DNA of 60,057 nucleotides, counting the filler, from Dugesia japonica (Eukaryota), in assembly GCA_001938525.1 (NCBI GenBank). It is 6 parts of 6 records of this genome, joined end to end, with 100 filler letters (N's around TTAATTAATTAA, not from the genome) between each part and the next. Parts side by side here need not be neighbours in the genome. Positions count along the whole stretch, not along the records: positions 1 to 10,440 come from MQRL01498003.1; positions 10,541 to 21,196 come from MQRL01591091.1; positions 21,297 to 30,312 come from MQRL01641561.1; positions 30,413 to 39,910 come from MQRL01592540.1; positions 40,011 to 49,305 come from MQRL01573251.1; 1 more part is not named here. The stretch is one strand, 5' to 3'. The notes under the pieces were generated by a model. It was given only the letters and a program-made list of their open reading frames with translations. It was not told where the DNA came from and searched no databases. Positions 1-60,057 of the stretch are shown one piece after another. Positions within the stretch are counted from its first letter, which is position 1. Every line of letters begins with the position of its first letter. The translations under genes were made by a program, and so were the position numbers.

Positions 1-239
1 ATTTGATTATGTTATCAATTTTAATATAAATCTGAGAACGTTTTATTCGATAATTTATCAATAATTTTAATTTTGTTGGTTCTTTATGTTTATAATCAAT
101 GAAATAAACAAACAACTAACCATCTCAGTTATTGATATAATGAACAATTTATTTCACTCTAATATCGATTTCTTTTCACAATTTCAAATCTAAAATGTCT
201 TTTTAACGTGTTTATCGAGTGTATATATATAATCGATTT

Positions 240-1240
240 TAAAAGAAAAATGCAAAACAGCTGATGAAAGTCATAATTTGTTAATACAAACATGCCTTAT
301 CAAGAACGCAGTGTTTCGAATGGTACAATCGCTTCAAGAATGTAGAATATGACATCACAGACAAAGTCCGATCAGGACGGCCGGAAAAGTTTGATGATAA
401 AGATCTTATAGCCTTACTCCGTGATAATTCGTGCAAAACGCCAGAAAAAATTGCAAAATCATTGAAAGTTGATTGTTCTGCCGTTGCCAAGCGTTTACAT
501 GCACTTGGAATGATCCAAAAGTAGTGAACTTGGGTACAGAGGATTCTGTGAAAACGAATAGCTTTATCATAGTAGTACTTTAGTTAATGTGTAGGTAATT
601 TTTAATTGCACGTCTAATGACACCAAGTTTGTTTTCATCAGATGCTTCTAACCAAGGATAGGCAAATTTTAAAAAAAAATTTCCAAAAAAATAAATTTAA
701 AAAAGATTTTCAAAAGAAATTTGAAAAGATTTTGTCGTGAAAAATAAACATTTTCACAGGTTCTCGGTATCGAGTTCAATTGATGCATTTAAGCCGAGTA
801 TTAAAGGATAAATGGCCATATTATGCCGACAGGCATGATAAAGTCATTTTGCTACATGACAATGCTCGGCTGCATGTTTCGCAAACGGTTAAAACATTCT
901 AGGAAATTCTCAGATGGGAAGTTCTACTCCACCCACCGTATTCGCCAGATATTGCTCCTACAGATTACCACCTGTTCCGTTCCATGGCGCATGGCCTGGC
1001 TGACCAGCGTTTTAAGTCTTACGAGGATACTAAAAACTGTCTCAAATCTTGGATCGCCTCAAAAAGTGAGGATTTTTTTAATAACGGAATCGGTACCTTA
1101 CCTAAGAGACGGGAGAGAGTATTGACAATCGGTCAAGAATATTTCCAAGAATGAATTTTTATAATAAAGTTTATTTATTTTAGTTATCTCTTCTTAGTTA
1201 TTTATTCAAAAAAATCCGGAAACTTATTTACACACCTTAT
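240..1240 (+). mobile_element. Degraded mariner (Mos1-like, DD34D) transposon, interrupted by unrelated sequence at ~540-755
   Basis: Manual translation gives ...QCFEWYNRFK..DITDKVRSGRPEKF (HTH region), then HDKVILLHDNARLH...WEVLLHPPYSPDIAPTDYHLFRSM...GQEYFQE* (ends ~1154). 3' TIR-like GGAAACTTATTTACACACCTTATTA at ~1218-1242. Stops and frameshifts present. Confidence 0.9.
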
Positions 1241-2369
1241 TATATATTTTGTCCAATATTTTTTTGTCGAATATATTTTACTTTATTTTATAATATTTTA
1301 TTATTGTTAATAAACCAACTTATTAATACTGAGATTCATCAAGAACATATTTCAAATTTGTACAACATATCTTGGTTACAAAAGCAATAATTTCTCTGAG
1401 TCGGATGTGAATTATAATATTGAGCTTGATATTTATTAAAAGTAATTTGCAATCCATGCATGATTTTAATTAGAAACCGACATGAACTACTGATCAAATT
1501 GTATACAACTTTCTGTGTAACAAGTTTTTCTAAATTGGTGAAAATTATTGTAAACAAAACTGTTTTAGGGGAGATAGAAAAAAGGCGTTTTTAAATTTGT
1601 TTAACTTTAAATAGAAATCGGTGCTACTGATTTAAATTAGCAAATATCGATTTCTAATTTTAGCTTACCTTTCATAATGAATGTGTTACTGAAAATAACT
1701 TTATTCAGTTCAAGAAAATAATTTAAACGTGCCAAAAGAAACTCAACGATGATTGGATAAAAAAATGCATAACTGAACTCACACACATTGTAACCTAATA
1801 ATTATACTAAAACTCGGATAAACCTAAACAACTCTTATTCAAATATGATTTGTAATATCTTAAAGCAATTTGGCTGGTACTGTAAATTGTTAAAGATATA
1901 CCGGAATTTTAAATCAAATCTGGATAGAAAATTACAAACGTGTCTACTGATAGTGGAGTATTATCGGCGTCAGATTGAATAGCTGGAAATTCTATTTTAT
2001 TTGGTAACCGAATTCTGTTATTAATTCTAGCGATCATATAAATATAGTGTTTGCATGTAGGTGTTTACAAACATGAGTCAGATTTTATAGAAAATGTAGT
2101 TTACGACAGCATTTAGATCAACAAGTGATTAATTAGTTTGGTATGATTCTGTACAGATTAATATACTACATAACTGAGTATCTTCTGTTTCTACAATTAC
2201 CATCATCAAAATCATTAATAGCTAACATAATCGACGTTGGTATAATTTTAGCATTGTCAATTAATAATTTGTTATGTATTGAAATCAGGTTGATGATGAT
2301 GATGTAAATACTCCCATAAATCAAATGGATTCTCAACTTATTCAATCTCACTAATCAACGATGTATTTT

Positions 2370-2696
2370 TTATATCTCAGCCTTAATCGTTAACTCAATA
2401 TTTTATCTCCAAATGCAAAATTAATGTTTCGGGCAGCTTCTGTTGGGTTATGCTTTAATTTCCATTCATTTAAAAATAATGTTCGCATTTCCGTATTTTT
2501 TAGCTTGTGTTCCATATTGTCTAAAAATAATTTAAATAAATAGATTTTTAAAACAAATATTATATATAATGATAATCAAAAATTCCACCTTCAAAATGAT
2601 ATATAAATACGTTCTAAATGTTTAATATTACATAAAAATATATTAGTTTAAAAAACGAGTTCTAAAATCGGACATTTCATATGTGACAACCTAATA
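2370..2696 (-). mobile_element. Mariner 5' end (TIR plus N-terminal HTH), abutting a pPolB remnant
   Basis: Minus strand starts TA-TTAGGTTG (mariner TIR). Translation MRTLFLNEWKL..TEAARNINFAFGD (frameshifted) matches the mariner N-terminus. Confidence 0.8.
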
Positions 2697-3140
2697 AATA
2701 ATAGTCTTTATGGTAAGACTGTCGAAGGTCTTAAGAAGAGGATGAATCTCCGTCCCTGTAACTCTTATAAAAAGTTGGTGACCTTTACTTCTAAACCAAG
2801 TTTTAGGAAAACATTTAAAATTGATAAGGATCTGATTTCTGTTCAACTTAATAAGATGTTATTTGTTTAGATCGTCCAAGTTATATTGGACAATCTGTAC
2901 TTGATTTATCTAAGCTAAGGATGTATCAGCTTCAGTATATAGATTTAAAAAAATACCGAAAGGAAGAGAAATGTTGTATAAATATTGTTGCAGGCGACAC
3001 AGATAGCTTCTTTCTAGAGGTTAAAGATTTTAAATTAGAGAAATTATTATACTTAATGTTTTAAGATAATCTTCTGGACACATCAAATTATGCTAAAAAG
3101 CATCCACTTTACAGCGATAAGTTGAATTCTGTTGAAGGGA
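2697..3140 (+). pseudogene. Polinton/Maverick protein-primed DNA polymerase B fragment
   Basis: NNSLYGKTVE (NxxYGK), DRPSYIGQSVLDLSKLRMY, AGDTDSFF (DTDS) and LDTSNYAKKHPLYS; frameshifted. Confidence 0.88.
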
Positions 3141-3649
3141 TTTTTATTAAATAAAACTTTTACTTTGAAAAAATGACTTTATCTTACTATTAAGTTTTTA
3201 TTGTGTGTTTTTATTATTTATAATGATACTAGGGATTCCAAAATAAAGTACTTGTTTCTCTATAACTTTTTATGTATAAGATTTGTTGATTTTTAACTGT
3301 GTTATTTGTACTCATCGTAAAGTTTCCAGTCGAATAGTATTAATTTCGATAAATTTTGAGGTACTTTTGTTATTTTCAAAAATGTCACCGAATTCCGGGA
3401 GGGCGTCTGTACATATTCGTTAGGAAGCAATTTTTCCGAGACGATATTTTAACTTTGTACAGTCACTTTTTCCTCCTGAGTAAAATAATACCAAAATTTG
3501 AGTCGATAGCAGTTCTGAGTGCACAGAACTCTGAGTACTAAACTCTTATTTTTGAGATTTTTTCACCACGAAACTTCATTTATTTAATAAAAAATTGATT
3601 TAAAAAATATTTAAATTTTCATATTATTTAAATAACATGTACGGTTTGC

Positions 3650-3930
3650 CTGGATTCCTATAAAAAATTCCCATAAAAAATTTTCCCACCTAAAAAAAAG
3701 GAAAAATATTACTGCTTAAAAAACACTAAATGTTTTTCCCAACTAAAACCACAGGAAAAAGTAACCTCTCTTAATCCTTTTACATAAAATTTCACCGAAG
3801 AAATTAATCTCATGATATAATTTGTGTGCAAATAATTTTCCCAACTAAAAAGCCTAAAAAATATAACCGCTTAAAAAGCCTAAAAGATTTTTGCCAACTA
3901 AAATCATTGGAAAAATTATTACTAATTTAA
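3650..3930 (-). repeat. Dispersed repeat with ~28-bp subrepeats; homologous to 10215-10440 and to the reverse complement of the leader region at ~14400-14500
   Basis: Shared strings TTCCCAACTAAAAAGCCTA, AAAATATTACC, CACAGGAAAA, CTTAATCCT and GAAATTAATCT. Confidence 0.7.
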
Positions 3931-4029
3931 AATTACATAATAAATTTAATTGATGGATTAATTTTCCGATGATGTAATTACAACGTAGATTAACTATCAA
4001 ATTACAGATAATAGCACTAATTACATCAC

Positions 4030-4215
4030 TAATCCTGGGGGGACTACTTAATGTGTGCTGAGGTTGTGCGCTACTATATACCTACTTAGATTTTATATAG
4101 CAGAATTTGTAATGTTAATTGATGTCGTTCACAAATTTGGATATGTCCATGAAGATTTTAAACCAAATAAATTACTATTGGACTTTTATTTTTTCAAATT
4201 GATCAATTTCAAGAC
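4030..4215 (+). pseudogene. AGC kinase (NDR/ROCK/DMPK-like) catalytic-domain fragment
   Basis: PGG..; LRFYIAEFVMLIDVVHKFGYVHEDFKPNKLLLD..FKLINF resembles RFYIAE..LAID..H...HRDIKPDNLLLD..IKL.DF. Catalytic residues are degraded. Confidence 0.7.
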
Positions 4216-5249
4216 GTCGTCAATACTTCCACATAATTTATGATAAATTTGTATAAATTTCATTTATAAAATCATTAGATTCTCCTTAACTAAGTGTAAT
4301 AATATATTTTAGTTAATAAATATATTTTAATTAATTAATAATAATTTATATATTTTTAATGATAAATAAAATATAAATATAAAATTTTAGAAAGTAATCA
4401 ACAATGAATAATACCAAATGTTACGTGTTTGTTTATATTTTCAAATATTAGCTCTACTTATTCGATGTAAAATTTGAAAATGTTTTGAGTTATCTACAAG
4501 GTTTTTCATTGTTTATTTTCCTTCAATATTTTATAAAGATCTATTTCATTCTTTTTTCCAGTTTATCCATCATTGAACAAAATTTCATTAGTAACATTTA
4601 CTCCATTGTTTTTATTCATTTCTTCTAGATCTCATCAATGGAAGGCATTCATAAATGAAAATAATCCGATTTTAATTATAAAAAACACAAATATTCTTGA
4701 AAATTTCTCCGTGTTTAATAAATTTGATTGATTTAATAAGTTGTGATTTATAAAGAAAAAAAAATTAAAACACAATTAAAATAATAAGGCGCATTTATAC
4801 AAAATAGCAGTTTTTTGCGTTTATTTAGTGTTTGTTTTATTTATTTTCTGCTTCATTTAAATCAACTAAAATATGACTTTTAATTCAATACTTTATTTTA
4901 ATAACAATTAATTCTTCTTTGAAATTCTTCTTTCATTTTGAATGCTTCTTTCAAAACTTGCCTTTCCCAATTTCTATTTTTGAATAAATAATAAATTTAA
5001 ACAAATTTATTATATTTATTAAAAATATGTTTCTTAAATCTAAAACTTCGAATTTACAGTAATTTAAAAAATAAAGCGATAAAATTTAATTATTAAAAGT
5101 TTTTACTAATTATTTACATCAAAAAATGTAAACTAATAACATTACATTAAATTTTAAAATATTTGCAAATTTTTAAAATTACATAACATTTACAAAATAG
5201 AATTAAAATTCAATTCATAAAATATTTCCATTATAAAATTAAATATTGA

Positions 5250-5410
5250 ATAAATCAAAAATGTCAATTTCTGATGAAGACAAAGTCAAAAATTCGAAAT
5301 AATATCAACAAAAATAATTTGATCGAATCTTTTATTTTAATGAAATATCAAAAACAATCGATGGTTACGTCCAACAATTATTCTTGAAATGATTGTAATT
5401 GTAAAACAAC
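5250..5410 (+). repeat. Copy of the ~170-bp hammerhead-bearing short repeat (core mutated, GAAA to AAAA)
   Basis: CTGATGA-A-GAC-AAA-GTC-AAAA-ATTC at 5271-5295, followed by the family body (TTTGATCG...ATGGTTACGTCCAACAATTATTC...ATTGTAAAAC). Confidence 0.7.
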
Positions 5411-6764
5411 ACTATTATAATTACTTTCGTAATTAAAATTATTTGAAATTTCTTTAGTTTCTATCTTTAGAGAAATGGTTTTTTAGAATTGGAAAGTTCG
5501 TTGTTTTTCTATGATAATTATTGAAAGTTATTGTATTTAATGTCAACATGTAATTTTCTTAAATAATAATTTTTATTATTCAACCATGATTTTTTCATAG
5601 ATCCCAATTATGATCCTATTTTATTGTGAAAATTTTCAAATTGTAAAAATAATTGAATGCAATCATGAGTATGAATTCTGTTTATCTGATATTATTAGTT
5701 TAATATTCCACAATGTTTGACAGACATTTTTAGATTTCTAAAATTATATTCATTTGCATTTTAAAATTTATTTAAATCTTACTAGTTTTGAAGCGATGTT
5801 TTTGTCAAATTTGTTTTATAAATAGTCAACAGTAGGTGGATAGGGGCACACGGGCACAATTTTTATAAATCACCCCTCTCCTCCGGGGAGGGGGGACTCG
5901 GAAACATATTACGCTTGAGCTGCGTTTTTTTAGACATGATTTTTGAGCTCGTTTTTTTTACAAAGATTTTATGGATAAAAAACATTTTGATCGAATCAGT
6001 TTTTTTGATCTAGAAAGTGTTTGTGTGTATTTTTTAATTTTTAATTTTTTGTGTTTTTGAGTTGTTAAAGTGGTTTTTAAAGAATAGGTCAAGTTGAGTT
6101 TGTGTGTGTGTAAAGGACTAGAAAAAACGAGGAGGAGGAGCTGGAGATCTTGGAGATAATTTTTTTGNTGTTTTGAAGATTTGTTTGTTGTTGGACAAAA
6201 ATTTGGTCTATATATTGTCTTAAAGACATATGAGTTCAGATGGATGGTTTTTGATACTAGGGTAGTGGGACACGGGCACAGTTGTACGAGTTATCGTGGG
6301 TAGTTTTTATGGAGGCTGTAGGTTTGTATGATGTTGATGGAATTTGTTGGTTGATGGTTTGTTGGAGAAGTAATTTGATGGAGAAGATGTTGGTTGTCAT
6401 ATGGGCTTTACTTTTTATTTTAAGGGCTACTATTTGATTTGTTGCTTTTGTAAGTAGTATAAGTGTGTCAAAATATTTTTTCGTGAGGTGCAGGTTGGTA
6501 TGTGTGGAAAGAGAATTAATTATCGGATATTATAAGATTTATTTGAAATTTTTCTATCGGTTGAAATATTTAATTTGGTTAAAAATTCTGTATTTTGCGT
6601 AAATTGATTAATTTAATGAAAGTAATGTTATTTTTGAGTATTTGATGTATTTTTGGTTATTTTTTCGGTATTTCTATCAGTGAAGGGTTGTTTTTTAATA
6701 TTTTTGAACGGAGAAAAGGGGAGTCTGGATATTTTTAAAAACTTTTTGGAAGCAAATTAAAATT

Positions 6765-6860
6765 TTTTTGGCGGAAATTCAAAAAAATAATTTTGGCGAG
6801 AAATTCAAAAAAAATAGTTTTGGCGGGAAATTCAAAAAAATTGTTTTGGTTGGAAATTAT
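6765..6860. promoter_or_regulatory. Tandem E2F + CHR-like (DREAM-type) sites
   Basis: Three to four copies of TTTTGGCGG(G)AAATTCAAA; the reverse complement is TTTGAA-TTTCCCGCCAAAA. Confidence 0.6.
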
Positions 6861-7414
6861 TCATTTCAATGGGGAATCTTAAACTTAATTTAATTTAATT
6901 AAATTTGAATTAAATTAATTTATTTATGTAAGAGATGTGGCAGTCTTAATATTTTGCATGCAGAGTCTATATATTTTGCATAAGATAGGATGAATTGATA
7001 TTTTTTAAGATATTTCTCAAGATATTACAAGATATTGGACAGTCTTGATATTTTTAAAGATATTATGACAAGATATCGCGCAGTTTTGATATTTTTTAAG
7101 ATATTATTACAAGATATTTAATTCTCTTTCAATGGGGAAATATTTTAATTATAATTAAATTAAATTTAATTTAATTAAATTTGAATTAAATTAATTTATT
7201 TATATAAGAAATGTGGCAGTCCTATATTTTGCATAAGATGGGCAGACGTGATATTTCTTAAGATATTTTTAAGATATTACAAGATATTGGACAGTTTTAC
7301 AACTGCAATTATTGCGAGAATAATTGTTGGACATAACCATTGATCGTTTTATAGAATTCATTTAATATAAAAGCTTTGATCAAAATTTAAGTATTATTTA
7401 TTGATATTGGATAA

Positions 7415-7451
7415 CAATTCGATATTTCGACCTTGTCTTCGTCAGGAATTG
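7415..7451 (-). ncRNA. Minimal type I hammerhead ribozyme (Penelope/retrozyme type), intact
   Basis: Minus strand reads CAAUUC-CUGACGA-A-GAC-AAG-GUC-GAAA-UA-UC-GAAUUG: 6-bp stem I, complete core, 3-bp stem II, palindromic AUAU stem III, AUC cleavage triplet. Confidence 0.82.
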
Positions 7452-8478
7452 ACTTTTTTTTGACAGTCTTGATATTTTTAAGATATTATTACAAGATATT
7501 TTTTGAGATAATATTACAAGATATCTTGCAGTCTTGATATTTTTATTCAGTATATGTGTGTTGTAGCTGTAATGCTTTTGAATGCATTTATGAAAATATA
7601 TCTATTAAAAAACTTTAAAGATGAGTGACTTTGTGATAATTACATAATAAAAATATAACTATTAAAAATAACCAAAGAGGGAGTCCTTGTGATATTTGCA
7701 TAATAAAATATAACTTTTATTAAAATATTCATATAAAAAATGTTCAAAGTGGGGAGTTTTTGTGTCATTTATATGAATAAATATTCAAATTAAAACTTTT
7801 CATTACAAAATGATAAAAAACAGAACTTTTTTCAAAACATATTATTATTGGTAATTTTATATAAAAAAAATATATCATTACTGATGCGCTGCAATTTTTA
7901 ATAAAAAAATATTATAGATGTGTTGACAATAATAAAACGTCTGCCCTATATCTTGTAATGATATCTTAAAAATGTCAAGAATACCCATAACATGCGTAAA
8001 TATATTGTAATAACATCTTCAAAAATATCAAGACTGCACGATATCTTGAATTAATATCTTAAAAAATATTAAAAGTGTCCATAACATGCATAAATATCTT
8101 GTAATAATATCTTAAAAATATCAAAACTGCCCGATATCTTGTAATAATATCTTTAAAAATATCAAGTCTGTCCAATATCTTGTAATATCTTAAAAAAATA
8201 TCACGACTGCCCATCTTATGCAAAATATAGGACTGCCACATCTCTTACATAAATAAATTAATTTAATTCAAATTAAATTAAATTAAATTAAATTTAATTA
8301 AATTAAATTAAATTTAATTATAATTAAAAGATTTACCCCATTGAAAGAGAATTAAATATCTTGTGATAATATCTTAAAAAATATCAAGACTGCCCATAAC
8401 ATGCATAAATATCTTGTAATAATATCTTAAAAAATATCAAAACTGCCCAATATCTTGTCATAATATCTTTAAAAATAT

Positions 8479-9900
8479 AGTAGGGGGATAGTGGCGCACT
8501 AGCCCACCTTGATTTTTTAGCCCACTTTCATATTTTGCTGTTATCGGAGGGGATCCCCCTCCCCCTGGGGGGGGGCTCAGAAACACATTACGCTGGGATA
8601 TGTTTTTTTAACTATGATTTTTGTGTTGGTTTTTTTCCAAGATTTTTGGGATCAAAAAATTTTTGATCGGATCGGTTTTTTTTATCCTGGTGGTTTGTGT
8701 GTGTGTACTTTTAAATTTAAAAATTTTTGTGTGTTTGGGTTGTTAAGGTGGTTTTTAAAAAGTAGGTCAAGTTGAGTTTGTGTTTGTGGTTGTGTGTGTG
8801 TAAGTGAAAGAGTGAAAAAAAGGAGGAGGAGAAGTTGGAAATCTTGGAAATAATTTTTTTTTAGTTTTTATGATTTGGTTGATGTTGGACAAAAATATTG
8901 TCTATAAATTGTCTAAAGGACTTATGAGATTGGATGGATGGTTTGTCCTACAACTATGGTGGCGCACTAGCCCACTCGTATGAGTTATTGTGGGTCGTTT
9001 TTAGGAAGGCTGTAGGTTTGAATGTGTTTGTTGGAATTTGTTGGTTAATAGTTTGTTGGAGAGGTATTGTAATGGAAAAGATTTTGTATATCGAATGTGC
9101 TTTGATTTTTTAATTATAGGGCTACTATTTGATTGGTTGATATTTGTAGGTAGTATAAAAGTTTTAAAAAATATTTTGACTGGGAAGGATGGATTTTCAT
9201 ATTTTTCGAACGAAGAAGTAGGGATTCTTGTTATTTTTTAGTGGGAAATTCAAAAAACATTTGGCGAATAATTTAAATTTTTTTTTGGCGGGAAATTTAA
9301 AAAAATCTTTTGGCGGTTAATTCAAAAAAAAATATTTTTGGTGGAAAATTCAAAAATAATATTTTTTAATTTAAAATTTTTCATTTAAACCAGGGAAATC
9401 TTTTTAATATAAATAAATTTAATTAAACTAATTTATTTATGCATGGTATAGGCAGTCTCTATATTTATGCATGTTATGGGCAGTCTCTATATTTATGCAC
9501 GGTATAGGCAGTCTCTATATTTATGCATGGTATGGGCAGTCTTTATATTTATGCATGTTATGGGCAGTTTCTATATTTATGCATGGTACGGACAGTCTCT
9601 GTATTTATGCATGTTATGAGCAGTCTCTATATTTATGCATGGTATGGGCAGTCTCTATATTTATGCATGGTATGGGCAGTCTCTATATTTATGCATGTTA
9701 TGGGCAGTTTCTATATTTATGCATGGTATGGACAGTCTCTATATTTATGCGTGTTATGAGCAGTCTCTATATTTATGCATGGTATGGGCTGTCTCTATAT
9801 TTATGCATGTTATGGCAGTCTTGATATTTTTTAAGATATTATTACAAGAAATTTATGCTATGGGGAGTCTATATATTTATGCATGGTATGGCTAATCTTT
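8479..9900 (+). mobile_element. Second, diverged copy of the same TIR arm, abutting or inserted into the first element
   Basis: Starts AGTAGGGGGATAG. Colinear with 5831-7000 (CATTACGCT, TTGATCGGATC, GGTCAAGTTGAGTTTGTGT, GTTGGACAAAA). E2F-like array at ~9240-9350. Confidence 0.65.
9436..9900. repeat. 28-bp minisatellite (ATTTATGCATG[G/T]TATGGGCAGTCTCTAT), about 14-16 units
   Basis: Directly visible tandem array; related to the GCAGTCTTGATAT subterminal repeats at 6940-7550 and 7930-8478. Confidence 0.92.
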
Positions 9901-10214
9901 ATATATATATGCTCAAAGGTATTTAAAGTATAAGACAATAATTTTTTTTATTAGTTATTTTTTTTTATTAGTCCATTAGTTTTAATTATTATTATTAATT
10001 ATTTTCATGAATGTTTCAGTAGCAGTCTTGTTTTCCTTCCATACCATTACTTTACCTCCTCCAACATGTACAGTCCGACGAAGCAAATCCATCAAGGTCT
10101 TTAGCATCCAATTCGAGTCCGCTCATAATTGAACTTATCGATTAGCTTGCTTAGTTTTAACTAAGCTAAGCTCGATTACAGTATGTGCATCTCCGGTAGC
10201 AGTGTTCCTCACGG

Positions 10215-10730
10215 AGCAAATTCCCAACTAAAAAGCCTATAAAAAATATTACCACCTAAAAAGCCTGAAAAATATTACCGTTTAAAAAGCCCAAAAAATT
10301 TTCCNNNNNNNNNNNNNNNNNNNNNNNNNNNNNNACTTTGCCGTCTAATAAGCTTGAAAAATTTTCCCAACTAAATACACAGGAAAATATGTAGCCACTT
10401 AATCCTATTACGTAAATTTTCCCGGAGATGAAATTAATCTNNNNNNNNNNNNNNNNNNNNNNNNNNNNNNNNNNNNNNNNNNNNTTAATTAATTAANNNN
10501 NNNNNNNNNNNNNNNNNNNNNNNNNNNNNNNNNNNNNNNNCTTTTTAGGGTCCTAATTGCACCGATTGGTTTTCTTCTTGATTTTTCTTGTTGGAATATT
10601 TTCTGACGTCCGGGACCAAAGTTATCCGTATAAAACAGATTTTTATCTAATTTTCGTTTATTTTTTGTTTAAAATTATTTAATTTTTTCTGTATTAATTA
10701 ATTATTTTTTATTATTGTTTTCTGGTTGCT
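10215..10730 (-). repeat. Inverted partial copy of the promoter/leader module (copy 1), spanning the linker
   Basis: Reverse complement of 10600-10700 (AAAATCTGTTTTATACGGATAACTTTGGTCCCGGACGTCAGAA) aligns with ~13950-13995 (AAAATATGTTTTATGCAAATAACTTTGCTTCGGAACATCACAGAA). Reverse complement of 10360-10440 aligns with ~14400-14500. Confidence 0.6.
10441..10540. other. Assembly linker (44N + TTAATTAATTAA + 44N)
   Basis: The same 100-bp spacer, with stops in all six frames, occurs five times. Confidence 0.97.
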
Positions 10731-10924
10731 TCCTTCAAAATTATTAATAATTTTAATTGTTGATCAATAATGGGTTCATTTCTTCTACACCTTCTTCATT
10801 GCATGTTCATTTCTTTTTATTATCACCTTTAGATACTTTATCTCTTTTCTTGATTTATTTTCTACTTTAGTGGGTGTTCCACCCCAACAATATAACCAGA
10901 ACAATAATGTAAATTTTGTAAATA

Positions 10925-12120
10925 ATGGAATTCGATTTGGACTTATCAATAAACGTAGCCAGAATTATAATGAATGACCCAGACATTGAATTATTCGGTA
11001 TGAGCAAAGGTCGAGAAGAAATCAAGTAAACCCCAGTAACAAAAAACATAATGCACTACCGTAACATATTTGCAGCACCAGAAAATTTCATAAGTAAAAG
11101 GGTGTGTTACAGCACAATGAAAGTGTTTGATGAGAAGTACAGGGATGAAAATGCAAGAAAGCAATCGTTATTCCAACTACCTAAATATTTATACGGTCTC
11201 ATTGAAGCCCTAGCCAAATCAGGATTTTACTACGTCGGTACCCAAGAACGACCAGATAGAGTAAAATGTATATATTTTCAAGGCATCCTACACAAATGGG
11301 GCATGAATGAGCAACTCAATAAAGCACACAGGAAATGGTTTCCTACCAGTCCATTCTTGCTAAATGTAAATGTAAACAACAAATCCCAACTAACTAAAGG
11401 AAGAAAATCCAAAACCGAGAAAACTACCATGGAACCAAAGCGGATATACTGTAAAATCATAAAGAACTTAGCAGAAGTTGCCCTGCTAGAAGATCTGGAA
11501 TGGAATATCGAAGAAAGAGAAAAAACGTTCAAAGAATCACCAAATCTGAAAGAAAAGCCCTGGATGGATTATACTTTGTCCAACAAACCAGAAATAAAAT
11601 TATCAAATGCACCAATTGCAAACGAGAAACTCTATTACTGCAGGGAATAGAGAAATTACCAAAGAAAATATTTCATCAACCAAATGGTTCAAGATTAACA
11701 CCAATTTACGAGGAAGAAATACAAACCACAGCATGTAGAATCGAGTGGAATATGTCGAGTAACAGAATAGAAATGGCAATTGAATTACAGACTAACCGAC
11801 TGTCTAATATCTTAAAGTTAAATAGGATGAATATCAAACAGTTAATAAACCAAACGGTCACAGAAAAAGGGTCTGAACTAGTCACACCATATGAGTTATA
11901 TCAAAGATCACTCAAATCAGTAAAACCACAGGTAAAATATGAGCGGGAATGGGTGTTGCTAGATCATGATTGCGTTATCTGCCTTTTAGAAACCATCGAG
12001 GTCGTATTTCTGCCATGTGGACATTTTAAAACATGCTATAATTGTGCTATAAACTTAAATGAATGCCCTATGTGTCGAAAGTTAATTGAACGAAGAACAC
12101 TAGGAATAAAATTTCAATAA
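10925..12120 (+). pseudogene. Intronless IAP-like gene, BIR-(degenerate BIR)-RING, with one early stop and one frameshift
   Basis: BIR1: RKQSL..LP.....LAKSGFYYVG....DRVKCIYF..ILHKW.......AHRKWFPTSPF (two Cys lost). BIR2 remnant: REKTF..LDGLYFV..IKCTNC..H. Intact C3HC4 RING: CVICLLETIEVVFLPCGHFKTCYNCAINLNECPMCR. AATAAA at the stop. Confidence 0.88.
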
Positions 12121-12217
12121 TAAATAAAGTTAGATATGTAAATCATGTATGATTATATATACTTATATTTGTCAACATATTATTATAATAAAATAATTAC
12201 TCTCTCTGATTTTAGAA

Positions 12218-13371
12218 ATGAACGTGGAAAACCTAATAAACCATCTCCGCAATGAGATTCAATTCTTACAAATACAAACTCAAACCCTCACAACCGTACC
12301 AGATGTCCTAAAATGGAAATTGGAATCCAAAATCGATGCCTTTTCCAATTTACAATTGCAAAAATATATTAGCGAATTGGAGAGCCAAATAGAAAAAGCA
12401 CGTCACGAATTNGAAATAAAAAAGCGATCGTGCAAAACCCACCAAAAATACATAAAAAGCAATATCGACGCCAATAGAGCGAAAATAAATGCTATCAAAC
12501 AAGCCCAAAGCTGGAAGAGTAAATATGAGGAAGTCGAACATAAAATAAAGTTACTCGAGAATCAACTAATAGTCGAACAAGAAAATAACCACAGTTTTAG
12601 AATGGAACTGTTTAACACGCAGTTTGAAAAAAATTATCTGGTTACCGAAAATCAATTCCTAACCAGTCTAGCCAATCGAGAAAGGGTACAAGCTGATATC
12701 CATAAATTGTCCTTGGAATTCGAGAGCATAATGCAAGATTACCAGCAAAAGAATGAATTTTTACAGCAATACATCGAAGCCCTAGAGCAGGAAATCATTG
12801 AAATGCGAAACCTCTACCATGGAAAAGAAGATAAGATGAAACAAAAACAACAACAGTTAGTCGAGCAATTTGCCACCATTAAGGAACTACAGCAAGCGCA
12901 CACAGCTCGCAACCAATCTTTCATCCATTAGTACTACCGATCCTACCACACCTAAGGAATCTAATCATTCTTAATCCACCCAAATCAACACTAAACCCTG
13001 ACGCTCCAGAATGGCAACCAATAATCTCCAGTCTACTAAGACAATACACACCGTTAATAATCCAGGAACCCACGTCAGCTCCAGTTAAATCTAGAATACC
13101 AGAATCGATAAACAAAATAATTGATCAGGTCCCGCACATAATTTCAGCACCTACTCAACCCAGAAAGTCAGTACCTTTAGTGATACAAGAAACCCAAAGT
13201 AAACAACTCGGTTCTGCAACACCCAGCCGGATACACAGTAGAACCTCAGTGTGGAATCATAACCAATTTAAGAGAAACCTGTCCCAGTCAATCGTAACGG
13301 AAATATTACGAAAATTTGGTTCCGAAATACGAGCTAGTGACCTGGACGGTCTAGTAGAGGAAGTCGATTAG
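12218..13371 (+). pseudogene. Coiled-coil protein with Pro-rich tail, PAM2 motif and C-terminal EEVD (one frameshift between ~12883 and 12928)
   Basis: TTTTAG-AA-ATG start; 237 aa of heptad-rich sequence. The alternative frame is open 12883-13371, contains KSTLNPDAPEWQP and ends GLVEEVD*. AATAAA at 13392. Confidence 0.75.
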
Positions 13372-13599
13372 AACAAGTTGAGCGCGATGTAAATAAACTG
13401 TAATTAATCCATCGGACATCAATGAAGGGAATGAACTGTAAACTTTAATGTATATTGTATTTGAATGTATAACGTAGAAATTTTTATGTATGTGTTATGA
13501 GATAGCATGTAATGACCTTAAAATTCACCTTGCTCTGTCAGTTTTATTGGGGATAGAGGAGTTTCTGCAACGGGGACGAACTGTGACAAATTCCGGGAC

Positions 13600-14535
13600 G
13601 GAATTTAAACAAGTCGGAGAGCGATTTGTTGGGGTGGAACACCAGGACAAAGAGAACTAAGACCACGGGGGTCATCAAATACAAGTTATGGGAAAGGAAG
13701 TAAATTACGCAAAATGATTAAACGAAAAAGAAAAACCGGCACAACCATCGGATAGAATGATAAACCCAAAGTTTAAATAAACCATATAAAGGAAGCCGAT
13801 ATAATAAATTCGAACAATCCAATCGAAGTCATCCAATTAAGAAAATTATCGAGTTATTATTTGGATGAATGAGAAGATTAGTTAACAAACGATTTAATTA
13901 TCAAGAAAAAAATTAATTAATTTAATTTAAAAATAAAGAAAAATGATGTCAAAATATGTTTTATGCAAATAACTTTGCTTCGGAACATCACAGAACGACG
14001 GTGCAAGAAAATTCCAGAAGAGAAAAACAAGGGTCATTAAGAATTATCTGGAGAAAAAACTTACCATCATCCGGAAAGGTACTGTAGGGTTTCCAAGATC
14101 GAACCAATCAGATACCTAAAAATAAAAATAAAACAAAGAAGGAACCATCACATGGCCCTCTAAAAATACCTACCAATCAGAATTCCAAAACTCTACAAAA
14201 AATTCTAGAATAACAGCACCAACACCAATAAAATTCTAGAATTCTAAAACAAAAATACCTACCAATGAGAACGGTGCTGGGTTGTATCAAAAAATCATAT
14301 AAAAAGACCCCTGAACTTAACAGAAAAACACACAAAAATTTGAATATTGTAACTGCTACAGCAGCATTATATTATAAAGAAAAATTTTCATAGGAAACGT
14401 TAGTGAATTCTCATCGCAAATATAATTCCGGGAGAATATTCAATAATTTACGAAGCAGTCCAGAAAAGGAAATCGTAGCAAAATTTTAGTTGGAAAAGTC
14501 CCTTGCAGAAAATTCTATTAATTTTAATAGTAAGT
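13600..14535 (+). promoter_or_regulatory. Promoter/leader module (copy 2): CCAAT cluster, TATA box, candidate leader exon ending at a GTAAGT donor
   Basis: CCAAT at 14104, 14173, 14225 and 14262; TATAAAA at 14298; GTAAGT at 14530; TTGTTGGGGTGGAACACC at 13626 shared with 20238. Confidence 0.62.
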
Positions 14536-14736
14536 AATATGTTGGATGTTTTTATTTGTATTTAAATGTAATCTTAAATTAAATTATTAATGTCGAAATA
14601 ATATATGTTGGATATTTATGTTTTTTTATTTTTTGTTATTATCGTGATAAATTACCTCAAAAGAAAGTAATTAATTTATAAGTAGACATTATAGATCAGA
14701 TCCATGTTATGTCTCTTTTGATGTAGCAGAAACCAG

Positions 14737-14883
14737 ATGGGTGTTCATAAAGACGCCTGTCACAGCAAGAAAATGAATGATCAAAAAATACCCATGAAAA
14801 CGTACCAGTTCGCGAGTGCATATTCATTCATCGCTATAAATCAATTTCACCACTCTGTCATTAGGCGGCAAGTATTAAACTAA
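14737..14883 (+). CDS. 48-aa mini-ORF of the cassette, unknown function
   Basis: Pyrimidine tract + TAG/CAG immediately before the ATG; MGVHKDACHSKKMNDQKIPMKTYQF...RRQVLN*. Confidence 0.3.
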   Translation: MGVHKDACHSKKMNDQKIPMKTYQFASAYSFIAINQFHHSVIRRQVLN

Positions 14884-15149
14884 TTACATACAGACTCAGC
14901 AAAAAGAGAGCCCACTAACTAATTAGTTAGATGGTAAAATATCTCGGTTTCTCGTCGTGCCACTCACTGAAAACGCATCACATTGTTAAACACACTAAGA
15001 TGGGCGTGTAGGTAAACCAAGGTCGAATTCGATGTCGTTCCTAAGCGACTGTAAAATGCCACAATTTAAAAGATTATAATTAGCAATAAAATCATTGTAT
15101 CTGAATGAACAATTTTTAAATAACTTCTCATTATAGGAGTCTATTGGTT

Positions 15150-15321
15150 GCTTCATTGATATTATTATTATTATTATCACTATTGTTAGTATTATTATTA
15201 CTATTATCATTAACATCACGACTATTACTATTATTATTATTAGTATTTTATGGTTATTATCTTTGTGACGATCGTTATTATTATTAGTATTATTAATATA
15301 ATCATTAATATTATTAATATT

Positions 15322-15382
<61 letters not shown>

Positions 15383-15700
15383 NNNNNNNNNNNNNNNNNN
15401 NNNNNNNNNNNNNNNNNNNNNNNNNNNNNNNNNNNNNNNNNNNNNNNNNNNNNNTTATTATCGTTAATATCTTTATTATTATTCGCACCATTATATTCAC
15501 AATTATTATGATCATTTTAATTATCTGTCCAATTGCTAATGACCATATTATCGATATTATTATTAAAATACGTATCACTATTATTGGTAGTAGTAATCGA
15601 TGAGTTATTACGTTAAATATCAATGTCCAGCCGATTAATAATAGTCCGAAGTCATGCGGATCATCATATATATACTTTTTGTGAATCGGCATGTATTAAT
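15150..15700. repeat. (ATT)n microsatellite with degenerate flanks
   Basis: Pure ATT core at ~15325-15382 running into a gap; degenerate triplets on both sides. Confidence 0.92.
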
Positions 15701-16027
15701 AAAAGTAATAGTAATTCGGTATTGTTATCCTCCCTCTCAATTTTGGAGTGTTATCCACATTAAAATTATAGCCTGAATTTACTGTTACGGTTACATTAAC
15801 ATTCTGGTGGCGTGTAGCATCAGTAACGTTAACTGTGGTATGTTTTATCAGGATTCTGCACGTGGGTCAATTACCCATGAACAGCGATGAATTTACATAG
15901 GCCATTTCAGAGAGCAAGGGTAGAGACTCCCCACTAGTATTACCTGAAAGTAATGCCGATCCGGTTTTTCTTAAGGAACTAAATCATTAGAGATGTTGTT
16001 AAAGTATGCTCTTCTTACATTTAGCTT

Positions 16028-16210
16028 ATGCCCGTCAAATTGTGTCGGATCCTGCGAAAGATAGAACGACAGAGACGAGCTGTTCGTAGAAAACAGTTGA
16101 TAGCTCACATAATAACCCATGAAAAAATAGAGCATCCGGATGAAACGGACCTGTGCTGTTTTGCCGAGAAGTTCCCCATGGACGGGAAGGTAGATTTAGA
16201 CGAGGAGTAA
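16028..16210 (+). CDS. 60-aa mini-protein, family A (paralogue of 22891-23076)
   Basis: CATTTAG-CTT-ATG start; gapless 24/60 identity with the ORF at 22891 (RKQLIxH, PDExDLxCFxExFP, VDxD). Confidence 0.75.
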   Translation: MPVKLCRILRKIERQRRAVRRKQLIAHIITHEKIEHPDETDLCCFAEKFPMDGKVDLDEE

Positions 16211-16351
16211 TTACTTTCCTTAGTGTAACGGGTATCTGTGTGTTTAAATATACCAGGAAATGAAATTTTGTAGTTTTTATTTTTATAATTCGTCTATTAT
16301 GTCTTAATGTGGTGTAATCTAAACTTTACTAGCCCTATTCTGTTCTTAGGT

Positions 16352-16708
16352 ATGGACTCTATATGGATACGTGTCATCGATAGGTGAACCCGTCGACTAA
16401 CTCTGCGTCGATATCACAACCCGCATAATCAGGATGCCGGTATCTTAGTTTACGGGTCAAATTTACCACCGGTCGAATCAATCGTTGCCCGCATTAATGA
16501 TTTTGGAGAACGGCAGCGATACCAGGCGTGGACGGGCCTGGATCGCACTTTAGCAACTTCATTTTCATACCAACCTACCACTCTCGCCCCAGCTCCTGCG
16601 ATACAAGCGTTCATCGCTAATCTTCTCTGGAGAGTCCGAGAGCCGAATGGTGTAGCTGATGCGGAAAACACTGCCCTCAACGCCGACAATAATAATAATC
16701 CTTCTTAA
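16352..16708 (+). pseudogene. 118-codon mini-gene with one internal TGA (not in the ORF track)
   Basis: TTCTTAG-GT-ATG; MDSIWIRVIDR*TRRLTLRRYHNPHNQDAGILVYGSNLPPVESIVARINDFGERQRYQAW...NNNNPS*; GC-richer than flanks; AATAAA at 16730. Confidence 0.62.
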
Positions 16709-17022
16709 ACTGTTTGGTTATTTGTTAGAAATAAATAAGTGTTTCATTTGTGACTATTTCTAAATTTTCTTGTAAATCGGATTTCTAGTGATCGTGATTT
16801 AATTTTGACTTTAGTATTTTTTTGCGGTATTATTTGTAACGGGATTGGTCTTATCGATTTTATTTAATAATATTGCTAGTCAAGACCACCCAACTTTTCT
16901 AATAATAGTTAACATTGAGTAAAGTGTAACACCTTAAACATGTTTATATTTCAGTGCATTCGACTTTAAATAGGTTCCAGGTCCCGACTAAAAAATGACG
17001 AGAAGATAATGATGACAAGGAG

Positions 17023-17313
17023 ATGACTTGGGATCTTTATAAACTAGCTAAGAGGCGATGGGAAGCAGAGATCGCCGCGGCCGACGCTAAAGTAAAACGC
17101 TACAAGCGAAAATGTTTAACTTTTAAAGCCNAAATGGACGCCACCCAGAAACAAGAGAGGGTGTGGAAGTCCCAGGTTGAAACATTTACCAAGATGGTCC
17201 ATTCTTATCAGGAGCGGGAGAATAATTTGATGGAAAATATATTGAAGCTGAGAGCAGCGACACCTTTGGCCCCTCTCTTGATAGATAAGGGCACTCAGAC
17301 CAACCGCTCCTGA
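17023..17313 (+). CDS. 96-aa coiled-coil mini-protein ending in an LC8-binding motif (DKGTQT)
   Basis: ORF track; acceptor TTTCAG at 16954; AATAAA at 17342. Confidence 0.65.
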   Translation: MTWDLYKLAKRRWEAEIAAADAKVKRYKRKCLTFKAXMDATQKQERVWKSQVETFTKMVHSYQERENNLMENILKLRAATPLAPLLIDKGTQTNRS

Positions 17314-17416
17314 GTGTTATGTTTACTAATTATTTGAGTTTAATAAACTATTTAATTGTCTTTTATAATTATGAACTTGAGTTTTCGTCAGTTTACTTGT
17401 ATTTTGTTTTCATTCA

Positions 17417-17800
17417 GTGCCACGAATTAACTTTCCCAATAGTATCCGGAGATGCCATAGAATTATGCGCCGCTTACTAGTCGAACGACACCTAAAACGT
17501 AAGACAGATAGGGCACTTATGAAACATTTAGACCAACGGGATCAGCTGATTAAAAAATTAGATTTAATTATAAAAAAGCAAAATGACCTGGCGGTTCAAA
17601 CTTAAGCTTTGGAAACCGAAACCAAACAGCTGTTGCTACGGAAAATCGAGTTCATAAAGCAATACATTGCTGATCTGTCTCGTCGAATAGGCAACCCATC
17701 TGTAACCCAAGAGGATGACGATGAAGACATAGCAGCTTTCAACTTTGTGGTAACAGAGCCCAACCAGTGGCTAGATCCAGAGGCACTGGATTTACTTTAA
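17417..17800 (+). pseudogene. ~127-codon mini-gene (basic / coiled-coil / acidic tail) with one internal TAA
   Basis: ORFs 17417-17605 and 17609-17800 are in frame; acceptor TTCATTCAG at the start; AATAAA at 17812. Confidence 0.62.
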
Positions 17801-18486
17801 TATTTTCAAAAAATAAATTTATGAAATCAAATTTGTAACTCCTTTCTTTCGATAGTAACGATAGGGAAACCATTGAACCCAAATATAAAGGTTTATCGGT
17901 GCGTACCTTCCATTGAGAGTAAGGTCAACCACCATGAACTGAAAGCCTACCTCGGGGACGGTAGGATAAATTCTTGAAAGGGTTCCCCTGAGGGCTGTTT
18001 TTTCCCCAGTCACCTTTTCTTGTCACTCGACTCAGGTGGGACCCCAACAGTATTATACATTGGAGTGTTAACTTGAGTTTCTTCAGGTAATGATTATTTC
18101 ATTAAGTGAATTATCACATTTAATAAGCAACTTGGAAATGTGTCGAGAAAGAATCATGCTTAATAATATGGACTCACAACTAAGGTTTAATAATGATAAA
18201 AATAACTGATTCTAAAATCTCAAAAATGAATTAACGCGACTTAAATGTAATAAAGTAGCGAAATAAGAGTCAATATTTGAGAGTCCCTGAGTACAATAGA
18301 GTATGAAGCACTCACAGCAAAGTCTCAACTCCTTGCTCGTATAGATTAAAAATCATAAAATTCATAAACTTGGATTTTCATAATGTACAAAAGTAATGAC
18401 TGATTTATTATAAAAATACTATTAATTAAGTGTGAACATTTTATTAATAATTAAATAAATAACTTCAATATTGTAAAAATTTAGAA

Positions 18487-18930
18487 ATGGTTAAAAATAT
18501 CTCGTTAACAGAAACTGTGAAATCATTGAACGGGTGGAACTTCACTGCACCGCCACCATATAATAGACCAGTACTCTACAATTCCTGGAGTGATGTGATG
18601 ATATAGACCCTTGGTGGATGAGGCAAGATAAGTTGCAATTACAAAATCTAAAGACCAGGAACAAGAAATCGCAGAAATGAAAATTTAGTACAAAACCAAA
18701 AAAAGCAGTAAAAACGAAATCAAGCGTTAGCAGATTTGTTTAAGAGTTCTATTAAAGTTTCATAGCATCTTATTAGGCCACCACAACGTACAGAAAAAGG
18801 AACCTTCATTAATCGTGTAGTACAAGAATAAGTAAAGGTTGCGGAGCGCATAGAGGCTCGCATTGAGCAGGTTATGCCGACCTTGATACCATATTTAATA
18901 GAAGATTGCAAAATAATTGTCGAAATCTAG
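18487..18930 (+). pseudogene. Degraded mini-gene containing PPPY
   Basis: TTTAG-AA-ATG; MVKNISLTETVKSLNGWNFTAPPPYNRPVLYNSW... then frameshifts; AATAAA at 18946. Confidence 0.5.
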
Positions 18931-19124
18931 TTTTATTCAAGTGTAAATAAAATTATTATAGTTTAAATGCGTTTTGTGTTAACGTACGATAATTTTAAAG
19001 TTACGAACTAGTAAATAACTATCATAATTATTAATGAAAGTTGACAAATTCTATTTTCTTTTATTATTATAACAATATGTTTTTAAGCTTTCCACATAAA
19101 CATTGTTTAATTTACAAAATTTCA

Positions 19125-19472
19125 ATGAAAATCACCAAGCTATCTCAAGAGAAGTTGTTAACAGAACAATGAAACAGTACGATTGAGTTGAAAAAGATGC
19201 GCAAAGAGATTAATGAATTAAGAAATTCGGTCAGTATCGCTAGATAGAAGATATCAATTCTGTGAGAAAGATTAAGCGTGAGTCGCCAGAAGGAACTCAC
19301 TCTAATCACAAACAACAGGATGCTCGTTGAGATAATCAAACCGTACGCCTACAAGGAGGCCAAACATGAGAACATTATGAAAGGAATATAATGGAAAAAC
19401 GAATAAAGATTCAGACTGTGAGAATACCAAGGAGACTATATTTGGCTCTCAATATATCAAATGTGTAAATAA
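19125..19472 (+). pseudogene. Degraded 115-codon coiled-coil mini-gene
   Basis: One continuous frame MKITKLSQEKLLTEQ*NSTIELKKMRKEINELRNSV... with several stops explicable as single C>T changes; AATAAA overlaps the stop. Confidence 0.45.
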
Positions 19473-20229
19473 ATTTAAAGTCATAACGACCGTATTTTCT
19501 TAGTTTTTAAAATAAATAAATTAATAAATATGAGCAGGAACACCAGTTAACTTTCTTCACAAACGGGATACAGTATAGTCCTGCATAGACCACGGTTTAG
19601 ACTATCGACTCACAAAGTGTCGAAAAGTTTCTNCTGGCTTCGAGGTATCTACTCCTAGAAGAGATAAATCACTGCAAAAAATAAACCAGGCAAAGAAAAA
19701 GAAAACATCAAAATCTTGAAGCCCTACAAAACTTTTGTTTGATAATTGAATTAATGAATTATTGAATATTTTTGTTGGAAGATGTCGGGGTAGAACTTAT
19801 TTACAGATAAAAAGTAAAATTAAACAGAAAAATTAAACAAAGTAGACAAAAGATTGAAAAGAAGAAAGAAAGAAACAAATACATCATTAAAATAGAAGGA
19901 AACGCCACAAGAACAGAGGATAATGAGAATTTATAAGCAAATGAATTATTTAGCGGAAAATTTATTAGGTATAAAAAATAAATAAATTATTATCATATGG
20001 AAATTTACATTCAGAATAAGTTACAAATTAATTAAGAGTAAAGGAACCCGAAATTGAAGAATATAATTTGTTACAAATTAATTATGAGAAAAATGATTTA
20101 ATAACTTAAGAAATCATCCATATACAACAGATTACCAAGCGGAAAATAATTACATTAATAACAAAAATTATTAAACATCAAATCAAATATTTGCCGAATC
20201 AGTCAGAACTAAAATATATAATTATTTTC

Positions 20230-21196
20230 AAACAGAATTGTTGGGGTGAAACACCGGATTAATGCAAAGAGAATTGCGTAAGTAAGCACGAAATTCGAAA
20301 AATCTACATGAGAAAGGAAAATGAAGAAATCAGACCCAAGAAGGGCATAATCTAGTTGGAGAGAAGAATGACGAAAGCCAAAATGAGACTAGAAGACTTA
20401 AACTCGTGAAAAAACTAGAACTACAACAGGAGATAACGACGAAATAAAAAAAACCAACAAAGTAAAGAAGCGGTACTCCAAACAACGAAAATAATAAACG
20501 ATGGCCAAGGAACTGATTCATTAATTGAAAAGGAAATAATGAAAAGGAAAATCAAGATTGGTAACCAGAACCAACGAAATAACCAAAAATCACAGCACGA
20601 AACAATTCAGAAGTAAATAAACCGAAGAAGAAAATGTAATAGAAGCTGTGACAGGACGACAAAAAATCTAATGATTAACCATCAATTCATTAGGCAAAAT
20701 CAAGAAAATCACACCGAATCATACTAGAAGAAAGANNNNNNNNNNNNNNNNNNNNNNNNNNNNNNNNNNNNNNNNNNNNNNNNNNNNNNNNNNNNNNNNN
20801 NNNNNNNNNNNNNNNNNNNNNNNNNNNNNNNNNNNNNNNNNNNNNNNNNNNNNNNNNNNNNNNNNNNNNNNNNNNNNNNNNNNNNNNNNNNNNTTTTAAA
20901 TAAAAAATTAAATTTTCTACAAAAAACTAAGAAAATTAGGACTTCTAGTGGTGCCAAAATTATCAATTTAGAAATTTCTGGTCGAGAAAAATCTGGAGAA
21001 CTCAAAAATCAAACTTAGAAAACCATGGCAAGGAAGAGAAAAAAGTTATAAGGGTTTGAAGGTTGACCAATAGTTTCGAAGTCCAAAAATAACCGCCAAT
21101 GAAAAGAAAGCATGTGACCGTTTGGCCAATAAAAGTGTCGAAAATTTATATTCACCAATGGAATAAACGGGGGTGTAGAAAAAACCGGTATAAATA
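20230..21196 (+). promoter_or_regulatory. Promoter module (copy 3): four CCAAT boxes at 29-30 bp spacing plus TATA
   Basis: CCAAT at 21067, 21096, 21126 and 21155; TATAAATA at 21189; TTGTTGGGGTGAAACACC at 20238 (17/18 identical to 13626). Confidence 0.7.
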
Positions 21197-21296
21197 NNNN
21201 NNNNNNNNNNNNNNNNNNNNNNNNNNNNNNNNNNNNNNNNTTAATTAATTAANNNNNNNNNNNNNNNNNNNNNNNNNNNNNNNNNNNNNNNNNNNN
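21197..21296. other. Assembly linker
   Basis: 44N-TTAATTAATTAA-44N. Confidence 0.97.
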
Positions 21297-21708
21297 CTTG
21301 ATTTATTCATTATGATATTTAAACATAAATAAAAAAGAAAAAATTAAGTAAAAATCACAAATTATCATGTTAAGTTATTATAAAATCCATTGAACTTAAA
21401 TATTGTCCACCGATAATTATCGTCTACTGAGAAATAAGTAGTTGTCTTTGAAATTAGGCATGCCAANNNNNNNNNNNNNNNNNNNNNNNNNNNNNNNNNN
21501 NNNNNNNNNNNNNNNNNNNNNNNNNNNNNNNNNNNNNNNNNNNNNNNNNNNNNNNNNNNNNNNNNNNNNNNNNNNNNNNNNNNNNNNNNNNNNNNNNNNN
21601 NNNNNNNNNNNNNNNNNNNNNNNNNNNNNNNNNNNNNNNNNNNNNNNNNNNNNNNNNNNNNNNNNNNNNNNNNNNNNNNNNNNNNNNNNNNNNNNNNNNN
21701 NNNNNNNN

Positions 21709-22700
21709 GTTATTATTGTTATTCAAACTATGATAATTAATCTCCGTGAATAATAGTATTTCTTCATAATTAATGTAATTGTTGCCATCATTATATTTAA
21801 TTAGTATCATTACTATAATTATATTTATTCCCATTATTATTGCGTTTACTGCTAATAATATATTCCAGTCAATACTTCATTTATGACTATTATTAGTTTC
21901 AGATAAATGTTACCCTTAATTCTACAATCTTTTCATTCTAGGCGATCCATACACCCGATGATTATTATTATTACAAAGGTGAATATTAGAGTCATGATTA
22001 TATTTATGTCTACTAGTGATACCAGTTGAATAGTAATTCCCTACTATTAGTGCCAAGATAGTTATTATTGAAACGATCTTGATATTATGTTCAGTCTATA
22101 ATTAATATTATTTTGAGTATTGGGAATTTAGAATCGATATTATCGACATCATTAACATAATTAATATGATTATAACCAGTAATATTATTATTATTCTTCT
22201 CATTTCTGCGGGTAACCTCATTCTATTATTATTATTTTTACTTATTATTAGTAGGATTCTTATTATTGTTATCACGCCTATTATTATTACTACGTTATTA
22301 TGATTATTCCTATCATGATAATCATTGCAATTGTTATTGATACTGTTTTGTTAGCATTATTATTATTATTACTATTATTATTTTTACTACCAATAGTAAT
22401 AACATTATTATTATTAATCTCGTTACTGTTATAGTATGATTATCATTATTATAATTATGTTTATTATTAATTTCAAGATTACTACCACGGNNNNNNNNNN
22501 NNNNNNNGCTAGTATTCTTATGAATTCAATATTTAATTTTTGTATTATCACCATCAATATTACTATTATTATTGCACATATTATCATATTTATTACAATT
22601 ATTATTATATGTATGAGCATTATGATTATCCCCTATTTAGTTTCTTTCCTTATTAGTATTCGTATTGTTGCTATTAGGACTCCCGTTATTCACTAATGTC
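21709..22700. repeat. Long degenerate (ATT)n tract
   Basis: ATT/TTA/TAT triplet periodicity with many substitutions. Confidence 0.88.
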
Positions 22701-22890
22701 GTGATCTCTATTATGGACGTCGTCTTCACATTTATCTACTCTTAAAAGTACTTAAAATATAAATATTATCAATAACGTACGAAGAGTGTTAAACATAAAA
22801 TAATCGATATCGCTCCCGTTAAGTATGTAACATAAACTACCGGACAATTTTTCGAGTTTAATGGGTTCTGATAATTTTTTCTTTAGGAAA

Positions 22891-23076
22891 ATGTCGAGGA
22901 GTTTAAAAGACACATTAAATTTCATTCGGCCAGAACAGCAACGAACCAGCCGGAAACAGCTAATCGGACATCTCCTCTTTCTGAGTATTATCCCTTCTCC
23001 CGATGAGTTGGATTTACAGTGTTTTGTCGAGATGTTTCCCTTGTCTACCTATGTGGATATCGATCGGAAACTCTAA
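22891..23076 (+). CDS. 61-aa mini-protein, family A (paralogue of 16028-16210)
   Basis: TTTTTCTTTAG-GAAA-ATG start; MSRSLKDTLNFIRPEQQRTSRKQLIGH...PDELDLQCFVEMFP...; AATAAA at 23105. Confidence 0.75.
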   Translation: MSRSLKDTLNFIRPEQQRTSRKQLIGHLLFLSIIPSPDELDLQCFVEMFPLSTYVDIDRKL

Positions 23077-23309
23077 CTTATTCAACCAAATTTTAATTGC
23101 AGTAAATAAATATTTTATGAAATGGCGTTCATTAATTGATAATTGATTTTTGATGTGCTAGGATGTTTAGAGTGCTGGGGCAGGGTAGGGAGGGAGAATT
23201 TGAATTGACCAATCAAAAAAGTGAAGTCATGCTGACCTATCTACCGTATATTTGTTTTAATTAAGTCTAGTTAGCGGGAATTAAAAATTTTTTTTGGCGG
23301 GAAATTTAA

Positions 23310-26010
23310 AAATTCAAAACTACTCAAATAGTTCCTAACAAGCTGTTCAATCAAAGAGCAAAACACACTTTCCACAAGATCAAAGGTGAGCTCACTGAGT
23401 CTAAATACTTACTTCACAGCAGATATATGAAAGCCCTTTGAAAGTATTTCATGAAATTCTTGGATCTACAATTCCAGTCTCAACACCAACTAAAGAGAAT
23501 ATTATCAATTATTTCACTCAGATTCTGCCAGAAAACCTAAATCTAGATAAGTTTAAATTTCTTGATATTTCACTCTATCAACGAAATAAAATTAAATAAA
23601 ATCAAAACTGCTTTCAAAAGCACTTAGAAATCTTCATCCGGGATGAATAGAGTCACTTACTCCGATTGGCTTAAAATTGATCCCAATAACATATTTCTAC
23701 AGGCTCTCTTTAGCAGAATTCTACAGATTAAATATATACTTGATCAATAGAAAACGTTTTATACTAATCTCATCTTGAAACTGGTTAAAGAAAAGGAATC
23801 TCATCAAGTCTCATCTTGAAAATTTATAGCAATTTTGAATACCTCATACCGAATTTTTACAATTGTTATAAAAAACAGAATTCTCAGTTGGATTTCAGTA
23901 GGAAACTCACTCTCACCAACTCTAAATGTGACTTATTTATCAGATGGATGCTCACAACACAATGCTACAATACAATTAATTAGAGAAAAAGCTGAGCGCG
24001 AGAAATGGAATCTTAACCTTACTTGACTTGATCTGGCAGACACCTTTGATAGTACCCCTCAGAAAATACTCTGATTCATGCTTAAACATATTGGATTACA
24101 TCCTGAGACCGTTACTCTTTTTAAGGAGTTATACAAAGACATTTATTGTTCTTACAAATGTCTAGACATAAAAACAAGCGATATCAAAATCATTAAAGGA
24201 GTCAAACAAGGATGTTCTATGTCTATGACGCTTTTTAGCCTGATCATTGATTTCATTATTATAGTAACCTCAAAAGCATTTCCTCTAACTCTTAATGGGT
24301 ACAATGTTACCATTTTAGTTTATTCAGACGATCTTGAACTTATCTCCAATAATTACAATCAGACGAATCATATGATAAACAAAATTGTAAGCTTCACTGA
24401 TACAAGCCGTCTAAAGTTCATACCAAGCAAATGTGGATTCTTCCAACTTAAAACCCAAATAAAATATCAAAATTTACAATAAAGTGATTCAAAAAATTAA
24501 TGATGAAATTCTATACAATTACTTGGGAGTATCATTAGGAGAAGCTAAGAAAAACAACCTTAAAGACATAATCAACAATGCAATAGAAGACTTTGGAAAA
24601 ATCACAGAAAGCAGTCTTCATCCGTCATTAAAAGTCCAAACATAAAAATGTTTATTCATTCAAGATTAATCTATGCTATGAGGAACCGAGACATTTTCTA
24701 TATGAAACTGAACAACCCTCATCACAAAAAGTTTGATGGCAGTACAAGACAATCAGATTATCAAAAGAATTTTTAAGAACATCAATCAAGCTCCAAACAG
24801 CAGTGACAATAATGCCTTTCCTTTCGTTCTATCTAAACGTGGAGGATTAGATTTGTTGCCTTCAATCGATGAGTACTATATTCAAAGTATAGTAAATGCC
24901 TTCCGGATCCTCAATTCTCAAAAGAATTGTTTCAAAGTGTTAACAGCTAGGGAACTTGAGCACAGATTCAGAAACAATAGCACATATTCGATCCAAAAGA
25001 CCTTGATGCATAACAACACTATTCCATCTTAAGATAAAACTAATATTACTGCATCTTTGTGTACCAGAGTAAGGACGTTAATAAAAAGACTTTACGAAAC
25101 TCATAAACTCAAACTGCTCTTCTTTATTGAAGAAAATGAAATAGAGCTGAAAATCACTTGGCTGGATGATTAGAACTTTTTTCTCAATATACTGATCAAA
25201 AACAGCTCAAAATCTTAGTTGTGCAATGTCCTTCATACTAAAATTGAAATGACATATTTCCAAAAATGGAAAAGCCTTTCCACACAAGGTCTTCTAACAA
25301 CATGTTTAGACTCATCAGACTATGCTCAAAATTTTATGAAAAACTTAAACCTTTCTGAAAACGATTACCCATTCATTATTCGAGTAAGAAACAATCTTTT
25401 GAGAACTAACTACAATCCTAACAAACTGAAAAGCAACATACCAATTCATTGCAAAGAATCTGGTACTGAAGCTATAAACTTAAATACACATATTTAACCA
25501 CTGCTCAGCGAGGAGGAATAAACAGTACAATAAACACAATCATGTTAAGGAAAAGATTGTAGCTCAACTTAGAAAATGGAATTTTGATGTAGAAATTGAT
25601 TCATGTTCACAAAGCTTTGCAAAAGCTAGAGAAGATAATAGGAAAAAATATAAGAGCATCAAATTCGAAATTAGCTCAAAGTTCTACAAAAAGGTTACAC
25701 TTAATAATCTTGTCATTGGAACATTAAACTCAAGGAACGCCTTCAATCAAAGGGCTCTCAAACATATTGGTCTAACCTCAAATGAAATAAAGAAAATCTC
25801 GTAAATATCAATCAAAAGAGTAATCAAAGTGAGCTATCATATTTACTTAAATCATATAATCAATGAGGCTAAATTTCCTTCAATTCAAAACTAAATTCTG
25901 TTTAGACTCAAATGTCCAAGAAATTTATCAAATTGAGTTCTTTCTAAATAACCAAATATAATAAAATAAAAATCTATGATCTCGGATTTATTCGAATCAT
26001 TCAAGACTTA
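23310..26010 (+). mobile_element. Degraded RLE-type non-LTR retrotransposon (NeSL/R5/R4-like), 5'-truncated
   Basis: RT motifs DLADTFDSTP, GVKQGCSMSMTLF, VYSDDL, KFIPSKC, YNYLGV; RGGLDL thumb; C-terminal HCK..E...HI..C..HN zinc remnant; KY and LVIGTL of an RLE domain. Confidence 0.85.
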
Positions 26011-26069
26011 TTTAAACTATTCATCCACAAACTGATTTATAAATAAATGTTATTTTCGTTTAAAAAAGT

Positions 26070-26837
26070 GAATAAGCTAATGTTTACTCATTACGCTGAA
26101 GAAAATTATGCATTGCATTGGAAACTGCTACAAATGTACATAAGATTTGAAGTTAAAGTGGTCCATAGAACAGTAAAATTTATATAATCGAAAAAGATAT
26201 TGAAACAAACATTGCATTAAGAGCAGAATGTAATAGTGAGCTTGAGAAAAATTATTACAAACTATTGAAAAAACGTTTGTATGAAAAATCGGTTTAAAAT
26301 CTAAAGAAAAGGATGAACTTGCGATTATGCAATACTAGTAAAAAGCTAGTAACATATGCTTTTAAATCAAGCTTCTGGAAATCCATCAAGATTGACGTGG
26401 ACCTGATTGTTAATTTAATGAATAAGGAGTCAGTATGCATAGATCGTCCAAGCTACATTAGTCAATTGTAATCTATTAGTAAAGATCATCCCCTCTATAG
26501 TAATCAGTGGAACTCTGTTATTGCCAAGTTTAAAGACGAGACTAAGGGGAAGAAGTATATAGAGTGGATATTCTTACGTCTAAAATGTTACTGTTTGTTT
26601 TCTGATATAGAAATCATTAAAGCAAAAAGTGTAACATTGAAGAATAGCAACATCAACCATCAGACATATGTTGACTGCTATAGTAATGTGGAAAATGTTT
26701 TAGTCGATCAATTTATAATTGTNNNNNNNNNNNNNNNNNNNNNNNNNNNNNNNNNNNNNNNNNNNNNNNNNNNNAACAACCATGATAAGAGTTACTGGCT
26801 AGGAAAAAATAAAAGCGTACCTTACGGACATTTTTAA
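26070..26837 (+). pseudogene. Polinton pPolB fragment with internal deletion
   Basis: NYALHWKLLQ, EKNYYKLL, NLKKRMNLRL, CIDRPSYI, HPLYS, KFKDE, FLRLKCY, SVPYGH; paralogous to 2697-3140. Confidence 0.85.
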
Positions 26838-27279
26838 ATAAAATAAAATACTTGTCACCATAAAACATCAAATGATACGGTCTCATGAAGAACAGGAACT
26901 TCAGCAATGGTTACTAATTATTTTTCAAATCATAAATTATTTAATTATTTCTATTTTAGAAAAGAAAAAAAACAATATGTAAATAAATTTTATTCAAATT
27001 AAATTAAAATCTCAAATGTGATCTATTGTCAAGTCCAACAATTATTCCTACATTAATTGTAATTCTATAATTTTTTATTATTTATTTATTATTGAAATGA
27101 TTAAATAAATAATAATTTATAATTTTAATTAAACATTATATTATTTAACTGCTTGAGGAAATATGGAAAACATTAGTTACAATAATATTCATAAACATAG
27201 AAGAAAGCAAAATAGTAAGTATTTGATGTTTAAATATTTATTTATTAAGTAATTTATCAATCTAAAGCAACTTTGCTGG

Positions 27280-27971
27280 TGGTCATGCTTTATTATTATA
27301 TTGTCAAGAAAACGGGAGCAAAACGTACTGATTCACTTGTAGAAATTTATGGTGAATACGCTTTTCCAGCTGCGACATGCAATTTTTTTTGCCGAATTAG
27401 AAATGGCAAATACCAAGGACAAAGAGAATGGAAACCATTAAAACATATTGAAGATAAAATATTTACAATGTTATTGGATAAAGATCTATTTCAAAGACAA
27501 TCTGAATTAGTTACTACAATAAATGCAACCCAATGTTTTTCGTCGCGTCTAAATAGTATGGAATGATTCGAAAATAATGGAATTGAATCACACTTTGATT
27601 AACGTTATAGATAAAGTGAAATGTGAAAAACAATTTATAATGTTTAGAGACCAAAAAGAAACGTTTTTTGCATTGAATTGTTACGGAATATAAAAAAAGA
27701 TATTTAAAGAAAATCCAAAACACAAAGCAACTTAAGTGAAGCCAGGTTAACCCGGTATATCAACGCCAAACCCAAATATCCATGATTCAAAAGTTAAGCT
27801 TTGTATTTGGTGGAAACAGAAAAAGGTCAAATATTATAAACTGCTGAGACCATCGGAGACCATAACTAGTGAATATTATAAATTGCAATTAATTCGACTT
27901 GAAGTGAGCTCTGGCTGACAAAAATACTAGAATGAGAGATTAGACATGCAAGGATAATTTTGCAATATGAT
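27280..27971 (+). mobile_element. Degraded mariner, truncated by a gypsy LTR
   Basis: LVEIYGEYA, FLH*IVT, STPNPNIHDSKVKLCIWW, YKLLRPSETITSEYYKLQL, RHARIILQYD. Confidence 0.82.
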
Positions 27972-28194
27972 TGTTAGAAGTCTGTTTCATTAGCATAATA
28001 TTTATTAAATTACAATCTAAAAAGGAGGAATAAATAAATAAGTAATTATGATTTGAGCAATCAACATACCTCAATTGGTAAACAAACATTGACATGTTAT
28101 GAAACATACAAAATATTTGAACTCATTGTCAAATATTAATTACGCAACATACAGTTTTAATAATGATTTATAATAAATATAAAATATACTAACA
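27972..28194 (-). repeat. 3' LTR (223 bp) of a Ty3/gypsy element with adjacent polypurine tract
   Basis: TGTTAG...CTAACA termini; TCCATCTCTCTTT follows immediately (AAAGAGAGATGGA on the minus strand). Confidence 0.8.
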
Positions 28195-30312
28195 TCCATC
28201 TCTCTTTAAAAGCTCTTAACCACGTTACCATTTTCAAATTTAATGTGATAACCCCTATAATGTCTCTTTTTAATTATTTTTCCCGGGCCTTCATACCTAT
28301 CTTTGTCTTTATTAGTAGCAATATTATTACCAAAATGTTGTCTCCAATTTTAAAATGTATTTTCATAATTCCATGCATGTTATGACTAATTTCATCTTGA
28401 TCAATGAGATTTTCATTCTATTTTCATGTTTCTCTTCTACATTTTCATGAATATTCTTTTCTTGTGAAATTTTATTTCCAAAAACAATTTCCGCTGGGCT
28501 CAATTTTAATGTACTTCGATATGTATAATTTGTCATAAATTTTACTTCAGGGAGTATATCTGTCCAATTTTTATTTGTTTTATTTTGTAATGTTGTATGA
28601 ATTGCATCTCTTAAAGTCCGAAATTGTATTTCGATTTGTCCATTACTAGAATGATATACGGACTTGAGAATTTTAACTCTGTCTATGTTTTTCTGTCAAT
28701 TCTCTAATTTAATTCGATTCAAATGATCTTCTTCTATCACAAGTAATAATTTTAGGGCCCCAAATTTCAAAATCCACTGGTTTTTTAATATAGTTTTTTC
28801 GGTTTCATCAATTACTCATATTAATGAAATATACTTGCTAAATTGATCTGTAATAGCTAATATATATTTTTTACTATTTCTAGCGGTTTTAAACGGTCCA
28901 CAGAAATCAATAGGTATAATTTCATAATTTATCTGTTGGCAACATTTTACTTATGTCTTCTTTTGTTTTTGAAGTTACAGTTTTCCTTTTTTGACATTTT
29001 TTACAGCTTTGTACAGTCTCATATATTATATAAGTTTTATTTTCCATATCAAATTGTGAATTGTATAAACAATATTTTCAATCAATTTAAATTTATAATT
29101 TGTTTCAAAGCTTAAGTTCTCTTTAAAAACATCGAATTTTTTCACTCTTTTTGCCATTTACAACCATCATTTTGTAAAATTAATGCCAATATTTTAGCTT
29201 TTAATTTTTCAGATTTTGGTTCTTTATATATAGTCTGGCATTGGACACACGTTTCACAATTCGTTCTTCAGAGAGCATCTGCATTCAAATGTTCTTCACA
29301 TTTTCTGTATTTCATTTAAATATCCAAAATGATAGGATGGTTGATCCAAGTCTGAAATTGTGGTGTTATTGGTCTTTTAGCCTTCAGCTTTTAGTGATCA
29401 GTTCTTAATCGAAATCTCTGTCCATACAAACAATATTTAAAATGTTCTGTGAAATAAACTATCGCAAAACGTTCTTTTCTGGTAATGCAAAAATAGCCCA
29501 GCTTGTGTTTACTCATGGCTTTGGATCCGTAAGAAATAACTTTTTCTTCTCCATCGTTATCAGTTTGACTTAAAATTGCACCAATTACATCAAAGCTGGC
29601 ATCAGTATCCATTATAAATGCTTTAGAAAAATTTGGAAATGCTAAAACTGGAGCTTCCATTAGTTCAGCTTTCAAATTTTTAAAAGAAATTTTGCACTCA
29701 CTATTGTTTTTTCTTTTATAGGTAGTTTGTGACCCGTGAATGATTTAAATTCTTCTAATAGTCTAGTATTAAAATTTTCTTTTTGTTGTTTATTAAGAAA
29801 TATCTATTTAATTAATGTATATGCTGCTCCCGTATCTATTAATGAAGGTATGTTATATTCATTTACTGATATGATCATAGTAGATCTGGGAGTATCCCCA
29901 TTTATTACATATACCTCATGTGATCTTGGAGATGCGGTATATTTTATCAGTTTTTCGTTTTCAAAATTTGATTTTAATTCGTTGAGTTTATCAGTTTCTA
30001 GTAGATAGGGCTTATTTTCATTATTTCTTGATTCTATGTTCTCATCTCCATTTGATATGTTAATTGTGTATGTTTGATTTTGAGTTTGTCTTTTTAATTT
30101 TCTGATTTTATCATGATATGTTTGCATAATGAAGTGTTTTGCAATAAATGGACATATGCATGCTGCTATTTTTTACTGGAGTACCGGATACTGAGTGTAA
30201 TTGTTTTAATGATATTAGTTGATGGCATGCTAGTTTTAATTAAATAGGTACATGATATAGTAATAGGAAAAATTAGCACCAAGTGCATGTGCATTACCCA
30301 GAAATTTGACAA
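28195..30312 (-). mobile_element. Ty3/gypsy internal region: protease, (RT deleted), RNase H, integrase
   Basis: SLIDTGAAYTLI; APVLAFPNFSKAFIMDTDAS..IGAILSQ...FRLRTDH; IDFCGPF, ITDQFSKY, YHSSNGQIE, YEGPG. Confidence 0.9.
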
Positions 30313-30412
30313 NNNNNNNNNNNNNNNNNNNNNNNNNNNNNNNNNNNNNNNNNNNNTTAATTAATTAANNNNNNNNNNNNNNNNNNNNNNNNNNNNNNNN
30401 NNNNNNNNNNNN
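30313..30412. other. Assembly linker
   Basis: 44N-TTAATTAATTAA-44N. Confidence 0.97.
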
Positions 30413-30765
30413 TCAATCCAATTTCATAAGTCCTTTAGACAATATATAGACCAAATTTTTGTCTAACAACAAACAAATCTTAAAAACTCCAAAAAAAATT
30501 ATTTCCAAGATCTCCAGTTCACACTCGAGTCCAAATTCACTCATTCCACATACAAACTCAACTTGACCTACTTTTTAAAAACCCCCTTAACAACCCAAAC
30601 ACACAAATTTTAAAATTTTAAAATATACACACACAACCACCAAGATCAAAAAAATATGATCCGATCAATAAAATTTTTATCACAAAAATCTTAGAAAAAA
30701 ATCTAACCAAAATATAGTAACACAATTGTAATGTGTTTCCGAGCACCGGGGGGATCCCCTCCAAA
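30413..30765 (-). repeat. Third fragment of the AGTAG-terminal TIR family (inverted)
   Basis: Reverse complement of ~8545-8935 and ~5875-6240 (CAAACTCAACTTGACCTA, TTCCAAGATCTCCAG, GGGGGATCCCCTCC). Confidence 0.8.
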
Positions 30766-30869
30766 TTGTATCTTATCTTACATAAGCCATTAAGAAACGC
30801 AACAACAACATTAATTTCTTTTTAATTTATCTAACATAAAACGGGGAACTTAAGATAATAAGATAAGAT

Positions 30870-31091
30870 ATTCATAATATCCGAGTTTGGCGAAGGCGAA
30901 AAAATACCCCTAAGTAATGGTTTTTCCCAGGTAGTAAATATCCCAGTATTCATATTATCTTTCGTCGATTTTGAAAAAAATATTTCTTTAAAATTTATAA
31001 CGAATACTATCCGAATATTTCCCTAAATATCCGGATATCGAATAGTTATAAAAAAGGCCGGATATATCCGGATATCCGAGTTGGAATCCCT
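30870..31091. mobile_element. DNA transposon end (hAT-like) with ATATCCG(G) subterminal repeats
   Basis: Clustered ATATCCGGATAT/ATATCCGAG motifs ending GGAATCCCT. Confidence 0.4.
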
Positions 31092-31109
31092 TCATATTAC
31101 ATATTCTAC

Positions 31110-31700
31110 AAAAGAATTTATAACCAAAATTGTGAAACCTATAAAAGGAAATTTGTTATATTTTAATCTAGTTTTTCTCATATGCATTGCTGCTGATTGA
31201 GATTCTCCTGTATCTTTGTAAGAAAATATTTTACTAGATCTAAAATTAATTTTTAATAATTTTTATCATCGTCAACTATTCCTAGATTACACATCTGTTT
31301 CTTTAAGTTTTATCATAAAATGCATTATTCAATAATTTACAAAGGTAATCTCCAAATACAACATTATTACTTTTGGCTTCTCTTCTTAATTCTATATTTT
31401 TTCTACATAACTTTTAACCATTGGCATTTTATATTTACTATGAATCTTTGTATATTTCATTCCCAAAGATAAAATGCAAGTATAAAGTAGATCCTAAAAC
31501 TATGTAATTCTTTTTCAAATTCAAATTGATTCAAAGTTAATTTAATATCTTTTTACCCAACTTTTTTTTAAAGGATTTTTGATAAGGAGCTGACATTTCT
31601 TCTGTAATATTAATTCTATCTGGTGCCAATGGAAAGTATTTTGTCTTGTCATGAATTTCAGGTGAGTATTCTAAATTTACTTCATTTAATATCGGCCTTC
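31110..31700 (-). pseudogene. Polinton pPolB fragment
   Basis: LEYSPEIHDKTKYFPLAPD, NIELRREAKS, CKLLNNAFYDKT, NKFPFIGFTIL. Confidence 0.8.
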
Positions 31701-32644
31701 AGTTGCTGGAGTATAAATTAAAATCATCATGCAAGTTGATTAGAAATCACAATGAGAAATTAAAAACCGTAAAAGGAAAAAATGATGTTCGTATGAATAA
31801 ACTTTACAAGACCTAGCGGAGTCCAAGGAGCAAGAAGCTCTTAAAATACGATGTGAAGAGCTAAAAANNNNNNNNNNNNNNNNNNNNNNNNNNNNNNNNN
31901 NNNNNNNNNNNNNNNNNNNNNNNNNNNNNNNNNNNNNNNNNNNNNNNNNNNNNNNNNNNNNNNNNNNNNNNNNNNNNNNNNNNNNNNNNNNNNNNNNNTA
32001 GCAATTTTTACGCAGAATTCACAAAATACACTCGACTTTCTTCCAAAAAATAGAAACAGTAACTAAAATTTTTATTTAATTAAATAAAATAATTAATAAA
32101 ATTAATAAAATTGACTTGATAAATATGAAATAATTATATATAATTTCAGTAAATCAAAAAGTTTCGATCAAAGAGTTTTTTAAAATTTATTGAAACTTTA
32201 AAATTCATTAGTTAAGTCTAACGATTATACCAGCAATAATTGTAATAGTAAAATTATACATCGATATAATATTTATTTATAAGTTTTCTTATTGGTTTTT
32301 GGTACAACGTCGATAGTTATATAAAGAGAAAAATTATGACTATCGTTTTAAAGTGTAACGGAAATTTGGTTAGTAATTAAAAATTTTCCAAAATAATATA
32401 AATAAATTCAACACAGTTGTTTTGATGGTCTTTTGAAATATAGCTTGTAAGAAATACTCAACTTTCAGTATACTATAATTTGAAAACATATTTTTAATTT
32501 TCTAAATTACAAAATACTTTTGTATGTATAAAAATATCAAATAAATAATAATTATCACAAATATATTTATAAGTGATAAGCATAATAATTGAAAAATTTG
32601 TTTATATAATTTGTTTAACTTCATTTTTTCAAATTCAACTANAA

Positions 32645-34291
32645 ATGTCAAAAGGCGTACTCTATTCTCCAGTTGGATTCTATAAATCTCAACGTATCCA
32701 AATAATTGCAAAATATGCTGGAAAAGATTTAGAGTTATCTGAAAAACCTGTTCCGGAAAATTTGATTGTTCCGAAAGATGCTATTCCAGTTTATAGTGAA
32801 GGAGATTTAACTCTCTTTGAAACAAATGCTATTGGGTTCTATTTAGGAAATGAACAATTGAGAGGTAACATAATTAATGACTTTTAGACCATTTAAAATT
32901 TCAATTAGGAAACAATGACAAAGCATCAGTATCTCAATGGTGCAACTATGCTGATTTAGTTCTATTACCAGCTGTCGGTACCTTAGTCTTTCCATGTTTG
33001 GGATTAATGCAGTTGAATAAAAGTGAAAGTGATAAGGCCAGAGTTTTAATTCTTAATGAATTAAAATTCTTGAATGATGTTCTTTTGAAGAAAACATTTT
33101 TAGTTGGAGAAAGAATTTCACAAGCTGATATAACAGTATTTAGCGTGTTGAAGATGCTATACGAAATGATTCTTGATGAGCAAACAAGACGAGCATTTGT
33201 CAATGTTAATAGATGGTTTTTGACAGTCGCGAATCAAGAACATGTTAAAAATGTTGTCGGCGAAATTAAATTGTGTGTAACTCCTGCTGTTTTTGATGCT
33301 AAAAAATATGCTGAATTACATCCCAAGAAAGAAGTTAAAGATGATAAAAAACCAAAGGAAAAGAAACCACAAGAGAAAAAACAAGAGAAACCAAAAAAAG
33401 AAGAAGAAGAAATTGAAGAAGATGTCCCAGCTGTTAAAGAAGGACCATGTCCATATAGTTTGTTACCAAAAGGAACATTTGATATGGACGAGTGGAAAAG
33501 AACATACTCGAATAATGATATAGTAACTGTTGCATTACCATATTTTTGGAGTAAATTTGACTCTGAAAATTATTCTATTTGGACCTGNNNNNNNNNNNNN
33601 NNNNNNNNNNNNNNNNNNNNNNNNNNNNNNNNNNNNNAAATTGTGTGTAACTCCTGCTGTTTTTGATGCTAAAAAATATGCTGAATTACATCCCAAGAAA
33701 GAAGTTAAAGATGATAAAAAACCAAAGGAAAAGAAACCACAAGAGAAAAAACAAGAGAAACCAAAAAAAGAAGAAGAANNNNNNNNNNNNNNNNNNNNNN
33801 NNNNNNNNNNNNNNNNNNNNNNNNNNNNNNNNNNNNNNNNNNNNNNNNNNNNNNNNNNNNNNNNNNNNNNNNNNNNNNNNNNNNNNNNNNNNNNNNNNNN
33901 NNNNNNNNNNNNNNNNNNNNNNNNNNNNNNNNNNNNNNNNNNNNNNNNNNNNNNNNNNNNNNNNNNNNNNNNNAAAGAATTAGAATTGATTTTCATGACA
34001 TGCAATTTAGTTTCTGGTATGTTTCAAAGATTGGATAGATTGAGAAAACATGCTTTTGGAAGTATGGTCATTATTGGTGAAAACCGTAACAACCAAATTA
34101 AAGGTTTGTGGATCTTAAAAGGACAAGAATTAGCATTTACCTTACATGATGATTGTAAGGTTGATTATGAATCATATAAATGGCAAAAACTTGATCCTAA
34201 TGCATCTGAAACTAAAGATTTAGTCAAGTCTTACTTCACGCATGAAGGAGACTTTGGAATGCCATTCAATCAAGGAAAAATTTTTAAATAA
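32645..34291 (+). CDS. EEF1G: Elongation factor 1-gamma (eEF1B-gamma); intron 32865-32908; gaps and a duplicated segment in the 3' half
   Basis: MSKGVLYS... GST-N/GST-C domain (LFETNAIGFY, KTFLVGERISQAD, NVNRWFLT), lysine-rich linker, FDMDEWKRTYSN, FMTCNLVSGMFQRLD, FNQGKIFK*. The 44-bp GT-AG intron restores the frame. Confidence 0.97.
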
Positions 34292-34377
34292 CTATTTTGA
34301 ATATAAATTGGATTGTTTTTTAATTTCGTTTAATTGAAAATTTAACTAAAATATTTATGATATATTTTATTTATGAA

Positions 34378-34689
34378 TTAATTGTATGGTGACCATGGAT
34401 CTGTTTTCACGATTTTTCGTTTCATTTCATCAATTCCATCAGGAGCTTGTTTTGTCATGCAAGGTAGTGGTATATAATCGTAAGCTGTTGGATAATTATA
34501 AAGCGCACGATTACTACTACGATGCGGGTTTCCTGCATTTGATGTTGTTAATAAAGCATTAGGTGAGCCACGAATTCCAGTTAATATCGATGGATATATC
34601 CAAGGAGTTTGATATAATTTAGATCTATCCGAAAAATCTTGATTTAAATGAGCATTTAAGTATGGATATGCTTGTTGTCCTGCTTGCAT
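34378..34689 (-). CDS. 103-aa orphan ORF or terminal exon, tail-to-tail with EF1-gamma
   Basis: ATG start, GC-richer than flanks, no stops, AATAAA about 10 nt after the stop; C-terminus MKRKIVKTDPWSPYN. Confidence 0.55.
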   Translation of the reverse strand: MQAGQQAYPYLNAHLNQDFSDRSKLYQTPWIYPSILTGIRGSPNALLTTSNAGNPHRSSNRALYNYPTAYDYIPLPCMTKQAPDGIDEMKRKIVKTDPWSPYN

Positions 34690-35498
34690 TTCAAAATTTG
34701 AATTTTAAATTAAATATAATCGATAAGAATTTAAACCAAAATTATATTATAAGTAGCACGTGTCAAAATAAAGCTACATTAGCTTCAATACAAAATTACA
34801 TTGTTAAATTGCATCATAATTTAAAAATGATGTTAATTATTAATACATTTTAAATCCAAACTGACTTGGACATTTTAACATGTCCCATTCGTGAGTAGAC
34901 TTCACACAGTTTGTATTGGTTTTTAACACCGCAGTGTCGAGAAATAAAGCTCAAAAATTACAAAATTACACACATACTATCAAAAGTAGTACTAATATTA
35001 TCCCAAAGATAGCAAAAATCAGATTACAGTAATATTGACATATCAATTAAAACAAACAACTAATTTCTTTCATTAAAATAATAATTAACAATATTGCAAT
35101 AACGATGATAATAATATTAATAATAATAATAGAAGTAATTAAAAATTCAGTCTTCTGTTATATCTGTACATAAATAATCGTGTAGTATTAATAATATTAA
35201 TAATTATAGTAATAAATTAAAATGACTAGCAACAGAATCAAAATATTCAAAACATTGCAACTCATAAAAATAATAATAATATTACATTCTTTTTAACTCC
35301 ATAGCAACACCATAATCAATATTATTATCATTATTATTATTATTAAGAGTTTAAATAATCGATTTATATATTGCGTTTCAAATTAATGTCACAGTAAACA
35401 CAGATAGATTTGTATTGTAATTTGATGGGTGTTTTCTAAACAGATTCTGAGTGCAACAGGGCTATAATAAGGTTGTCAGGAAAAACAAATCGATATTG

Positions 35499-35955
35499 CT
35501 AATTCCAAATTCGAAGGAAACTGTCCCAAGATCCGGTGCACACTGCCATTCCATCTTCCGAAACTCCGAGACAGCTGACTCGGTTATCGTGACCAGCTAA
35601 AACTCCTGAAATAATAATATTGATTTTAAGATATTTTCCCTTCCAAAAATCGTGGTATTTATTTACCGGCTCTATCTTGTTTCAGTGTGTCCCATACGTT
35701 ACAGTTGAAATCGTCATAACCACCGAGTAATAATCGGCCACTTTTGCTGAAAGCAACACTTGTAATACCACAAATAATGTTGTCGTGAGAAAACATTCCT
35801 ATTTCTTGATCAGCTCTTATATCAAACAATCGACAGGTAGCATCGTCAGAACCTGTTGCGAATGCCTGACCATTGGGGAAAAACGTTATTGCGTTTATAT
35901 CCGATTCATGACCCGGAAACGTTTGCTTACACTGACCATCTCGTAAGTCCCAAAG
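35499..35955 (-). CDS. GNB: Heterotrimeric G-protein beta subunit, last two exons (35955-35667 and 35605-35499); missed by the ORF track
   Basis: [51 protein letters not shown]...[14 protein letters not shown]|[35 protein letters not shown]; 61-bp GT-AG intron. Confidence 0.97.
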
Positions 35956-36021
35956 CTTTACAATAAAAAAATTTTAATTTTTCATTTATACTAGTCGATT
36001 TTTGTAATAGTATGATTTTTC

Positions 36022-37245
36022 GGAAAAATTAATGTTAGAAAAACGTTGGATCATCTTTTTTTTTGACAAAGTTGTTCAAATTAAAAACACGATAGAAAAT
36101 CTTATAAAGAATCTTATATAAGAAAAAATTATAATAGAATTTTAAATTAAAAACACACCCTTCATTCCGACAATTTTAATTTTGTTAAAATAGTATTTTG
36201 TATTTGAGATTAAAATTTAAAAATGTTCTCTTCTTAAAGCTTTTTAAAACATAACGTTTTACATCATAAAAAAATTAATTTCGGAAATTTGTTAAATTAG
36301 TTTTTTTTATTTTGTTCTATTTAAAAATATGTAAAATTAATGTTATAAAAACGTTTAAAATAAAAATGAAACTCTAAGATTAATTGGATCATCTTCTTTG
36401 ACTAAGTTGTTCAAATTAAAAACACGATAGAAAATCTATAAATTTATTTTAAATTAAAAACACTCACTTTAACCGATAATTTTAATTTTGTTAAAATAGT
36501 ATTTTTTATCTGAGATTAAAATTTAAAAATGTTTTCTTCTTAGAGCTTTTTAGAACATAACGTTTTACATCATAAAATAATTAATTTCGGAAATTTGTTA
36601 AAATAGTTTTTTTTATTTTGTTCTATTTAAAAATATGTAAAATTAATGTTATAAAAACGTTTAAAAAATGAAACTCTAAGATTAATTGGATCATCTTCTT
36701 TGACTAAGTTGTTCAAATTAAAAACACGATAGAAAATCTATAAATTTATTTTAAATTAAAAACACTCACTTCAATCGATAATTTTAATTTTGTTAAAATA
36801 TTATTTTTTAATTGAGATTAAAATTTAAAAATGTTTTCTTCTTAGAGCTTTTTAAAACATAACGTTTTACATCATAAAAAAATTAATTTCGGAAATTTGT
36901 TAAAATAGTTTTTTTTATTTTGTTCTATTTAAAAATATGTAAAATTAATGTTAGAAAAACGTTTAAAATAAAAATGAAACTCTAAGATTAATTGGATCAT
37001 CTTCTTTGACTAAGTTGTTCAAATTAAAAACACGATAGAAAATCTATAAATTTATTTTAAATTAAAAACACTCACTTCAATCGATGATTTTAATTTTGTT
37101 AAAATAGTATTTTTTATCTGAGATTAATATTTTAAAATGTTCTCTTAAAGATTTTTAAAACATAACGTTTTACATTATATAAAAAATTAATTTTCGGAAA
37201 TTCGTTCAATTTGTTAAAATAGTCTTTATTTTGTTCTATTTAATC
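36022..37245. repeat. Tandem repeat, ~302-306 bp x4, in the G-beta intron
   Basis: GTAAAATTAATGTTA recurs at 36331, 36637 and 36939; units are near-identical. Confidence 0.92.
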
Positions 37246-37669
37246 ACATGATAAAAATAATTGTTCAAATTATACAGACGACCCTAAAATTGTTCAAAAA
37301 AGATGATATGATTAATTTCCTAAAAACAAAATGAAAGTTTAAATGTTATATCGTCCAATTCGATTTTAAATATAGAAAATTATTTCATTAAATTAAAAGC
37401 TTCAATNNNNNNNNNNNNNNNNNNNNNNNNNNNNNNNNNNNNNNNNNNNNNNNNNNNNNNNNNNNNNNNNNNNNNNNNNNNNNNNNNNNNNNNNNNNNNN
37501 NNNNNNNNNNNNNNNNNNNNNNNNNNNNNNNNNNNAAAAAAGCAACATTTTGATCAGAGGTTTTAATTTTATGAAATCTCAAATTCGATCCAACAAACTT
37601 TTCTCGTAATAATTGTAAAATACAGAATTATAACTAAATTTGTTACGAAAATTTTAAAACGTTGTAGTC

Positions 37670-37880
37670 AGAACAATAAGGAAAGGGACGTAATCAACGC
37701 ATGATAGTGACTTGTGCTTACTAGGAATTCCTCGTTCATGTGAAATAATTAGAATTTACAATCTTTCCTATTATGACAGTGTTGCACAAGGTTACCCAAA
37801 TATTTCTAGACGGAACTGCAATTATAGCACGCGTACAATCACGGACACAGACGCTATTTATTCTTCTAAGAAGTAATTAT
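37670..37880 (-). pseudogene. Degenerate 18S rRNA 3'-region fragment
   Basis: AGGGACGTAATCAACGC, GCTTACTAGGAATTCCTCGTTCA, GGTTACCC, TAGCACGCGT, CACAGAC and TCTAAGAAG occur in the order of reverse-complemented eukaryotic 18S, with deletions. Confidence 0.85.
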
Positions 37881-39910
37881 TTACGAATTTAAATAAATAC
37901 ACTNNNNNNNNNNNNNNNNNNNNNNNNNNNNNNNNNNNNNNNNNNNNNNNNNNNNNNNNNNNNNNNNNNNNNNNNNNNNNNNNNNNNNNNNNNNNNNNNN
38001 NNNNNCAATCCGAATTAAAGACAATATTCTTCAGGCATTTACTTGTACATTTAATTATTATTTAATAGCATTGAATTAGAATAAGTGTAAAAAGAAAATA
38101 ACGTACAGTAACTCAACCAAAATCATACACCTGTTATAAATTCATATTTATTTACTATGCATTTAAACTGTTGCAGTGCTCTATATATTTTTAATTTTTG
38201 TAAACTGATTTCTGCAAAACAGAAAACTGCAAGTGTAGCCAATTGTATTTGACAGACAAGAACCACAAATGGTCCTTTCACAAGAAAAATTGATTAACTC
38301 CACTTTTCGAATTTAAGAGTCAAAGAACTTGATGGAATCCTTGCTTTTGATATTCAGTTTAAATTTTCCTAATTTACGTTTTTAATACCATTAAATAACA
38401 AAGTATTTTGATTATTGAATAAAAAGTAATTTGAAAAGTTTAATGAGTACTATTTTATCAAATTTTCCCACTTTTTAGTTTTATGGAGTTAGTCGATTTG
38501 ACTTGTAAACAGCTTAAATATTTAAATCAAGTGTACAAAATAAGATTTCGTGGATAAAGAACAAGAATACGAATAGAAAAACATAAAAAAAATCATAGCA
38601 GCCTACAAAAAATGTTTCGTTTTTCAATTTACATAATAAGCTTTATTCAATGATAATCTAAATAGTAAGGATGAATACAGTAATTTAAACAAAACCTATC
38701 TTCATAAATGTATAGTAGTAAAGTTTTACATCGTAGTTTTTCAAGATGGAGCAATAAAAAATAAATTTTTTTATTTATTTGTTAATAGTTCAAGCTTTTT
38801 TTACAAATCAATGAAAAGCTTTTTTTGTTTACAATTATTGTTGAAAATGCACTTTCACTCATTTAAATTTCAAAACTCAATAAAAGAAATTTCTTATAAT
38901 ATTATAAAACATTCATTTAAAATAAAAGCTTCGATCAAAAACAAAAAAAAATTTAATCGAAGTTTTTATTTTAAATGAATTCTGAAAAACGATCAATGGT
39001 CACGTCCAAAATTTATTCTCCCAATAATTGTAAAATATAAAACATCTTAAAACAATTTTAAAACATTTTTTGGAAATATAAAATAAAGGCTAAATTAGCG
39101 TTTTTTTTCGAGCGGAACCGTGAAACGTATTTTTTCGGAACATATTTTTTTTCTTTTATTTTTTACTGAGAAACACTGGTTTACATAACAAAATTATATG
39201 ATTATCATAATTATTACAAATCTAAGAAAGTCGCTATATTCCTTTACATAGGAACTGATAGTTTTCTGGAGTATTCGAGATGTGGGAATTTCATTTTTAA
39301 ATTAATTTCAATTGCAAGAATCACAATATTTCTGGAATCAAAGCTTATATTAAATAATGTCTATCTAAATTTCAGATTATTAAAAAATTTGTTAAATTTA
39401 TAATCAGTTTGAGACAAAATATTAAAAATTATTATAATATACTAAAATTATTATTATTAAATACTATGTTGTATTAAATAATGCTATTTTAATGACTTTA
39501 ATATCAAACAATTCGTCATTAACCAATCTTATTGAAAAATCTAAATTCAAAAAATGCCAATAATTTCATTGAAAAATAAATGAGTCATCTAAAATTTCAT
39601 TTGATTAATCGATTTGTAGAATCGTTCACTATTATTAGTCATAAACACTCATGCTCAAATCGCTTGTTTTTCTTTAATTACTCTGATGACAGGTAAATTA
39701 GAAAAAAAATTTATTTTTATTATTAAAAATTATTTTAATGCAAAACACATTCAATAATATTATTTGAAAATATGCAATTTATATTTTTTAAAAGAAATTT
39801 ATTTAATCAATATTGTAAATTGTTCAACTGCAAAATAATTTTGTCAAAAAATAATCGTTTATAGGCTTCATCGGTTAATGAAGTCATACGATGAGAAAAA
39901 AGGGTCAAAA

Positions 39911-40010
39911 NNNNNNNNNNNNNNNNNNNNNNNNNNNNNNNNNNNNNNNNNNNNTTAATTAATTAANNNNNNNNNNNNNNNNNNNNNNNNNNNNNNNNNN
40001 NNNNNNNNNN
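39911..40010. other. Assembly linker
   Basis: 44N-TTAATTAATTAA-44N. Confidence 0.97.
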
Positions 40011-40576
40011 CAGTTAATAATTGATAAACATTTGAGAGACCTTCAGTTTAGTTTAAAGAGTTTTTTGATATTTAATTTAAATAAAAAATGTATAATTGAG
40101 ATTGTGAGGAAATTTGTGAATATTTTAAGTATTTTATGTGTGTGTAAATTAATTAATTTTTATTTTTATTGAGTGATTACGATTTTTGTTTTAATATTGA
40201 TACTGTGTCAGTTTTAAAAACGTACCGTAAAATTTTGTTGGGAATTTATTTTGAAAATCATTGCAATNNNNNNNNNNNNNNNNNNNNNNNNNNNNNNNNN
40301 NNNNNNNNNNNNNNNNNNNNNNNNNNNNNNNNNNNNNNNNNNNNNNNNNNNNNNNNNNNNNNNNNNNNNNNNNNTAAATTTATCTATTTTGTAAATATTA
40401 ATAAATTTTAGTAATCAAACCATTTCAGATTTTCTTATTATTTTATAAGTATGAATGAAGTGTTAAGTGGTAAATTTGAATCCGCTAACAGAGATAAACC
40501 AATCAAATTATAATAAAATAAAAGAATTTTGTAGCAAAGATCTATCATCCAATTGAATCCATCAGGAAGTCATCAT

Positions 40577-40612
40577 ATTCCTGAAGAAGACAAATGTATC
40601 GAAAATTTGAAT
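40577..40612 (+). ncRNA. Minimal hammerhead ribozyme (stem II mismatch)
   Basis: AUUC-CUGAAGA-A-GACA-AAUG-UAUC-GAAA-AU-UU-GAAU. Confidence 0.6.
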
Positions 40613-41128
40613 TTCTTTAAAAATACATTTTATTTTTATCGCAGCTTTCTCTTTATTTTAATGAAACATCTCAAATGCGATCAATGGTTAATTGTCCAAC
40701 AATTATTCTCACAATAATCGTAATTATAACACTAGTAATGTAATAGCTATAATAATGTTAAAATGCTTTCATTTTAGTGGAAGGGCTGCAACCCTGCAGC
40801 CCTTATGGGCGAGTTACCCGACTCCTAGTTATAGATGTAATGTATTTCTTTTAAAATTAGAGAACCAACATCGACAGTTTTTGTATTTCTGTTGATAATA
40901 GTAAATAGATATTCTACTGTGTAGACGACAATCGCATTTCTACTTGTTCTGGATTTAATAATAGCGAAAAACTAAAAGCAAAAAAATAAAATGGCACAAT
41001 TTGATCAAATTTTTGAGTTACAATGTGAGATTTATTTTAATTGAGTTAAACCAATCAAATTATGATAAAATACAAGAATTTTGTAGCAAAAGTCTATCAT
41101 CCAATTGAATCCATCAGAAAGTCATCAT

Positions 41129-41164
41129 ATTCCTGAAGAAGACAAATGTGTCGAAAATTTGAAT
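41129..41164 (+). ncRNA. Minimal hammerhead ribozyme
   Basis: AUUC-CUGAAGA-A-GACA-AAUG-UGUC-GAAA-AU-UU-GAAU; 4-bp stems I and II, palindromic AAUU stem III. Confidence 0.72.
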
Positions 41165-41556
41165 TTCTTTAAAAATATTTTACAATTGCAATTATTGCNN
41201 NNNNNNNNNNNNNNNNNNNNNNNNNNNNNNNNNNNNNNNNNNNNNNNNNNNNNNNNNNNNNNNNNNNNNNNNNNNNNNNNACTAGTAATGTAATAGCTAT
41301 AATAATAATTTTAAAATGCTTTCATTTTAGTGGGAGGGCTGCAGTTACAATGTGAGATTTATTTTAATTATGACAAGTTAAGAATGTAGGCAAATTAATA
41401 GAAAAAACCTACCAGTTGCACAAGTAAAATGAGAATAAATGATCTTTTCCGGATCGGGATTTAAATCAACAAACATTTTTAAAATGAAATCTCTAGCTGC
41501 TTCAGCATCTCTTTGAGGTCCTTAGAAAAACACGTAAAGTTGTAATATAAATTTCA

Positions 41557-41721
<165 letters not shown>

Positions 41722-42059
41722 CTATAATAAAAGAAATGCAAACAATAAAAATTATAAATGCAACAAATTATATCAGAAGAAATTTATAAGTTTTTAATGA
41801 AGACTTTATTACAGTATTATTAAAAGATATATAGAAATTATTAATAAATATATAATTAATCAAACAATATTGGCAATTTTTAAAAANNNNNNNNNNNNNN
41901 NNNNNNNNNNNNNNNNNNNNNNNNNNNNNNNNNNNNNNNNNNNNNNNNNNNNNNNNNNNNNNNNNNNNNNNNNNNNNNNNNNNNNNNNNNNNNNNNNNNN
42001 NNNNNNNNNNNNNNNNNNNAATTAATTAAAAACATTCAATATAAACCTAGAAAGACCTG

Positions 42060-42900
42060 TTTGACTAATATTCTTTTTGGATTAATTGATCTAATCCTCA
42101 ATGTTTCACGAAAACTTCTCCTAATAATATCTCAAGTTTTTACAAAAATTTTTAAAATTATTTATACTGATTACTGACTTACATTTAATATTATGTTCAG
42201 CAATATTACTTCCACTATCCACTCAATGCTCCTGAATTCTTCTAGAGATGACAGGAAGTCTCTCCAATTTATGTGGCATTAAACCCATTACATTCATAAT
42301 ATTAAACCGGATCAGAACACAATTGTTATGGTGTTTTAGAGTTATTACTAAACATAACCCAGATAAAATAGATAGGTATAGTTATGTATTAACTATTTCG
42401 TATTTTGAAGGATTTCAACAAATTTAAAATAGGTTGTTAAAATATATAAACGACTGTTTCAATTTTAAAGTTGTTTCTCAGTTTTATAAAATCATAAATA
42501 TGTTTAGTAATAAGTCTAAAACACCAATTCAATTGTGTTCNGATCTTGTTTATAAATGAATGTAATGCCACATATATTGGAGACTTCTCGTNATTACTTT
42601 ACAAGAATTCAGGATTATTGACAGGTTGGTGGTGGAAGTAATATTGCCGAACATAATATTAATCGTAAATCAGTTATCAGTATAAATAATTTGTAAATTT
42701 TGTGCTGAAATGCTAGATATTATTGAGAGAGAATTGAACGTGAAACATTGATGATTAGATAAAAATTGATGCAAAAAGTTATGTTCAAACAAGTTTTTCC
42801 AGAACTGATTACATAATCAGAATTTTTAATATATATAAATGTTAAATGGATTAAATATTATATTTGAAGATTACAGATGCACTGTCGAAACATGTAATAA
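42060..42900 (+). mobile_element. Penelope-like element 3' remnant: GIY-YIG endonuclease plus degraded hammerhead (~42861-42899)
   Basis: LVYK..ECNATYIGD.SR..TRI...SNIAEH; then (T)TGAAGA-TT-ACAG-ATGCA-CTGTC-GAAA-CATG-TA. Confidence 0.7.
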
Positions 42901-43967
42901 AAAATATCTTGAAATGGCGTTTAAAACTTTTTAAATATATATAAATTTTTCGATTTTTTGATTCCTCTTGAAATAAATGTCAAATTGTTCTGAACACATT
43001 CAGATACCTTGACCATATAGAAAGTTAAAAGGTTTGGGGTCCGCCCTGACATTCTAAGGATATAAGACAGTTAACACCTAGCAATTTTTTAAGGTGAATC
43101 GGTCTCTTCCAACATCTGTTTAATAAGCCCATTTACTACATGATTCGACAATTCGACTGTATAGATATAACAAAATTGGAATTAATATAATTTAAGGCTT
43201 AAAAAATTATATTCTATATATTTATTGGTGATTTCTATACATAGATGTTAATAATACCGTAACAGATCATAAGTTATATAGGAATATAAAACTAGAAAAC
43301 TTAAAAGAAGATTAATAATATATTTCTTTGATTGTATAGGAATTTCGTAAACAAATAAATAATTCAAAGATTTTAAATACTGTTTAACAACATTAAACAT
43401 AACTCTAATAAAAACTCTAATAAAACCAATAATATTAAAAGTAAAAAGGAATGAAAACAATATTTATAAATTACCATTGATATAAAGTGCGAAAGAATTT
43501 ATGAATTCCTTAATAATGGAAATAAATTTTAATATTTAAAATTCAAAGAAAAACTAAATTGAAAAACTGAAGTTCTTATCAGTATGCGTTATTTATTTTG
43601 AAAGAAGAATAAGGTACTTTTACAAAAAAAATTAAGTTAATGCTAACATTAATATAACAATTTAACGGTATCTCTTCAATTAAATTCGAAAAAAAGATTA
43701 CTAACCTTAGATAATAAATACAAGTAAATCCTTTTGAAAGTTAGGATCAATATATTTTTAACAATGTTAAATACCTAGATTTAAAAACAAAGTGACTTAT
43801 ATCACTTTAAAAATAAATAGTTCACAAGTTGTCGTAATGATTGTTGCAGTCATGTTGAATAAGATAGCAAACAACTATTTCAGGGCAATCAATCAAACAA
43901 AAATAATCAAAATTTTAAAACCACCGATCAAAAGTGGATGGCAGAATGTTTTTTTCTTCTTTGTTAG

Positions 43968-43999
43968 TTATCCAAATTTTCGACGATTGTCTTCTTCAG
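43968..43999 (-). ncRNA. Hammerhead core lacking the 5' strand of stem I
   Basis: CUGAAGA-A-GAC-AAUC-GUC-GAAA-AU-UU-GGAUAAC; upstream sequence is not complementary. Confidence 0.5.
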
Positions 44000-44019
44000 T
44001 TTTCTTTATTTAAATACCA

Positions 44020-45120
44020 AATCACTCTCCATCTAATTCACCAAATGAATCAATGTTAACATAGGTAAGTTCATCGTTATCAACTCATATATTATGTTGA
44101 CGCCCTCATCTCTGAACTTTTATTGTTATCATGTCGTGGCTTCTACTAATGACAGTGAATGGTCATTTGTAAATAGGTTGAAGAGGTCGTCTATTTCAAA
44201 TTTTATTTACTAGCAGCTTTGTAAATTCCTTGTAATCAGTGTAACCTACTGTTAAAATCAATTTTTGGAGTTTCGTGAGGTATGAATTAAATAATTATAT
44301 CTTCAAGAAGTCGAATAATGGTGACTGATTGTGCTGGAGATAATTATGTTCATGCGCTGAATTCATTGGTTATCCCTAAAACACTTCTCACCATGTTCTC
44401 TCTGGATTTTAGTGAGCACGGAGAGCATTTTTGAGTGTTCGATGGAAACGTTCTATTTTCCCAATATATTCGGAGTGATAGATTCATATGGCGATGTTCA
44501 ATTCCATTATTTTTGCAGAACGTTTAAAATATATTGCCCACGAATTGACGTTCGTTGTCACTTATAATTATATCAGGAACACCGAATCAGTAAATCCAAT
44601 CTTGTCGAAATGCCGAACAGAATATTGTGCATTTATTTCCTAAATTACAAGTGAACCACTTTGAGTTTTCTTCTCTATGGTAGAGATGCTTGTGGTATTT
44701 TGATACGTCGCTGTATCTTATGCGTTTGGTCATTCTAACAGTGTTTGCACTATTTTTCAAGTTTCGGCCTTCATTTTTAGTCAGACTTATCTTGATGAGA
44801 TAGTTTTTATTCGTGCGTTTGATACTTGATAACTAGAACTATGAAGTCCCTCGAATTCTGTAAACCGAAATTTTACAGGTAAGATAATTCTAGGTTGTAC
44901 TTTTTATTTGCCAATCATGATACCTTTAGTGCGATGAAAATTCAACGAAGTATCGATTTCTTTTAAAAATATACTATCTAGTTGAGCTGCTAGTATGCCT
45001 GAGACCGAATTGTTGTAAATTCCCAGTTTCTCTAGCATTGAATTTAGGAACTGGGTCATAATAAGTCGAAATGGTGTTGCGACAGCAGTTTTGTATCTAC
45101 CATTTGGAGAATATTTTTTC
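44020..45120 (-). mobile_element. Heavily degraded Ty3/gypsy (integrase plus gag-like remnant)
   Basis: FGVPDIIISDNERQF, GKIERFHRTLKNALRAH, RPLQPIYK*PFTVISR. Confidence 0.78.
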
Positions 45121-45699
45121 AATCACAATAATAATTCTAAGTAAATATCAAATAATTGATAACAATAGTTGATAAGTTACAAGATTATTACACAAATAAC
45201 TATGAAAAATTCCCAAAACTGTTTTTGGAGACAAAAAGAATTAAAATATTTTATACTACTGTCCTAAAATATGGTATATATTTGCGAAAAAAAATTCTTT
45301 TTCCTTAAAAATGCATTCTGCTGTAAATTTTTTATATATAATTAATTATATTGCAATTAAATAATTTTTTAACACGTTGAGTGCAGAGTTTTAAAAAATT
45401 TTACTTCCTGGGTCACTCTATTTTTTTTTCTTTTAATTAACTCAAAATGAATTCAAAAAAAAATATTGCATTAATTTTAATTAANTTTTTGTGTTTAATT
45501 ATGTCTTTCAATCGTGAATCACCTGTGCACCATGTGGCCTAGAACAGGTCTACTGTGAATCAAAAACCCAACGTGTTAATTATTAAATTTATTTTATTAA
45601 CGCAATACAACCAAATACGAATAATTTTAGTAACCCAATGCAAATAAATTTAGTTAAAGTATGATTGTTTCTGAATGTAATTTTCAGTTAACCGATCCT

Positions 45700-46200
45700 C
45701 ACGGCAAAGTTTTGTCTTATTGATAAGAGGAATTTTATATAAGTTTCTCCATCCTACCAACAGAATTGTTTCTTTGTAATGTTACAATAACGTTATCTAA
45801 ATTATTACATGCGTCTTGAACACATTCAATCAATTTTCTGGAGAAGTTTTATATAGTAATGATTGAATAGGTTTTAAAAAACTCAAATTTGTAACATTTA
45901 AATCAGGATGGTTTGTGGTTGTGACTTAATTGAATATTCCAACGACTAAAACTTGCAGTAACAAAAGCTTCATCATTGTCAGTGGAGTGGGGTTTTGCTT
46001 TGTCTAGTTATGAGTAAATTGTTTTGTGTTTATACTTTTGAGGAAATTTTCATTTGATTGCTGGAATAACTTAGTCTACAATAATTTTCTTACAATGTGC
46101 TGCAGTAAATGATTACATAACTCGGTGATTAAAATTCCTTTAGCTCAATACTTGGAATGGTTTTTAGATATACAAAAGTACATATTAAAAATTTACCATA
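45700..46200 (-). mobile_element. DD39D-type (plant-mariner-like) transposase fragment
   Basis: VIPAIK*KFP, LDKAKPH (cf. QDNAKPH), WNIQL..HPDLNVTNLSFLKPIQSL (cf. QPPNSPDLNVLDLGFF.AIQSL). Confidence 0.68.
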
Positions 46201-47364
46201 AAAACATGCTTTCAAAATGTATCATAGCGTGGTATTTAAATTGAAATTAAATATTATAAAAGTAATAAGTGGATAGATATTCGCAACAAATGAAGAGATA
46301 TTATTGATTATTAAGCCATATAGAAAACTCGAACTAATTGGTAGTAGTTTGATACAAACTAATATATACAATTTCACAGAGAAAACCAATGTCCAATAAT
46401 AGGATTTACAGAAAACAAAATCATTAAATTAAAAAACGTTATTGGACACATTAGAATTATGTTGAATACATTAAATCTTTGACAGAATCAATTGCCGATA
46501 ACATCTAGCAAATTCCATCATACGTTTTCAAATTTTTGTTTAGTTTACAATTTAAGTATCATTTTTTTGTGAAATTAAAGAAAATTCATTTTAAATGAAA
46601 TGATTGACCCATTTCAGCCCAGAAATGATGAAATTCAAATAAAAAACATTGCTTAATTTTACCTAGCAAAATTTTGAAATTAATTTTTACAACATAAAAT
46701 ATAGTTACTTATTGGAAATCATTTTAGAGTATCGATTTCTGCATATTATAACAATTTGAATTAAAATTATAATTGAGATTTAATACAAATTTAAATTTAG
46801 AATAAATAATCAATAAATATGGGGAAGATTCCAATTGTTTACTAGTAATTGTTTTTCAACGAGGATATTTTTCTATTTTGCAAAATATTTAAATTATTCA
46901 ATCTTTATAAGTGATTTTTTATAAAGACTGAATGACAAATCAGAGTAATTCGAGATGATTTTAAATATATCTTAAAAATAAAATGCATAGAAATTTTGAT
47001 CGATTTATTGTCAGAAATTGAATTTGTACTAAATTTTACAATATAAAAAATATAAATAAAATACCAGCTAAAATGGTGTTCGGTAAAATGTGATAACAAG
47101 AATTGAGAGATAAATACTAGTGTAAACGTGAAAGTCAACAATTAAACAATAAGGAAAATTAATATTGGGGATTTATTTCAATTAAAAAAAGATGTACGAA
47201 ATAAAGATGAGAGGTATTATGACTTAGAAATATAATCAAACACAAGATCTTAAAAAAGAAAATGAGTTGTGTAAATTTAGACATGTCAAGTTATACCATT
47301 ACAATTATTGCGAAAATAATTGTTGGACGTAACTATTGATCGAATTTGAGATTTCATTAAAATT

Positions 47365-48060
47365 GAAGAAGCTATCGAAAAACATTTTGAGAATAATATT
47401 ATCCGGAAATGCAACTCTTCATGGAATACTCTATTGATTTGTGCTTGGGAAATGGAAAAGAAAGAATATGTTTTGATTTTAGAATGCAGTAACAAAAAGA
47501 CAAGTTTTTCCGATGCAAAAATTGATGAAATGCTGGACCAATTGAATGGAGCAAAATATTTCAGTTCAATAGATTTGGGAAATGCGTAGTATCAGGTAGA
47601 GCTCGAAGAGGAATCTCAAGAAAAATGAGGTTTTCAAAGAAGCACGGACAATATTGTTTTAATGGAATACCTTTTGGAATCGCAGCGGCACTGAGAACAT
47701 TTCAGGAGATGATGACAAAAGTGATAGGCAGAATTAAAGGAGCTATGGTATATCTAGATGATATTATGATAATNNNNNNNNNNNNNNNNNNNNNNNNNNN
47801 NNNNNNNNNNNNNNNNNNNNNNNNNNNNNNNNNNNNNNNNNNNNNNNNNNNNNNNNNNNNNNNNNNNNNNNNNNNNNNNNNNNNNNNNNNNNNNTTGGAA
47901 CTGATCCGTCTAAAATAGAAGCAATAAGAACTTTTGGAAAACCCAACTGCGTAAAGAAGTTACGAAGTTTCTTAGGAATTTATAATTACTACAGGAAATT
48001 TAAAGAAAATGATGCAAGTAAATCCAAGATCTTAGAACAGCTGTGTAGCGGACCAAGCAA
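47365..48060 (+). mobile_element. Ty3/gypsy reverse transcriptase fragment
   Basis: IIRKCNSSWN, IDEMLDQLNGAKYFSSIDL, IPFGIAAA..TFQ, VYLDDI, LRSFLGIYNYYRKF. Confidence 0.9.
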
Positions 48061-48099
48061 CAAAAGTTAGAAATATTTATTATTTTATAGTCAAAGCAA

Positions 48100-48285
48100 C
48101 CTTTATGAGTATTTAGAGTTGAAAGATCGGTATTTTGGGGAGAGACATTGCTTAGATTCCGAAACTGCGTCTTGAAGTTCACAATAACGATGGAGGATAT
48201 CTGATTCAATAATTATTTAAGTTTTTGTTGTTGTGTTAAAAAAAATTTATTGAAAAAGCACCCTTAATTATGTTACAACCTAATA
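48100..48285 (+). mobile_element. Mariner 3' end with TIR
   Basis: ...NNDGGYLIQ* C-terminus, then TTATGTTACAACCTAA-TA. Confidence 0.6.
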
Positions 48286-48639
48286 TTACTGGAATAATTT
48301 ACAATAAAATATAAATTTAAAGTTAAATAAAATTATCCAAGAAAATTTGGATAAAATACAAATAATTTTGTAAAAAGTTTCTAATATTGGTTAAATCAAA
48401 CAAAAAGTTATATTCCTGAAGAAAACAATAGTAAAAAATTCAAAATAATAAAAAAAACAAAATTTTGATCGAAGCTTATATATTTTAATGAAACTTTAAA
48501 TTAGGTAAAAAAATTCCTGTTACATCATTGATAATATTATAATGCAATTACAAAATTTTAATGTAATCAAAAGATTTTGGCAAAAGATTTTTTTTAACTG
48601 GCNNNNNNNNNNNNNNNNNNNNNNNNNNNNNNNNNNNNN

Positions 48640-49040
48640 NNNAAGAAGATAACGCTTTCTTAAAAATATTTGGAAATATATTGTCATCAATTTCTAAATG
48701 AACCTAAATGTTTTAAACATAAATTACAAACTTTTTGCGAAAATAAAGATCCCAAAAGCATGTATTACATTGATATTTTAGATATATATGGTAAATTGGA
48801 TCCTGAAGAATAATATCCAATATCGAAGTAGCAATATATATTTACAACAATGCTTACAACAGTGGCTTCGGTATAAAGGAGTTCTAATCAATTAAAAATA
48901 AGTAAAAGTTATTTGAGATCAATCACCGGTCAAGGGGGATTATCAAATGTAAGTATACTATCAAAAGAAAAAAATAAATTTCGATAATATAATAAAATGC
49001 TTTACTAACGCTAAAGCACGCAAAATTCGTCTTTAGTTTT
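48640..49040 (+). mobile_element. hAT transposase C-terminal dimerisation-domain remnant
   Basis: TMLTTVAS..RS..QLKISKSYLRSITGQGGLSNVSILS. Confidence 0.72.
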
Positions 49041-49305
49041 TTCTGTGTAATAATTAATAGTTAGGTTGTTAATAATGTAATTGGTTCCCGGTCTGTATAG
49101 ATTTATGGTTTTATATTAAGAAAAACTTTTTTGAAACAAACATTAATAAAAATGAAAATAAATTATGTTTAAAGCGCACTCATTCCTTTTATAACACACA
49201 CACACACATACACACACATATATACACACACAAAAAAAATATTGAAACGATTAAAAAAGAAAGATTTGAGTATTTGTAAATTTGATAAAGGCAATGGATT
49301 AATGA

Positions 49306-49405
49306 NNNNNNNNNNNNNNNNNNNNNNNNNNNNNNNNNNNNNNNNNNNNTTAATTAATTAANNNNNNNNNNNNNNNNNNNNNNNNNNNNNNNNNNNNNNN
49401 NNNNN
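49306..49405. other. Assembly linker
   Basis: 44N-TTAATTAATTAA-44N. Confidence 0.97.
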
Positions 49406-50080
49406 AACATGTAATTTCTTTTTTATCTTCACTTTGAGTTCCGTTAACTCTTGAGAAGCGTTCTTTTGTCATGTCTCTTCTTACTGCATTGCTGTAACTC
49501 TCCACCATATTTATATTATCTGTTTCTTTCAGGTCCTTCTTTAGTTCATCATTTGCTTTTATTGTTTCAAATATCNNNNNNNNNNNNNNNNNNNNNCCTC
49601 CTTTAATCTTTATTTGCATTCTTTTATCGCGGAAACTATTGAATATTAATTCTTTTGTCATCTCTTCTTTGTCTAGTTTGTGTGCAAAGATTTTATCGAC
49701 CAGTGTTAAAATCTTTTTCTTGTACACATAAACGTGTTCACCTGTTCTCTTGTATTTTAAAGCTTCCTCTAAGTCTTGTATTAGAGTAGTCTTTTGTGGA
49801 ACGCTTTTCTCAGTGGGTTTTCAAAATCTAATAATTCATCTTGGCATTGGTAGGCTTCTCTTAATTCTCGATCAATTAAACCAACCACCAAGAAGTTTTT
49901 ATCCTTTTTCTTTACACCAATACATTCAAAGTATTTGGTGCAACCATTGATAAACTGTTCAATATCGTCACCATGCCGGTAAATTTCTGAGTGTAGTGCT
50001 TCTCGTATGAGGTCCATTGAAGCGTTGGTCGCCATGTTAGTTACTGATAAACTTTCTGAAAAGTCCATTAAATTCAATAA
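49406..50080 (-). mobile_element. LTR-retrotransposon gag-like ORF remnant
   Basis: IYRHGDDIEQFINGCTKYFECIG... capsid-like helical protein running to ITC (possible start of a zinc knuckle) at the linker. Confidence 0.6.
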
Positions 50081-50517
50081 ATTTTTATTTATAACACAAN
50101 NNNNNAAATCTTCAAATCTTCCAAAAAACTATGTTTTTAAAAACTGAATATTTAAACAAACATTTTAAATATTTTAAAAATTCTTGAAATCTAATATATT
50201 ACATTTTCTTCAAAATTTAAATTGTGATTTTCAATTTTTAATCCTTACAATCATTATGTGGTTATTATATGAAAACAGAAAAACGGAAAACGGGCGTGGA
50301 GGATCCCTAATGTAGAAGCAAGAAATAATTTTTTAATAAATAAGAAGAAAACAATTAGATAAATAACAAAAATAATATACACTATTATAATAAAATATTA
50401 GAGAGGTCTCTACGACCCTTTTTCATTAATATAAGAACTATAATTATCGTTTGATATTATTATTATTACTATTATTATTAATTAATTCTAAATCATCAGA
50501 TGTCCTGTCACGATGTG

Positions 50518-50877
50518 GCCAACAAAATTGGATTGTTTAAAGATGAAGTAGAAGGTGACAATTATACTAAATGAATATTCCTAAGGCCACAATATTATAG
50601 TTTGAAGAAAACAGATGCTAGTACAACTATGAAGGCAAAATGGACCAGTTTAAAACAAACATATATCAACCATTAAAGTTATTTAAATGCGTACAATAAA
50701 TATGGAGACGTTGAAGAAGAACCAAACAAAGTTATGCAAAATAGCTTCCAATCAATAAATCACCAGGTTTACACAATAAAGANTAACAAATGCGTATTGT
50801 CTTATCTTGATGATATGCGCTTTTGAAACAAAAGAAATACTAGTATTTCATATGGTCATTATAAAATTAATAATTAA
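50518..50877 (+). pseudogene. Polinton pPolB C-terminal fragment
   Basis: KIGLFKDE, FLRPQYYS, MKAK, FQSINHQVYTI, LSYLDD.R, SISYGHYKI*. Confidence 0.85.
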
Positions 50878-51399
50878 ATACTAAGTATTTAATTACTGTT
50901 TTAATAACCTTTGATTATCAAAAAAAAGACGAAGACAAAGAAGAAGAAACTATGATTATTAGTATTGTGATTTTGATTTTTATGCAGAAATAAATTGTAT
51001 CTATTTGTCAATGATTATACACAGTATTTATTGATTATATATATATATATATATATGTTAATAATAAGTAAAGAAATATTTATTGTTGTTGTTTTTATAA
51101 AAGTAAAATGACTCTTTAGAGTTATTTATATGAATAATAATAAGAAGAAAAAAAAAGAAAAAATATGGATTTGTGGTTTATAAATACTAAATAGGTAATA
51201 TGCATTTAATAGTTACTAAACATTATAAATAATTATAAAATAAGATTAATAATGATTATAACAATATTTATTATGTAACTTCGCAATTGTGTATTGCAAT
51301 GCTAAATGCCACCAAAGTGATTACATAATATGTCAGAAGTCATGCTAATTATGTGTGCATTAATTATTTAATAGAATAAATTTCACAAGTGATGTAGAG

Positions 51400-52410
51400 T
51401 GAATGCTTCCCTCTACTGACATGCCAGAGCTATTAGGATACAAAAAGAGTGTCCCAAAAATTCTCAAGTGGAATGTTTAACTTGCCACAAGAAAAGACAT
51501 TTAAGTAGAAATTGTCCAGACAAAAAGCCACCAAAATGTTTTTGGTGTGGTAAGATTACCACACCAGAAGGATTTACACAGAAATTGTATGCGGTAGATG
51601 TAAAAGATGGGTCAAAGAGCGAAAGAATGTTTTTCGAACATTACTAAACCGAAAAAAGACGAGAGAAGATACAATTCTAAAAGCAGACAACAAACANAGA
51701 ATTAGAGTCGGAGCAAACAAATCCATGCCATTCGAGAAGAAGATGATGATGAAAATGAAGAGATATTTTCTAGGAGCATAATAAAAAATGAAGATCCAAG
51801 AAGAAAATACTCAGAAAGCATGGTTCCATTATTAGAAGAGTTGGTAGGAGCCATTCATTAAAGGAGATGCTGTTTGATTATCATCAGAAGACCGAGAAGT
51901 GGAATGAGACTAGTAAAGTAAGAGAAAAGGTTTAAAGATTCCTAAAAAGAGAAAGTCTCAATGATGCAAAGGTTAACAAAACAGAACTGATGGGAACAAT
52001 CAAAGAGGAAAAAAATGTAGAAATTTCGTATGGTAAGGTGCAAGGAAGATCTAGCAAGCTTTTCCTATACTAAATGTGGACAAAATGCTAGATAATCTGG
52101 AAGGTACACAATATTTTAGCTCAATAGACTAGGGAAATGCATACTATTAAGTAAAATTCAGTGATGATTATCAAGAGAAGATGGCTTTTTGACTAAATAA
52201 CTGGTAGTTTGTTTTAATAGAATGTGTTTTGGAATTGTAGCAGAACCAGGTGCGTTCCAGAAAATAATGAATAAAGTGATCGTGAAAATAAAAGGAGCGA
52301 TAGTTTATCTAAACATTATACTCATATTTTACCGAAACAAAGGAGCAACACTATGAAATTTAGAATGCTGGTCTAAGAGTTAATCCGGATAAATGGTAAT
52401 TCATGCAAAA
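51400..52410 (+). mobile_element. Ty3/gypsy gag zinc knuckles plus RT remnant
   Basis: CLTCHKKRHLSRNC, CFWCGK, CGRCKR; MLDNLEGTQYFSSID, RMCFGIVAEPGAFQKIM, IVYLNI. Confidence 0.8.
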
Positions 52411-52429
52411 GGGGATAAAAGTTTTCGGA

Positions 52430-52885
52430 TACTCTGTATTTATTGAAATCATTGGTCAAGAAAATTTAAATAAAGTTGAAAGTTTATTAGGTAATGAATT
52501 ATTTCAAATGAAAGATGAAAGAACTAATGATGAAATAGTTAAATGTAATTTTATTAAAGAAAATAGTTTTATAATTGAGGATTGCAATAAAAAATAGAAA
52601 CTTAACACAAAGGCGTTTCTAAAATTAATAAAATAAAAATAGATCATTATGATAAAGTTTTAAATAATCCAAAAAAATAATTTATGGAAATAATCATAGT
52701 TTAAAATCACAAAAACATGAAATAGAATTAGTTGAAAAAAAGATTGCTTTAACTAGATATGATGACAAAAAAATAATAGAAGATAATGGAATAAGAACAT
52801 GGCCAAATGGTAATAAGTTTTATTGTAAAAATCATAAGCAGTGGGATTCAAGATTGTATAAATAAGCTGGAAAATTAAATTGTAA
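52430..52885 (+). pseudogene. Polinton pPolB C-terminus, convergent with the structural block
   Basis: LFQMKDE, TKGVSK, SLKSQKHEI...KIALTRYDDKK.I..NGIRTWPNG. Confidence 0.78.
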
Positions 52886-52899
52886 TTTATTGTAAAAAT

Positions 52900-53166
52900 A
52901 AGTTAATTTTCTATTTGAATTAAATTTTCTTTTTTTTTGTAATTCAACTTATTCAGTTGCTTTTTGTTTTTTAATTGCATCTCTAGAATTAGTTGCTATA
53001 CTAGCAACACCTGAAGCAATTCCAGCTGTTGATGCTAAACCAGCAATTATATGTGGTATTGTAGCAAGAAAAGCAAATTCACATTTATGTTCTTTACCTA
53101 ATTTCTTGTTTATTTCTCCTTTAACTTTATCAAATCAATTAATTTTTGTTCTGATGCTGAAGACAT
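52900..53166 (-). pseudogene. Polinton small amphipathic (cupiennin-like, membrane-lytic-type) protein
   Basis: FAFLATIPHIIAGLASTAGIASGVASIATNSRDAIKKQKATE followed by a short coiled coil. Confidence 0.62.
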
Positions 53167-53229
53167 TTTATTTACTAGAATTAAAAAAAAATTAAACAAA
53201 CAAAAATATTCTTATTTATGTTTAGTATT

Positions 53230-53750
53230 CCTCTTTCACCTCTTCAAATCGTCTTTCAAACTCTCTTTCATTTCAAATCATCATCTTTAAAACGATCTTC
53301 TATTTAAGCATCAGCTTCTTTATCTAAATATTAATAATTATATTTAGTTTTCCAATGTAAATTTACATTATAATTATATTCCATTTTACTTGAAAATATA
53401 TTACTAAACAAATCATAATAAACATTATTTTTATCTGTTTTATTTAATTTTAAAAATGTAAAACAATTAGAATTATTTCTAAAAGAGTTTTTGTCTAAAT
53501 GAAAATAAGGTTTTGAAATATAAATTACATTACAATTTACAAGTCCTCCTCTAGAANNNNNNNNNNNNNNNNNNNNNNNNNNNNNNNNNNNNNNNNNNNN
53601 NNNNNNNNNNNNNNNNNNNNNNNNNNNNNNTTTATCACAAAGAATATTTTCATTTGGTTTATTACTTAAAATAACATTAATTAATCTTGGTTTATTTAAC
53701 AAGTACATTTTTCTATAAATAATTGTATAACTTGAAATGGAGTTGAACAA
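53230..53750 (-). pseudogene. Polinton FtsK-like packaging ATPase, C-terminal part
   Basis: SRGGLVNCNVIYISKPYFHLDKNSFRNNSN matches the RGRHxNxxxIYISQxYFxLxKxxIRxN pattern. Confidence 0.78.
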
Positions 53751-53820
53751 TAATCAAAAACTATGTTTTGATGTTTAAAAATAAAAATAATATACTGTTT
53801 TGTTAATCCATTTTATAAAC

Positions 53821-54615
53821 TTACTTATCAAAATACATTGATCTAGTTGCGGACTCCTTATCGAACCAAATATAATTGGGAACTCTATTATTTTCTTCAA
53901 ATATATTTTCATAAGCGCCTTTTAATGATTCTTGATTTTTATTAGTCATTGGAACACAAAAATTAAATCTAAAATATAAATCAATACAAACTAAAATATA
54001 ACGATAGTTTTCAGTTGCTTTTTTAACCATATCAATAGTATCACAACCCCAAGTATTTCTTTTTCTTTTATTATTACTTTTAGAAAATGTTTTGATTGAC
54101 TATAATCTTTATGAAGTTCCTTAGATAATATAGATTTAGTTATTAAATCTTTATTTGCAACAATATTGCCAGCATCTAAAATAATTTTACTTTTCATTGC
54201 TAATTTTACTAAATTTCTTTGTAATTTTTCAGAAACAGTTAGATTTTCGATTTTGTATAAATCATGAATTTGATTTACATCAGCTAAATGCCTTGATCGT
54301 ATATTTTCATCTTTATAAGATAAATCATGTTTCAAAGCTGCTTCATCAACTCTATTAACAGGTTTTTCTCCAGGTTTTGGATTATTATTTTCATTTAATC
54401 TTAAATCAAATATTGTTCCTGGATCAGTATAATTATCTTTAAACAAATTTCTTTCACCTGAATACTTTTCCTAAGTAAATGGTTTTAAAATTGTAGAAGT
54501 TAATTTATAAGATTGAAGATCTCCCCCTTTTTTTAAACAAATTCGTAATTGTCTATCTTTATTTTTTCTAAGTAATATTTTTTTTACAATTTTCACAAAT
54601 ACAATTTTATACATT
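53821..54615 (-). pseudogene. Parvovirus-type phospholipase A2 running into a Polinton RVE integrase
   Basis: NYTDPGT, PVNRVDEAALKHDLSY, RHLAD; then KELHK and (after a frameshift) WGCDTIDM..YRYILVCID..VPMTNK..PNYIWFDKES. Confidence 0.87.
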
Positions 54616-54741
54616 TTATTTAAAATCTAAATAAAATCTAAAGTTATAACGCAAGTGTAACTTTTTTAAAAGATTTTAGAATTAGAGAATTTGGGGATTA
54701 CGGAATTTTTAGGACTACTTACGTAGCCAAATATTAAAAAT

Positions 54742-56040
54742 CTAAATAAAATCCAAACCTCGTTTATTTTCAATTATAACAATTTTAGAATTGGATAATT
54801 TTATTTCAACATGTTTTTCTTCCAAAATACACCAATATAAATTTCTTTTAAAATCACTATCTTTATTTACATGTAAAGTTACATCTACATTATTAATATT
54901 TAAGTTATCATCTTGAGAACTAACATCAAAACAAAAGATTGGATACAAATAACCAAACTCTGGAAGAGATAACTGAGGTTCAGCGAAAAAGTCTTTACAA
55001 CAGTTTAAATAAGGAAAAATCATTTCATTATTATCAATATTAGATTTACTTTTATTTATAGGATACAATGTATTGTTTAATTGTATTTGAATACTTTTTA
55101 GAGAATGGTAAGTAGTTACATCCATAGCTGGAGCTCCTGGTTTTTAAGTTTTTGAGATTTTTTGGATAAATAAATTATTATTCTTTTGATAAGAAATTTC
55201 TGAATCTTTTACACCTATAAATATATATCTTGGTTTATAAGCTAAATTACTTAATTTTAGTGAATAATAATTTCCTGAATCTAAAGTTGTTTTTGAAACA
55301 ATTCTATTTAAAAAGGAAACTTTAATAGATTTAGTTGTATCAATTCTTTCCAAAAGATTCACTTCCATTTTAGGAACTAATATACATTCAGGAATATATA
55401 ATTCTACAGCTGTTAATTTTAAAGTAGCAGTTGTATATTTATCACCATAAAATAATAATTTATCATTTATTTATCTATTACAAATAAATTAAATCATTAC
55501 ATTATATCTATTGTATCATTGTAAAATTCCAAATAATTTTTTTAATGGAAAATAACCTTCAAATTTCTTTTTTGAATTATAAAGTTTATTTCTTTTATAA
55601 AAACCTATATTTGCTCTCCAGCTAGTAACATCTACATCACCTTTGTTTGAATCTGGAATCCAACCTGATAATTCTCCATATATTTTTATAGGTTGATTTA
55701 TTTGTAATTAAATTCAACATTGTTGATGAAATTCCAGTGTCATTAAATTATTTCTACATCTGAAGATCCTACAGTTAATCTCATTGATTTAAATAAACTT
55801 GGAAACCAATTATTTTCCAAAGTTATTTTATCTTTGTTTAAATCTGCTGCACCAAATTCTAATGTAACTTTAAAATACAACATCGCATTAAAAATATCTA
55901 ATTGCTTTGTAGATTGTAAAGATTAAAAAACAATATCTCCAGAAGACAATATCTCCAGATGAAGGTGAAATTCTTAAAACATAATTTTTAAGAAAAAAGT
56001 GTTGAAAATTAATATTATCATCAATGTTTAATTTGTTACA
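54742..56040 (-). pseudogene. Polinton major capsid protein (double jelly-roll), frameshifted
   Basis: LENNWFPSLFKSMRL, GWIPD, FEGYFPLK, KPRYIFIG, IQLNNTLYP, LYPIFCFDVSSQ. Confidence 0.8.
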
Positions 56041-56879
56041 TCAAATTTGAAGGTTATTTTCTTTACTGATAAAATAACAAAAAATAACAAAATTCCAATG
56101 TATGAGATGGTGATTTATTTATTATTTTTAGAACCGGATTCTCACCATCTCAAACATCGTTAATCATCTAATTTACATACAAGTAATTTGTGTAACAGTA
56201 AACACAAATCATAAACGTCTGTATATCATTTTATTATGATGATATTTACAAGTTATACAGAAGCGAGTTTTGAGAAAGTATATATCCATAGGGTACCTTT
56301 ATTTCAATATATTTTCCTAATAATTATAAAAATTCTTTCTATAAATGCTACATTTTCATTCAAAAATACAAAAACGTTACTTACATAAAATTTTTTTAAA
56401 TTAATTTCTTTAGACTTTTTATATGAATATATAGATTATTATTTCTAGTTAATAAATTTATAAAAATTTTATTAATAAATATTTTATCTTTTTATTAATT
56501 TAATAAAAAAGATAAAATCTTTTATATGCCACAAGATTTTTAAAACTAAAAAATTCAACTTTTACTACTTACTATTTTAAGTAAAATATTTTCAAACTTT
56601 TCAAACTTTTTAAAAATAACAAAACTCCAATACATGAGTAATAGTGATAACTACGAATATAAGCCAATCTTTTTGGTTTACTAAATGTGCACTGATATTT
56701 TTATTGTGAAATCAAAAACCACAAGCAAAAAACACAATCCAAAAAACAAAAGCCTTAGTGTTTTATCCTCAACTCTGTTCCACTGGTATCAAACTTTGTT
56801 CCACTGGTAATGATAACCTTCTATTTTCCTATGTAATCACTGCTTAATTTCTGTTCCACTGTTATCAAACTCCATTCCA

Positions 56880-57340
56880 TTAGTATTCTCTTATCATTTG
56901 AACTGTAGTGGAGCCAACGGTCTCGGTTCACATTCGTAGTTATCATTATTACTTTCGTACACCTTTTCAACTCCTGCATGACATAATAATTTATGTATTT
57001 CTTCCATTGCTTCATGAATTTTGTCAGAAATTTTAATTTTCTTGATTATATCATTTTCTTCAAAAATCTTTGATTGATTCTTTTTTTTTTACAATTGTGT
57101 TTAGTACTCTTGTTTTAATCTTCCCTTTTTACCATCTTCATGTGGCATTTGACACTGTACACATACATCACATCTTGGTCTAGATAACATATCTGCATCA
57201 CTATGTTGAATTCTACTTCTATATTCCAAAACCATGTCTAAACTGCTCAGATAATTATTCCAAGTCTGTAATTGTAATGTAATGTAAAATAAAAGAGCAC
57301 TTTTGTGATTTGCGGTATTTCACTGCATCTTCTGTTTCTT
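56880..57340 (-). mobile_element. Ty3/gypsy RNase H-integrase junction remnant
   Basis: LQTWNNYLSSLDMVLEYRSRIQHSDADMLSRPRCDVC; similar to the junction at ~29250-29380. Confidence 0.7.
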
Positions 57341-60057
57341 ACCGCATGTTGATAGTGACAGAAACCCTAATGTTTATTCATATCAAGCAAATTAATATTT
57401 GATTGATTTCCAAAAGAGTACAAATAGCTATTCCATATCATTATTCACCTAGTCGGGGGCCACACTCGTCTATTTATTAGGTATTTTTAATTTAATTTTC
57501 TATTTTTAAATTTTCTTTTTATTTAAATTTTATTATTATTTTANNNNNNNNNNNNNNNNNNNNNNNNNNNNNNNNNNNNNNNNNNNNNNNNNNNNNNNNN
57601 NNNNNNNNNNNNNNNNNNNNNNNNNNNNNNNNNNTAGCCCAGTTTACCCAATCAGATTGCAATAACTTTTAAAAAGTAGCTCAGTATCCACCAATCAAAA
57701 TGAGAAAAATGTGCCCTTTTATCGTGTATGTGCGTATGACTTTCCTAATATGTATATTGGTTTAAATCGAGTGATGAGTCATTTATTGCCTCTCACTTAA
57801 AGTGTATCATGTTTAGCTAGTTATGTAGTAACTTTCAAATTGTTTTCGTTGTAAGTTGTTGTAAGCTTAAAAAAATTAGAAAATCAGATTCAAGAAAAAC
57901 ACTATTATCACTGAACCTTAATCAATTATATCGAAGTTGAATTCTATATCAAAGCTATATCCACTACTCGAACCAAGAAAATTAGTTTGTCAATGATATC
58001 TAGCCTTATTTTTTACTCCCTATACACATTGGTCATTAATTTTATTGTGTGATAATTAGTTTCCGGCAAAATTAATTATAAACATTAATAGATAGATAGA
58101 AGCGCATCACACCAATCTCCTCTTTCTCCGAGGTAGAAAAAAGTTTTGGTTTAAAGATCTCATAATCTGATTGTTGAATTATTTTCGCTGGCGAATGCGT
58201 GTTTCTGTATGACATAGTATCATTTAATCAGAAAATAGGAATTTTCGTAGTAGGTTTAGTATCTATCAATGAAAACTTTAGAAAAATCGTCCTTCTCACA
58301 GTGCATGCGTGTAGGGCTTACTGTATATGTATGTTGATTTTAAATTGAGCAATGAGTAATTAACTCATTATTTAGCTACTTACAAAATTCTTTTATTGTT
58401 AGTAGTAATCGAAGAAAAGATTTATCCAATCAGAATAATTTGTGTGCATTGAGCCGTCTAATCTCCCCGACGGAAAGAGAAATTTTTTTCGGCGATGCTA
58501 TATAATATTTTTTACGGACAATATTAATAGACTATTCGTTTTATTGTATGACAATTATCAGGCGGGCAAATGGAAATATTTAGATTTTTTTTAATCCATT
58601 ATTTTTAATTCATTAAATCAAAAGTATTTCTGGCGGTCTTTTAAAATCAAGTATTACATTTGTGAGAATGGTAGTATGTATATCATCCTATTAAAAAGTA
58701 GACTTTTAAAACAATTAAAAACCCAAGAAGATTTGTATTTTTCAAATATATACGAGATGAATGTTAAACTTAAAGTTATTAAATCCTCATTTTTATGAGA
58801 CGAAGTAATAATGTTGGGCTGGAAAGCGAGAAATTAGAAAATAAAATAATGAACAAAAACTATGGCAAATAACGATTTTGAATAAATAAGTGAAAACGAA
58901 TAGTAGGAACTAAAATGAATTATACATTATTATCTTTACTTATACGAGGTTCACGGATACTGAGGAGATCATTCTGTTTTTATTGATGGTAATGTTATTG
59001 ACGTCTCTATCAAAAATTGTTACTTTGTATAACATTAACAAGTCATAACTGACATCATTGGTGTTGTTAATATTATTGTGTTCTTGCAAACTCCAATTGT
59101 TTCAATTTAATCTCGATGTTAAAACAATTCTCTACTAGAAAAGTTCACTTGTACCACCAACCCAAGAGATTAACTTAATAACACCGCTACTAAATCAGAT
59201 ACCACAGATGTCGGACTCGCTCTGTGATTACAGAGTGTATTGGGAGACATGTTGGATTCTGGTAGATCGCTCCATGAGGAATGGCCAATTGCAAGTAATN
59301 NNNNNNNNNNNNNNNNNNNNNNNNNNNNNNNNNNNNNNNNNNNNNNNNNNNNNNNNNNNNNNNNNNNNCTTTTTTAATTTCTTTTAAAAAATTTATCCCA
59401 ACTTTTCTATCGTCGACATCAACATTGGGAGACATGAATATGCGTTGCACATTTTGTTGAAAATTTACTGTTTAATATCATATAAGTTCTCATATGAACC
59501 TTCTTATGTTTGTCTTCTTTCTTTTATAATATCCACAAAAAGTACTCATCCCAATCAGAAGGGACTGCTCGCAGAGAAGACAAATTGACGCGCCGAACGA
59601 AAAAAGATGATATCACTATCTAAAANAGATGCAAACAGAGAATCAAAGCTTCAAGGAAAGATTAAAACTGNCAAAGCAGCCACTGTGCTTCCTCCAAGAA
59701 AGATAACTGACACTCAAAAGAAACAGGAATATTGAAATATTCGTCACGATTGCAGAGAACATTTTTGGTGAAGAAATAAATGTTCTACGATGATCTGAGT
59801 TGCTTCGTTATTTAAAAGATGTACGAAATCGGGAGCAATAGTAGTATCATTTGAGATTCAAAAACTGGATACAAAAAAATCTCAATGAGTCCAGAAAATG
59901 GAGATAGTTTAAGAAGGATAAAACATCACATAATTTTTTGTGTCTCTGAGATATTATACCCCCCGTAATAATTCAATGGAGAAAGAAATAGCAGAAATAG
60001 AAAGACAAGAGTCAAAAGAAATGTGAAAGCATCGGAGATCAACATTATTTATTATAA

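Follow-up and report, generated by a model that had tools for sequence, protein, structure and literature searches.

What kind of element has left a short, hammerhead-bearing repeat at so many points of the Dugesia japonica genome, and how many of its copies could still form the ribozyme? We analysed a stretch of 60,057 nucleotides from assembly GCA_001938525.1, made of six parts of six records joined end to end (the window). An iterated nucleotide HMM covering 57.7 kb of the window recovers 11 copies of one repeat family, and the same HMM gives no match at E ≤ 0.1 in the reversed window. The family is real and dispersed, with units of about 170-250 bp; none of the 11 copies exceeds ~250 bp, and their median pairwise identity is 0.71 (71%) over 44 pairs. 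All nine intervals that the original prediction had assigned to a single family are borne out, and its figure of about nine members rises to 11 with two further copies (26999-27069 and 32145-32253, both on the plus strand). Also present are four short inverted pieces (37381-37406, 38911-38940, 40062-40089 and 41178-41198). The copies and pieces are arranged as follows.

5248..5407 (+), near-full copy in which G12 is lost and stem I is weak (HMM, motif inspection)
7296..7461 (-), best-preserved copy, 166 bp, within a 41-bp satellite unit (HMM; empty sister unit at 7024-7060)
26999..27069 (+), 5′-truncated copy without the ribozyme region, not among the nine predicted (HMM)
32145..32253 (+), 5′-truncated copy without the ribozyme region, likewise not among the nine (HMM)
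37381..37620 (+), inverted piece (37381-37406, minus), an N gap, and an upright 5′-truncated copy (37536-37620)
38913..39035 (+), head-to-head insertion: inverted piece to ~38940, then an upright 5′-truncated copy
40062..40089 (-), short fragment with a weak match (E 5e-5, one query)
40491..40732 (+), copy with a 5′ extension of ~90 nt, core kept and stem II broken, in the first unit (40491-41042, +) of a local tandem duplication
41043..41198 (+), second duplication unit: 5′ extension, complete motif, inverted 3′-end piece, N gap
43912..43999 (-), copy that begins at CUGA and retains the core and stem II, but has neither the 5′ strand of stem I nor the 3′ part
47290..47384 (-), 5′-truncated copy without the ribozyme region (HMM)
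48337..48502 (+), copy with a 5′ extension of ~80 nt, ribozyme decayed, 3′ part lost

Repeat copies occupy ~2.2% of the non-N bases, about one copy per 5 kb, and across two public contig sets the contigs that match the repeat number in the tens of thousands. This probably exceeds by far the 2,000-9,000 motifs given in parts of Cervera and de la Pena (2014, PMC4209133), which are descriptor counts of intact motifs. The arrangement itself is known and ordinary, since Penelope pseudo-LTRs (pLTRs) with minimal hammerheads, for the most part single and truncated, have been on record since 2014; what is unusual is the abundance in the D. japonica genome. Paper searches on hammerheads in planarians or Schmidtea brought up no description of such a family, although supplementary lists or Repbase could hold it.

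The ribozyme region is present in six of the 11 copies. A complete minimal type I fold, with the core CUGAnGA and GAAA and a UH cleavage site, is seen in two copies by a descriptor that combines stems I and II with a palindromic stem III; the same descriptor finds nothing in 200 shuffles.

7415..7451 (-), complete minimal type I hammerhead motif of putative activity (descriptor), with a stem I of 6 bp, CUGACGA, the extra A, a stem II of 3 bp, loop AAG, GAAA, AUAU and C17
41129-41164 (+), complete motif (descriptor), with a stem I of 4 bp, a stem II of 4 bp, loop AAUG, AAUU and U17

In the first motif the cut is predicted between 7421 and 7420. The exact string CUGAnGA-A-GAC..GUC-GAAA is found in three copies (7425-7445, minus; 41133-41156, plus; 43978-43999, minus) and in none of 100 shuffles. 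Defects take several forms: the 5′ strand of stem I is missing at 43912, stem II is broken at 40555, and G12 is absent at 5248 and 48394. Judged by their sequence, most window copies are incapable of forming the ribozyme. The claim that the core is retained was thus overstated, as three of the nine named copies (37536, 38940 and 47297) lack the ribozyme region and the exact motif is found in three. The predicted variation of the stem II loop (AAG, AAUG, AAUC) is confirmed for all three forms, and stem III does stay palindromic in all six ribozyme regions, with AUAU in one and AAUU in five. An extra A between positions 9 and 10.1 is likewise found in six of six, and G10.1-C11.1 in four of six.

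In parts of PMC4209133, the minimal hammerheads of Penelope-like elements (PLEs) are described as having a nucleotide between 9 and 10.1, a G10.1-C11.1 pair and a palindromic stem III, most copies being single. As there described, metazoan PLE hammerheads share with our family the type I form, the extra nucleotide, G10.1-C11.1 and the palindromic 2-nt stem III insert, as well as a short stem I, mostly single copies and high sequence variability. They differ from it in stem II, for which examples from Schistosoma and D. virilis have 6-8 bp and the window family only 3-4 bp, and in the parent ORF, which was not found for the window family. These data support the conclusion that the family carries a minimal type I hammerhead of PLE type, for which self-cleavage is predicted.

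Motif scanning gave a divided result: the descriptor passes two copies, whereas Rfam returns no hammerhead at E ≤ 1 and only three unrelated weak matches. For covariation in the stems of the six window motifs, 478 of 500 shuffles reach the observed score. The exchange between AUAU and AAUU preserves the palindrome; variants occur in 60/504 and 70/514 X22 reads at two positions, counted separately. In the 41106 subfamily, loop II is strongly variable, and 26 positions in the core and stems show no variant of at least 8% among those listed; the conservation of these positions is partly built in, because reads must match the reference to align. In an energy model without tertiary terms, the active dimers reach -6.2 and -2.0 kcal/mol, compared with -22.2 and -14.9 for the minimum free energy dimers. 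Folding of whole copies is not better than that of shuffles (z -0.52), and an AU-rich terminal hairpin at the 3′ end has nine pairs and no double change. A 5′ leader hairpin masking the core was dropped as a candidate; its key G is A in ~80% of contig depth at 41117.

We then consider how the copies begin and end. The common 3′ end is reached or nearly reached by eight of the 11 copies, and the 5′ ends are staggered from ~90 nt upstream to ~70 nt downstream of the core. A clear target-site duplication (TSD) flanks two of the eight copies tested.

7290..7295 (+), left copy of a 6-bp TSD (GACAGT)
7462..7467 (+), right copy of the 6-bp TSD
38903..38912 (+), left copy of a 10-bp TSD (TATAAAACAT)
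39036..39045 (+), right copy of the 10-bp TSD

The 6-bp TSD flanks the 7296 copy, and an unoccupied site lies close by; in DNA contigs this copy is sharply bounded on either side, with unrelated flanks (at 7295, 410 and 445 loose ends with an agreement of 0.46). The 10-bp TSD encloses the head-to-head inverted, 5′-truncated arrangement at 38913-39035; as background, words of at least 10 bp are shared in 0.7% of null window pairs. Among 15 of the 34 joints, drawn from both contig sets, seven switch strand, five of them at the 5′ end (7456-7460). A fixed 3′ end, staggered 5′ ends, TSDs and inversions match PLE pLTRs. Parts of Arkhipova et al. (2013, PMC3846280) describe the Adineta vaga Penelope pLTRs as 193-218 bp long, containing the first 12 ORF codons, flanked by TSDs of 8-10 bp and mostly head-to-head, also solo. 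Our family resembles them in its length of ~200 bp, TSDs of up to 10 bp, head-to-head inversions, solo copies and possible ORF-start codons at the 3′ end; it differs in that A. vaga has low copy numbers and known full elements, whereas the window has a density near one copy per 5 kb and shows no full element. On balance, we slightly favour the view that the family is the pLTR, at the 3′ end, of a Penelope-like retroelement that bears an endonuclease, with solo, truncated copies as the likely remains. The predicted very abundant, retroposed repeat with a Penelope-type minimal hammerhead is supported by contig matches, motif tests and TSDs.

The PLE partner is inferred, because no PLE ORF was found in the window. 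No GIY-YIG or PLE-type coding is seen in 154 frames of the window, a profile built from 62 PLE-type reverse transcriptases (RTs) of one branch reaches a best E of 0.33, and tblastn with 120 such RTs gives nothing at E ≤ 0.05. Beginning with an ATG, a frame of at most 15 further codons extends to the 3′ end, 90-105 nt past the core.

7296..7340 (-), ATG and 15 open codons to the 3′ end, overlapping the 9-bp AU-rich terminal hairpin

This frame may possibly hold the first codons of the parent ORF; the ATG is present in only four of the seven copies checked, and the 15-codon frame is by eye without coding constraint. A separate candidate, the antisense strand of the 3′ half, which we took to resemble a PLE RT motif, was rejected: eight copies score -3.0 to 0.9, within 399 shuffles (maximum 4.2), with one copy exceeding the 95th percentile of shuffles.

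The window also contains LINE, mariner and gypsy remnants and no PLE remnant that we found. This favours a repeat unrelated to PLEs (a LINE-driven SINE, a MITE or a Helitron-type fragment) with a hammerhead-like string, as do the terminal hairpin and a loose B-box-like 9-mer on the sense strand of three of the 11 copies. We hold this to be very improbable. Using consensus sequences of the A and B boxes, we found no sense-strand A box, strict B box or tRNA, which also leaves a tRNA-type SINE unsupported; terminal inverted repeats were not seen by eye in the alignment, and the motif shows PLE-type traits. MITEs and Helitrons do not fit TSDs of unequal length. As to the host lineage, the best match to EF1-gamma has 62% identity, and named molluscs, corals and flatworms reach ~53%.

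Relatives of the motif were found in metagenomes. The motif, with a stem I of 4-5 bp, is present in eight of 32 metagenome matches, the eight loci representing ~4 independent families. RT elements in head-to-tail order are found at L006 and L011, and in L006, L012 and L018 the motif precedes ORF1 by 119-122 nt; PF01541 (GIY-YIG) is carried by 22 of 120 L011 RT relatives among the matches listed. The two-ORF PLE-type RT elements L006, L011 and L018 have the motif string and the palindrome in common with our family, placed in the sense direction ~120 nt ahead of where an ORF starts, but are unlike it in having no homology beyond the motif, a GC content of 44-48% and full tandem elements. The family-specific 23-nt pattern has no match in metagenome and viral contigs, nor has the general hammerhead motif in viral contigs.

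Could the copies instead be monomeric offspring of a non-LTR retrozyme, whose tandem sources self-cleave, circularise and are reverse-transcribed into new sites? As described in parts of Cervera and de la Pena (2020, PMC7229834) and Li et al. (2026, bioRxiv 10.64898/2026.07.22.740005), non-LTR retrozymes are, like the family, small, low-GC and non-coding, carry a type I hammerhead and probably derive from pLTRs, but tandem units and abundant circular RNA are their defining traits, and neither is seen for the family. The monomer share among the pLTR-derived retrozyme families ranges from 0 to 1 in the part of bioRxiv 10.64898/2026.07.22.740005 used here, which leaves room for such offspring. 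A few head-to-tail joints do exist, and the local tandem (40491-41369), which may be either real or an assembly of two alleles, places two cores 552 nt apart; however, the joints have single-locus depth only and different spacers of 9-25 nt, and stem II is broken in the first of these two cores. Moreover, the predicted cut site does not coincide with the ends of the copies, and no tandem array of the unit is seen in the window, though short-read contigs could hide rare arrays. RNA reads of the repeat make up 0.016% of X22, come from both strands, and in 94% of cases continue into unlike sequence; no RNA joints, cleavage or end pile-ups occur among those listed, in oligo-dT/cDNA libraries that would likely miss small circles. 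Finally, the coral retrozymes with shown circles in parts of PMC7229834 have canonical, not minimal, motifs. The retrozyme named in the original prediction is not supported, because the copies are solo, dispersed monomers and there is no fixed tandem unit, and we regard retrozyme offspring as decidedly unlikely.

A stronger, though still doubtful, contender is a self-standing non-autonomous element derived from a pLTR (a 'Penelope SINE'), with masters of ~170-250 nt that are self-transcribed and borrow the PLE enzyme in trans. It would account for the size of all 11 copies (≤250 bp), for the 7296 copy as a TSD-flanked insertion beginning 16 nt before the core, and for the opposite-strand joints that recur at the 5′ point of this copy. 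Summed depth also falls from ~60,000 at the core to ~1,100 some 40-50 nt upstream (X1); this fall is partly reference divergence, because the upstream loose ends have a common consensus (agreement 0.6-0.8). According to parts of PMC3846280, mobilisation in trans requires no cis sequence beyond the pLTRs, and PLEs that form pLTRs and are putatively non-autonomous have been reported (PMC8557442). Against it, an extension of 80-90 nt is present in two of the five independent ribozyme-bearing loci, and no element-specific RNA start is seen. The extension at 48337 is homologous to that at 40491/41043, with a score that none of 1000 shuffles attains. Further upstream than -90 the similarity is no longer significant (151 of 1000 shuffles score as high), and no long extension is present in the 5248 copy (951 of 1000). 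Since the sequence that precedes 41043 in the reference is a duplication junction, a longer parent would not be visible there. A frame of 33 residues in the 5′ extension (40455-40553) is a candidate ORF end. The predicted element may be non-autonomous; its staggered 5′ ends and common 5′ extension fit the truncated ends of a longer element at least as well. More specifically, a Penelope 'SINE' of ~200 nt, with on the order of 100,000 copies and several diverged master lineages that keep core and palindrome while loop II drifts, seems to us unlikely.

If the family is a PLE pLTR, a Penelope RT with a GIY-YIG endonuclease would copy the element RNA into nicked DNA, and copying would usually halt within ~250 nt and leave pLTR stubs. 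Going by the literature, stem III of a monomer would be unable to close, with one pair over a 2-nt loop, and for this reason cleavage would occur only as a dimer, by pairing of two palindromes. Such cutting would take place in partial-tandem source elements with two pLTRs per transcript. The solo window copies would be inert; they are decaying, and in RNA they are seen only within other transcripts, as passengers.

The function of the hammerhead in PLEs is still called unclear (PMC8557442). The family is useful for genome annotation, at ~2% of the window, and offers a wealth of naturally occurring mutants of the minimal hammerhead. With its very high copy number and 10 public studies that contain the stretch or part of it, it would be a convenient test bed if the source element were found. 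Were the Penelope 'SINE' true, mobilisation would depend on the ribozyme in cis, with cleavage by a trans-dimer that two monomeric RNAs form, and the role of PLE hammerheads could be tested in a much-sequenced animal.

We searched the window for members of the hammerhead-bearing repeat family with BLAST and an iterated HMM, which together covered 57,683 non-N bases. All nine intervals that the original prediction had grouped as one family were recovered, and two further copies raise its count of about nine to 11; the reversed window, used as a control for the iterated HMM, contained none. Pairwise identity between copies is 60–97% (median 71%). That the core is retained, as the prediction has it, is overstated: six of the 11 copies have the hammerhead region, and the remaining five lack it. 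The exact motif occurs in three copies (0 in 100 shuffles) and the whole hammerhead fold in two (none in 200 shuffles), while in the four other copies with the region G12 is gone, stem II is broken or stem I is missing its 5' strand. The family and its motif are thus real. Judged from their sequence, nine of the 11 copies could not form the ribozyme.

The window is AT-rich (GC 18–40% per 2-kb bin), has many N gaps and is crowded with transposon remnants. Its EF1-gamma gene (32881-34291) indicates an animal, with no close match among named species.

Other features in the window
53824-55470, minus strand: Polinton/Maverick-like remnants (integrase core, phospholipase A2-like, double-jelly-roll), all below Pfam cut-offs
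2686-2899 and 26257-26470: two decayed stretches, 67% alike
11030-12117, plus strand: BIR and RING domains encoded in two frames that overlap
32881-34291, plus strand: EF1-gamma, with 141 bp repeated at 100% (33268-33408 and 33638-33778) between N gaps
35502-35973 and 41557-41721, minus strand: G-protein beta WD40 frames, split in two, plus a G-alpha exon
2393-2575, 27751-27915, 24075-24479, 29394-29744 and 47529-47771: mariner, LINE-type RT and gypsy-type RT/RNase H remnants
40491-41369: two tandem units, 94% alike, from a local duplication, with two hammerhead cores 552 nt apart
42047-42802: imperfect palindrome of 750 bp, 71% self-complementary
6879-9908 and 36046-37261: 41/53/93-bp and 28-bp satellites and a 306-bp tandem repeat

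The two decayed stretches have no database matches, and we take them to resemble fragments of protein-primed DNA polymerase B. The BIR/RING frames suggest an IAP-like gene, frameshifted or spliced, with no obvious intron, and the 141-bp repeat inside EF1-gamma is probably an assembly artefact. Several repeat copies lie near the G-protein frames and may be intronic. Within the 40491-41369 duplication, a GC-rich hairpin near 40782-40803 is followed by CTAG, presumably resembling a Helitron end. The satellites form an inverted complex with a repeat that recurs at 30413-30747.

The motif is of type I, with a stem I of 4–6 bp and an extra A before a stem II of 3–4 bp; where stem III would be, it has a palindrome of four bases. 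With the 7296 copy as reference (standard hammerhead numbering), the changes listed include N7, loop II, C17 to A and both palindrome positions, as well as C11.1 to U at 14–18% of DNA depth and, at 3%, G12 to A. On the 41106 subfamily reference, three positions of loop II are substituted and five entries are deletions there, and no change of at least 8% is listed for 41133-41143 and 41149-41163. This conservation of the core is only suggestive, since mapping favours reads that match it. Stem pair counts from the six copies in the window do not exceed shuffles in covariation, and the predicted lowest-energy fold is not the active dimer.

Eight of the 11 copies reach the common 3' end, or nearly so, whereas 5' ends are staggered. 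Three copies, representing two independent loci, have in common an extension of 80–90 nt upstream of the core, which the loose ends of contigs and reads place at further loci as well. The 7296-7461 copy lies within a satellite unit, flanked by GACAGT repeats, and 250 bp from it is an empty sister unit. At 38913-39035, the insertion consists of an inverted and an upright piece with 10-bp repeats on both sides; the other six of the eight copies tested lack a clear target-site duplication. In the contigs, five joints among the 15 listed of 34 have the 5' end fused to a truncated copy in inverted orientation, and the head-to-tail joints listed have single-locus depth and differing spacers of 9–25 nt. 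The family thus combines a fixed 3' end with truncation, unequal target-site duplications and inversions. From an ATG 90–105 nt downstream of the core, as many as 15 codons stay open as far as the 3' end, a frame in which we saw no sign of coding constraint.

In public data, 21,299 and 27,597 contigs of two DNA sets (X1 and X4) were placed on 7270-7480 at 80% likeness. Peak summed depth, which does not equal copy number, is 2.5 and 3.6 million, respectively, compared with 5–13 on most long single-locus contigs. Together with the density in the window, one copy per 5.2 kb, this suggests roughly 100,000 copies. The runs may come from another strain, since the best shares only 44% of sampled words with the window.

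RNA reads match 7270-7480 (2,204 of 13.6 million in set X22, 64 of 10.5 million in X21) and the 41106 subfamily (266 of 13.2 million in X23, seven in X21). They derive from both strands, and 86–100% continue into unlike sequence. Neither start nor end pile-ups are listed on either reference in the three sets, and no read spans any joint listed. Repeat RNA looks like read-through within host transcripts. Small circles may nonetheless exist, since they would probably escape libraries made by oligo-dT or cDNA methods.

The general motif also matches 32 metagenome loci. Eight, from about four independent families, have an adjoining stem I of at least 4 bp; the other 24 are probably mostly chance. 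Five loci (L006 1-7028, L011 1-5758, L018, L002 and L012) hold PLE-type RT elements of 5.2 kb with two ORFs, the first of them RG-rich, and a minimal hammerhead. The elements lie exactly head to tail, as in L006 and L011, and may be circular; in L006, L012 and L018 the hammerhead lies 119–122 nt upstream of ORF1. Their RT matches RVT_1 weakly and has 3,071 relatives at E≤1e-20. A GIY-YIG domain, as in PLE architecture, is present in 22 among the 120 relatives listed, and none was detected in the five elements themselves. Homology between the metagenome loci and the window family is limited to the motif.

Two kinds of known element do not fit the repeat. Non-LTR retrozymes are organized in tandem units and tRNA SINEs carry Pol III boxes, whereas the window repeat lacks the tandem organization of the former and, by the general Pol III box consensus, the promoter of the latter. 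It agrees with PLE pLTRs carrying a minimal hammerhead in every testable feature except linkage to an ORF, searched for within the window. A Penelope RT and endonuclease would lay down copies as pLTR stubs, and this is most likely what the copies are; enzyme and parent element are what we infer. This account is weakest in that searches of the 60 kb turned up no PLE ORF. The leading rival is a short non-autonomous master as the source of the copies. Published work describes minimal hammerhead monomers as inactive and dimers as of low activity (PMC4209133), and, for Xenopus, one of nine dimers as cleaved in vitro (bioRxiv 10.64898/2026.07.22.740005). Since this is so, cleavage in the window family would be expected to be weak and confined to tandem source elements. 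As the non-autonomous master too would have a PLE origin, derivation from PLEs is favoured overall, and we consider a PLE-derived origin of some kind highly probable.

Follow-up and report, generated by a model that had tools for sequence, protein, structure and literature searches.

The region analysed here, part of a window of 60,057 nucleotides (filler included; six parts of Dugesia japonica records, GCA_001938525.1, joined end to end), contains separate LTR-like ends of different subfamilies that were inserted near each other, and it is not a single periodic cassette (Table 1). With moderate confidence we read it as several giant Ty3/gypsy LTR elements of a Burro-like kind, nested together, in which four short open reading frames (ORFs; L1-L4), all located inside one LTR-like unit (B), would be antisense. 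The termini, the high copy depth, the conservation of the ORFs and the DNA signals were observed directly, whereas LTR identity, direction, splicing, translation and membership in Burro are inferred.

Table 1. Features of the analysed region, in positions of the whole window.
Feature	Position	Strand	Description
End A	10541-10889	+	349 bp LTR-like end, inverted relative to B, ends ...CCCCAACA; left side truncated by scaffold linker
Broken intronless IAP	10928-12120	+	BIR domain, C-terminal RING, AATAAA at the stop
Frameshifted coiled-coil gene	12218-13371	+	237-aa coiled coil (12218-12931), then frame 12883-13371
Primer-binding-site (PBS)-like 12-mer	13613-13624	-	2 nt past CA end of B; one mismatch to CCA end; structured segment
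Unit B	13627-18049	.	LTR-like repeat of 4,423 bp with TG...CA ends; terminal inverted repeat TGTTGGGGT, imperfect
Promoter and leader in B	14104-14535	+	Four CCAAT, TATA 14298, 210-nt ATG-free stretch, donor GTAAGT 14530
Degenerate (ATT)n tract	15160-15620	+	Inside putative first intron; 72 N included
L1	16028-16210	+	60-aa protein; acceptor 3 nt upstream of ATG; no AATAAA within 60 nt (this copy)
L2	16352-16708	+	118 codons with one private in-frame stop; acceptor 2 nt upstream of ATG; AATAAA 22 nt past stop
L3	17023-17313	+	96-aa coiled-coil protein; AATAAA 29 nt past stop; weak acceptor 16954 fails strict rule
L4	17465-17800	+	111 codons, coiled coil and acidic tail; one private in-frame stop; acceptor 47 nt before ATG; AATAAA 12 nt past stop
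Low-copy spacer	18050-20238	.	Decayed frames only; X1 bin depth 8.6-118; contigs 98-100% identical
Unit C	20239-23130	.	Another subfamily, of higher abundance; has the terminal motif, a cluster of four CCAAT, TATA 21189, ATT tract, 61-aa L1 relative; other end missing, right limit approximate
L1 relative in C	22891-23076		61 aa; with acceptor and AATAAA

Termini, copy depth and shared architecture

The terminal motif TGTTGGGGT was common to the ends of three separate high-copy repeats (4 matches against ~0.1 expected), that of End A sitting at 10889. Comparison with reads and contigs (data sets X1 and X5) covered the stretch 15620-20735, in which contig depth shifted ~10,000-fold at 18049 and again at 20239, with the low-copy 2.2-kb spacer in between. 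Exact depth steps were found at 2 of the 4 terminal motifs (~8,000-16,000 times the spacer median in X1); the drop in X1 from 241,730 (17843-18013) to 16.9 (18185-18355) marks 18049 as a true repeat boundary, and in the same data set depth climbed from 118 to 276,782 across 20237. Summed contig depth was ~200 times the spacer median in the interior of B and ~10,000 times at the termini, which, as relative depth and not true copy number, agrees with the thousands of copies of Burro-type elements. The spacer is an insertion target outside the high-copy repeats, and its frames had no significant similarity to L1-L4, the IAP or the coiled coil.

The first-pass annotation had described three diverged copies of one promoter module, one of them inverted. 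As DNA homology this did not stand: only A aligned to B (10570-10701 vs 13894-14024, 71% over 132 bp, E 4e-11; score 76, maximum of 100 shuffles 46), whole-promoter homology being confined to ~140 bp of this one pair, and neither B vs C (score 36) nor A vs C (score 43) rose above its shuffles (maxima 40 and 47), these two pairs sharing only a 17-nt terminal motif and the architecture. The inverted copy does not begin at ~10215 either, since 10215-10440 lies outside A, past a 100-nt scaffold linker (N44-linker-N44, 10441-10540), and matches a different repeat at 3734-3891. The architecture itself was borne out in both direct copies (B and C): each holds a CCAAT cluster (14104, 14173, 14225 and 14262 in B; 21067, 21096, 21126 and 21155 in C) and a TATA box, followed by a degenerate ATT tract (TRF calls at 15160-15382 and 22224-22469) and then a member of one 60-aa family (23/46 aa identical between 16028-16210 and 22891-23076, E 2e-14; local score 107, shuffle maximum 41). 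The proposed 6.6-6.9 kb survives as two spacings (6,612 and 6,863 bp) and not as the period of one element, since 18050-20238 is low-copy and its neighbours are high-copy. In C, which would be the end of a third element from a more abundant subfamily, a scaffold linker (21197-21296) separates the promoter from the ATT tract, 505 N fall within 20239-23110, and relatives of L2-L4 were not found.

Unit B has the anatomy of a giant LTR and probably is one. TG...CA termini with short inverted repeats stand at 13627 and 18049, as in LTRs, and between them follow, in order, CCAAT boxes, TATA, an ATG-free leader (0 ATG in 210 nt vs 3.8 expected; ATG-free in 1.6% of 10,000 shuffles), a splice donor, the (ATT)n tract and the four ORFs. 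The inverted repeat is imperfect and short (about 9-15 bp). No target-site duplication was found around B, as expected if 13627 is the junction of LTR and internal region, with the partner ends outside the window, and no second copy of B was found in the window. Conservation among families is highest at the 18049 end, where depth reached 804,440 (17994), and such a block may be a better fit for U5 than for U3. Folding of the last 150 nt at 18049 was no better than that of shuffles (z -0.38 and +0.36); a possible hammerhead in 17940-18000 was discarded on visual inspection, and Rfam had none. The Rfam scan of 10545-23300 returned 0 matches and ARAGORN 0 tRNAs; no gag, PR, RT, RH or IN was found within 10541-23130, and RT/RNase H fragments at 24078, 29391 and 47625 were assigned to other elements.

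Short ORFs of unit B and the adjoining genes

Where about nine intronless genes had been annotated, we count seven credible ORFs (the IAP, the coiled-coil gene, four in B and one in C), 4 of them broken here; the IAP was upheld by its BIR and RING domains. An exact-sequence look-up of 5 window proteins in the protein collection found 0 present. AATAAA lies within 40 nt of 6 of the 7 stops (background 0.11), and strict acceptors stand just upstream of 5 of 6 ORF starts (IAP left out). Within B, three of the four ORFs have a splice acceptor and three a polyA signal. The stretch 15620-17850 contains 41 ATGs, and just two of them, the starts of L1 and L2, have an acceptor no more than 5 nt away.

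At the L2 stop position, 6,273 of 6,284 summed depth in X1 and 4,094 of 4,094 in X5 read otherwise, as did 3,031 of 3,031 (X1) and 1,405 of 1,408 (X5) at the L4 stop position. Because both stops are absent from almost all other copies, and because the 60-aa protein has two diverged relatives, the ORFs look selected. The third family member (P0002; same start and length, 48% identical) was retrieved by HMMER from 1.84 billion representatives together with one other match (P0003, a copia-like polyprotein, E 4e-4), which was rejected; a word search returned P0002 alone of 5 candidates. Contigs of diverged copies join the end of L1 to the L2 acceptor region and the end of L3 to the L4 acceptor region and skip the spacers, which indicates that ORF order is kept. 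Across 13 bins, depth and ORF cover were correlated (Spearman 0.65 and 0.64, p ~0.02), a relation that GC bias (ORFs 41-49% vs 29%) could partly explain. This copy is decayed and without detectable expression, RNA giving only 134 and 29 partial reads on 15620-20735 (3 at at least 95%; strand mixed). These reads showed no splice junction, the stretch they cover starting downstream of the donor at 14530.

No match above noise was found for L1 or L2 in Pfam, PHROGs, PDB, Atlas or fold comparison (folds: L1 model only). Atlas gave no usable match for L1, and its RHS-type matches for L2 (0.91-0.92), with low recognition and few shared features, were treated as noise. AlphaFold models of L1 and L2 were poor (pLDDT 60 and 45), and fold search with the L1 model stayed within noise (no match at E 0.001; best Z 5.2). 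The 60-aa family was found in 0 of 120 candidates from viral contigs; 1 of 218 from metagenome contigs (L001) was rejected as a chance bacterial stretch. An alignment of L3 to the coiled-coil gene (z 3.7) was not accepted, an antisense frame scoring z 4.1 in the same test.

Beside B, the IAP (Pfam: BIR E 9e-10; zf-C3HC4_3 (RING) E 5.6e-14) carries an in-frame stop near its start and a frameshift between BIR and RING, and two of the four zinc ligands of its BIR are missing in alignment to solved BIRs. Among 36 candidate relatives of the RING frame, 1 was a hit and was rejected as a generic RING protein. The coiled-coil gene has an acceptor 2 nt before its ATG and AATAAA 21 nt past its stop; its frame 12883-13371 holds a PAM2-like motif (14.6 bits, under the cut-off of 20) and a short ankyrin-like end (20 of 20 PDB matches were ankyrin/DARPin chains, no single stretch being significant). 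The coiled coil was found in 0 of 6 candidates from viral contigs. For words of 11000-13370, no RNA data set was listed, and the best DNA data set contained 0.35 of them. Among the accessory features of Burro (BIR/RING, Smc-like, ankyrin), BIR and RING are thus significant here, a coiled coil is present and the ankyrin-like end is weak. The earlier assignment to a Burro-like LTR/accessory region fits the termini, copy depth, BIR and RING, coiled coil and faint ankyrin-like motifs, and its single repeated module was abandoned; the host-manipulating role proposed with it finds support in the IAP alone, through its family, the four LTR-internal proteins having no recognisable one.

Direction of unit B and competing readings

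The PBS-like 12-mer suggests that the element lies on the minus strand and that all these genes are antisense to it. Its tRNA-like end of 9 bases was shared by tRNA ends at 12 of 25 viral loci (those viral tRNAs being Asn or Gln), folding of 13540-13680 gave z -3.07 (+) and z -1.88 (-), and a second pattern search for a primer-binding site returned nothing. On this orientation B would be a complete 4.4-kb 5' LTR (18049 to 13627, minus strand), followed by the primer-binding site and then by internal accessory sequence with the coiled-coil gene and the IAP, which the end of another element (A) would interrupt at 10889. The CCAAT cluster may be bidirectional, starting the genomic RNA one way and an antisense unit the other, in which splicing across the (ATT)n intron would join a non-coding leader exon (~14325-14529) to L1-L4 as alternative terminal exons; this antisense strand would also carry the IAP and coiled-coil genes. 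With a polyA site for each exon on that strand, one promoter could yield several short proteins and leave the genomic RNA uncut, and an array placed in U3 would be copied twice per transposition and kept by solo LTRs. Weak points here are the mismatch of the PBS-like site, L3 without a strict acceptor, L1 without AATAAA in B, and the failure to find an attached gag, RT or integrase, a second copy of B in the window or a target-site duplication around B.

The same giant LTR could run in the opposite direction, which we consider doubtful. B would then be a plus-strand 3' LTR with U3 from 13627 and a start near 14325, the IAP and coiled coil would be 3' accessory genes that receive the leader by splicing, and L1-L4 would be sense within a very long R/U5. 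TATA, leader and donor all lie on the plus strand, the bases ahead of 13627 are purine-rich (13613-13624 can also be read as a weak polypurine tract on +), and the conservation of the 18049 end would suit this direction; however, three AATAAA in B would precede gag on the genomic RNA, past 18049 there is no PBS and the flank is low-copy, and the purine run, which is not continuous, has the look of the 3' end of a tRNA.

Ginger-type DNA transposons have TGT...ACA inverted repeats at least tens of bp long and a 4-5 bp target-site duplication. That B and C are short-inverted-repeat units of this kind (non-autonomous), or DNA-virus fragments, with mini-gene cassettes and with the IAP cassette as their target, seems to us unlikely. 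In its favour, their ends start with TGT and form inverted repeats, they have no linked reverse transcriptase, their compact genes, each having a polyA signal, are like those of DNA viruses, and in one X5 contig only 26 bp separate a D-type end from a C-type start; but the repeat of B falls short of that length, the duplication expected of a complete DNA-transposon insertion is missing around it, no relatives were found in viral contigs or PHROGs, and the neighbouring motifs match Burro.

A single cassette made by tandem repetition of the promoter-ATT-mini-gene module is very improbable: B and C share the order and a similar TATA-to-ORF distance (1,730 and 1,702 bp), but the low-copy 2.2 kb between them, their very different high-copy depths, their unalignable DNA and the lack of L2-L4 relatives in C largely refute it. 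We give just as little credence to chance frames in a GC-richer LTR, conserved for a DNA or RNA role and untranslated, for which the missing family matches of L1 and L2 and the low, mixed-strand RNA would speak, since L1 relatives are 40-48% identical as proteins where the DNA no longer aligns, the stops are private to this copy, and acceptors and polyA signals frame the ORFs.

Comparison with known systems

Burro elements exceed 30 kb and encode a polyprotein of ~4,900 aa. BIR, Smc and ankyrin motifs, tandem repeats, accessory ORFs and thousands of copies are given for them in the excerpted text of PMC6431247, and an excerpt of PMC13465017 assigns a BIR+RING IAP to Burro1 and cites a report that the IAP of giant planarian LTR elements protects stem cells (Lee 2026). 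As far as these excerpts go, the region resembles Burro1-4/GYPSM1 of Schmidtea mediterranea in a multi-kb LTR-sized unit, very high copy and a tandem repeat (PMC6431247), and in a BIR+RING IAP, an Smc-like coiled coil, a faint ankyrin-like motif and accessory ORFs outside the polyprotein, and it may belong with them. Unlike Burro, the region has no polyprotein, env, MATH or BCL2, and a published BURRO1 primer had no match. As to the host, an EF1-gamma C-terminus had its best match at 69% and matched diverse named animals at 57-67%, a result that points to an animal and goes no further. The excerpted PMC6431247 treats the LTRs of giant planarian elements as non-coding and, unlike B, makes no mention of LTR-internal ORFs, an antisense unit or shared-leader splicing.

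Antisense accessory ORFs with tandem repeats, as proposed here, are described for the plant Ty3/gypsy elements Retand/Tat, Grande and RIRE2 in the excerpted PMC11963269, which also names HTLV antisense genes; the plant ORFs lie between pol and the 3' LTR and are mostly TRP28, whereas the four of the window lie inside the LTR-like unit and are unrelated. In S. mediterranea, judged by eye from part of PMC8532177, GLT2 has short ORFs between AT-rich spacers with an acceptor and GLT has a CCAAT box before a short ORF, both like B; a GLT2 primer had no match in the window. A literature search with narrow phrases on ORFs within or encoded within an LTR (retrotransposon, gypsy) found no report.

We tentatively propose that an animal Ty3/gypsy LTR can be a multi-gene unit, in which a non-coding leader is spliced to four terminal exons antisense to the genomic RNA, with portable host-regulating micro-genes spread across thousands of LTRs and solo LTRs; their predicted products would be conserved proteins of 60-120 aa from no known family. 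The L1 tail (PDE.DL.CF.E.FP, then acidic residues) may resemble the part of adenovirus E1A and papillomavirus E7 that binds pocket proteins, with the Glu of L1 displaced by one and the Cys absent from P0002; by this likeness L1 could drive stem cells into division, with the IAP keeping them from dying. If an LTR does encode four selected micro-proteins from one spliced leader, this would give a reason for LTRs of 4-5 kb, enlarge the gene content of the host genome by thousands of copies missing from its annotation, and offer direct RNAi targets in a regeneration model.

Genes that overlap the LTR or run antisense occur in complex retroviruses (MMTV sag, HIV nef, HTLV-1 HBZ, foamy bel). B would be like them in its LTR-driven, putatively spliced accessory transcripts and in having genes in U3; they have one such gene per virus, whereas B has an array of four with separate polyA sites, an organisation that, if true, would resemble the transcription unit of a DNA virus more than a standard retrotransposon.

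Boundaries and abundance of the repeat units

Two contig sets (X1 and X5) and two RNA runs (X12 and X15) were aligned to 15620-20735 at 80% likeness. Summed contig depth in X1 was 1,100-13,800 over the interior of unit B (15962-17842), 241,730 at 17843-18013, 8.6-118 over the spacer between units B and C (18185-20236) and 126,000-478,000 from 20237 onward, giving a contrast of ~200-fold for the B interior and 6,000-16,000-fold at the termini; summed depth does not equal copy number. Because these depth steps occur in X1 and recur in X5, 18049 and 20239 mark where high-copy repeats stop; the spacer between them, whose contigs were 98-100% identical at a depth of 7-14, is low-copy, and the abundances of units B and C are far apart. 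The 6.6-6.9 kb period that the first-pass annotation assigned to a repeated module is therefore the distance separating two insertions, with low-copy DNA splitting the high-copy B and C. In one X5 contig only 25 other letters separate an 18049-type end from the 20239-type start that follows it; this tail-to-head pair of such repeats, from elsewhere, hints at clustered insertion. The spacer contains decayed plus-strand frames and AATAAA signals and may be an older LTR gene array; comparison with L1-L4, the four short ORFs inside unit B, gave no significant similarity.

Unit B (4,423 bp) starts with TG, ends with CA and carries imperfect inverted repeats at its termini, an anatomy that, judged from sequence, is LTR-like. 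The terminal motif TGTTGGGGT was found 4 times in 60 kb, with ~0.1 expected. A 6-bp hairpin at 17946-17965, near the 18049 end, lies beside the best-conserved block of the repeat and is kept in the RNA loose-end consensus of relatives, where one pair is changed on both sides (assessed by eye). The surrounding animal DNA, for which a planarian is a plausible host, is AT-rich (GC of 27-36% over most 1-kb stretches of the window), and the assembly is gapped, its pieces being joined by N-linkers of 100 nt at 10441-10540 and 21197-21296.

Three diverged copies of one promoter had been proposed. Units A and B do align as DNA (132 bp at 71%; score 76, where the best of 100 shuffles reached 46), whereas B versus C (score 36, shuffle maximum 40) and A versus C (score 43, shuffle maximum 47) showed no similarity above shuffles; 10215-10440, previously taken as a piece of the inverted copy, belongs to another repeat. 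The layout common to B and C consists of four CCAAT boxes, a TATA ~35 bp downstream, an ATT tract and the 60-aa ORF, with a TATA-to-ORF distance of 1,730 bp (B) or 1,702 bp (C).

Features of the window (positions along the whole stretch)
Feature	Position	Strand	Remarks
Unit A	10541-10889		
Unit B	13627-18049		
Unit C	20239-23130		
Spacer	18050-20238		
TGTTGGGGT sites	13627, 20239	+	motif search of window
TGTTGGGGT sites	10889, 18049	-	motif search of window
L1	in unit B	+	60 aa; strict acceptor ends 3 nt upstream; no AATAAA within 40 nt
L2	in unit B	+	118 codons; strict acceptor ends 2 nt upstream; one in-frame stop
L3	in unit B	+	96 aa; weak acceptor only
L4	in unit B	+	111 codons; strict acceptor ends 47 nt upstream; one in-frame stop
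IAP gene	10928-12120		BIR + RING domains; broken by stop and frameshift
Coiled-coil gene	12218-13371		frameshifted; sub-threshold PAM2 motif, weak ankyrin-like end
Decayed non-LTR (LINE-type) element	23300-26000		just past end of unit C; RVT_1 (E 1.6e-12) at 24078-24482
Polinton/Maverick-like remnant	53800-55400	-	weak matches to a double jelly-roll (E 0.003) and to an integrase (E 0.0007)
EF1-gamma gene	32645-34291		matches diverse animals at 57-69%; exact 141-nt duplication (33268-33408 = 33638-33778) next to runs of N, probably produced by the assembly
28-bp satellite	9434-9829		14 copies
306-bp tandem repeat	36139-37206		3.5 copies
Dispersed repeat	6098-6960, 8792-9473, 23279-23312, 30413-30654		TTTGGCGGGAAA runs, E2F-site-like
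Gypsy-type RNase H and RT fragments	29391-30127 (-), 47625-47918		ordinary; unlinked to units A-C

Gene array and expression of unit B

On the plus strand, unit B carries in order a TATA, an ATG-free stretch, a donor, an ATT tract and then the four ORFs. The 210 nt past the TATA (14298) are without an ATG (3.8 expected; 1.6% of shuffles), and the GTAAGT donor at 14530 is one of three strong plus-strand donors in 10000-23300. Among the 41 ATGs in 15620-17850, only the starts of L1 and L2 lie ≤5 nt from an acceptor; acceptors were also found 2 nt before the coiled-coil gene beside unit B and 4 nt before a 61-aa ORF of unit C. AATAAA lies ≤40 nt from the stop in 6 of 7 ORFs, L1 being the exception (background 0.11). 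At the in-frame stops of both L2 and L4, >99% of contig depth reads otherwise in X1 and X5. Contigs from diverged copies jump from the L1 end to the L2 acceptor region or from the L3 end to the L4 acceptor region (5 of 15 among the joints listed). Depth correlated with ORF cover (Spearman 0.65 and 0.64 over 13 bins), with GC as a confounder.

Relatives of L1 are the 61-aa ORF in unit C and P0002, on a 1,041-nt contig (E 2e-14, 48% identity over 60 aa). Alignment of the three retained 20 columns invariant across all of them although B and C DNA no longer aligns at this ORF, which points to selection on protein. Domain, protein and fold searches gave no family or fold assignment for the small ORFs of unit B.

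X12 yielded 134 mapped RNA reads among 13.6 million and X15 yielded 29 among 11.6 million, all partial, with none at 99% identity and 3 at 95-99%. These reads sit on L1, on L3 and at the 18049 end; their mates point in mixed directions, and their loose ends come from diverged relatives. The window's copy of unit B looks silent, and its relatives are transcribed at a low level.

Direction of the element

On the minus strand, 2 nt beyond the CA at 13627, a 12-mer reads as complementary to the 3' end of a tRNA, apart from one mismatched base; no tRNA-complementary site lies in the AT-rich flanks that follow unit A, unit C and the 18049 end. The segment holding the 12-mer has a more stable fold than shuffled sequence (z -3.07 on the plus and -1.88 on the minus strand; best of 8 folds tried). 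A pattern search gave no support for a fit of the 12-mer to eukaryotic tRNA-Asp. Viral loci with its 9 bases after a T-loop were tRNA ends in 12 of 25 cases (9 Asn, 2 Gln and 1 assigned to neither); because the search pattern forced the T-loop, these matches show only that such ends exist. We favour unit B as a minus-strand 5' LTR, and regard a unit running on the plus strand as plausible and less probable. As a minus-strand 5' LTR, unit B would have all accessory genes antisense, and the genomic RNA would then be free of their polyA signals.

Neighbouring genes and comparison with known elements

Retroviruses have single LTR-overlapping genes. In the literature text searched, no account was found of a gypsy LTR that houses an array of four genes; Grohme 2018, Lee 2026 and figures may show one. 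That the array is a spliced set of micro-genes, carried by the LTR and acting on the stem cells of the host, is a tentative and rather doubtful proposal.

The expected IAP was recovered in its BIR and RING domains, in broken form, and its BIR domain is missing two of four zinc ligands. According to PMC6431247, Burro1/GYPSM1 is present in thousands of copies and contains tandem repeats and accessory ORFs as well as motifs of the BIR, Smc and ankyrin types, and a passage of PMC13465017 cites a BIR+RING IAP in Burro1; relative to these accounts, the BIR+RING IAP, the coiled-coil gene and its weak ankyrin-like end are comparable here. In the way they work, unit B and its neighbours resemble an LTR element of the Burro type that carries accessory genes, and they may belong to that group. 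Of the Burro-like LTR/accessory region first proposed, the LTR-like termini, high copy, BIR/RING and coiled coil hold, whereas the single repeated cassette does not. In plant Retand elements, as far as the excerpt of PMC11963269 describes them, antisense accessory ORFs lie between pol and the 3' LTR, whereas the four ORFs of the window lie inside the LTR-like unit.

Follow-up and report, generated by a model that had tools for sequence, protein, structure and literature searches.

A likely Burro-like LTR in Dugesia japonica holding four conserved mini-genes, predicted to be alternative last exons of one leader

Introduction

A high-copy repeat of Dugesia japonica, likely the LTR of a Burro-like element, holds four conserved mini-genes (A–D), for which we predict expression as alternative last exons behind one leader. 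The repeat spans positions 13627–18049 (4423 bp) of the window, the whole analyzed stretch of 60,057 nucleotides from assembly GCA_001938525.1, filler included; features lie on the plus strand unless stated otherwise. The arrangement is real and unusual, and we regard it as likely to be an alternative-last-exon cassette within an LTR.

LTRs are generally regarded as non-coding control regions, and single-ORF exceptions are rare. A repeat encoding four conserved proteins would add hidden coding capacity in a heavily studied regeneration model; such genes would escape both repeat masking and ATG-based gene calling, and the capacity would survive element loss, persisting in solo LTRs. The arrangement also poses a puzzle in that the genomic RNA has to bypass several acceptor/poly(A) pairs, or begin at the second TATA near the repeat end.

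The Repeat and Its Likely Identity

The right edge of the repeat is sharp, with a contig depth of 211,827 in the bin 17918–18051 versus 8–46 from 18186 onward, and depth at the repeat genes is hundreds of times that of the flank. Depth defines the right end only. The 5' edge recurs at 20239 (plus) and 10889 (minus), so that the window contains three such edges, related to one another but with only ~17 nt in common. Matching 9-bp inverted termini, TG...CA, lie at 13627 and 18049. The unit that begins at 20239 (unit 2; 20239–23140) is truncated and gapped but has the same 5' edge, CCAAT/TATA region and ATT tract, as well as a gene A' (acceptor 22886, ORF 22891–23076, AATAAA 23105). Of the third unit, on the minus strand, the 5' edge is seen (10540–10889), with 17 nt identical to unit 1 and 71% identity over 132 nt to 13894–14024 (E 2e-12).

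Within the repeat, an (ATT)n-rich tract containing an assembly gap (15130–15640, no strand assigned) recurs at the corresponding place in unit 2. An antisense Asn-rich gene over this tract is not supported, the two units having no protein match to each other under low-complexity masking. The GC-rich terminal segment (17884–18049) has a second TATAAA (17884) and extreme copy depth and is a candidate R-U5; it did not fold better than shuffled sequence (z −0.07).

The repeat is likely to be an LTR (solo or 3') belonging to a giant flatworm retrotransposon of Ty3/gypsy type. No target-site duplication of 4–5 bp was found around it, the left and right flanks being different; none would be expected for a 3' LTR to which the internal region is still attached. 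Read by eye, the flanks hold no clear primer-binding site next to the repeat, and the purine tract before 13627 is a short, weak GA-rich stretch. We infer membership of Burro; gag/pol linked to the repeat and a second LTR copy were both absent from the window. Likenesses to Burro/GYPSM1, the giant Ty3/gypsy element of planarians, are a multi-kb terminal repeat, high copy number, accessory ORFs and decayed copies, together with a BIR domain and a coiled-coil ORF beside the repeat (PMC6431247, in part). In the consulted part of that source, Burro's extra domains either accompany a 4,873-aa polyprotein or form an accessory ORF upstream, and neither genes inside the LTR nor a splicing scheme is mentioned; for the present repeat, no gag/pol link is seen in the window. 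Among the matches listed in a literature search, which took in neither Repbase nor the original Burro publication with its supplements, none concerned genes or splicing within Burro LTRs, and a prior description of such genes is possible.

Upstream of the repeat lie a broken BIR + RING (IAP-like) gene (10925–12124, AATAAA 12119), both of whose domains exceed the Pfam cut-offs (BIR E 8e-10, RING E 5e-14), and a broken coiled-coil-like gene (12215–13397; acceptor 12215, ATG 12218, AATAAA 13392), whose Pfam matches are weak, all below cut-off, and do not include Smc. Both precede the donor at 14530, and only their position ties them to the repeat. Beyond the right edge, in low-copy flank of depth 8–46, lie the gene-like islands E and F (18484–19473, with genes at 18484 and 19127), both heavily decayed, with a similar style of ends and 6–15 stops per frame; one contig is about 99% alike over 1400 bp.

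An earlier note on this DNA had given 12205–19480 as the span of its mini-genes. That span is heterogeneous: the sites at 12215, 12119 and 13392 come before the donor, and those at 18484, 18946 and 19468 lie past the repeat end; the motifs at 22886 and 23105, which it had added to the same set, both belong to the related unit 2.

Promoter, Leader and Donor

The promoter-like region (14104–14304) comprises CCAAT motifs at 14104, 14173, 14225 and 14262 and TATAAA at 14298. Unit 2 has the same layout (CCAAT at 21067, 21096, 21126 and 21155; TATAAA at 21189), the last CCAAT lying 34–36 nt ahead of the TATA in both units, and the order CCAAT/TATA, ATT tract, gene A is kept in this diverged copy. 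The predicted common leader exon (14325–14529, 205 nt), whose start is placed from the TATA, contains no ATG; 3.8% of shuffles (p about 0.04) and 90 of 2007 same-size windows are likewise ATG-free. It ends in A, a base known from one copy only because the donor region of unit 2 falls in an assembly gap. Immediately downstream is the 5' splice donor GTAAGT (14530–14535), the sole exact copy on the plus strand between 10893 and 19600, weaker GTAAG sites lying at 17499 and 17919. One promoter, an ATG-free leader and a strong donor are thus present, at the sequence level, upstream of all acceptors of A–D and of the candidate gene Z.

The Mini-Genes

Mini-gene A (16024–16210) consists of an acceptor at 16024 and an open ORF of 60 aa (16028–16210), with no AATAAA behind it. 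It is 50% identical to A' over 46 aa (E 2e-14) and reaches a contig depth peak of 4061, with a few RNA reads. Neither the Atlas nor the PDB sequences gave a match for A, and its predicted fold is of low confidence (pLDDT 64.5, pTM 0.40). Mini-gene B (16349–16735) has an acceptor at 16349, an ORF of 118 codons (16352–16708) with a premature stop at 16385, and AATAAA at 16730. A profile-free full search with B returned two matches; one, P0001, is a homolog whose first residue is the Met with which B begins (pairwise E 2e-17, 35% across 96 aa), and the other, the crustacean repeat protein P0002, was rejected as a relative, the match being short and of low identity. Atlas matches for B were to RHS-repeat proteins and weak (recognition 1826, 120–129 shared features).

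Mini-genes C and D are built differently at their starts. In C (16954–17347) the acceptor at 16954 is followed by an in-frame TG, and the ORF runs to 17313 with a premature stop at 16996 and AATAAA at 17342; in D (17417–17817) the acceptor at 17417 is again followed by an in-frame TG, and the ORF runs to 17800 with a premature stop at 17603 and AATAAA at 17812. The first in-frame genomic ATG comes only at codon 24 of C and codon 17 of D, with none between the upstream stop and that point in either gene, and family conservation of both is high directly after the acceptors, ahead of this ATG. Contig depth is 6634 at 16963 in C versus 446 in the spacer at 16876, and 8125 at 17452 in D versus 157 in the spacer at 17396–17405. 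The product of C is coiled-coil-like, and RNA reads related to it come from two runs.

The present copy of the cassette is decayed, B, C and D each carrying a single premature stop; at these stops 94–100% of contig depth has another letter, and at 16385 in B the entire depth does. A decayed fifth mini-gene, Z (14726–15090; ATG 14737, 48 codons open, AATAAA 15085), perhaps belongs to the cassette as well; by eye, the AGs at 14726/14729 are preferable to that at 14736. No homolog of Z was seen, and it is the weakest member of the set.

Pfam gave nothing above cut-off for Z, A–D or P0001, and word-based protein searches with C, B and the IAP linker gave no match. Pattern scans at the DNA level gave zero hits in viral and metagenome contigs, and scans of viral, metagenome and genome collections revealed no related loci; two candidates (L001 and L002, with 58% and 50% GC) were set aside as chance, their frames being stop-broken and no other mini-gene matching. 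Scans for Rfam families and tRNAs were empty.

Acceptor and Poly(A) Placement

The earlier note had listed eight pyrimidine-AG acceptors, usually 0–4 nt before a start codon, and eight AATAAA motifs at or just after stops. All eight AG dinucleotides and all eight AATAAA motifs are where it had put them, as are GTAAGT at 14530 and TATA at 14298. Under a fixed rule (YAG, no AG in the preceding 14 nt, at least 4 of 6 pyrimidines) the acceptors at 12215, 16024, 16349, 16954, 17417 and 22886 are retained, and 14736 and 18484 drop out. An ATG follows within 0–4 nt at six of the eight; at 16954 and 17417 there is, instead of an ATG, a TG in frame with the ORF, an arrangement seen close to the start in 1 of 175 control open stretches. 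As background, 38 of the 1554 other ATGs in the window satisfy the rule. Shuffles of the 80 nt before each start bear out the placement (A–D, 0.043, 0.051, 0.007 and 0.010; joint 1.7e-7), the joint value being generous because the rule was written once the sites were already known.

AATAAA lies −1 to +30 nt from the stop in six of eight tested ORFs, the claim failing for gene A (16210) and the 48-codon ORF at 14737; the ends of E and F were left out because their decayed frames allow no stop placement. Shuffle p values are 3.6e-4 for three of four among A–D and 6e-6 for six of eight. Among A–D, three of the four acceptors (B, C and D) have a poly(A) signal downstream; A is without one.

Predicted Mechanism

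Pol II would start about 25–30 nt downstream of the TATA at 14298, and splicing from the donor at 14530 would join the 205-nt leader to the acceptor at 16024, 16349, 16954 or 17417, perhaps also to 14726/14729. The message would then be cleaved at the next AATAAA, A sharing the site of B or using a variant. Genes A and B would use their own ATG just downstream of the acceptor, whereas the start codon of C and D would be formed from the last A of the leader and the first TG of the exon; with the codon split over the junction, the full C and D proteins would come only from spliced RNA. For A–D this common-leader scheme is a prediction read from the DNA. The earlier proposal of one leader with alternative acceptors and poly(A) sites survives within the repeat (16024–17812, perhaps 14726–15085) and not over the whole span, and it gains from the ATG-free leader ending in A, the in-frame AG|TG that occurs twice and the conservation just behind those two acceptors.

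A broader reading, toward which we are rather more hesitant than inclined, is that the LTR is a self-contained multi-gene unit, in which one promoter and leader serve 4–5 small proteins through coupled acceptor/poly(A) choice, splice-made starts act as a gate, and intact solo LTRs genome-wide are accessory-protein cassettes. Speculatively, the leader in the 5' LTR of a full element could also be joined to internal genes that begin with an acceptor, for example the coiled-coil gene.

RNA reads numbered 6, 127 and 19 in three runs (152 total), of which 3 were at least 95% alike and the rest came from diverged relatives. Relatives of A and C were found in oligo-dT RNA at a low level; in animals with piwi knocked down, levels of transposon RNA go up (PMC8532177). 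The majority of reads fall in the terminal segment, which passive read-through fits equally well. None of the 152 contained a splice junction or a transcript start or end; no read reached an acceptor, where a leader junction or an SL would show, and the aligned stretch excluded the donor.

Alternative Explanations

The acceptors might be real but fed by a different upstream exon and donor, so that A–D would be alternative C-terminal parts or would carry another leader. No read shows use of the donor at 14530, which the aligned stretch excluded, GTAAG also occurs at 17499 and 17919, and the 5' LTR and internal region lie beyond the window. We nevertheless consider this unlikely: A, B and A' have their own ATGs at offsets of 3, 2 and 4 nt behind the acceptor, so that one coding exon could not keep the frame in all three; the homolog P0001 begins at the Met of B; and the sole exact GTAAGT follows an ATG-free exon ending in the very base that C and D need.

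It is quite unlikely that the same splicing cassette is carried by something other than an LTR, such as a non-autonomous DNA element with TGT...ACA ends, or another virus-like insert. Such a carrier would agree with the window, in which no target-site duplication, clear primer-binding site, linked pol or internal region flanked by a second repeat copy was found. A duplication is, however, expected from a DNA transposon too, the inverted ends measure just 9 bp, the three 5' edges are alike over about 17 nt only, and the adjoining BIR and coiled-coil genes recall the BIR and Smc motifs in the consulted part of the Burro description (PMC6431247).

That the mini-genes are transcribed separately or are captured fragments, their acceptor-like sites being relics or by-products of T-rich spacers, appears very unlikely. 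The spacers are indeed 44–53% T, and 50 rule-acceptors occur on the plus strand in 10893–19600, but composition-preserving spacer shuffles still yield 1.7e-7, and neither C nor D has a start codon of its own at the point where conservation begins.

The SL trans-spliced operon that the earlier note had offered as its alternative is highly improbable: reported flatworm SLs end in AUG and flatworm operon spacing reaches 300 bp (both PMC12582326, in part), and although an acceptor stands at every gene start and AATAAA precedes the next acceptor by 75 nt (C–D) and 224 nt (B–C), A–B does not fit this spacing. Trans-splicing is made unlikely by the frame test, in which the AUG of an SL would miss the reading frame at six of eight acceptors, namely those of the coiled-coil gene and of B, C, D, E and A'; C and D would lose their conserved N-termini, and a strong cis donor lies upstream.

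Comparison with Known Systems

In the adenovirus major late unit, one promoter and one leader serve alternative acceptors that are coupled to separate poly(A) sites. The likeness of the common-leader cassette to it is one of working only, the cassette having a single leader exon and tiny genes in a chromosomal repeat, and no adenoviral gene or DNA-virus hallmark was seen in the stretch. MMTV sag/naf in U3 is likewise an ORF within an LTR and has an LTR promoter of its own upstream, but in the consulted part of the source (PMC9412291) it is one reading region, whereas here there are 4–5 genes, all behind separate acceptors and most with a separate poly(A) signal. In springer-subclade errantiviruses, as far as the consulted part of the source extends (10.1101/2023.08.03.551782), a splice junction completes the start codon of env; there, AU is supplied to one internal gene, whereas the leader described here is predicted to contribute a single A to two LTR genes, and two other genes, unlike env, bring their own ATG.

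The Repeat Unit and Its Relatives

Mini-genes A–D lie in a high-copy repeat unit (unit 1, plus strand), which opens with TGTTGGGGT at 13627 and closes with its reverse complement ending at 18049, with 4423 bp between the outer ends. Contigs of run X1 cover the non-coding flank evenly and were therefore treated as genomic DNA; their summed depth, which gives no copy number, runs into thousands over the mini-genes, climbs to 211,827 in the unit's final bin and drops to 8–46 beyond 18186. The 5′ edge recurs at 20239, where a related unit (unit 2) begins, and in reverse at 10889, where the sequence further inward is 71% identical to unit 1. Unit 2 keeps the order of four CCAAT boxes, TATA, ATT tract and gene A, and its copy of A is 50% identical to that of unit 1.

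We infer that the unit is an LTR, since it has TG...CA ends, an internal promoter and adjoining BIR/RING and coiled-coil genes, the last of these features recalling BIR and Smc motifs that are recorded for Burro elements of planarians (PMC6431247). Against this reading, no target-site duplication was found around the unit and no clear primer-binding site at it, and no gag/pol is linked to it.

The terminal segment (17884–18049), which is 50–100 times deeper than the mini-genes and may be common to many families with different cargo, holds a second TATAAA at 17884 and, at 17919, a donor-like GTAAG that likewise follows an A. The minus strand of the ATT tracts (14900–16000 and 21700–22880) reads as Asn-rich broken frames in both units, which may be either a decayed microsatellite or an antisense gene.

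Mini-Genes and Their Signals

Mini-genes A–D are real genes, with X1 depth high on the ORFs and low in the spacers (4061 vs. 926, 3955 vs. 685, and 5966 vs. 1629). One premature stop interrupts each of B, C, and D in the window copy (16385, 16996, and 17603, respectively), and these stops are private to that copy, as another letter occupies 94–100% of X1 contig depth there. P0001, a distant homolog of B, begins at the same Met, and the profile, sequence and fold-prediction checks gave neither a known family nor a solved relative nor a confident fold for any of A–D.

All coordinates in the earlier note were correct, and its proposed regularity holds in part. ATG follows the AG by 0–4 nt at six of the eight acceptors, the other two (16954 and 17417) having TG instead. 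Under a fixed rule, 12215, 16024, 16349, 16954, 17417, and 22886 qualify as acceptors, and 14736 and 18484 do not; elsewhere in the window, 38/1554 ATGs are preceded by such an acceptor. This rule was fixed only after the sites had been seen, making the p values generous. AATAAA lies close behind the stop in six of eight ORFs tested (shuffle p 6e-6), the exceptions following 16210 and 14883. The gene islands are marked independently of the acceptor rule by homology, family depth and GC content (42–49% vs. 22–29% in spacers). GTAAATAAA, which combines a stop triplet with the poly(A) signal, ends four genes (13389, 18943, 19465, and 23102) and occurs six times on the plus strand of the whole window.

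Both C and D have an in-frame TG directly after the acceptor AG, 8 and 12 codons past an upstream in-frame stop, and the genome offers no in-frame ATG until codons 24 and 17, respectively. Family depth is 6634 at 16963 vs. 446 in the spacer preceding C, and 8125 at 17452 vs. 157 in that preceding D, which places the onset of conservation at the acceptor rather than at the later ATG. An in-frame acceptor|TG within the first 30 codons was seen in 1/175 control open stretches. The last base of the predicted leader exon, just before the GTAAGT donor at 14530, is A, and the exon's 205 nt contain no ATG (p ~0.04); judging from the sequence, splicing this exon to C or to D would complete an ATG in either case. 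A splice-completed start codon has a precedent in springer-subclade env (10.1101/2023.08.03.551782).

A Proposed Shared-Leader Model

The motifs, frames, right boundary and conservation are observed features, and a shared-leader splicing mechanism for the mini-genes of the unit is, on balance, a probable reading of them. Transcription would start behind the TATA at 14298, the leader would be spliced to one acceptor per molecule, and the message would be cleaved at the next AATAAA; a last acceptor would be coupled with its poly(A) site, as is usual. The adenovirus late unit provides a model for this scheme, to which the cassette is similar in its working, although it is itself no adenovirus. 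Two starts are conceivable for the genomic RNA: at 14298, in which case R-U5 would span 3.7 kb, or behind the second TATAAA at 17884, immediately ahead of the extremely deep segment. The latter start would confine the entire cassette to U3, under a promoter of its own, as for MMTV sag (PMC9412291).

The alternative of an SL trans-spliced operon is disfavoured by reading frame, as flatworm spliced leaders reported in a paper on parasitic flatworms (PMC12582326) end in AUG, and such a leader would be in frame only at 16024 and 14736, breaking the frame at the other six acceptors.

The span 12205–19480 given in the earlier note combines pieces of two or more insertions, since the IAP (10925–12124) and coiled-coil (12215–13397) genes lie upstream of the donor, and islands E and F (within 18484–19473) sit in low-copy flanking sequence and show much heavier decay. 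A–D, perhaps with a decayed fifth gene (ATG at 14737), do lie within one unit and follow the donor. The IAP and coiled-coil genes may have been internal genes at the 3′ end of the same insertion, as their position and similar decay by eye suggest, or part of an older element. The flank (18050–20238), which holds E, F and perhaps a third island near 19530–19770, probably represents an older relative whose genes are built in the same style.

No run recorded as RNA contained the stretch. In three raw RNA runs with the same species label, 6–25% of each being read, 6, 127, and 19 reads matched, 3/152 of them at least 95% alike; they fall mostly on the terminal segment, and also on the cores of A and C with a trace of D. 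Relatives are thus transcribed at a low level. No joints, starts or ends were listed from the 152 reads, none of which reached an acceptor, and the donor lay outside the compared stretch; these reads speak neither for nor against the splice model.

The separate pieces have precedents: U3 can hold an ORF, an ATG can be made by splicing, and giant LTR elements of planarians carry accessory ORFs. No LTR whose single leader serves four or five genes was found in the literature searched, a body that excludes the primary Burro paper, its supplements and Repbase.

Other Elements in the Window

The window also holds a decayed gypsy-type pol fragment (28280–30130, minus strand; RNase H E 8e-21), with no link to the unit shown, a decayed non-LTR retrotransposon (23300–25900; RVT_1 E 1.6e-12), and mariner-like transposase remnants at 250–1150 (by eye) and 27285–27990 (weak HTH_48 match). 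A host elongation factor 1-gamma gene (32645–34291) has short introns and contains an assembly duplication, and the segment 35500–35960 (minus strand) resembles, by eye, the final exon of a gene for a G-protein beta subunit. Palindromic and 28-nt tandem repeats of one family, with long inverted arms, occur at 6000–9900 and 30413–30740.

Follow-up and report, generated by a model that had tools for sequence, protein, structure and literature searches.

A dead repeat copy in Dugesia japonica with an accessory gene joining a PAM2w-type motif to an Hsp70/Hsp90-like C-terminus

We find that a locus in the genome of the planarian Dugesia japonica (assembly GCA_001938525.1) is a dead copy of a large, diverged, high-copy repeat family, and that it contains a gene whose 3' part joins a PAM2w-type motif to a C-terminal EEVD. 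Taken as a whole, we read it as a dead accessory-gene copy of a likely Burro-type element, the product of which, at ~385 residues, would dock both on PABP (through PAM2w) and on TPR co-chaperones (through VEEVD); we give this full reading an even chance. Of its two docking motifs, the PAM2w is well supported and the EEVD moderately so. The locus lies at 10541-21196 of the stretch of DNA that was analysed (60,057 nucleotides with filler, referred to here as the window), which is interrupted at 10441-10540, 21197-21296, 30313-30412, 39911-40010 and 49306-49405 by five linkers of one and the same sequence (44 N, 12 letters and another 44 N). The window strings together separate scaffolds of 9-11 kb, and sequences that face each other across a linker are not real neighbours.

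The 3' part of the accessory gene is the frame from 12883 to 13371 (+), which translates into 162 residues followed by a stop and holds no Met of its own. It encodes KSTLNPDAPEWQP at 12982-13020 (+) and ends in GLVEEVD, with EEVD at 13357-13368 followed by TAG. An earlier note on this DNA had described an open frame with a PAM2 motif and an EEVD end; translation confirms this description, and each motif is unique in the window. Both the strict pattern LNPxAxE[FW]xP and an EEVD followed by a stop occur once in its six frames and in none of 40 sequences of 60 kb simulated at local composition. From composition, the chance of the PAM2 pattern is ~1e-6, that of a terminal EEVD ~1e-5, and that of the 153-codon open run ~6e-5 (local composition), all three figures being post hoc and drawn from a single window. 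Between the motifs, the tail is rich in Pro, Ser, Thr and Gln (P+S+T+Q make up 44% of residues 31-125) and is likely disordered; a single-sequence fold prediction of the tail is uninformative (pLDDT 41).

How should the first motif be classified? The earlier note had likened the motif to the PAM2 of ataxin-2, which it gave as KSTLNPNAKEFNP. The core LNPDAPEWQP (12991..13020, +) instead belongs to the tryptophan variant, PAM2w, of the LARP4/4B type, with Trp at the anchor position, and it satisfies the consensus LNxxAxE[F/W]xP as given in PMC7356810. The Pfam match to PAM2 (PF07145) is weak, with an E of 0.026 and 14.6 bits, below the gathering cut-off of 20, and a PDB search with the motif peptide returned only designed kelch-like proteins, by chance. 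PAM2w is known from LARP4 and LARP4B (PMC7356810), and the predicted PABPC MLLE ligand described here resembles both these and the classical PAM2 proteins (PMC9753129) in its LNxxAxEWxP pattern, its Trp anchor and its likely disordered surroundings. Unlike LARP4 and LARP4B, the accessory protein has no La module or other RNA-binding domain, would be encoded by a mobile element, and pairs the motif with a chaperone-type tail.

The C-terminal VEEVD and stop (13354..13371, +) form a predicted TPR-clamp ligand, since they follow the rule for EEVD ligands of a hydrophobic residue and EEVD at a free C-terminus. Hsp70 ends in GPTIEEVD and Hsp90 in MEEVD (PMC11870554, PMC3463805), and these ends are ligands of TPR co-chaperones (PMC5433227, PMC11870554). 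The likeness to both chaperones extends to the hydrophobic residue, the EEVD and the free C-terminus (PMC11870554, PMC5433227, PMC3463805); unlike them, the accessory protein carries no chaperone domain and is a predicted mimic of the motif only. We reject a captured fragment of Hsp70 or Hsp90, as Pfam, HMMER and PDB searches find no chaperone similarity. Just before the EEVD lies a weak ankyrin-like stretch (13291..13353, +), some 20 residues that resemble the second half of an ankyrin repeat. All 20 of its 20 PDB matches are designed ankyrin-repeat-type proteins, with no single stretch significant; a full ankyrin repeat was not found in the tail, where ~20 residues match and Pfam gives no ankyrin hit.

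The 5' part of the gene is an ORF of 237 amino acids (12218..12931, +) that runs to a premature stop. It is a predicted coiled coil with heptad periodicity and two conserved islands; its nearest ESM Atlas clusters are generic coiled coils, and a homodimer prediction for the coil piece scores 0.28 against a mark of 0.32. The frame of the tail overlaps the 3' end of this ORF by 49 bases, in the minus-one register, and the frame break of this copy lies at 12900..12915 (+). Here, contigs of close relatives differ in length such that both parts fall into one frame: in the contig set X1 the length-differing contigs restore the single frame and make up 59.5 of a depth of 68.4, and in X4 they make up about half of the depth, a result that comes from five (X1) and three (X4) short contigs at low depth and in which two adjacent indel rows are taken as one event aligned in two ways. 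The earlier note had proposed that one frameshift would join the tail to the 237-aa coil into a protein of ~385 aa, and the fusion in these few contigs bears this out. In close relatives, we conclude from the contig sequences, the coil and tail frames are very probably one gene of ~385 codons, a single ORF in the family. The same note's notion of a hidden frame fails: because the coil/tail overlap offers no slippery heptamer (none was found in 12820-12931) and relatives do not carry the break, the frameshift is a decay lesion in a dead copy of a high-copy repeat, neither hidden, recoded nor programmed.

To see how the locus compares with its relatives, two contig sets (X1 and X4) and two poly(A) RNA runs, together four of 24 listed runs, were aligned to 11400-13750. 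On these 2.35 kb, 2227 and 1884 contigs align in the two contig sets, at identities from below 90% to 99%. Since most are less than 95% alike, we take them to represent a large, diverged repeat family, although summed contig depth gives no exact copy number. Peaks of summed depth lie at the RING of the neighbouring IAP gene, at the two coil islands, at the bin with the PAM2 motif and at 13533-13690. Because contigs common to many copies have high depth, a peak is a mark of conservation, if an indirect one; summed depth could instead reflect a nucleotide-level element. In the PAM2 bin it reaches 10743 and 6630, which is 13x and 10x the median over the other five bins of the tail, so that by these indirect measures (the depth peak and the composition of the tail) the motif is a conserved island in a variable, likely disordered region. 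We consider it quite probable that the PAM2w has been selected as an MLLE ligand.

The evidence at the C-terminus is of a different kind. Depth in the EEVD bin is 805, below that of the median bin (1014), and it climbs from 50 at 13338-13343 to 1295 at 13373, a 25-fold rise toward the stop. The substitutions considered are 40 of 432 rows, none of which falls in 13345-13371. Indels were scored at a threshold of 15 in 100; among 12 of the 13 rows, four lie at the two frame breaks and eight in five places within 13373-13647. No indel among these 12 falls elsewhere in the coding sequence (P ~3e-4, or 2e-3 if the 13th row is coding). The first downstream indel, at 13373, is two bases past the EEVD stop and, because indels begin there, the ORF of the family appears to end at this stop. 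We incline, with some reserve, to the view that the EEVD has been selected as a TPR ligand. One contig keeps six tail codons with three silent changes, an anecdotal observation made by eye, and internal deletions occur in many single copies, as seen in the 15 of 27 joint rows considered. Within the 60-kb window, a second copy of the coil/tail or IAP genes is absent.

RNA reads on 11400-13750 number 61 and 12 in the two poly(A) runs, all of them partial and none 95% alike; at 12743-13532 there is no poly(A) read in either run, a quarter of each run's reads being covered. Over the coil, X13 shows a trace, at depth 2, of RNA reads with <90% identity. The RNA runs and the DNA have a species label in common and nothing further. 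At 12001-12036, 36 bases of the RING match poly(A) reads of a different, expressed RING gene in both RNA runs.

Upstream of the accessory gene lies an IAP gene whose domains are split over two frames, with a BIR part at 10925..11650 (+; E 9e-10) and a C-terminal C3HC4 RING at 11455..12120 (+; PF13920, E 5.6e-14; depth peak 11953-12110). The BIR part holds a stop at 11027-11029, and the frame breaks near 11550-11560, with the RING in the frame after the break; the length difference found there is of the same kind as at the coil/tail break. Going by the usual ligand pattern, the BIR of this copy lacks two of its four zinc ligands. Judged from its sequence, the IAP of this copy is real but dead. 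The earlier note had placed the tail next to an IAP E3 ligase, which holds insofar as a BIR-RING IAP does lie upstream and does not hold insofar as that gene is broken, in two frames and with the stop at 11027.

The gene pair is flanked by two arms that share an 18-nt motif. This motif is present three times in the window, where 0.02 occurrences are expected, and all three copies lie in the scaffold 10541-21196, at 10873(-), 13626-13643(+) and 20238(+). The left and right copies continue outward as homologous A-rich arms in inverted orientation, which align over 132 nt at 71% identity (E 3e-12; score 147 against a shuffle maximum of 91). The left arm (10551..10890, -) opens with the motif of the right arm and reaches the scaffold edge; it looks like the LTR-like terminal repeat of a related element and probably represents an insertion nested immediately upstream of the IAP. 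The right, LTR-like arm (13626..14042, +), downstream of the gene pair, is likely the start of a 3' LTR. We infer that the 18-nt motif is an LTR-like terminus, that the gene pair directly precedes the 3' LTR and that upstream of it a related element is nested. Running into the motif from the left is a structured unit (13563..13690, +; z -2.83) in which summed depth reaches its maximum for the stretch (>40000) and which has no match in Rfam. The third copy of the motif (20238-20255) is followed by A-rich sequence and is likely the terminus of another related element. In the same scaffold, a run of small intronless ORFs with AT-rich spacers spans 16388-17800 (+), in which no Pfam family passes and two ORFs are coil-like (17023-17313, and 17381-17800, the latter broken by a stop); these small ORFs are possibly further accessory genes.

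Which element could have carried such a gene pair? Burro/GYPSM1 of dugesiid planarians is described as numbering thousands of copies, as carrying BIR, Smc-like, MATH, BCL2 and ankyrin motifs along with an env-like region, as rich in apoptosis regulators, and in one species as persisting in the form of decaying fragments alone (PMC6431247). The BIR-RING region of Burro1 is reported to protect stem cells, guarding against caspase-mediated death (PMC13465017, citing Lee et al. 2026). The locus resembles these elements in its high copy number, its BIR-RING IAP and its accessory ORFs (PMC6431247, PMC13465017, PMC8532177), and further in that coiled-coil (Smc-like) and ankyrin motifs are listed for the family and that decayed copies carry stops and frameshifts. 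In contrast to Burro/GYPSM1, gag-pol and a direct LTR pair were not seen at the locus, and it is likened by description, not by the sequence of Burro1; the cited parts of the Burro descriptions, unlike this locus, name no PAM2 or EEVD motif. Gag or pol was not found in the scaffold 10541-21196, which starts 385 nt before the IAP, and what lies upstream of the IAP is an inverted repeat arm, not pol. What is found here of the features that mark Burro is the BIR-RING IAP region and the high copy number. Because the IAP, copy number, decay and LTR-like terminus fit, we regard a Burro-type giant gypsy retrotransposon as the likely carrier. By analogy, the locus probably corresponds in function to the 3' accessory region of an element of this kind, of which it is a putative member.

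If this reading is right, then the intact product may be a decoy adaptor on messenger RNPs, with a coil that would oligomerise and hold out a disordered tail bearing both docking motifs. Proteins with a PAM2 vie with one another for the MLLE domain, among them TOB, PAN3, eRF3 and GW182 (PMC9753129), and LARP4 inhibits deadenylation (PMC7356810). As LARP4 does, the PAM2w could compete with those PAM2 proteins of the host that mediate deadenylation and silencing (TOB, PAN3, GW182). Because of this competition and the effect of LARP4, it might stabilise the very long RNA of the element and favour its translation. The EEVD tail would tie up co-chaperones of the TPR type (HOP, CHIP, FKBP6/Shutdown), and could thereby draw folding help to the polyprotein of the element or away from PIWI loading, while the IAP next to it would protect the host cell from death. 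In flies transposon silencing requires the Hsp90-type TPR of Shutdown (PMC3463805), and HOP is likewise cited as needed. One can go further and picture the counter-silencing protein of a giant animal retrotransposon, in which PAM2w shields the RNA on PABP and EEVD titrates the co-chaperones of PIWI loading (FKBP6/Shutdown, HOP) beside a captured IAP; this extended proposal is speculative and we think it rather unlikely. Burro is known for domains captured from its host that act in the control of apoptosis and ubiquitin, with most of its accessory coding capacity unexplained. If both motifs are indeed selected, they would extend this repertoire to short-motif mimicry directed at the fate of mRNA and the co-chaperones of Hsp70/Hsp90, and would offer a concrete route by which an animal retrotransposon could resist piRNA silencing. 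Orf9b of SARS-CoV-2 competes at Tom70, an Hsp90-binding TPR protein, and it is not a copy of the EEVD sequence. Like Orf9b, which acts on Tom70, the accessory protein would be a product of a parasite directed at a receptor of the host (PMC10491932); the fold of Orf9b is unrelated to that of the accessory protein and it has no PAM2.

Several other explanations have to be weighed against the reading of a two-motif docking protein, and they differ in which part of it they deny. Perhaps the PAM2w is a selected PABP ligand and the protein an mRNA-stabilising adaptor only, with the EEVD incidental to this lineage of copies. The depth profile speaks for this, since the PAM2 bin is a strong peak and the EEVD bin is not (10743 vs 805), as does the fact that the 40 of 432 substitution rows considered do not include 13345-13371; furthermore, the acidic end could derive from a decayed ankyrin half-repeat. 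It is harder to square with the ~1e-5 composition chance of an EEVD-stop, with the hydrophobic residue that precedes the EEVD as in Hsp70 and Hsp90, and with the 25-fold rise in depth toward a stop right past which the indels start, so that we hold an incidental EEVD to be a minority prospect. A different role for the same end is also conceivable: EEVD resembles the caspase site DEVD, the gene adjoins a BIR-RING IAP, and the richness of Burro in apoptosis regulators, with a Burro1 IAP reported to guard against caspase-mediated death, would suit a caspase-site mimic that blocks apoptosis together with the IAP. Yet the exact match is to chaperone tails and the PAM2w points to mRNA control, and we judge this idea improbable. 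A free C-terminal Asp is moreover a cleavage product and as a rule a weak inhibitor, which counts against it too.

The remaining explanations concern the carrier and the gene itself. The protein could be as we describe it and yet be carried by something other than Burro, namely a composite DNA element, moved as a cassette with long inverted repeats on either side, or the remnant of an integrated large DNA virus. Homologous inverted arms, whose inner ends share 18 identical nt, do flank the two genes, gag-pol was not found in the scaffold 10541-21196, and many large DNA viruses encode BIR-RING IAPs. However, the arms are only ~70% alike in their best 132 nt, the third motif copy at 20238 is in direct orientation, the conserved ends face the genes, and viral contigs encode no relative; another carrier is thus doubtful in our view. 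As for the gene, a programmed ribosomal frameshift, giving a short product made of the coil alone and a long one with PAM2 and EEVD, would make use of the 49-base overlap in the minus-one register. The IAP has the same kind of lesion in addition to a stop and lost zinc ligands, no slippery heptamer is present in 12820-12931 and the break is not common to relatives, which largely refutes this explanation and leaves it with very little credence. We give less still to a processed pseudogene of a host gene, or to chance motifs in an open frame: no homologue was found and a scan of many windows will meet rare motifs, but the thousands of related contigs, the conservation peak at the motif and the coding-type avoidance of indels argue against both, and we reject the host pseudogene.

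Homologues of the encoded proteins were sought in several collections. A word-based protein search found no relative of the tail (0 of 636 candidates, compared with longer proteins), of the coil (0 of 238) or of the BIR part (0 of 103), and an exact look-up in a protein collection returned none of five proteins. With HMMER, 1.84 billion representatives gave one match, an ankyrin-repeat protein with an E of 6.6e-5 summed over four short stretches, which we do not take for a homologue. All ESM Atlas matches of the tail were <0.9, scans of metagenomes gave no match, and viral contigs held no relative of the tail or of the RING part. The viral contigs do show a PAM2w-like pattern at 24 loci, 15 of which read LNPxAPEW, and none of those frames has an EEVD end. 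On one of them (L001:682-1698, +), a 338-aa ORF without a Pfam family carries three spaced LNPxAPEW repeats at its end and, from its sequence, is a possible viral multi-PAM2w protein; the GVMAG label of its contig is presumably a giant-virus label. Among the papers listed in literature searches, none was found to describe a mobile-element protein with PAM2 and EEVD, and Lee et al. 2026, Grohme et al. 2018 and Jurka 2007 may already annotate the ORF.

Other scaffolds of the window hold features of their own. Reverse transcriptase and RNase H fragments at 24075-24482 (+), 29394-29744 (-) and 47529-47918 (+) are unlinked to the accessory-gene locus. At 53824-55470 (-), an integrase core (E 1.9e-5), a phospholipase A2-like domain (E 9.7e-5) and double jelly-roll-like matches (E 1.3e-4, 3.2e-3) stand in a row, which we take to be a decayed Polinton-like or adintovirus-like element. 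Host genes are represented by pieces of elongation factor 1-gamma at 33007-34291 (+) and by a G-protein beta exon at 35662-35973 (-). A nested inverted-repeat region of ~1.6 kb spans 6879-8490, and 36053-37192 holds a tandem array whose period is close to 304 nt.

What the first reader, a model, noticed from the sequence alone, without database searches (positions are those of the whole stretch)
16028..16210. Conserved 60-aa orphan family with an E1A/E7-like DLxCFxExFP motif (second copy at 22891-23076)
Seen: a gapless alignment with 24/60 identities; both ORFs are intact, share the acceptor-ATG context and sit downstream of an ATT tract, while their flanking DNA is not obviously alignable. 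This suggests protein-level selection. The conserved PDExDLxCFxExFP resembles adenovirus E1A CR2 (DLTCHEAGFP) and HPV E7 (TDLYCYE), but Glu is one position late for a canonical Rb-binding LxCxE. Rb binding is therefore speculative.
Basis: partly seen in the sequence, partly recalled or inferred. Interest (0 to 1): 0.78.

Follow-up and report, generated by a model that had tools for sequence, protein, structure and literature searches.

The report
Tiny gene of abundant genomic parasite
This is a real, unnamed 60-amino-acid gene carried by an abundant mobile element in an animal genome, but its likeness to cancer-virus proteins that bind the Rb tumour suppressor breaks down because relatives lack the key cysteine.

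Summary
Both ORFs are real (24 of 60 identical, gapless; synonymous sites saturated). They are not a two-copy host family. They sit on separately assembled pieces joined by an artificial linker. The stretch is a high-copy, diverged repeat: over 2,200 contigs per DNA run, with depth peaking on the motif. Copy 1 lies in an array of small acceptor–ORF–AATAAA cassettes beside a frameshifted BIR+RING IAP. That is the accessory region of a decaying mobile element, most likely Burro-like (giant Ty3/gypsy), though no gag/pol is in the piece.

None of 3 full-length members has LxCxE. A third homologue (E 3e-15) and a transcribed relative (5 RNA reads) have Leu instead of Cys. Conservation spans 20 columns over the whole length with helical spacing, as in a small folded helical protein. 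No family or fold match was found. Best reading: a small nuclear host-modulating accessory protein that binds through an acidic amphipathic helix (inferred; partner unknown). Rb binding could not be tested.

The parts
16028..16210 (+). ORF A, copy 1: intact 60-aa family member; basic N-half (net +9), acidic C-half (net -8)
   Evidence: homologues
16005..16024 (+). pyrimidine-rich tract ending in AG, 3 nt before the ATG (splice-acceptor-like; splicing not shown)
   Evidence: no RNA joint
16136..16177 (+). codons 37-50, most conserved block (P37 D38 E39 D41 L42 F45 E47 F49 P50 invariant in 3 of 3; C44 not)
   Evidence: depth peak in bin 16144-16217
22891..23076 (+). copy 2: intact 61-aa member on a different assembled piece; acceptor-like AG ends 22886, AATAAA at 23105; followed by a LINE remnant
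21197..21296 (.). artificial 100-nt linker (N44-TTAATTAATTAA-N44) separating the two copies; a like linker at 10441-10540 bounds the piece on the left
11051..12120 (+). single-BIR + RING IAP-like gene, broken by a frameshift (frames overlap 11500-11650), AATAAA at its stop
   Evidence: Pfam BIR E 8e-10, zf-C3HC4_3 E 5e-14
12218..13371 (+). coiled-coil-like ORF 12218-12931 with an overlapping second frame 12883-13371; acceptor before ATG, AATAAA 21 nt after last stop
   Evidence: no significant Pfam hit, no longer homologue
13701..14450 (+). A-rich, CCAAT-repeat, promoter- or LTR-like region; 13701-14042 has an inverted homologue at 10551-10869
   Evidence: score 147 vs shuffle max 82; function inferred
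15130..15620 (.). degenerate (ATT)n tract upstream of copy 1; a like tract at 21710-22700 lies upstream of copy 2
16352..16708 (+). ORF B, ~118 codons, acceptor-ATG, premature stop at 16385, AATAAA 22 nt after its end
   Evidence: depth peaks
16955..17313 (+). ORF C, frame open from acceptor-like TTCAG at 16954, premature stop at 16996, AATAAA +29
17418..17800 (+). ORF D, ~126 codons from acceptor-like TTCAG at 17417, premature stop at 17603, AATAAA +12
18487..18930 (+). ORF E, heavily decayed, acceptor-ATG, PPPY motif, AATAAA +16; more decayed frames follow to ~21190

Best explanation
The ORF is an accessory mini-gene of a high-copy selfish element, most likely a Burro-like giant Ty3/gypsy retroelement (about 50%; another large mobile DNA element or endogenous virus about 35%). 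SHOWN: coding constraint, high copy number, decay of this copy, an IAP neighbour, and an acceptor-ORF-AATAAA cassette layout. INFERRED: the cassettes are made as separate spliced, polyadenylated mRNAs from a shared promoter. The ~7-kDa product is a small helical protein. Its basic N-terminal helix serves nuclear import or nucleic-acid contact. Its acidic amphipathic C-terminal helix (D-L-x-x-F-x-E-x-F-P) and acidic tail dock into a host nuclear regulator, to keep the host cell permissive while the IAP blocks apoptosis. It does not work as a canonical LxCxE Rb ligand. Both window copies are probably dead insertions that are intact by chance. The confidence given is for 'accessory gene of a mobile element, not an LxCxE mimic'; the docking mechanism alone is about 0.35.
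For: 2,284 and 2,339 contigs from two DNA runs of two studies lay on 15700-17900, of which 1,838 and 1,824 are under 95% alike. Depth in the motif bin is 12-28 times that of two flank bins just outside the ORF, and ORFs B-D show like peaks. 68 contigs per run share one difference inside the motif block. A third 60-aa member has no indels. 20 columns are invariant in 3 of 3 and spread from residue 1 to 58, with L5/L9/I12 in helical step. Both AlphaFold models give helices at about 3-31 and 39/42-48 (pLDDT about 60). BIR+RING neighbour; Burro carries BIR, Smc-like motifs and accessory ORFs (PMC6431247 section 7). 7 of 8 hand-picked ORFs have AATAAA within 32 nt of the stop against a background of 0.115. 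The + strand is A-rich (skew +0.22 to +0.42 in 9 of 10 array segments) like the window's gypsy remnant, and ORFs A-D are 41-49% GC against 23% for the Polinton remnant. Stops in B, C and D are not shared by most other copies. Diverged relatives appear in oligo-dT RNA (43 and 4 reads).
Against: No gag, protease, RT, integrase or env hit in 90 fragments from 13370-23300, and no LTR pair or target duplication was found, so the element class is not shown. Sense-strand polyA signals after each ORF would cut a full-length retroelement RNA unless the array is antisense to gag-pol; they suit a DNA element better. In Burro1 the BIR motif is described as part of the polyprotein, here it is a separate gene. 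No RNA read is 90% or more alike to this locus and no splice joint was seen. Copy 1 has no AATAAA for 520 nt after its stop. The models are low-confidence, no partner is known, and the host species was not determined. X1 may be the sample the window came from.
Confidence: 0.72

Rival explanations
1. E1A/E7-type LxCxE mimic: the peptide binds the Rb B-box cleft and frees E2F.
For: D41-L42 are invariant and the L-to-FP distance equals that of the E1A peptide printed in 10.1101/2021.05.14.444182. Acidic tail. IAP neighbour, as in DNA viruses that pair cell-cycle and anti-apoptosis genes. The Rb pathway regulates planarian stem cells (PMC4494696 passage).
Against: LxCxE in 0 of 3 members. Cys replaced by Leu in P0003 and in a transcribed relative. 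CK2 site after the motif in 1 of 3. Solved LxCxE ligands bind as coil or strand (PMC9147284); here the segment is modelled as a helix. Two papers hold 'LxCxxE' and neither passage shows Rb binding.
Confidence: 0.04
2. E2F/E1A-CR1-type mimic: the F-x-E-[LM]-F helix binds the Rb A/B groove and displaces E2F.
For: F45, E47 and F49 are invariant; hydrophobic-x-acid-[LM]-[FY] is present in 2 of 3 (copy 1 has a private Lys at 48). This parallels the E1A and E2F2 groove peptides printed, and it survives the Cys-to-Leu change.
Against: The published CR1 pattern matches 0 of 3. An invariant Pro stands where both groove peptides have Asp. The pattern is a generic amphipathic helix.
Confidence: 0.08
3. 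Accessory ('Oncoid'-like) gene of a Polinton/adintovirus or other endogenous DNA virus, expressed from an adenovirus-like spliced early unit.
For: Separate polyA signals per ORF. Adintoviruses carry IAP and Oncoid genes (PMC8502044). A Polinton-like capsid/PLA2 remnant lies elsewhere in the window, and a frame I read by eye as PolB-like lies 3 kb after copy 2.
Against: The Oncoid motifs LxCxE, CR1 and CxxC are each in 0 of 3. The capsid remnant is on another assembled piece and is 23% GC. The PolB-like frames had no Pfam hit and a LINE lies between. No relative in viral contigs for this protein, the RING half of the IAP or ORF B.
Confidence: 0.2
4. Domesticated host micro-protein family under present selection.
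For: Both copies are intact while neighbours are broken; relatives occur in polyA RNA.
Against: At the neighbours' rate (5 breaks in 1,075 codons, counted by eye) a 60-codon frame stays intact about 76% of the time. Copy 1's private differences are 3 residue-changing to 1 silent. No RNA read matches this locus at 90% or more.
Confidence: 0.07

Closest known systems
Burro/GYPSM1 giant gypsy-like LTR elements of Dugesiidae (PMC6431247 section 7)
   Same: High copy number, decayed copies, BIR apoptosis motif, coiled-coil ORF, accessory ORFs, tandem repeats, AT-rich host.
   Different: No gag-env-pol or LTR pair in this 10.7-kb piece; BIR+RING is a separate gene; the review describes no array of ~60-130-codon cassettes. 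The primary Burro paper and the Repbase entry were not seen.
Adenovirus E1A CR2 / HPV E7 LxCxE motif
   Same: D-L before the motif, F-P seven residues after the Leu as in E1A, acidic tail.
   Different: Glu one position late, Cys not conserved, CK2 site in 1 of 3, no CxxC, motif predicted helical inside a length-invariant 60-aa protein.
Adintovirus/Polinton 'Oncoid' and IAP accessory genes (PMC8502044)
   Same: Small accessory ORF of a genome-integrating element, with an IAP nearby.
   Different: None of the three defining motifs is present; not shown linked to PolB, integrase or capsid.
E2F transactivation / E1A CR1 pocket-groove motif
   Same: Hydrophobic-x-acid-[LM]-Phe core in 2 of 3 members.
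   Different: First residue is Phe, the next residue is Pro not Asp, published pattern not matched.

Membership tests
LxCxE Rb-binding viral proteins (E1A CR2, E7) | L-x-C-x-E spacing | tested here: not met
   0 of 3 members
LxCxE Rb-binding viral proteins (E1A CR2, E7) | Cys conserved across homologues | tested here: not met
   Leu in P0003 and in a 5-read RNA loose end (frame, translated by hand)
LxCxE Rb-binding viral proteins (E1A CR2, E7) | Acidic residue before Leu and acidic tail | tested here: met
   D41 invariant; C-half net charge -8, -4, -5
LxCxE Rb-binding viral proteins (E1A CR2, E7) | CK2 site (S/T-x-x-D/E) after the motif | tested here: not met
   1 of 3
LxCxE Rb-binding viral proteins (E1A CR2, E7) | Motif extended or disordered | tested here: inconclusive
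   helix in both models but pLDDT 53-61 there
LxCxE Rb-binding viral proteins (E1A CR2, E7) | Binding to the Rb pocket | not testable with these tools
Adintovirus Oncoid | CR1 pattern (DEN)(LIMV)xx(LM)(FY) or paired CxxC | tested here: not met
   0 of 3 for each (patterns)
Adintovirus Oncoid | Position upstream of PolB in one element | tested here: inconclusive
   PolB-like frame read by eye beyond a LINE after copy 2; no Pfam hit
Burro giant LTR elements | BIR motif in the element | tested here: met
   same piece, 4-5 kb upstream; that it is the same element is inferred
Burro giant LTR elements | High copy number with decayed copies | tested here: met
Burro giant LTR elements | Smc-like coiled-coil motif | tested here: inconclusive
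   coiled-coil-like ORF by eye; no significant Pfam hit, no homologue
Burro giant LTR elements | Gag-Env-PR-RT-RH-IN polyprotein | tested here: inconclusive
   no hit in 90 fragments, but the piece ends at a linker
Burro giant LTR elements | Paired LTRs, total over 30 kb | not testable with these tools
   pieces are 9-11 kb; no whole genome held
Burro giant LTR elements | Host in Dugesiidae | not tested

The most novel reading that the evidence does not exclude
A giant animal retroelement carries a DNA-tumour-virus-like early region: an array of separately spliced and polyadenylated mini-genes, in which this 60-aa protein is an E2F-type (pocket-groove, not LxCxE) Rb antagonist that drives stem cells into S phase while the neighbouring IAP blocks the resulting apoptosis.
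Probability: 0.07. Interest if true: 0.85.

Novelty: new variant of a known kind. Interest (0 to 1): 0.4.

Why it matters
Giant planarian retroelements are suspected of meddling with host apoptosis and ubiquitin systems, but this is untested (PMC6431247). A small accessory protein kept at constant length across lineages with saturated synonymous sites is a tractable handle on that question. The cassette array suggests a complex-virus-like expression plan. The headline claim of oncoprotein-like Rb mimicry is not supported, which lowers the interest.

Tried and rejected
No named family: Pfam, PHROGs best E 0.075, NCBIfam 0 of 3, Atlas blank twice. Word-based protein searches found nothing or only P0003; only near-length candidates were searched, so fused forms of this protein were not looked for there. 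P0004 (copia RT repeats, E 4e-5) is a summed match of 21-residue stretches and was dropped. Locus L001 lies in a frame with stops and was dropped. Phage tblastn best E 0.8. PDB sequence matches: DH-domain HPD segment E 1.6; designed ankyrins match P0003 only through summed stretches of i-E 42 or worse. J-domain and bHLH ideas (recalled motifs): HPD in 2 of 3, ERxRR in 1 of 3, rejected. Fold searches: viral best E 1.7, PDB E 9.9, wide search best Z 3.9; the models are weak, so this shows nothing either way. No Rfam match in 10541-24000, no tRNA. No third copy in the window, and ORFs B, C, D and the coiled-coil ORF are not paralogues of A. The test of ATT tracts as an Asn-rich antisense gene was biased by its anchors and is inconclusive. 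No RNA holder was listed by the index. Five look-ups of earlier findings were empty.

Full report
1. Observation. The ORFs at 16028-16210 (60 aa) and 22891-23076 (61 aa) are present and intact. They align without gaps at 24 of 60 positions; neighbouring offsets give 2-5, and 0 of 100,000 shuffles reach 24. DNA identity is 29, 33 and 17 of 60 at codon positions 1, 2 and 3 (chance about 15-17; Fisher p 0.004). Fifteen of the 24 shared residues use different codons, and pS is 0.97 against pN 0.45. The flanks align no better than shuffles. So the likeness is protein-level and old. Each ATG follows a pyrimidine-rich AG by 3-4 nt.

2. The two copies are two loci. The window holds five 100-nt linkers (N44-TTAATTAATTAA-N44) that join pieces of 9-11 kb. 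Copy 1 is in piece 10541-21196 and copy 2 in 21297-30312. No third copy is in the window.

3. It is a high-copy repeat gene. On 15700-17900, at 80% likeness or more, two DNA runs from two studies laid 2,284 and 2,339 contigs, of which 1,838 and 1,824 are under 95% alike. Summed depth in the motif bin 16144-16217 is 6,762 and 5,580, against 548 and 372 just after the stop and 240 and 221 upstream. ORFs B-D show like peaks. Depth is not a copy number, and X1 may be the window's own sample, but 68 contigs per run share one difference in the motif block. Diverged copies thus keep coding parts and lose spacers. Loose ends on both sides of the motif read in frame as related peptides ending at the same stop (frames; translated by hand). 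Two oligo-dT runs, a quarter of each read, gave 43 and 4 reads, all under 90% alike and all on ORF motifs. Relatives are transcribed at a low level; this locus is not shown to be, and no splice joint was seen.

4. These copies are decaying. The IAP is frameshifted, and ORFs B, C and D have stops at 16385, 16996 and 17603 that most other copies do not share. Among the 40 rows shown (513 not shown), four lie in ORF A; three change a residue and one is silent. At the neighbours' rate of 5 breaks in 1,075 codons (counted by eye), a 60-codon frame stays open about 76% of the time. Intactness is therefore no sign of present selection.

5. Surroundings. The piece holds a BIR+RING IAP-like gene, a coiled-coil-like ORF, an A-rich CCAAT-repeat region with an inverted homologue at the piece's left end (score 147 vs shuffle max 82), an ATT tract, and then ORFs A to E and further decayed frames. 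Seven of 8 hand-picked ORFs have AATAAA within 32 nt of the stop (background 0.115, p about 2e-6, post hoc; copy 1 is the exception). Five of the 7 acceptor contexts listed have an ATG within 4 nt of the AG. ORFs C and D open from TTCAG/TGC sites in the same phase without such an ATG. This looks like an array of alternative terminal exons (inferred). Burro elements of planarians are high-copy, carry BIR and Smc-like motifs and accessory ORFs, and have been proposed to be proviruses (PMC6431247, section 7 read whole; its supplements could not be read). That is the best match, but no gag, pol or env was found in 90 of the 107 stop-free fragments of 13370-23300 that I sent (the 17 left out were low-complexity frames or had been scanned whole or in part before). 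Sense polyA signals would also need the array to be antisense to the genomic RNA. A DNA element remains possible.

6. The motif. A profile search of 1.84 billion representatives gave 2 hits; one is a true third member, P0003 (60 aa, E 3e-15; 29 and 28 identities to the copies), and the other was dropped as spurious. P0003 has Leu at the Cys position. So has a 5-read RNA loose end (agreement 0.99), which differs from P0003 at the residue before. LxCxE is in 0 of 3 members, the CR1 pattern in 0 of 3, CxxC in 0 of 3, and a CK2 site after the motif in 1 of 3 (criteria from PMC8502044 passages). What is invariant, though, is a 20-column pattern over residues 1-58, with no indels. AlphaFold gives a long N-terminal helix and a short helix over the motif in both low-confidence models. 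Solved LxCxE ligands bind as coil or strand (PMC9147284 passages). The invariant F-x-E-x-F loosely parallels E2F/CR1 groove peptides but is followed by Pro.

7. How it likely works. Shown: an old, constrained, transcribed accessory ORF family with a basic N-half and acidic C-half. Inferred: its own spliced mRNA, nuclear entry, and docking of the acidic amphipathic helix on a host regulator, helping the element in the cells where it replicates. Odds: mobile-element accessory gene about 0.85; Burro-like about 0.5; host-protein-docking role about 0.35; Rb groove 0.08; LxCxE 0.04.

8. Novelty. No family, fold or cluster name was found. Paper searches for Burro with accessory, BIR, LxCxE, Ty3 or ORF terms and for LxCxxE showed no description of this ORF in listings or in the passages read (also PMC8532177; PMC13238120; PMC12774355; PMC12645940; PMC11410931; 10.1101/2024.03.25.586562; PMC4494696). 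The primary Burro paper was not held, and repeat libraries were not available, so the ORF may already sit unannotated in a known element. The host was not identified. Verdict: a real, apparently unnamed accessory gene in a known kind of element, with an unusual cassette layout; the Rb-mimic headline is not supported. Interest 0.4.

Noticed in passing
window 10441-10540, 21197-21296, 30313-30412, 39911-40010, 49306-49405: Five identical 100-nt linkers with stops in all six frames join 9-11 kb pieces; gene order across them is artificial.
   Followed up: yes
window 11051-12120: Intronless single-BIR + RING IAP-like gene with a frameshift; best solved-structure matches are NAIP/cIAP BIR domains.
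   Followed up: partly
window 16955-17313 and 17418-17800: ORFs C and D start at TTCAG/TGC acceptor-like sites in the same phase without their own ATG; loose ends of other copies stay in frame upstream of C's first Met. Possibly alternative last exons of a shared first exon.
   Followed up: partly
window 15130-15620 and 21710-22700, minus strand: The ATT tracts read as decayed Asn/Asp/Ser/Thr-rich frames head-to-head with both 60-aa ORFs; whether they are coding is unresolved.
   Followed up: partly
window 10551-10869 (-) and 13701-14042 (+): Diverged inverted pair of A-rich promoter-like segments flanking the IAP and coiled-coil ORFs.
   Followed up: partly
window 18487-18606: Decayed ORF E contains PPPY, resembling a WW-binding or viral late-domain motif (label recalled).
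   Followed up: no
window 6822, 9287, 23296: GGCGGGAAA within T-run repeats, resembling E2F sites (label recalled); the last lies 220 nt after copy 2, ahead of the LINE remnant.
   Followed up: no
window 23300-25900 and 26047-26837: Decayed non-LTR retrotransposon (RVT_1), followed by frames that look PolB-like by eye (no Pfam hit).
   Followed up: partly
window 53000-55900 (-): Polinton/adintovirus-like remnant: double-jelly-roll capsid and PLA2-like fragments below Pfam cut-offs, 23% GC.
   Followed up: partly
window 32573-34291 and 35659-35973: Host genes EF1-gamma (with a 141-nt exact duplication across a gap, likely an assembly error) and G-protein beta.
   Followed up: no

Follow-up and report, generated by a model that had tools for sequence, protein, structure and literature searches.

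The open reading frame (ORF) considered here lies in a window of 60,057 nucleotides (the whole stretch of DNA that was analysed), which is AT-rich (18-40% GC per 2 kb), eukaryotic in content, and carries EF1-gamma and G-beta exons together with LINE, Gypsy, and Polinton-type fragments. Artificial spacers (44 N + 12 nt + 44 N) at 10485, 21241, 30357, 39955, and 49350 join six unrelated scaffolds of ~9-11 kb, so the true context of the ORF is limited to 10541-21196. On another scaffold, a 229-aa piece of EF1-gamma (best identity 53%) fell as the sister of an eight-row clade, made up of 6 named parasitic flatworms and 2 unnamed rows (SH-aLRT 95, long branch of 0.89), in a quick tree search of one gene and 53 rows, with no planarian row, for which 52 of the 120 listed proteins were used. 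By this placement, the host is probably a flatworm of free-living habit. In the EF1-gamma gene (32573-34291, plus strand), the first intron is very short and the N-terminal domain seems ~15 residues short of those of the relatives compared, and a 141-nt exact duplication within the gene (33268/33638) looks like an assembly artefact. Other scaffolds hold LINE-type RT fragments, Gypsy fragments of RNase H/RT, and what by eye looks like a mariner remnant (24075-25800, plus; 28363-30172, minus; 47350-48070, plus; 281-1154, plus), as well as a decayed Polinton/adintovirus-type integrase, PLA2-like domain, and double-jelly-roll capsid recognised by weak Pfam matches at 53821-55470 (minus). A 28-bp tandem array (9350-9898), an array of ~304-bp units (36053-37243), and nested inverted repeats (6879-8490) complete the inventory. 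The features of the scaffold that carries the ORF are as follows.

10541..21196, no strand: scaffold with the ORF (10.6 kb), artificial spacers at both ends (spacer positions)
10871..12120, plus: inhibitor-of-apoptosis (IAP) gene, decayed, acceptor AG/TG at 10871 (Pfam; acceptor; AATAAA at end)
12216..13371, plus: coiled-coil gene, decayed, frameshifted tail with a PAM2-like motif (pattern search)
16025..16210, plus: 60-aa gene, with a 40% identical paralogue at 22891-23076 on the next scaffold (sequence comparison)
16350..16708, plus: short gene with one internal stop, preceded by an acceptor and followed by AATAAA (acceptor/poly(A) scan)
16940..16954, plus: probable 3' splice acceptor, T-rich tract leading to TTTCAG, phase 1 to the following frame (sequence; contig depth)
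16955..17313, plus: probable terminal coding exon of ~119 codons, with basic patch, acidic run, coiled coil, and LC8-type tail (frame; depth profile)
16996..16998, plus: in-frame stop of the 17023-17313 copy, missing from most copies (aligned contigs)
17023..17313, plus: ORF of the original prediction, 96 aa (translation)
17050..17259, plus: coiled coil, residues 10-79, ~10 heptads in one register (heptad count; AlphaFold2)
17281..17304, plus: LC8-type motif IDKGTQTN, positions -5 to +2 (sequence; rules of PMC3078936 and PMC6607443)
17342..17347, plus: AATAAA poly(A) signal, 29 nt past the stop (sequence)
17418..17800, plus: short coiled-coil gene next downstream, acceptor AG/TG (acceptor scan; contigs)
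18485..18930, plus: decayed short gene with a PPxY motif (pattern search)
19125..19391, plus: decayed short coiled-coil-like gene (ORF scan)

Translation of the window reproduced both the ORF at 17023-17313 (plus strand), whose C-terminal end reads PLLIDKGTQTNRS before the stop, and the DKGTQT motif at 17284-17301 (plus strand), the anchor of which is T91-Q92-T93 (positions -1 to +1). The original prediction had regarded this ORF as a mini-protein, a description that is probably wrong. The frame is open upstream of the ATG at 17023 as far as the acceptor AG at 16953-16954, save for one stop at 16996-16998, and at that stop run X1 has another letter in 2699 of 2905 units of summed depth (45 contigs), run X8 in 177 of 220 (19 contigs). 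In all likelihood the ORF is the 3' portion of an interrupted, spliced gene of ~119 codons or more with its last exon beginning at 16955, and the true start is probably not the ATG at 17023; the interruption in this gene copy is a stop not found in most of its relatives. The acceptor at 16940-16954, with 9 of 15 pyrimidines when counted by eye, falls below a strict acceptor filter that requires 10, and contig depth in run X1 rises ~27-fold there relative to the AT-rich stretch upstream. The first base of codon 37 (17131-17133, plus strand) is an ambiguous N, so a further stop is possible even in the 17023-17313 copy, which looks dead as a functional gene. Its neighbours are broken as well: the IAP gene is frameshifted, and the downstream gene at 17418-17800 has an internal stop (17603-17605) that is missing in all 2471 of 2471 units of depth in run X1.

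Within the ORF, a single heptad register spans residues 10-76 with hydrophobic residues at 15 of 20 a/d positions (next-best register, 43%), and the single-sequence AlphaFold2 model has helices at 3-35 and 39-79 followed by a non-helical tail at 80-96 (pLDDT ~63). The coiled coil that had been proposed to precede the motif is accordingly present, with the predicted helix reaching residue 79, and the motif sits in a predicted disordered tail 8 residues past its end. The predicted homodimer score was 0.11 (mark, 0.32). Pfam returned sub-threshold coiled-coil matches only for the 96-aa protein, and no BH3, capsid, or RNA-binding domain was detected in it.

The scaffold as a whole is built of GC-rich blocks that alternate with AT-rich spacers, and about nine plus-strand units, drawn by eye, begin at 10871, 12216, 13542, 16025, 16350, 16955, 17418, 18485, and 19125. 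The IAP gene encodes a BIR domain (PF00653, E 8e-10; ORF 11051-11650) and a RING domain (E 5e-14; ORF 11500-12120) in different frames, while LNPDAPEWQP at 12991-13026 (plus) and PPPY at 18550-18561 (plus) are, by their pattern, what we take to be PAM2-like and PPxY motifs, respectively. Close to the start of the coiled-coil gene at 12216-13371 there is also IQTQT (12278), a weaker anchor of LC8 type with no K/R at -3. The 60-aa gene belongs to one of two diverged copies of a single layout (14995-16210 and 21700-23076), each consisting of a 60-aa plus-strand gene (40% identity between the two) preceded by a long tract rich in (ATT)n; the tracts read Asn-rich on the minus strand.

Several regularities suggest that these units share a mode of expression. 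An ATG or TG follows 6 of the 14 acceptor-like sites of the plus strand and none of the 15 of the minus strand (Fisher p 0.006), a contrast for which the acceptor criteria were chosen after the sites had been seen and in which the acceptor at 16940-16954 is not among the passing sites. AATAAA lies at most 30 nt from the ends of 7 of 8 units (p 0.0002 against a background of 0.22 in AT-rich DNA; units drawn by eye), a count unaffected by inaccuracies of 1-3 nt in two of the end coordinates, and 7 of 8 acceptors are in phase 1, again as judged by eye. Since three of the acceptors read AG/TG, an upstream exon ending in A would complete a start codon, a splice-formed start that would parallel gypsy env; our literature search found no paper on the subject. 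Phase-1 acceptors arranged in tandem would be alternative terminal exons behind one shared 5' exon, and since the flatworm spliced leader ends in AUG and would be out of frame with phase-1 exons, we prefer cis-splicing to trans-splicing. The shared 5' exon was not found, nor were any splice-type joints in the aligned contigs and reads of four runs. Judged from these sequence signals, the units of the battery are most likely terminal exons joined by alternative splicing to a shared 5' exon. Searches of 12 frames of 10541-15000 and 15600-20735 found no gag, PR, RT, RH, IN, env, or capsid; no pPolB, integrase, double-jelly-roll capsid, or terminal inverted repeats were found on the scaffold (10541-21196), and no long direct repeat was found within it, the 10.6 kb being part of a possible 30 kb. 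The original prediction spoke of a further host-motif mimic in a cassette, and the cassette is real, given the IAP gene, the other host-type motifs, and the high-copy repeat; it is the status of mini-protein that most likely has to be given up. The probably spliced battery is a more unusual part of the finding than the motif.

No relatives were found in the protein databases searched. The 96-aa protein had 0 homologues among 5.8 billion proteins (1 candidate of 52-168 aa), 0 matches among 1.84 billion representative proteins, and 0 homologues among 1 candidate in viral contigs, and Foldseek against a viral structure library gave 0 of 12 matches at E 0.001. Residues 38-96 reached at best 0.90 to unnamed clusters of the Atlas, with a recognition of 1768, below the mark of 2300, and the 60-aa ORF had no usable match there. 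None of 593 candidates among longer proteins matched the BIR ORF, none of 11 and none of 24 candidates in viral contigs matched the coiled-coil ORF and the RING ORF, respectively, and an Rfam search gave 0 matches. A metagenome match (L001, in 1 of 86 stretches) was set aside as an 18-residue chance likeness within a bacterial gene.

DNA-level relatives are, by contrast, plentiful in sequencing runs. Part of a 1151-base stretch that includes the ORF is present in 17 of 24 listed runs, with at most 0.27 of its words in any of them, and no RNA run was among the matches listed in the run index as containing the stretch; contigs were aligned to these 1151 bases at 80% likeness from 4 of the 24 runs (X1, X8, X20, and X23). 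Run X1 yielded 1334 contigs, of which 59, 186, 415, and 674 were at 99% or more, 95-99%, 90-95%, and under 90% likeness, and run X8, which bears a second organism label, yielded 352 (11, 37, 102, and 202 in the same classes); neither contig numbers nor summed contig depth is a copy count. The ORF belongs to a very abundant repeat family, which is probably a mobile element. Mean summed depth in run X1 was 157 over 16778-16933, 4252 over 16934-17011, 7885 over the coil, 1464 over the linker, 2419 over the tail and motif, 493 over the downstream spacer, and 3855 over the next gene, and the profile of run X8 has the same shape (Spearman 0.945). Depth over the exon follows the coding model, and there is coding-type conservation in both runs, a contrast to which AT-rich spacers may add because they also lose alignability faster for non-selective reasons. 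From linker to tail and motif, depth recovers from 1464 to 2419 in run X1 and from 71 to 105 in run X8. Tail depth is ~31% (X1) and ~25% (X8) of coil depth, which means that most of the family depth is tail-less or less than 80% alike in the tail.

Conservation of the TQT core can be described in part from the positions where these contigs differ from the window. None of the 40 difference rows listed, out of 298 (apparently rows where most of a run differs), falls in 17260-17317, where ~0.6 would be expected in the 18 motif bases (40 per 1151 bases) and where minority changes are possible among the other 258 rows. With no listed difference there, the motif is not private to the 17023-17313 copy, and the copies that align appear for the most part to share DKGTQT. 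Conservation of TQT, on which the original prediction depends, is seen in part: the aligning copies have no majority change in it, and roughly two-thirds of family depth and all RNA reads miss the tail. Across 16955-17313, there are eight listed sites where much of the DNA depth differs, and by eye six of these are codon-altering and two silent; six of eight is what would be expected of a copy drifting from its family. By eye, the basic patch and acidic run stay in frame in the loose ends of RNA reads and of diverged DNA contigs. A joint at 17063-17279 in one X1 contig, considered as a conserved island at the motif, was set aside, its 22-letter short side not being placed.

Expression was observed, weakly and in two RNA runs, for diverged relatives, and the 17023-17313 copy was not seen to be expressed. 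The searched quarter or so of each of these poly(A) RNA runs gave 26 (X20) and 2 (X23) aligned reads, all 28 of which are less than 90% alike and nearly all of which lie on 17010-17130, with 0 of 28 over the tail or motif. At the listed sites, three differences separate the reads from the window copy, two of them silent and one basic-to-basic, and the loose ends of the reads pass codon 37 as sense (both by eye).

Across all six frames of the window, [KR]xTQT occurs twice and the narrower D[KR]xTQT once, as DKGTQT. When the ORF was shuffled 30,000 times, the rates per ORF were 0.0066 for [KR]xTQT and 0.0006 for [DS][KR]xTQT, which corresponds to 0.05 and 0.006 expected over the 63 ATG-ORFs of at least 50 aa in the window. 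Two studies provide the rules against which the peptide can be read: a natural consensus of [D/S]-K-X-[T/V/I]-Q-[T/V]-[D/E], with a small residue at -2, a gain from valine at -5, and coiled coils frequent near the motif (PMC3078936), and a polar residue at -4, a large one at -3, no bulky one at -2, no internal proline, and a preference for P/D/E at +2 (PMC6607443). IDKGTQTN follows these rules at six of its eight positions: favoured residues fill -4 (D), -3 (K), -2 (G), and the TQT core, the nearest proline is at -8, and the I at -5 is valine-like. The N at +2 is outside the preferred P/D/E, being neutral and non-hydrophobic, and the rule is one of preference only. That KxTQT is a class of LC8 ligand holds up, as Table 1 of PMC6607443 lists Bim DKSTQT and a human SLC9A2 peptide with the core EKGTQTS as binders, and rabies P binds LC8 (PMC8615749). 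In PMC6607443, however, LC8 bound only 7 of 19 matrix-predicted motifs. The setting claimed for such ligands, a disordered tail beside a coiled coil, is likewise the one described in PMC3078936 and PMC6607443. By its sequence, the tail peptide is a plausible textbook LC8 ligand in a textbook setting, and binding is predicted; the original prediction gives DKSTQT as the hexamer of rabies P as well as of Bim. Summed over all the readings discussed below, LC8 binding of some kind seems to us fairly probable.

The reading that we favour, tentatively and at a little under an even chance, is that the functional protein is a coiled-coil dimer whose two tails are taken up by an LC8 dimer, which stabilises an adaptor whose basic N-terminus may target the nucleus. 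The ORF would then be a dead copy of an accessory gene on a high-copy mobile element, either a transposon or a provirus. The working protein would have ~120 aa or more, comprising an N-terminal basic patch, an acidic run, a 70-residue coiled coil, and the disordered tail, and its two coiled-coil chains would offer two IDKGTQT strands to both grooves of the host LC8 (DYNLL) dimer. LC8 may in this way zip and stiffen the protein dimer, as with rabies P or Panoramix, and the LC8-bound dimer could serve the element as a stable adaptor in some function, possibly a nuclear one. We infer each component of this scheme, namely, the splicing, the shared exon, the dimerisation, the LC8 binding, the host phylum, and any function.

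An accessory gene that is real but whose motif is incidental, fixed by descent in one subfamily while the coil works without LC8, is on the whole unlikely, and it accounts for the tail being the worst-aligning coding part after the linker and for the expressed relatives not aligning over it. False positives predominate among short motifs (PMC5746249), and an event with an expectation of 0.006-0.05 will often be met when many windows are scanned. However, the flanks at -4, -3, and -2 fit in addition to the anchor, the motif is placed in a disordered tail directly past a coiled coil, depth recovers from the linker to the tail and motif in both X1 and X8, and the adjoining genes bear other host-type motifs. 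A chance open frame in non-coding repeat DNA would explain why 0 homologues turned up among 5.8 billion and 1.84 billion proteins, as well as the ambiguous codon and the Atlas recognition of 1768 against 2300, but such a frame would hardly lie in a GC-rich block flanked by AT-rich spacers, keep 67 residues in one heptad register, have coding-shaped conservation in two runs and RNA-read differences that are silent or conservative, and be bounded by acceptor and poly(A) signals like those of the adjacent IAP gene, so that we regard it as very improbable.

Two other readings accept LC8 binding and differ in its consequence. In one, a small, high-avidity dimer would act as a sink or decoy that titrates LC8 from host clients and weakens small-RNA-guided silencing or shifts BH3-type apoptosis control, beside the IAP of the element. 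LC8 is an abundant hub protein, and the RNA of the family is very scarce (26 + 2 reads from roughly one quarter of each run). Panoramix is not known outside flies, and our literature search found no LC8-dependent silencing step in flatworms. LC8 is required for piRNA-guided silencing in flies (PMC7861614), and a sink is decidedly improbable as a description of this protein. In the other, the motif would couple particles or RNPs of the element to the dynein motor for travel to the centrosome and nucleus, by analogy with foamy virus Gag, which binds LC8 via a coiled coil and depends on it for trafficking to the centrosome (PMC3705263); an env-like region is also described in Burro elements (PMC6431247). 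LC8 is, though, mainly a dimerisation engine (PMC3078936), no capsid or RNA-binding domain was detected in the protein, and no gag or env was found in the frames searched on the scaffold, which leaves a dynein link a slender prospect.

Among known systems, the adaptor scheme most resembles the viral LC8 ligands (rabies P, Ebola VP35, and HPIV3 P, PMC8615749; foamy virus Gag, PMC3705263), which are likewise parasite-encoded and combine an oligomerising helical region with a TQT-type anchor in a disordered stretch. The protein described here differs in having no sequence or fold homology to them, in being far smaller, and in being the product of a probably spliced accessory gene of a high-copy repeat; as far as seen, it is neither a polymerase cofactor nor a capsid. 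Bim (DKSTQT), SLC9A2 (EKGTQTS, PMC6607443), and Panoramix (PMC7861614) have a near-identical core, and a coiled coil or dimer nearby is usual (PMC3078936), whereas our ORF is not a host gene and neither BH3 nor any other domain was detected. Burro (GYPSM1) elements, giant Gypsy-like LTR elements of planarians, share with it a probable flatworm host, very many copies, BIR and coiled-coil cargo, accessory ORFs, and tandem repeats, and in one species they include decayed copies with stops and frameshifts; the adjacent BIR and RING match their cargo of apoptosis and ubiquitin type (PMC6431247), and planarian Burro abundance and cargo are also treated in PMC8532177. In Burro, however, the BIR lies inside a 4,900-aa polyprotein, whereas the BIR and RING here form a stand-alone IAP gene with its own acceptor and AATAAA, and the frames searched on the 10.6-kb scaffold gave no matches to gag, PR, RT, RH, IN, or env. 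With a separate IAP gene and no linked retroelement core, we do not assign the element to Burro; the main text of the review names no battery of spliced short genes and no LC8 motif (PMC6431247).

Complex retroviruses, foamy-like ERVs (mentioned in PMC6431247), and adenovirus late units place several short genes as alternative 3' exons after a common leader; the present arrangement differs from them in that about nine units lie in tandem, each has its own poly(A) signal, and the shared exon was not found. LC8 mimicry is well known in viruses. Among the papers listed by our literature search, none showed an LC8 ligand encoded by a transposon or described spliced accessory genes in the giant elements of planarians, the original Burro description and the supplements of the review, which may cover these ORFs, lying outside it. 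The widest reading of the locus, a giant flatworm element or provirus with about nine alternatively spliced host-motif mimics (LC8, PABP/PAM2, WW/PPxY, and IAP), in which the LC8 ligand would be a counter-measure that uses or titrates a hub needed in stem-cell small-RNA silencing and apoptosis control, seems improbable to us. The effects of Burro on host apoptosis and ubiquitination are described as untested in the review (PMC6431247). Here, a 14-residue natural peptide and an animal amenable to knock-down would make one link between element and host open to direct test, and even if the motif should be incidental, the result would still usefully annotate a repeat family missing from protein databases.
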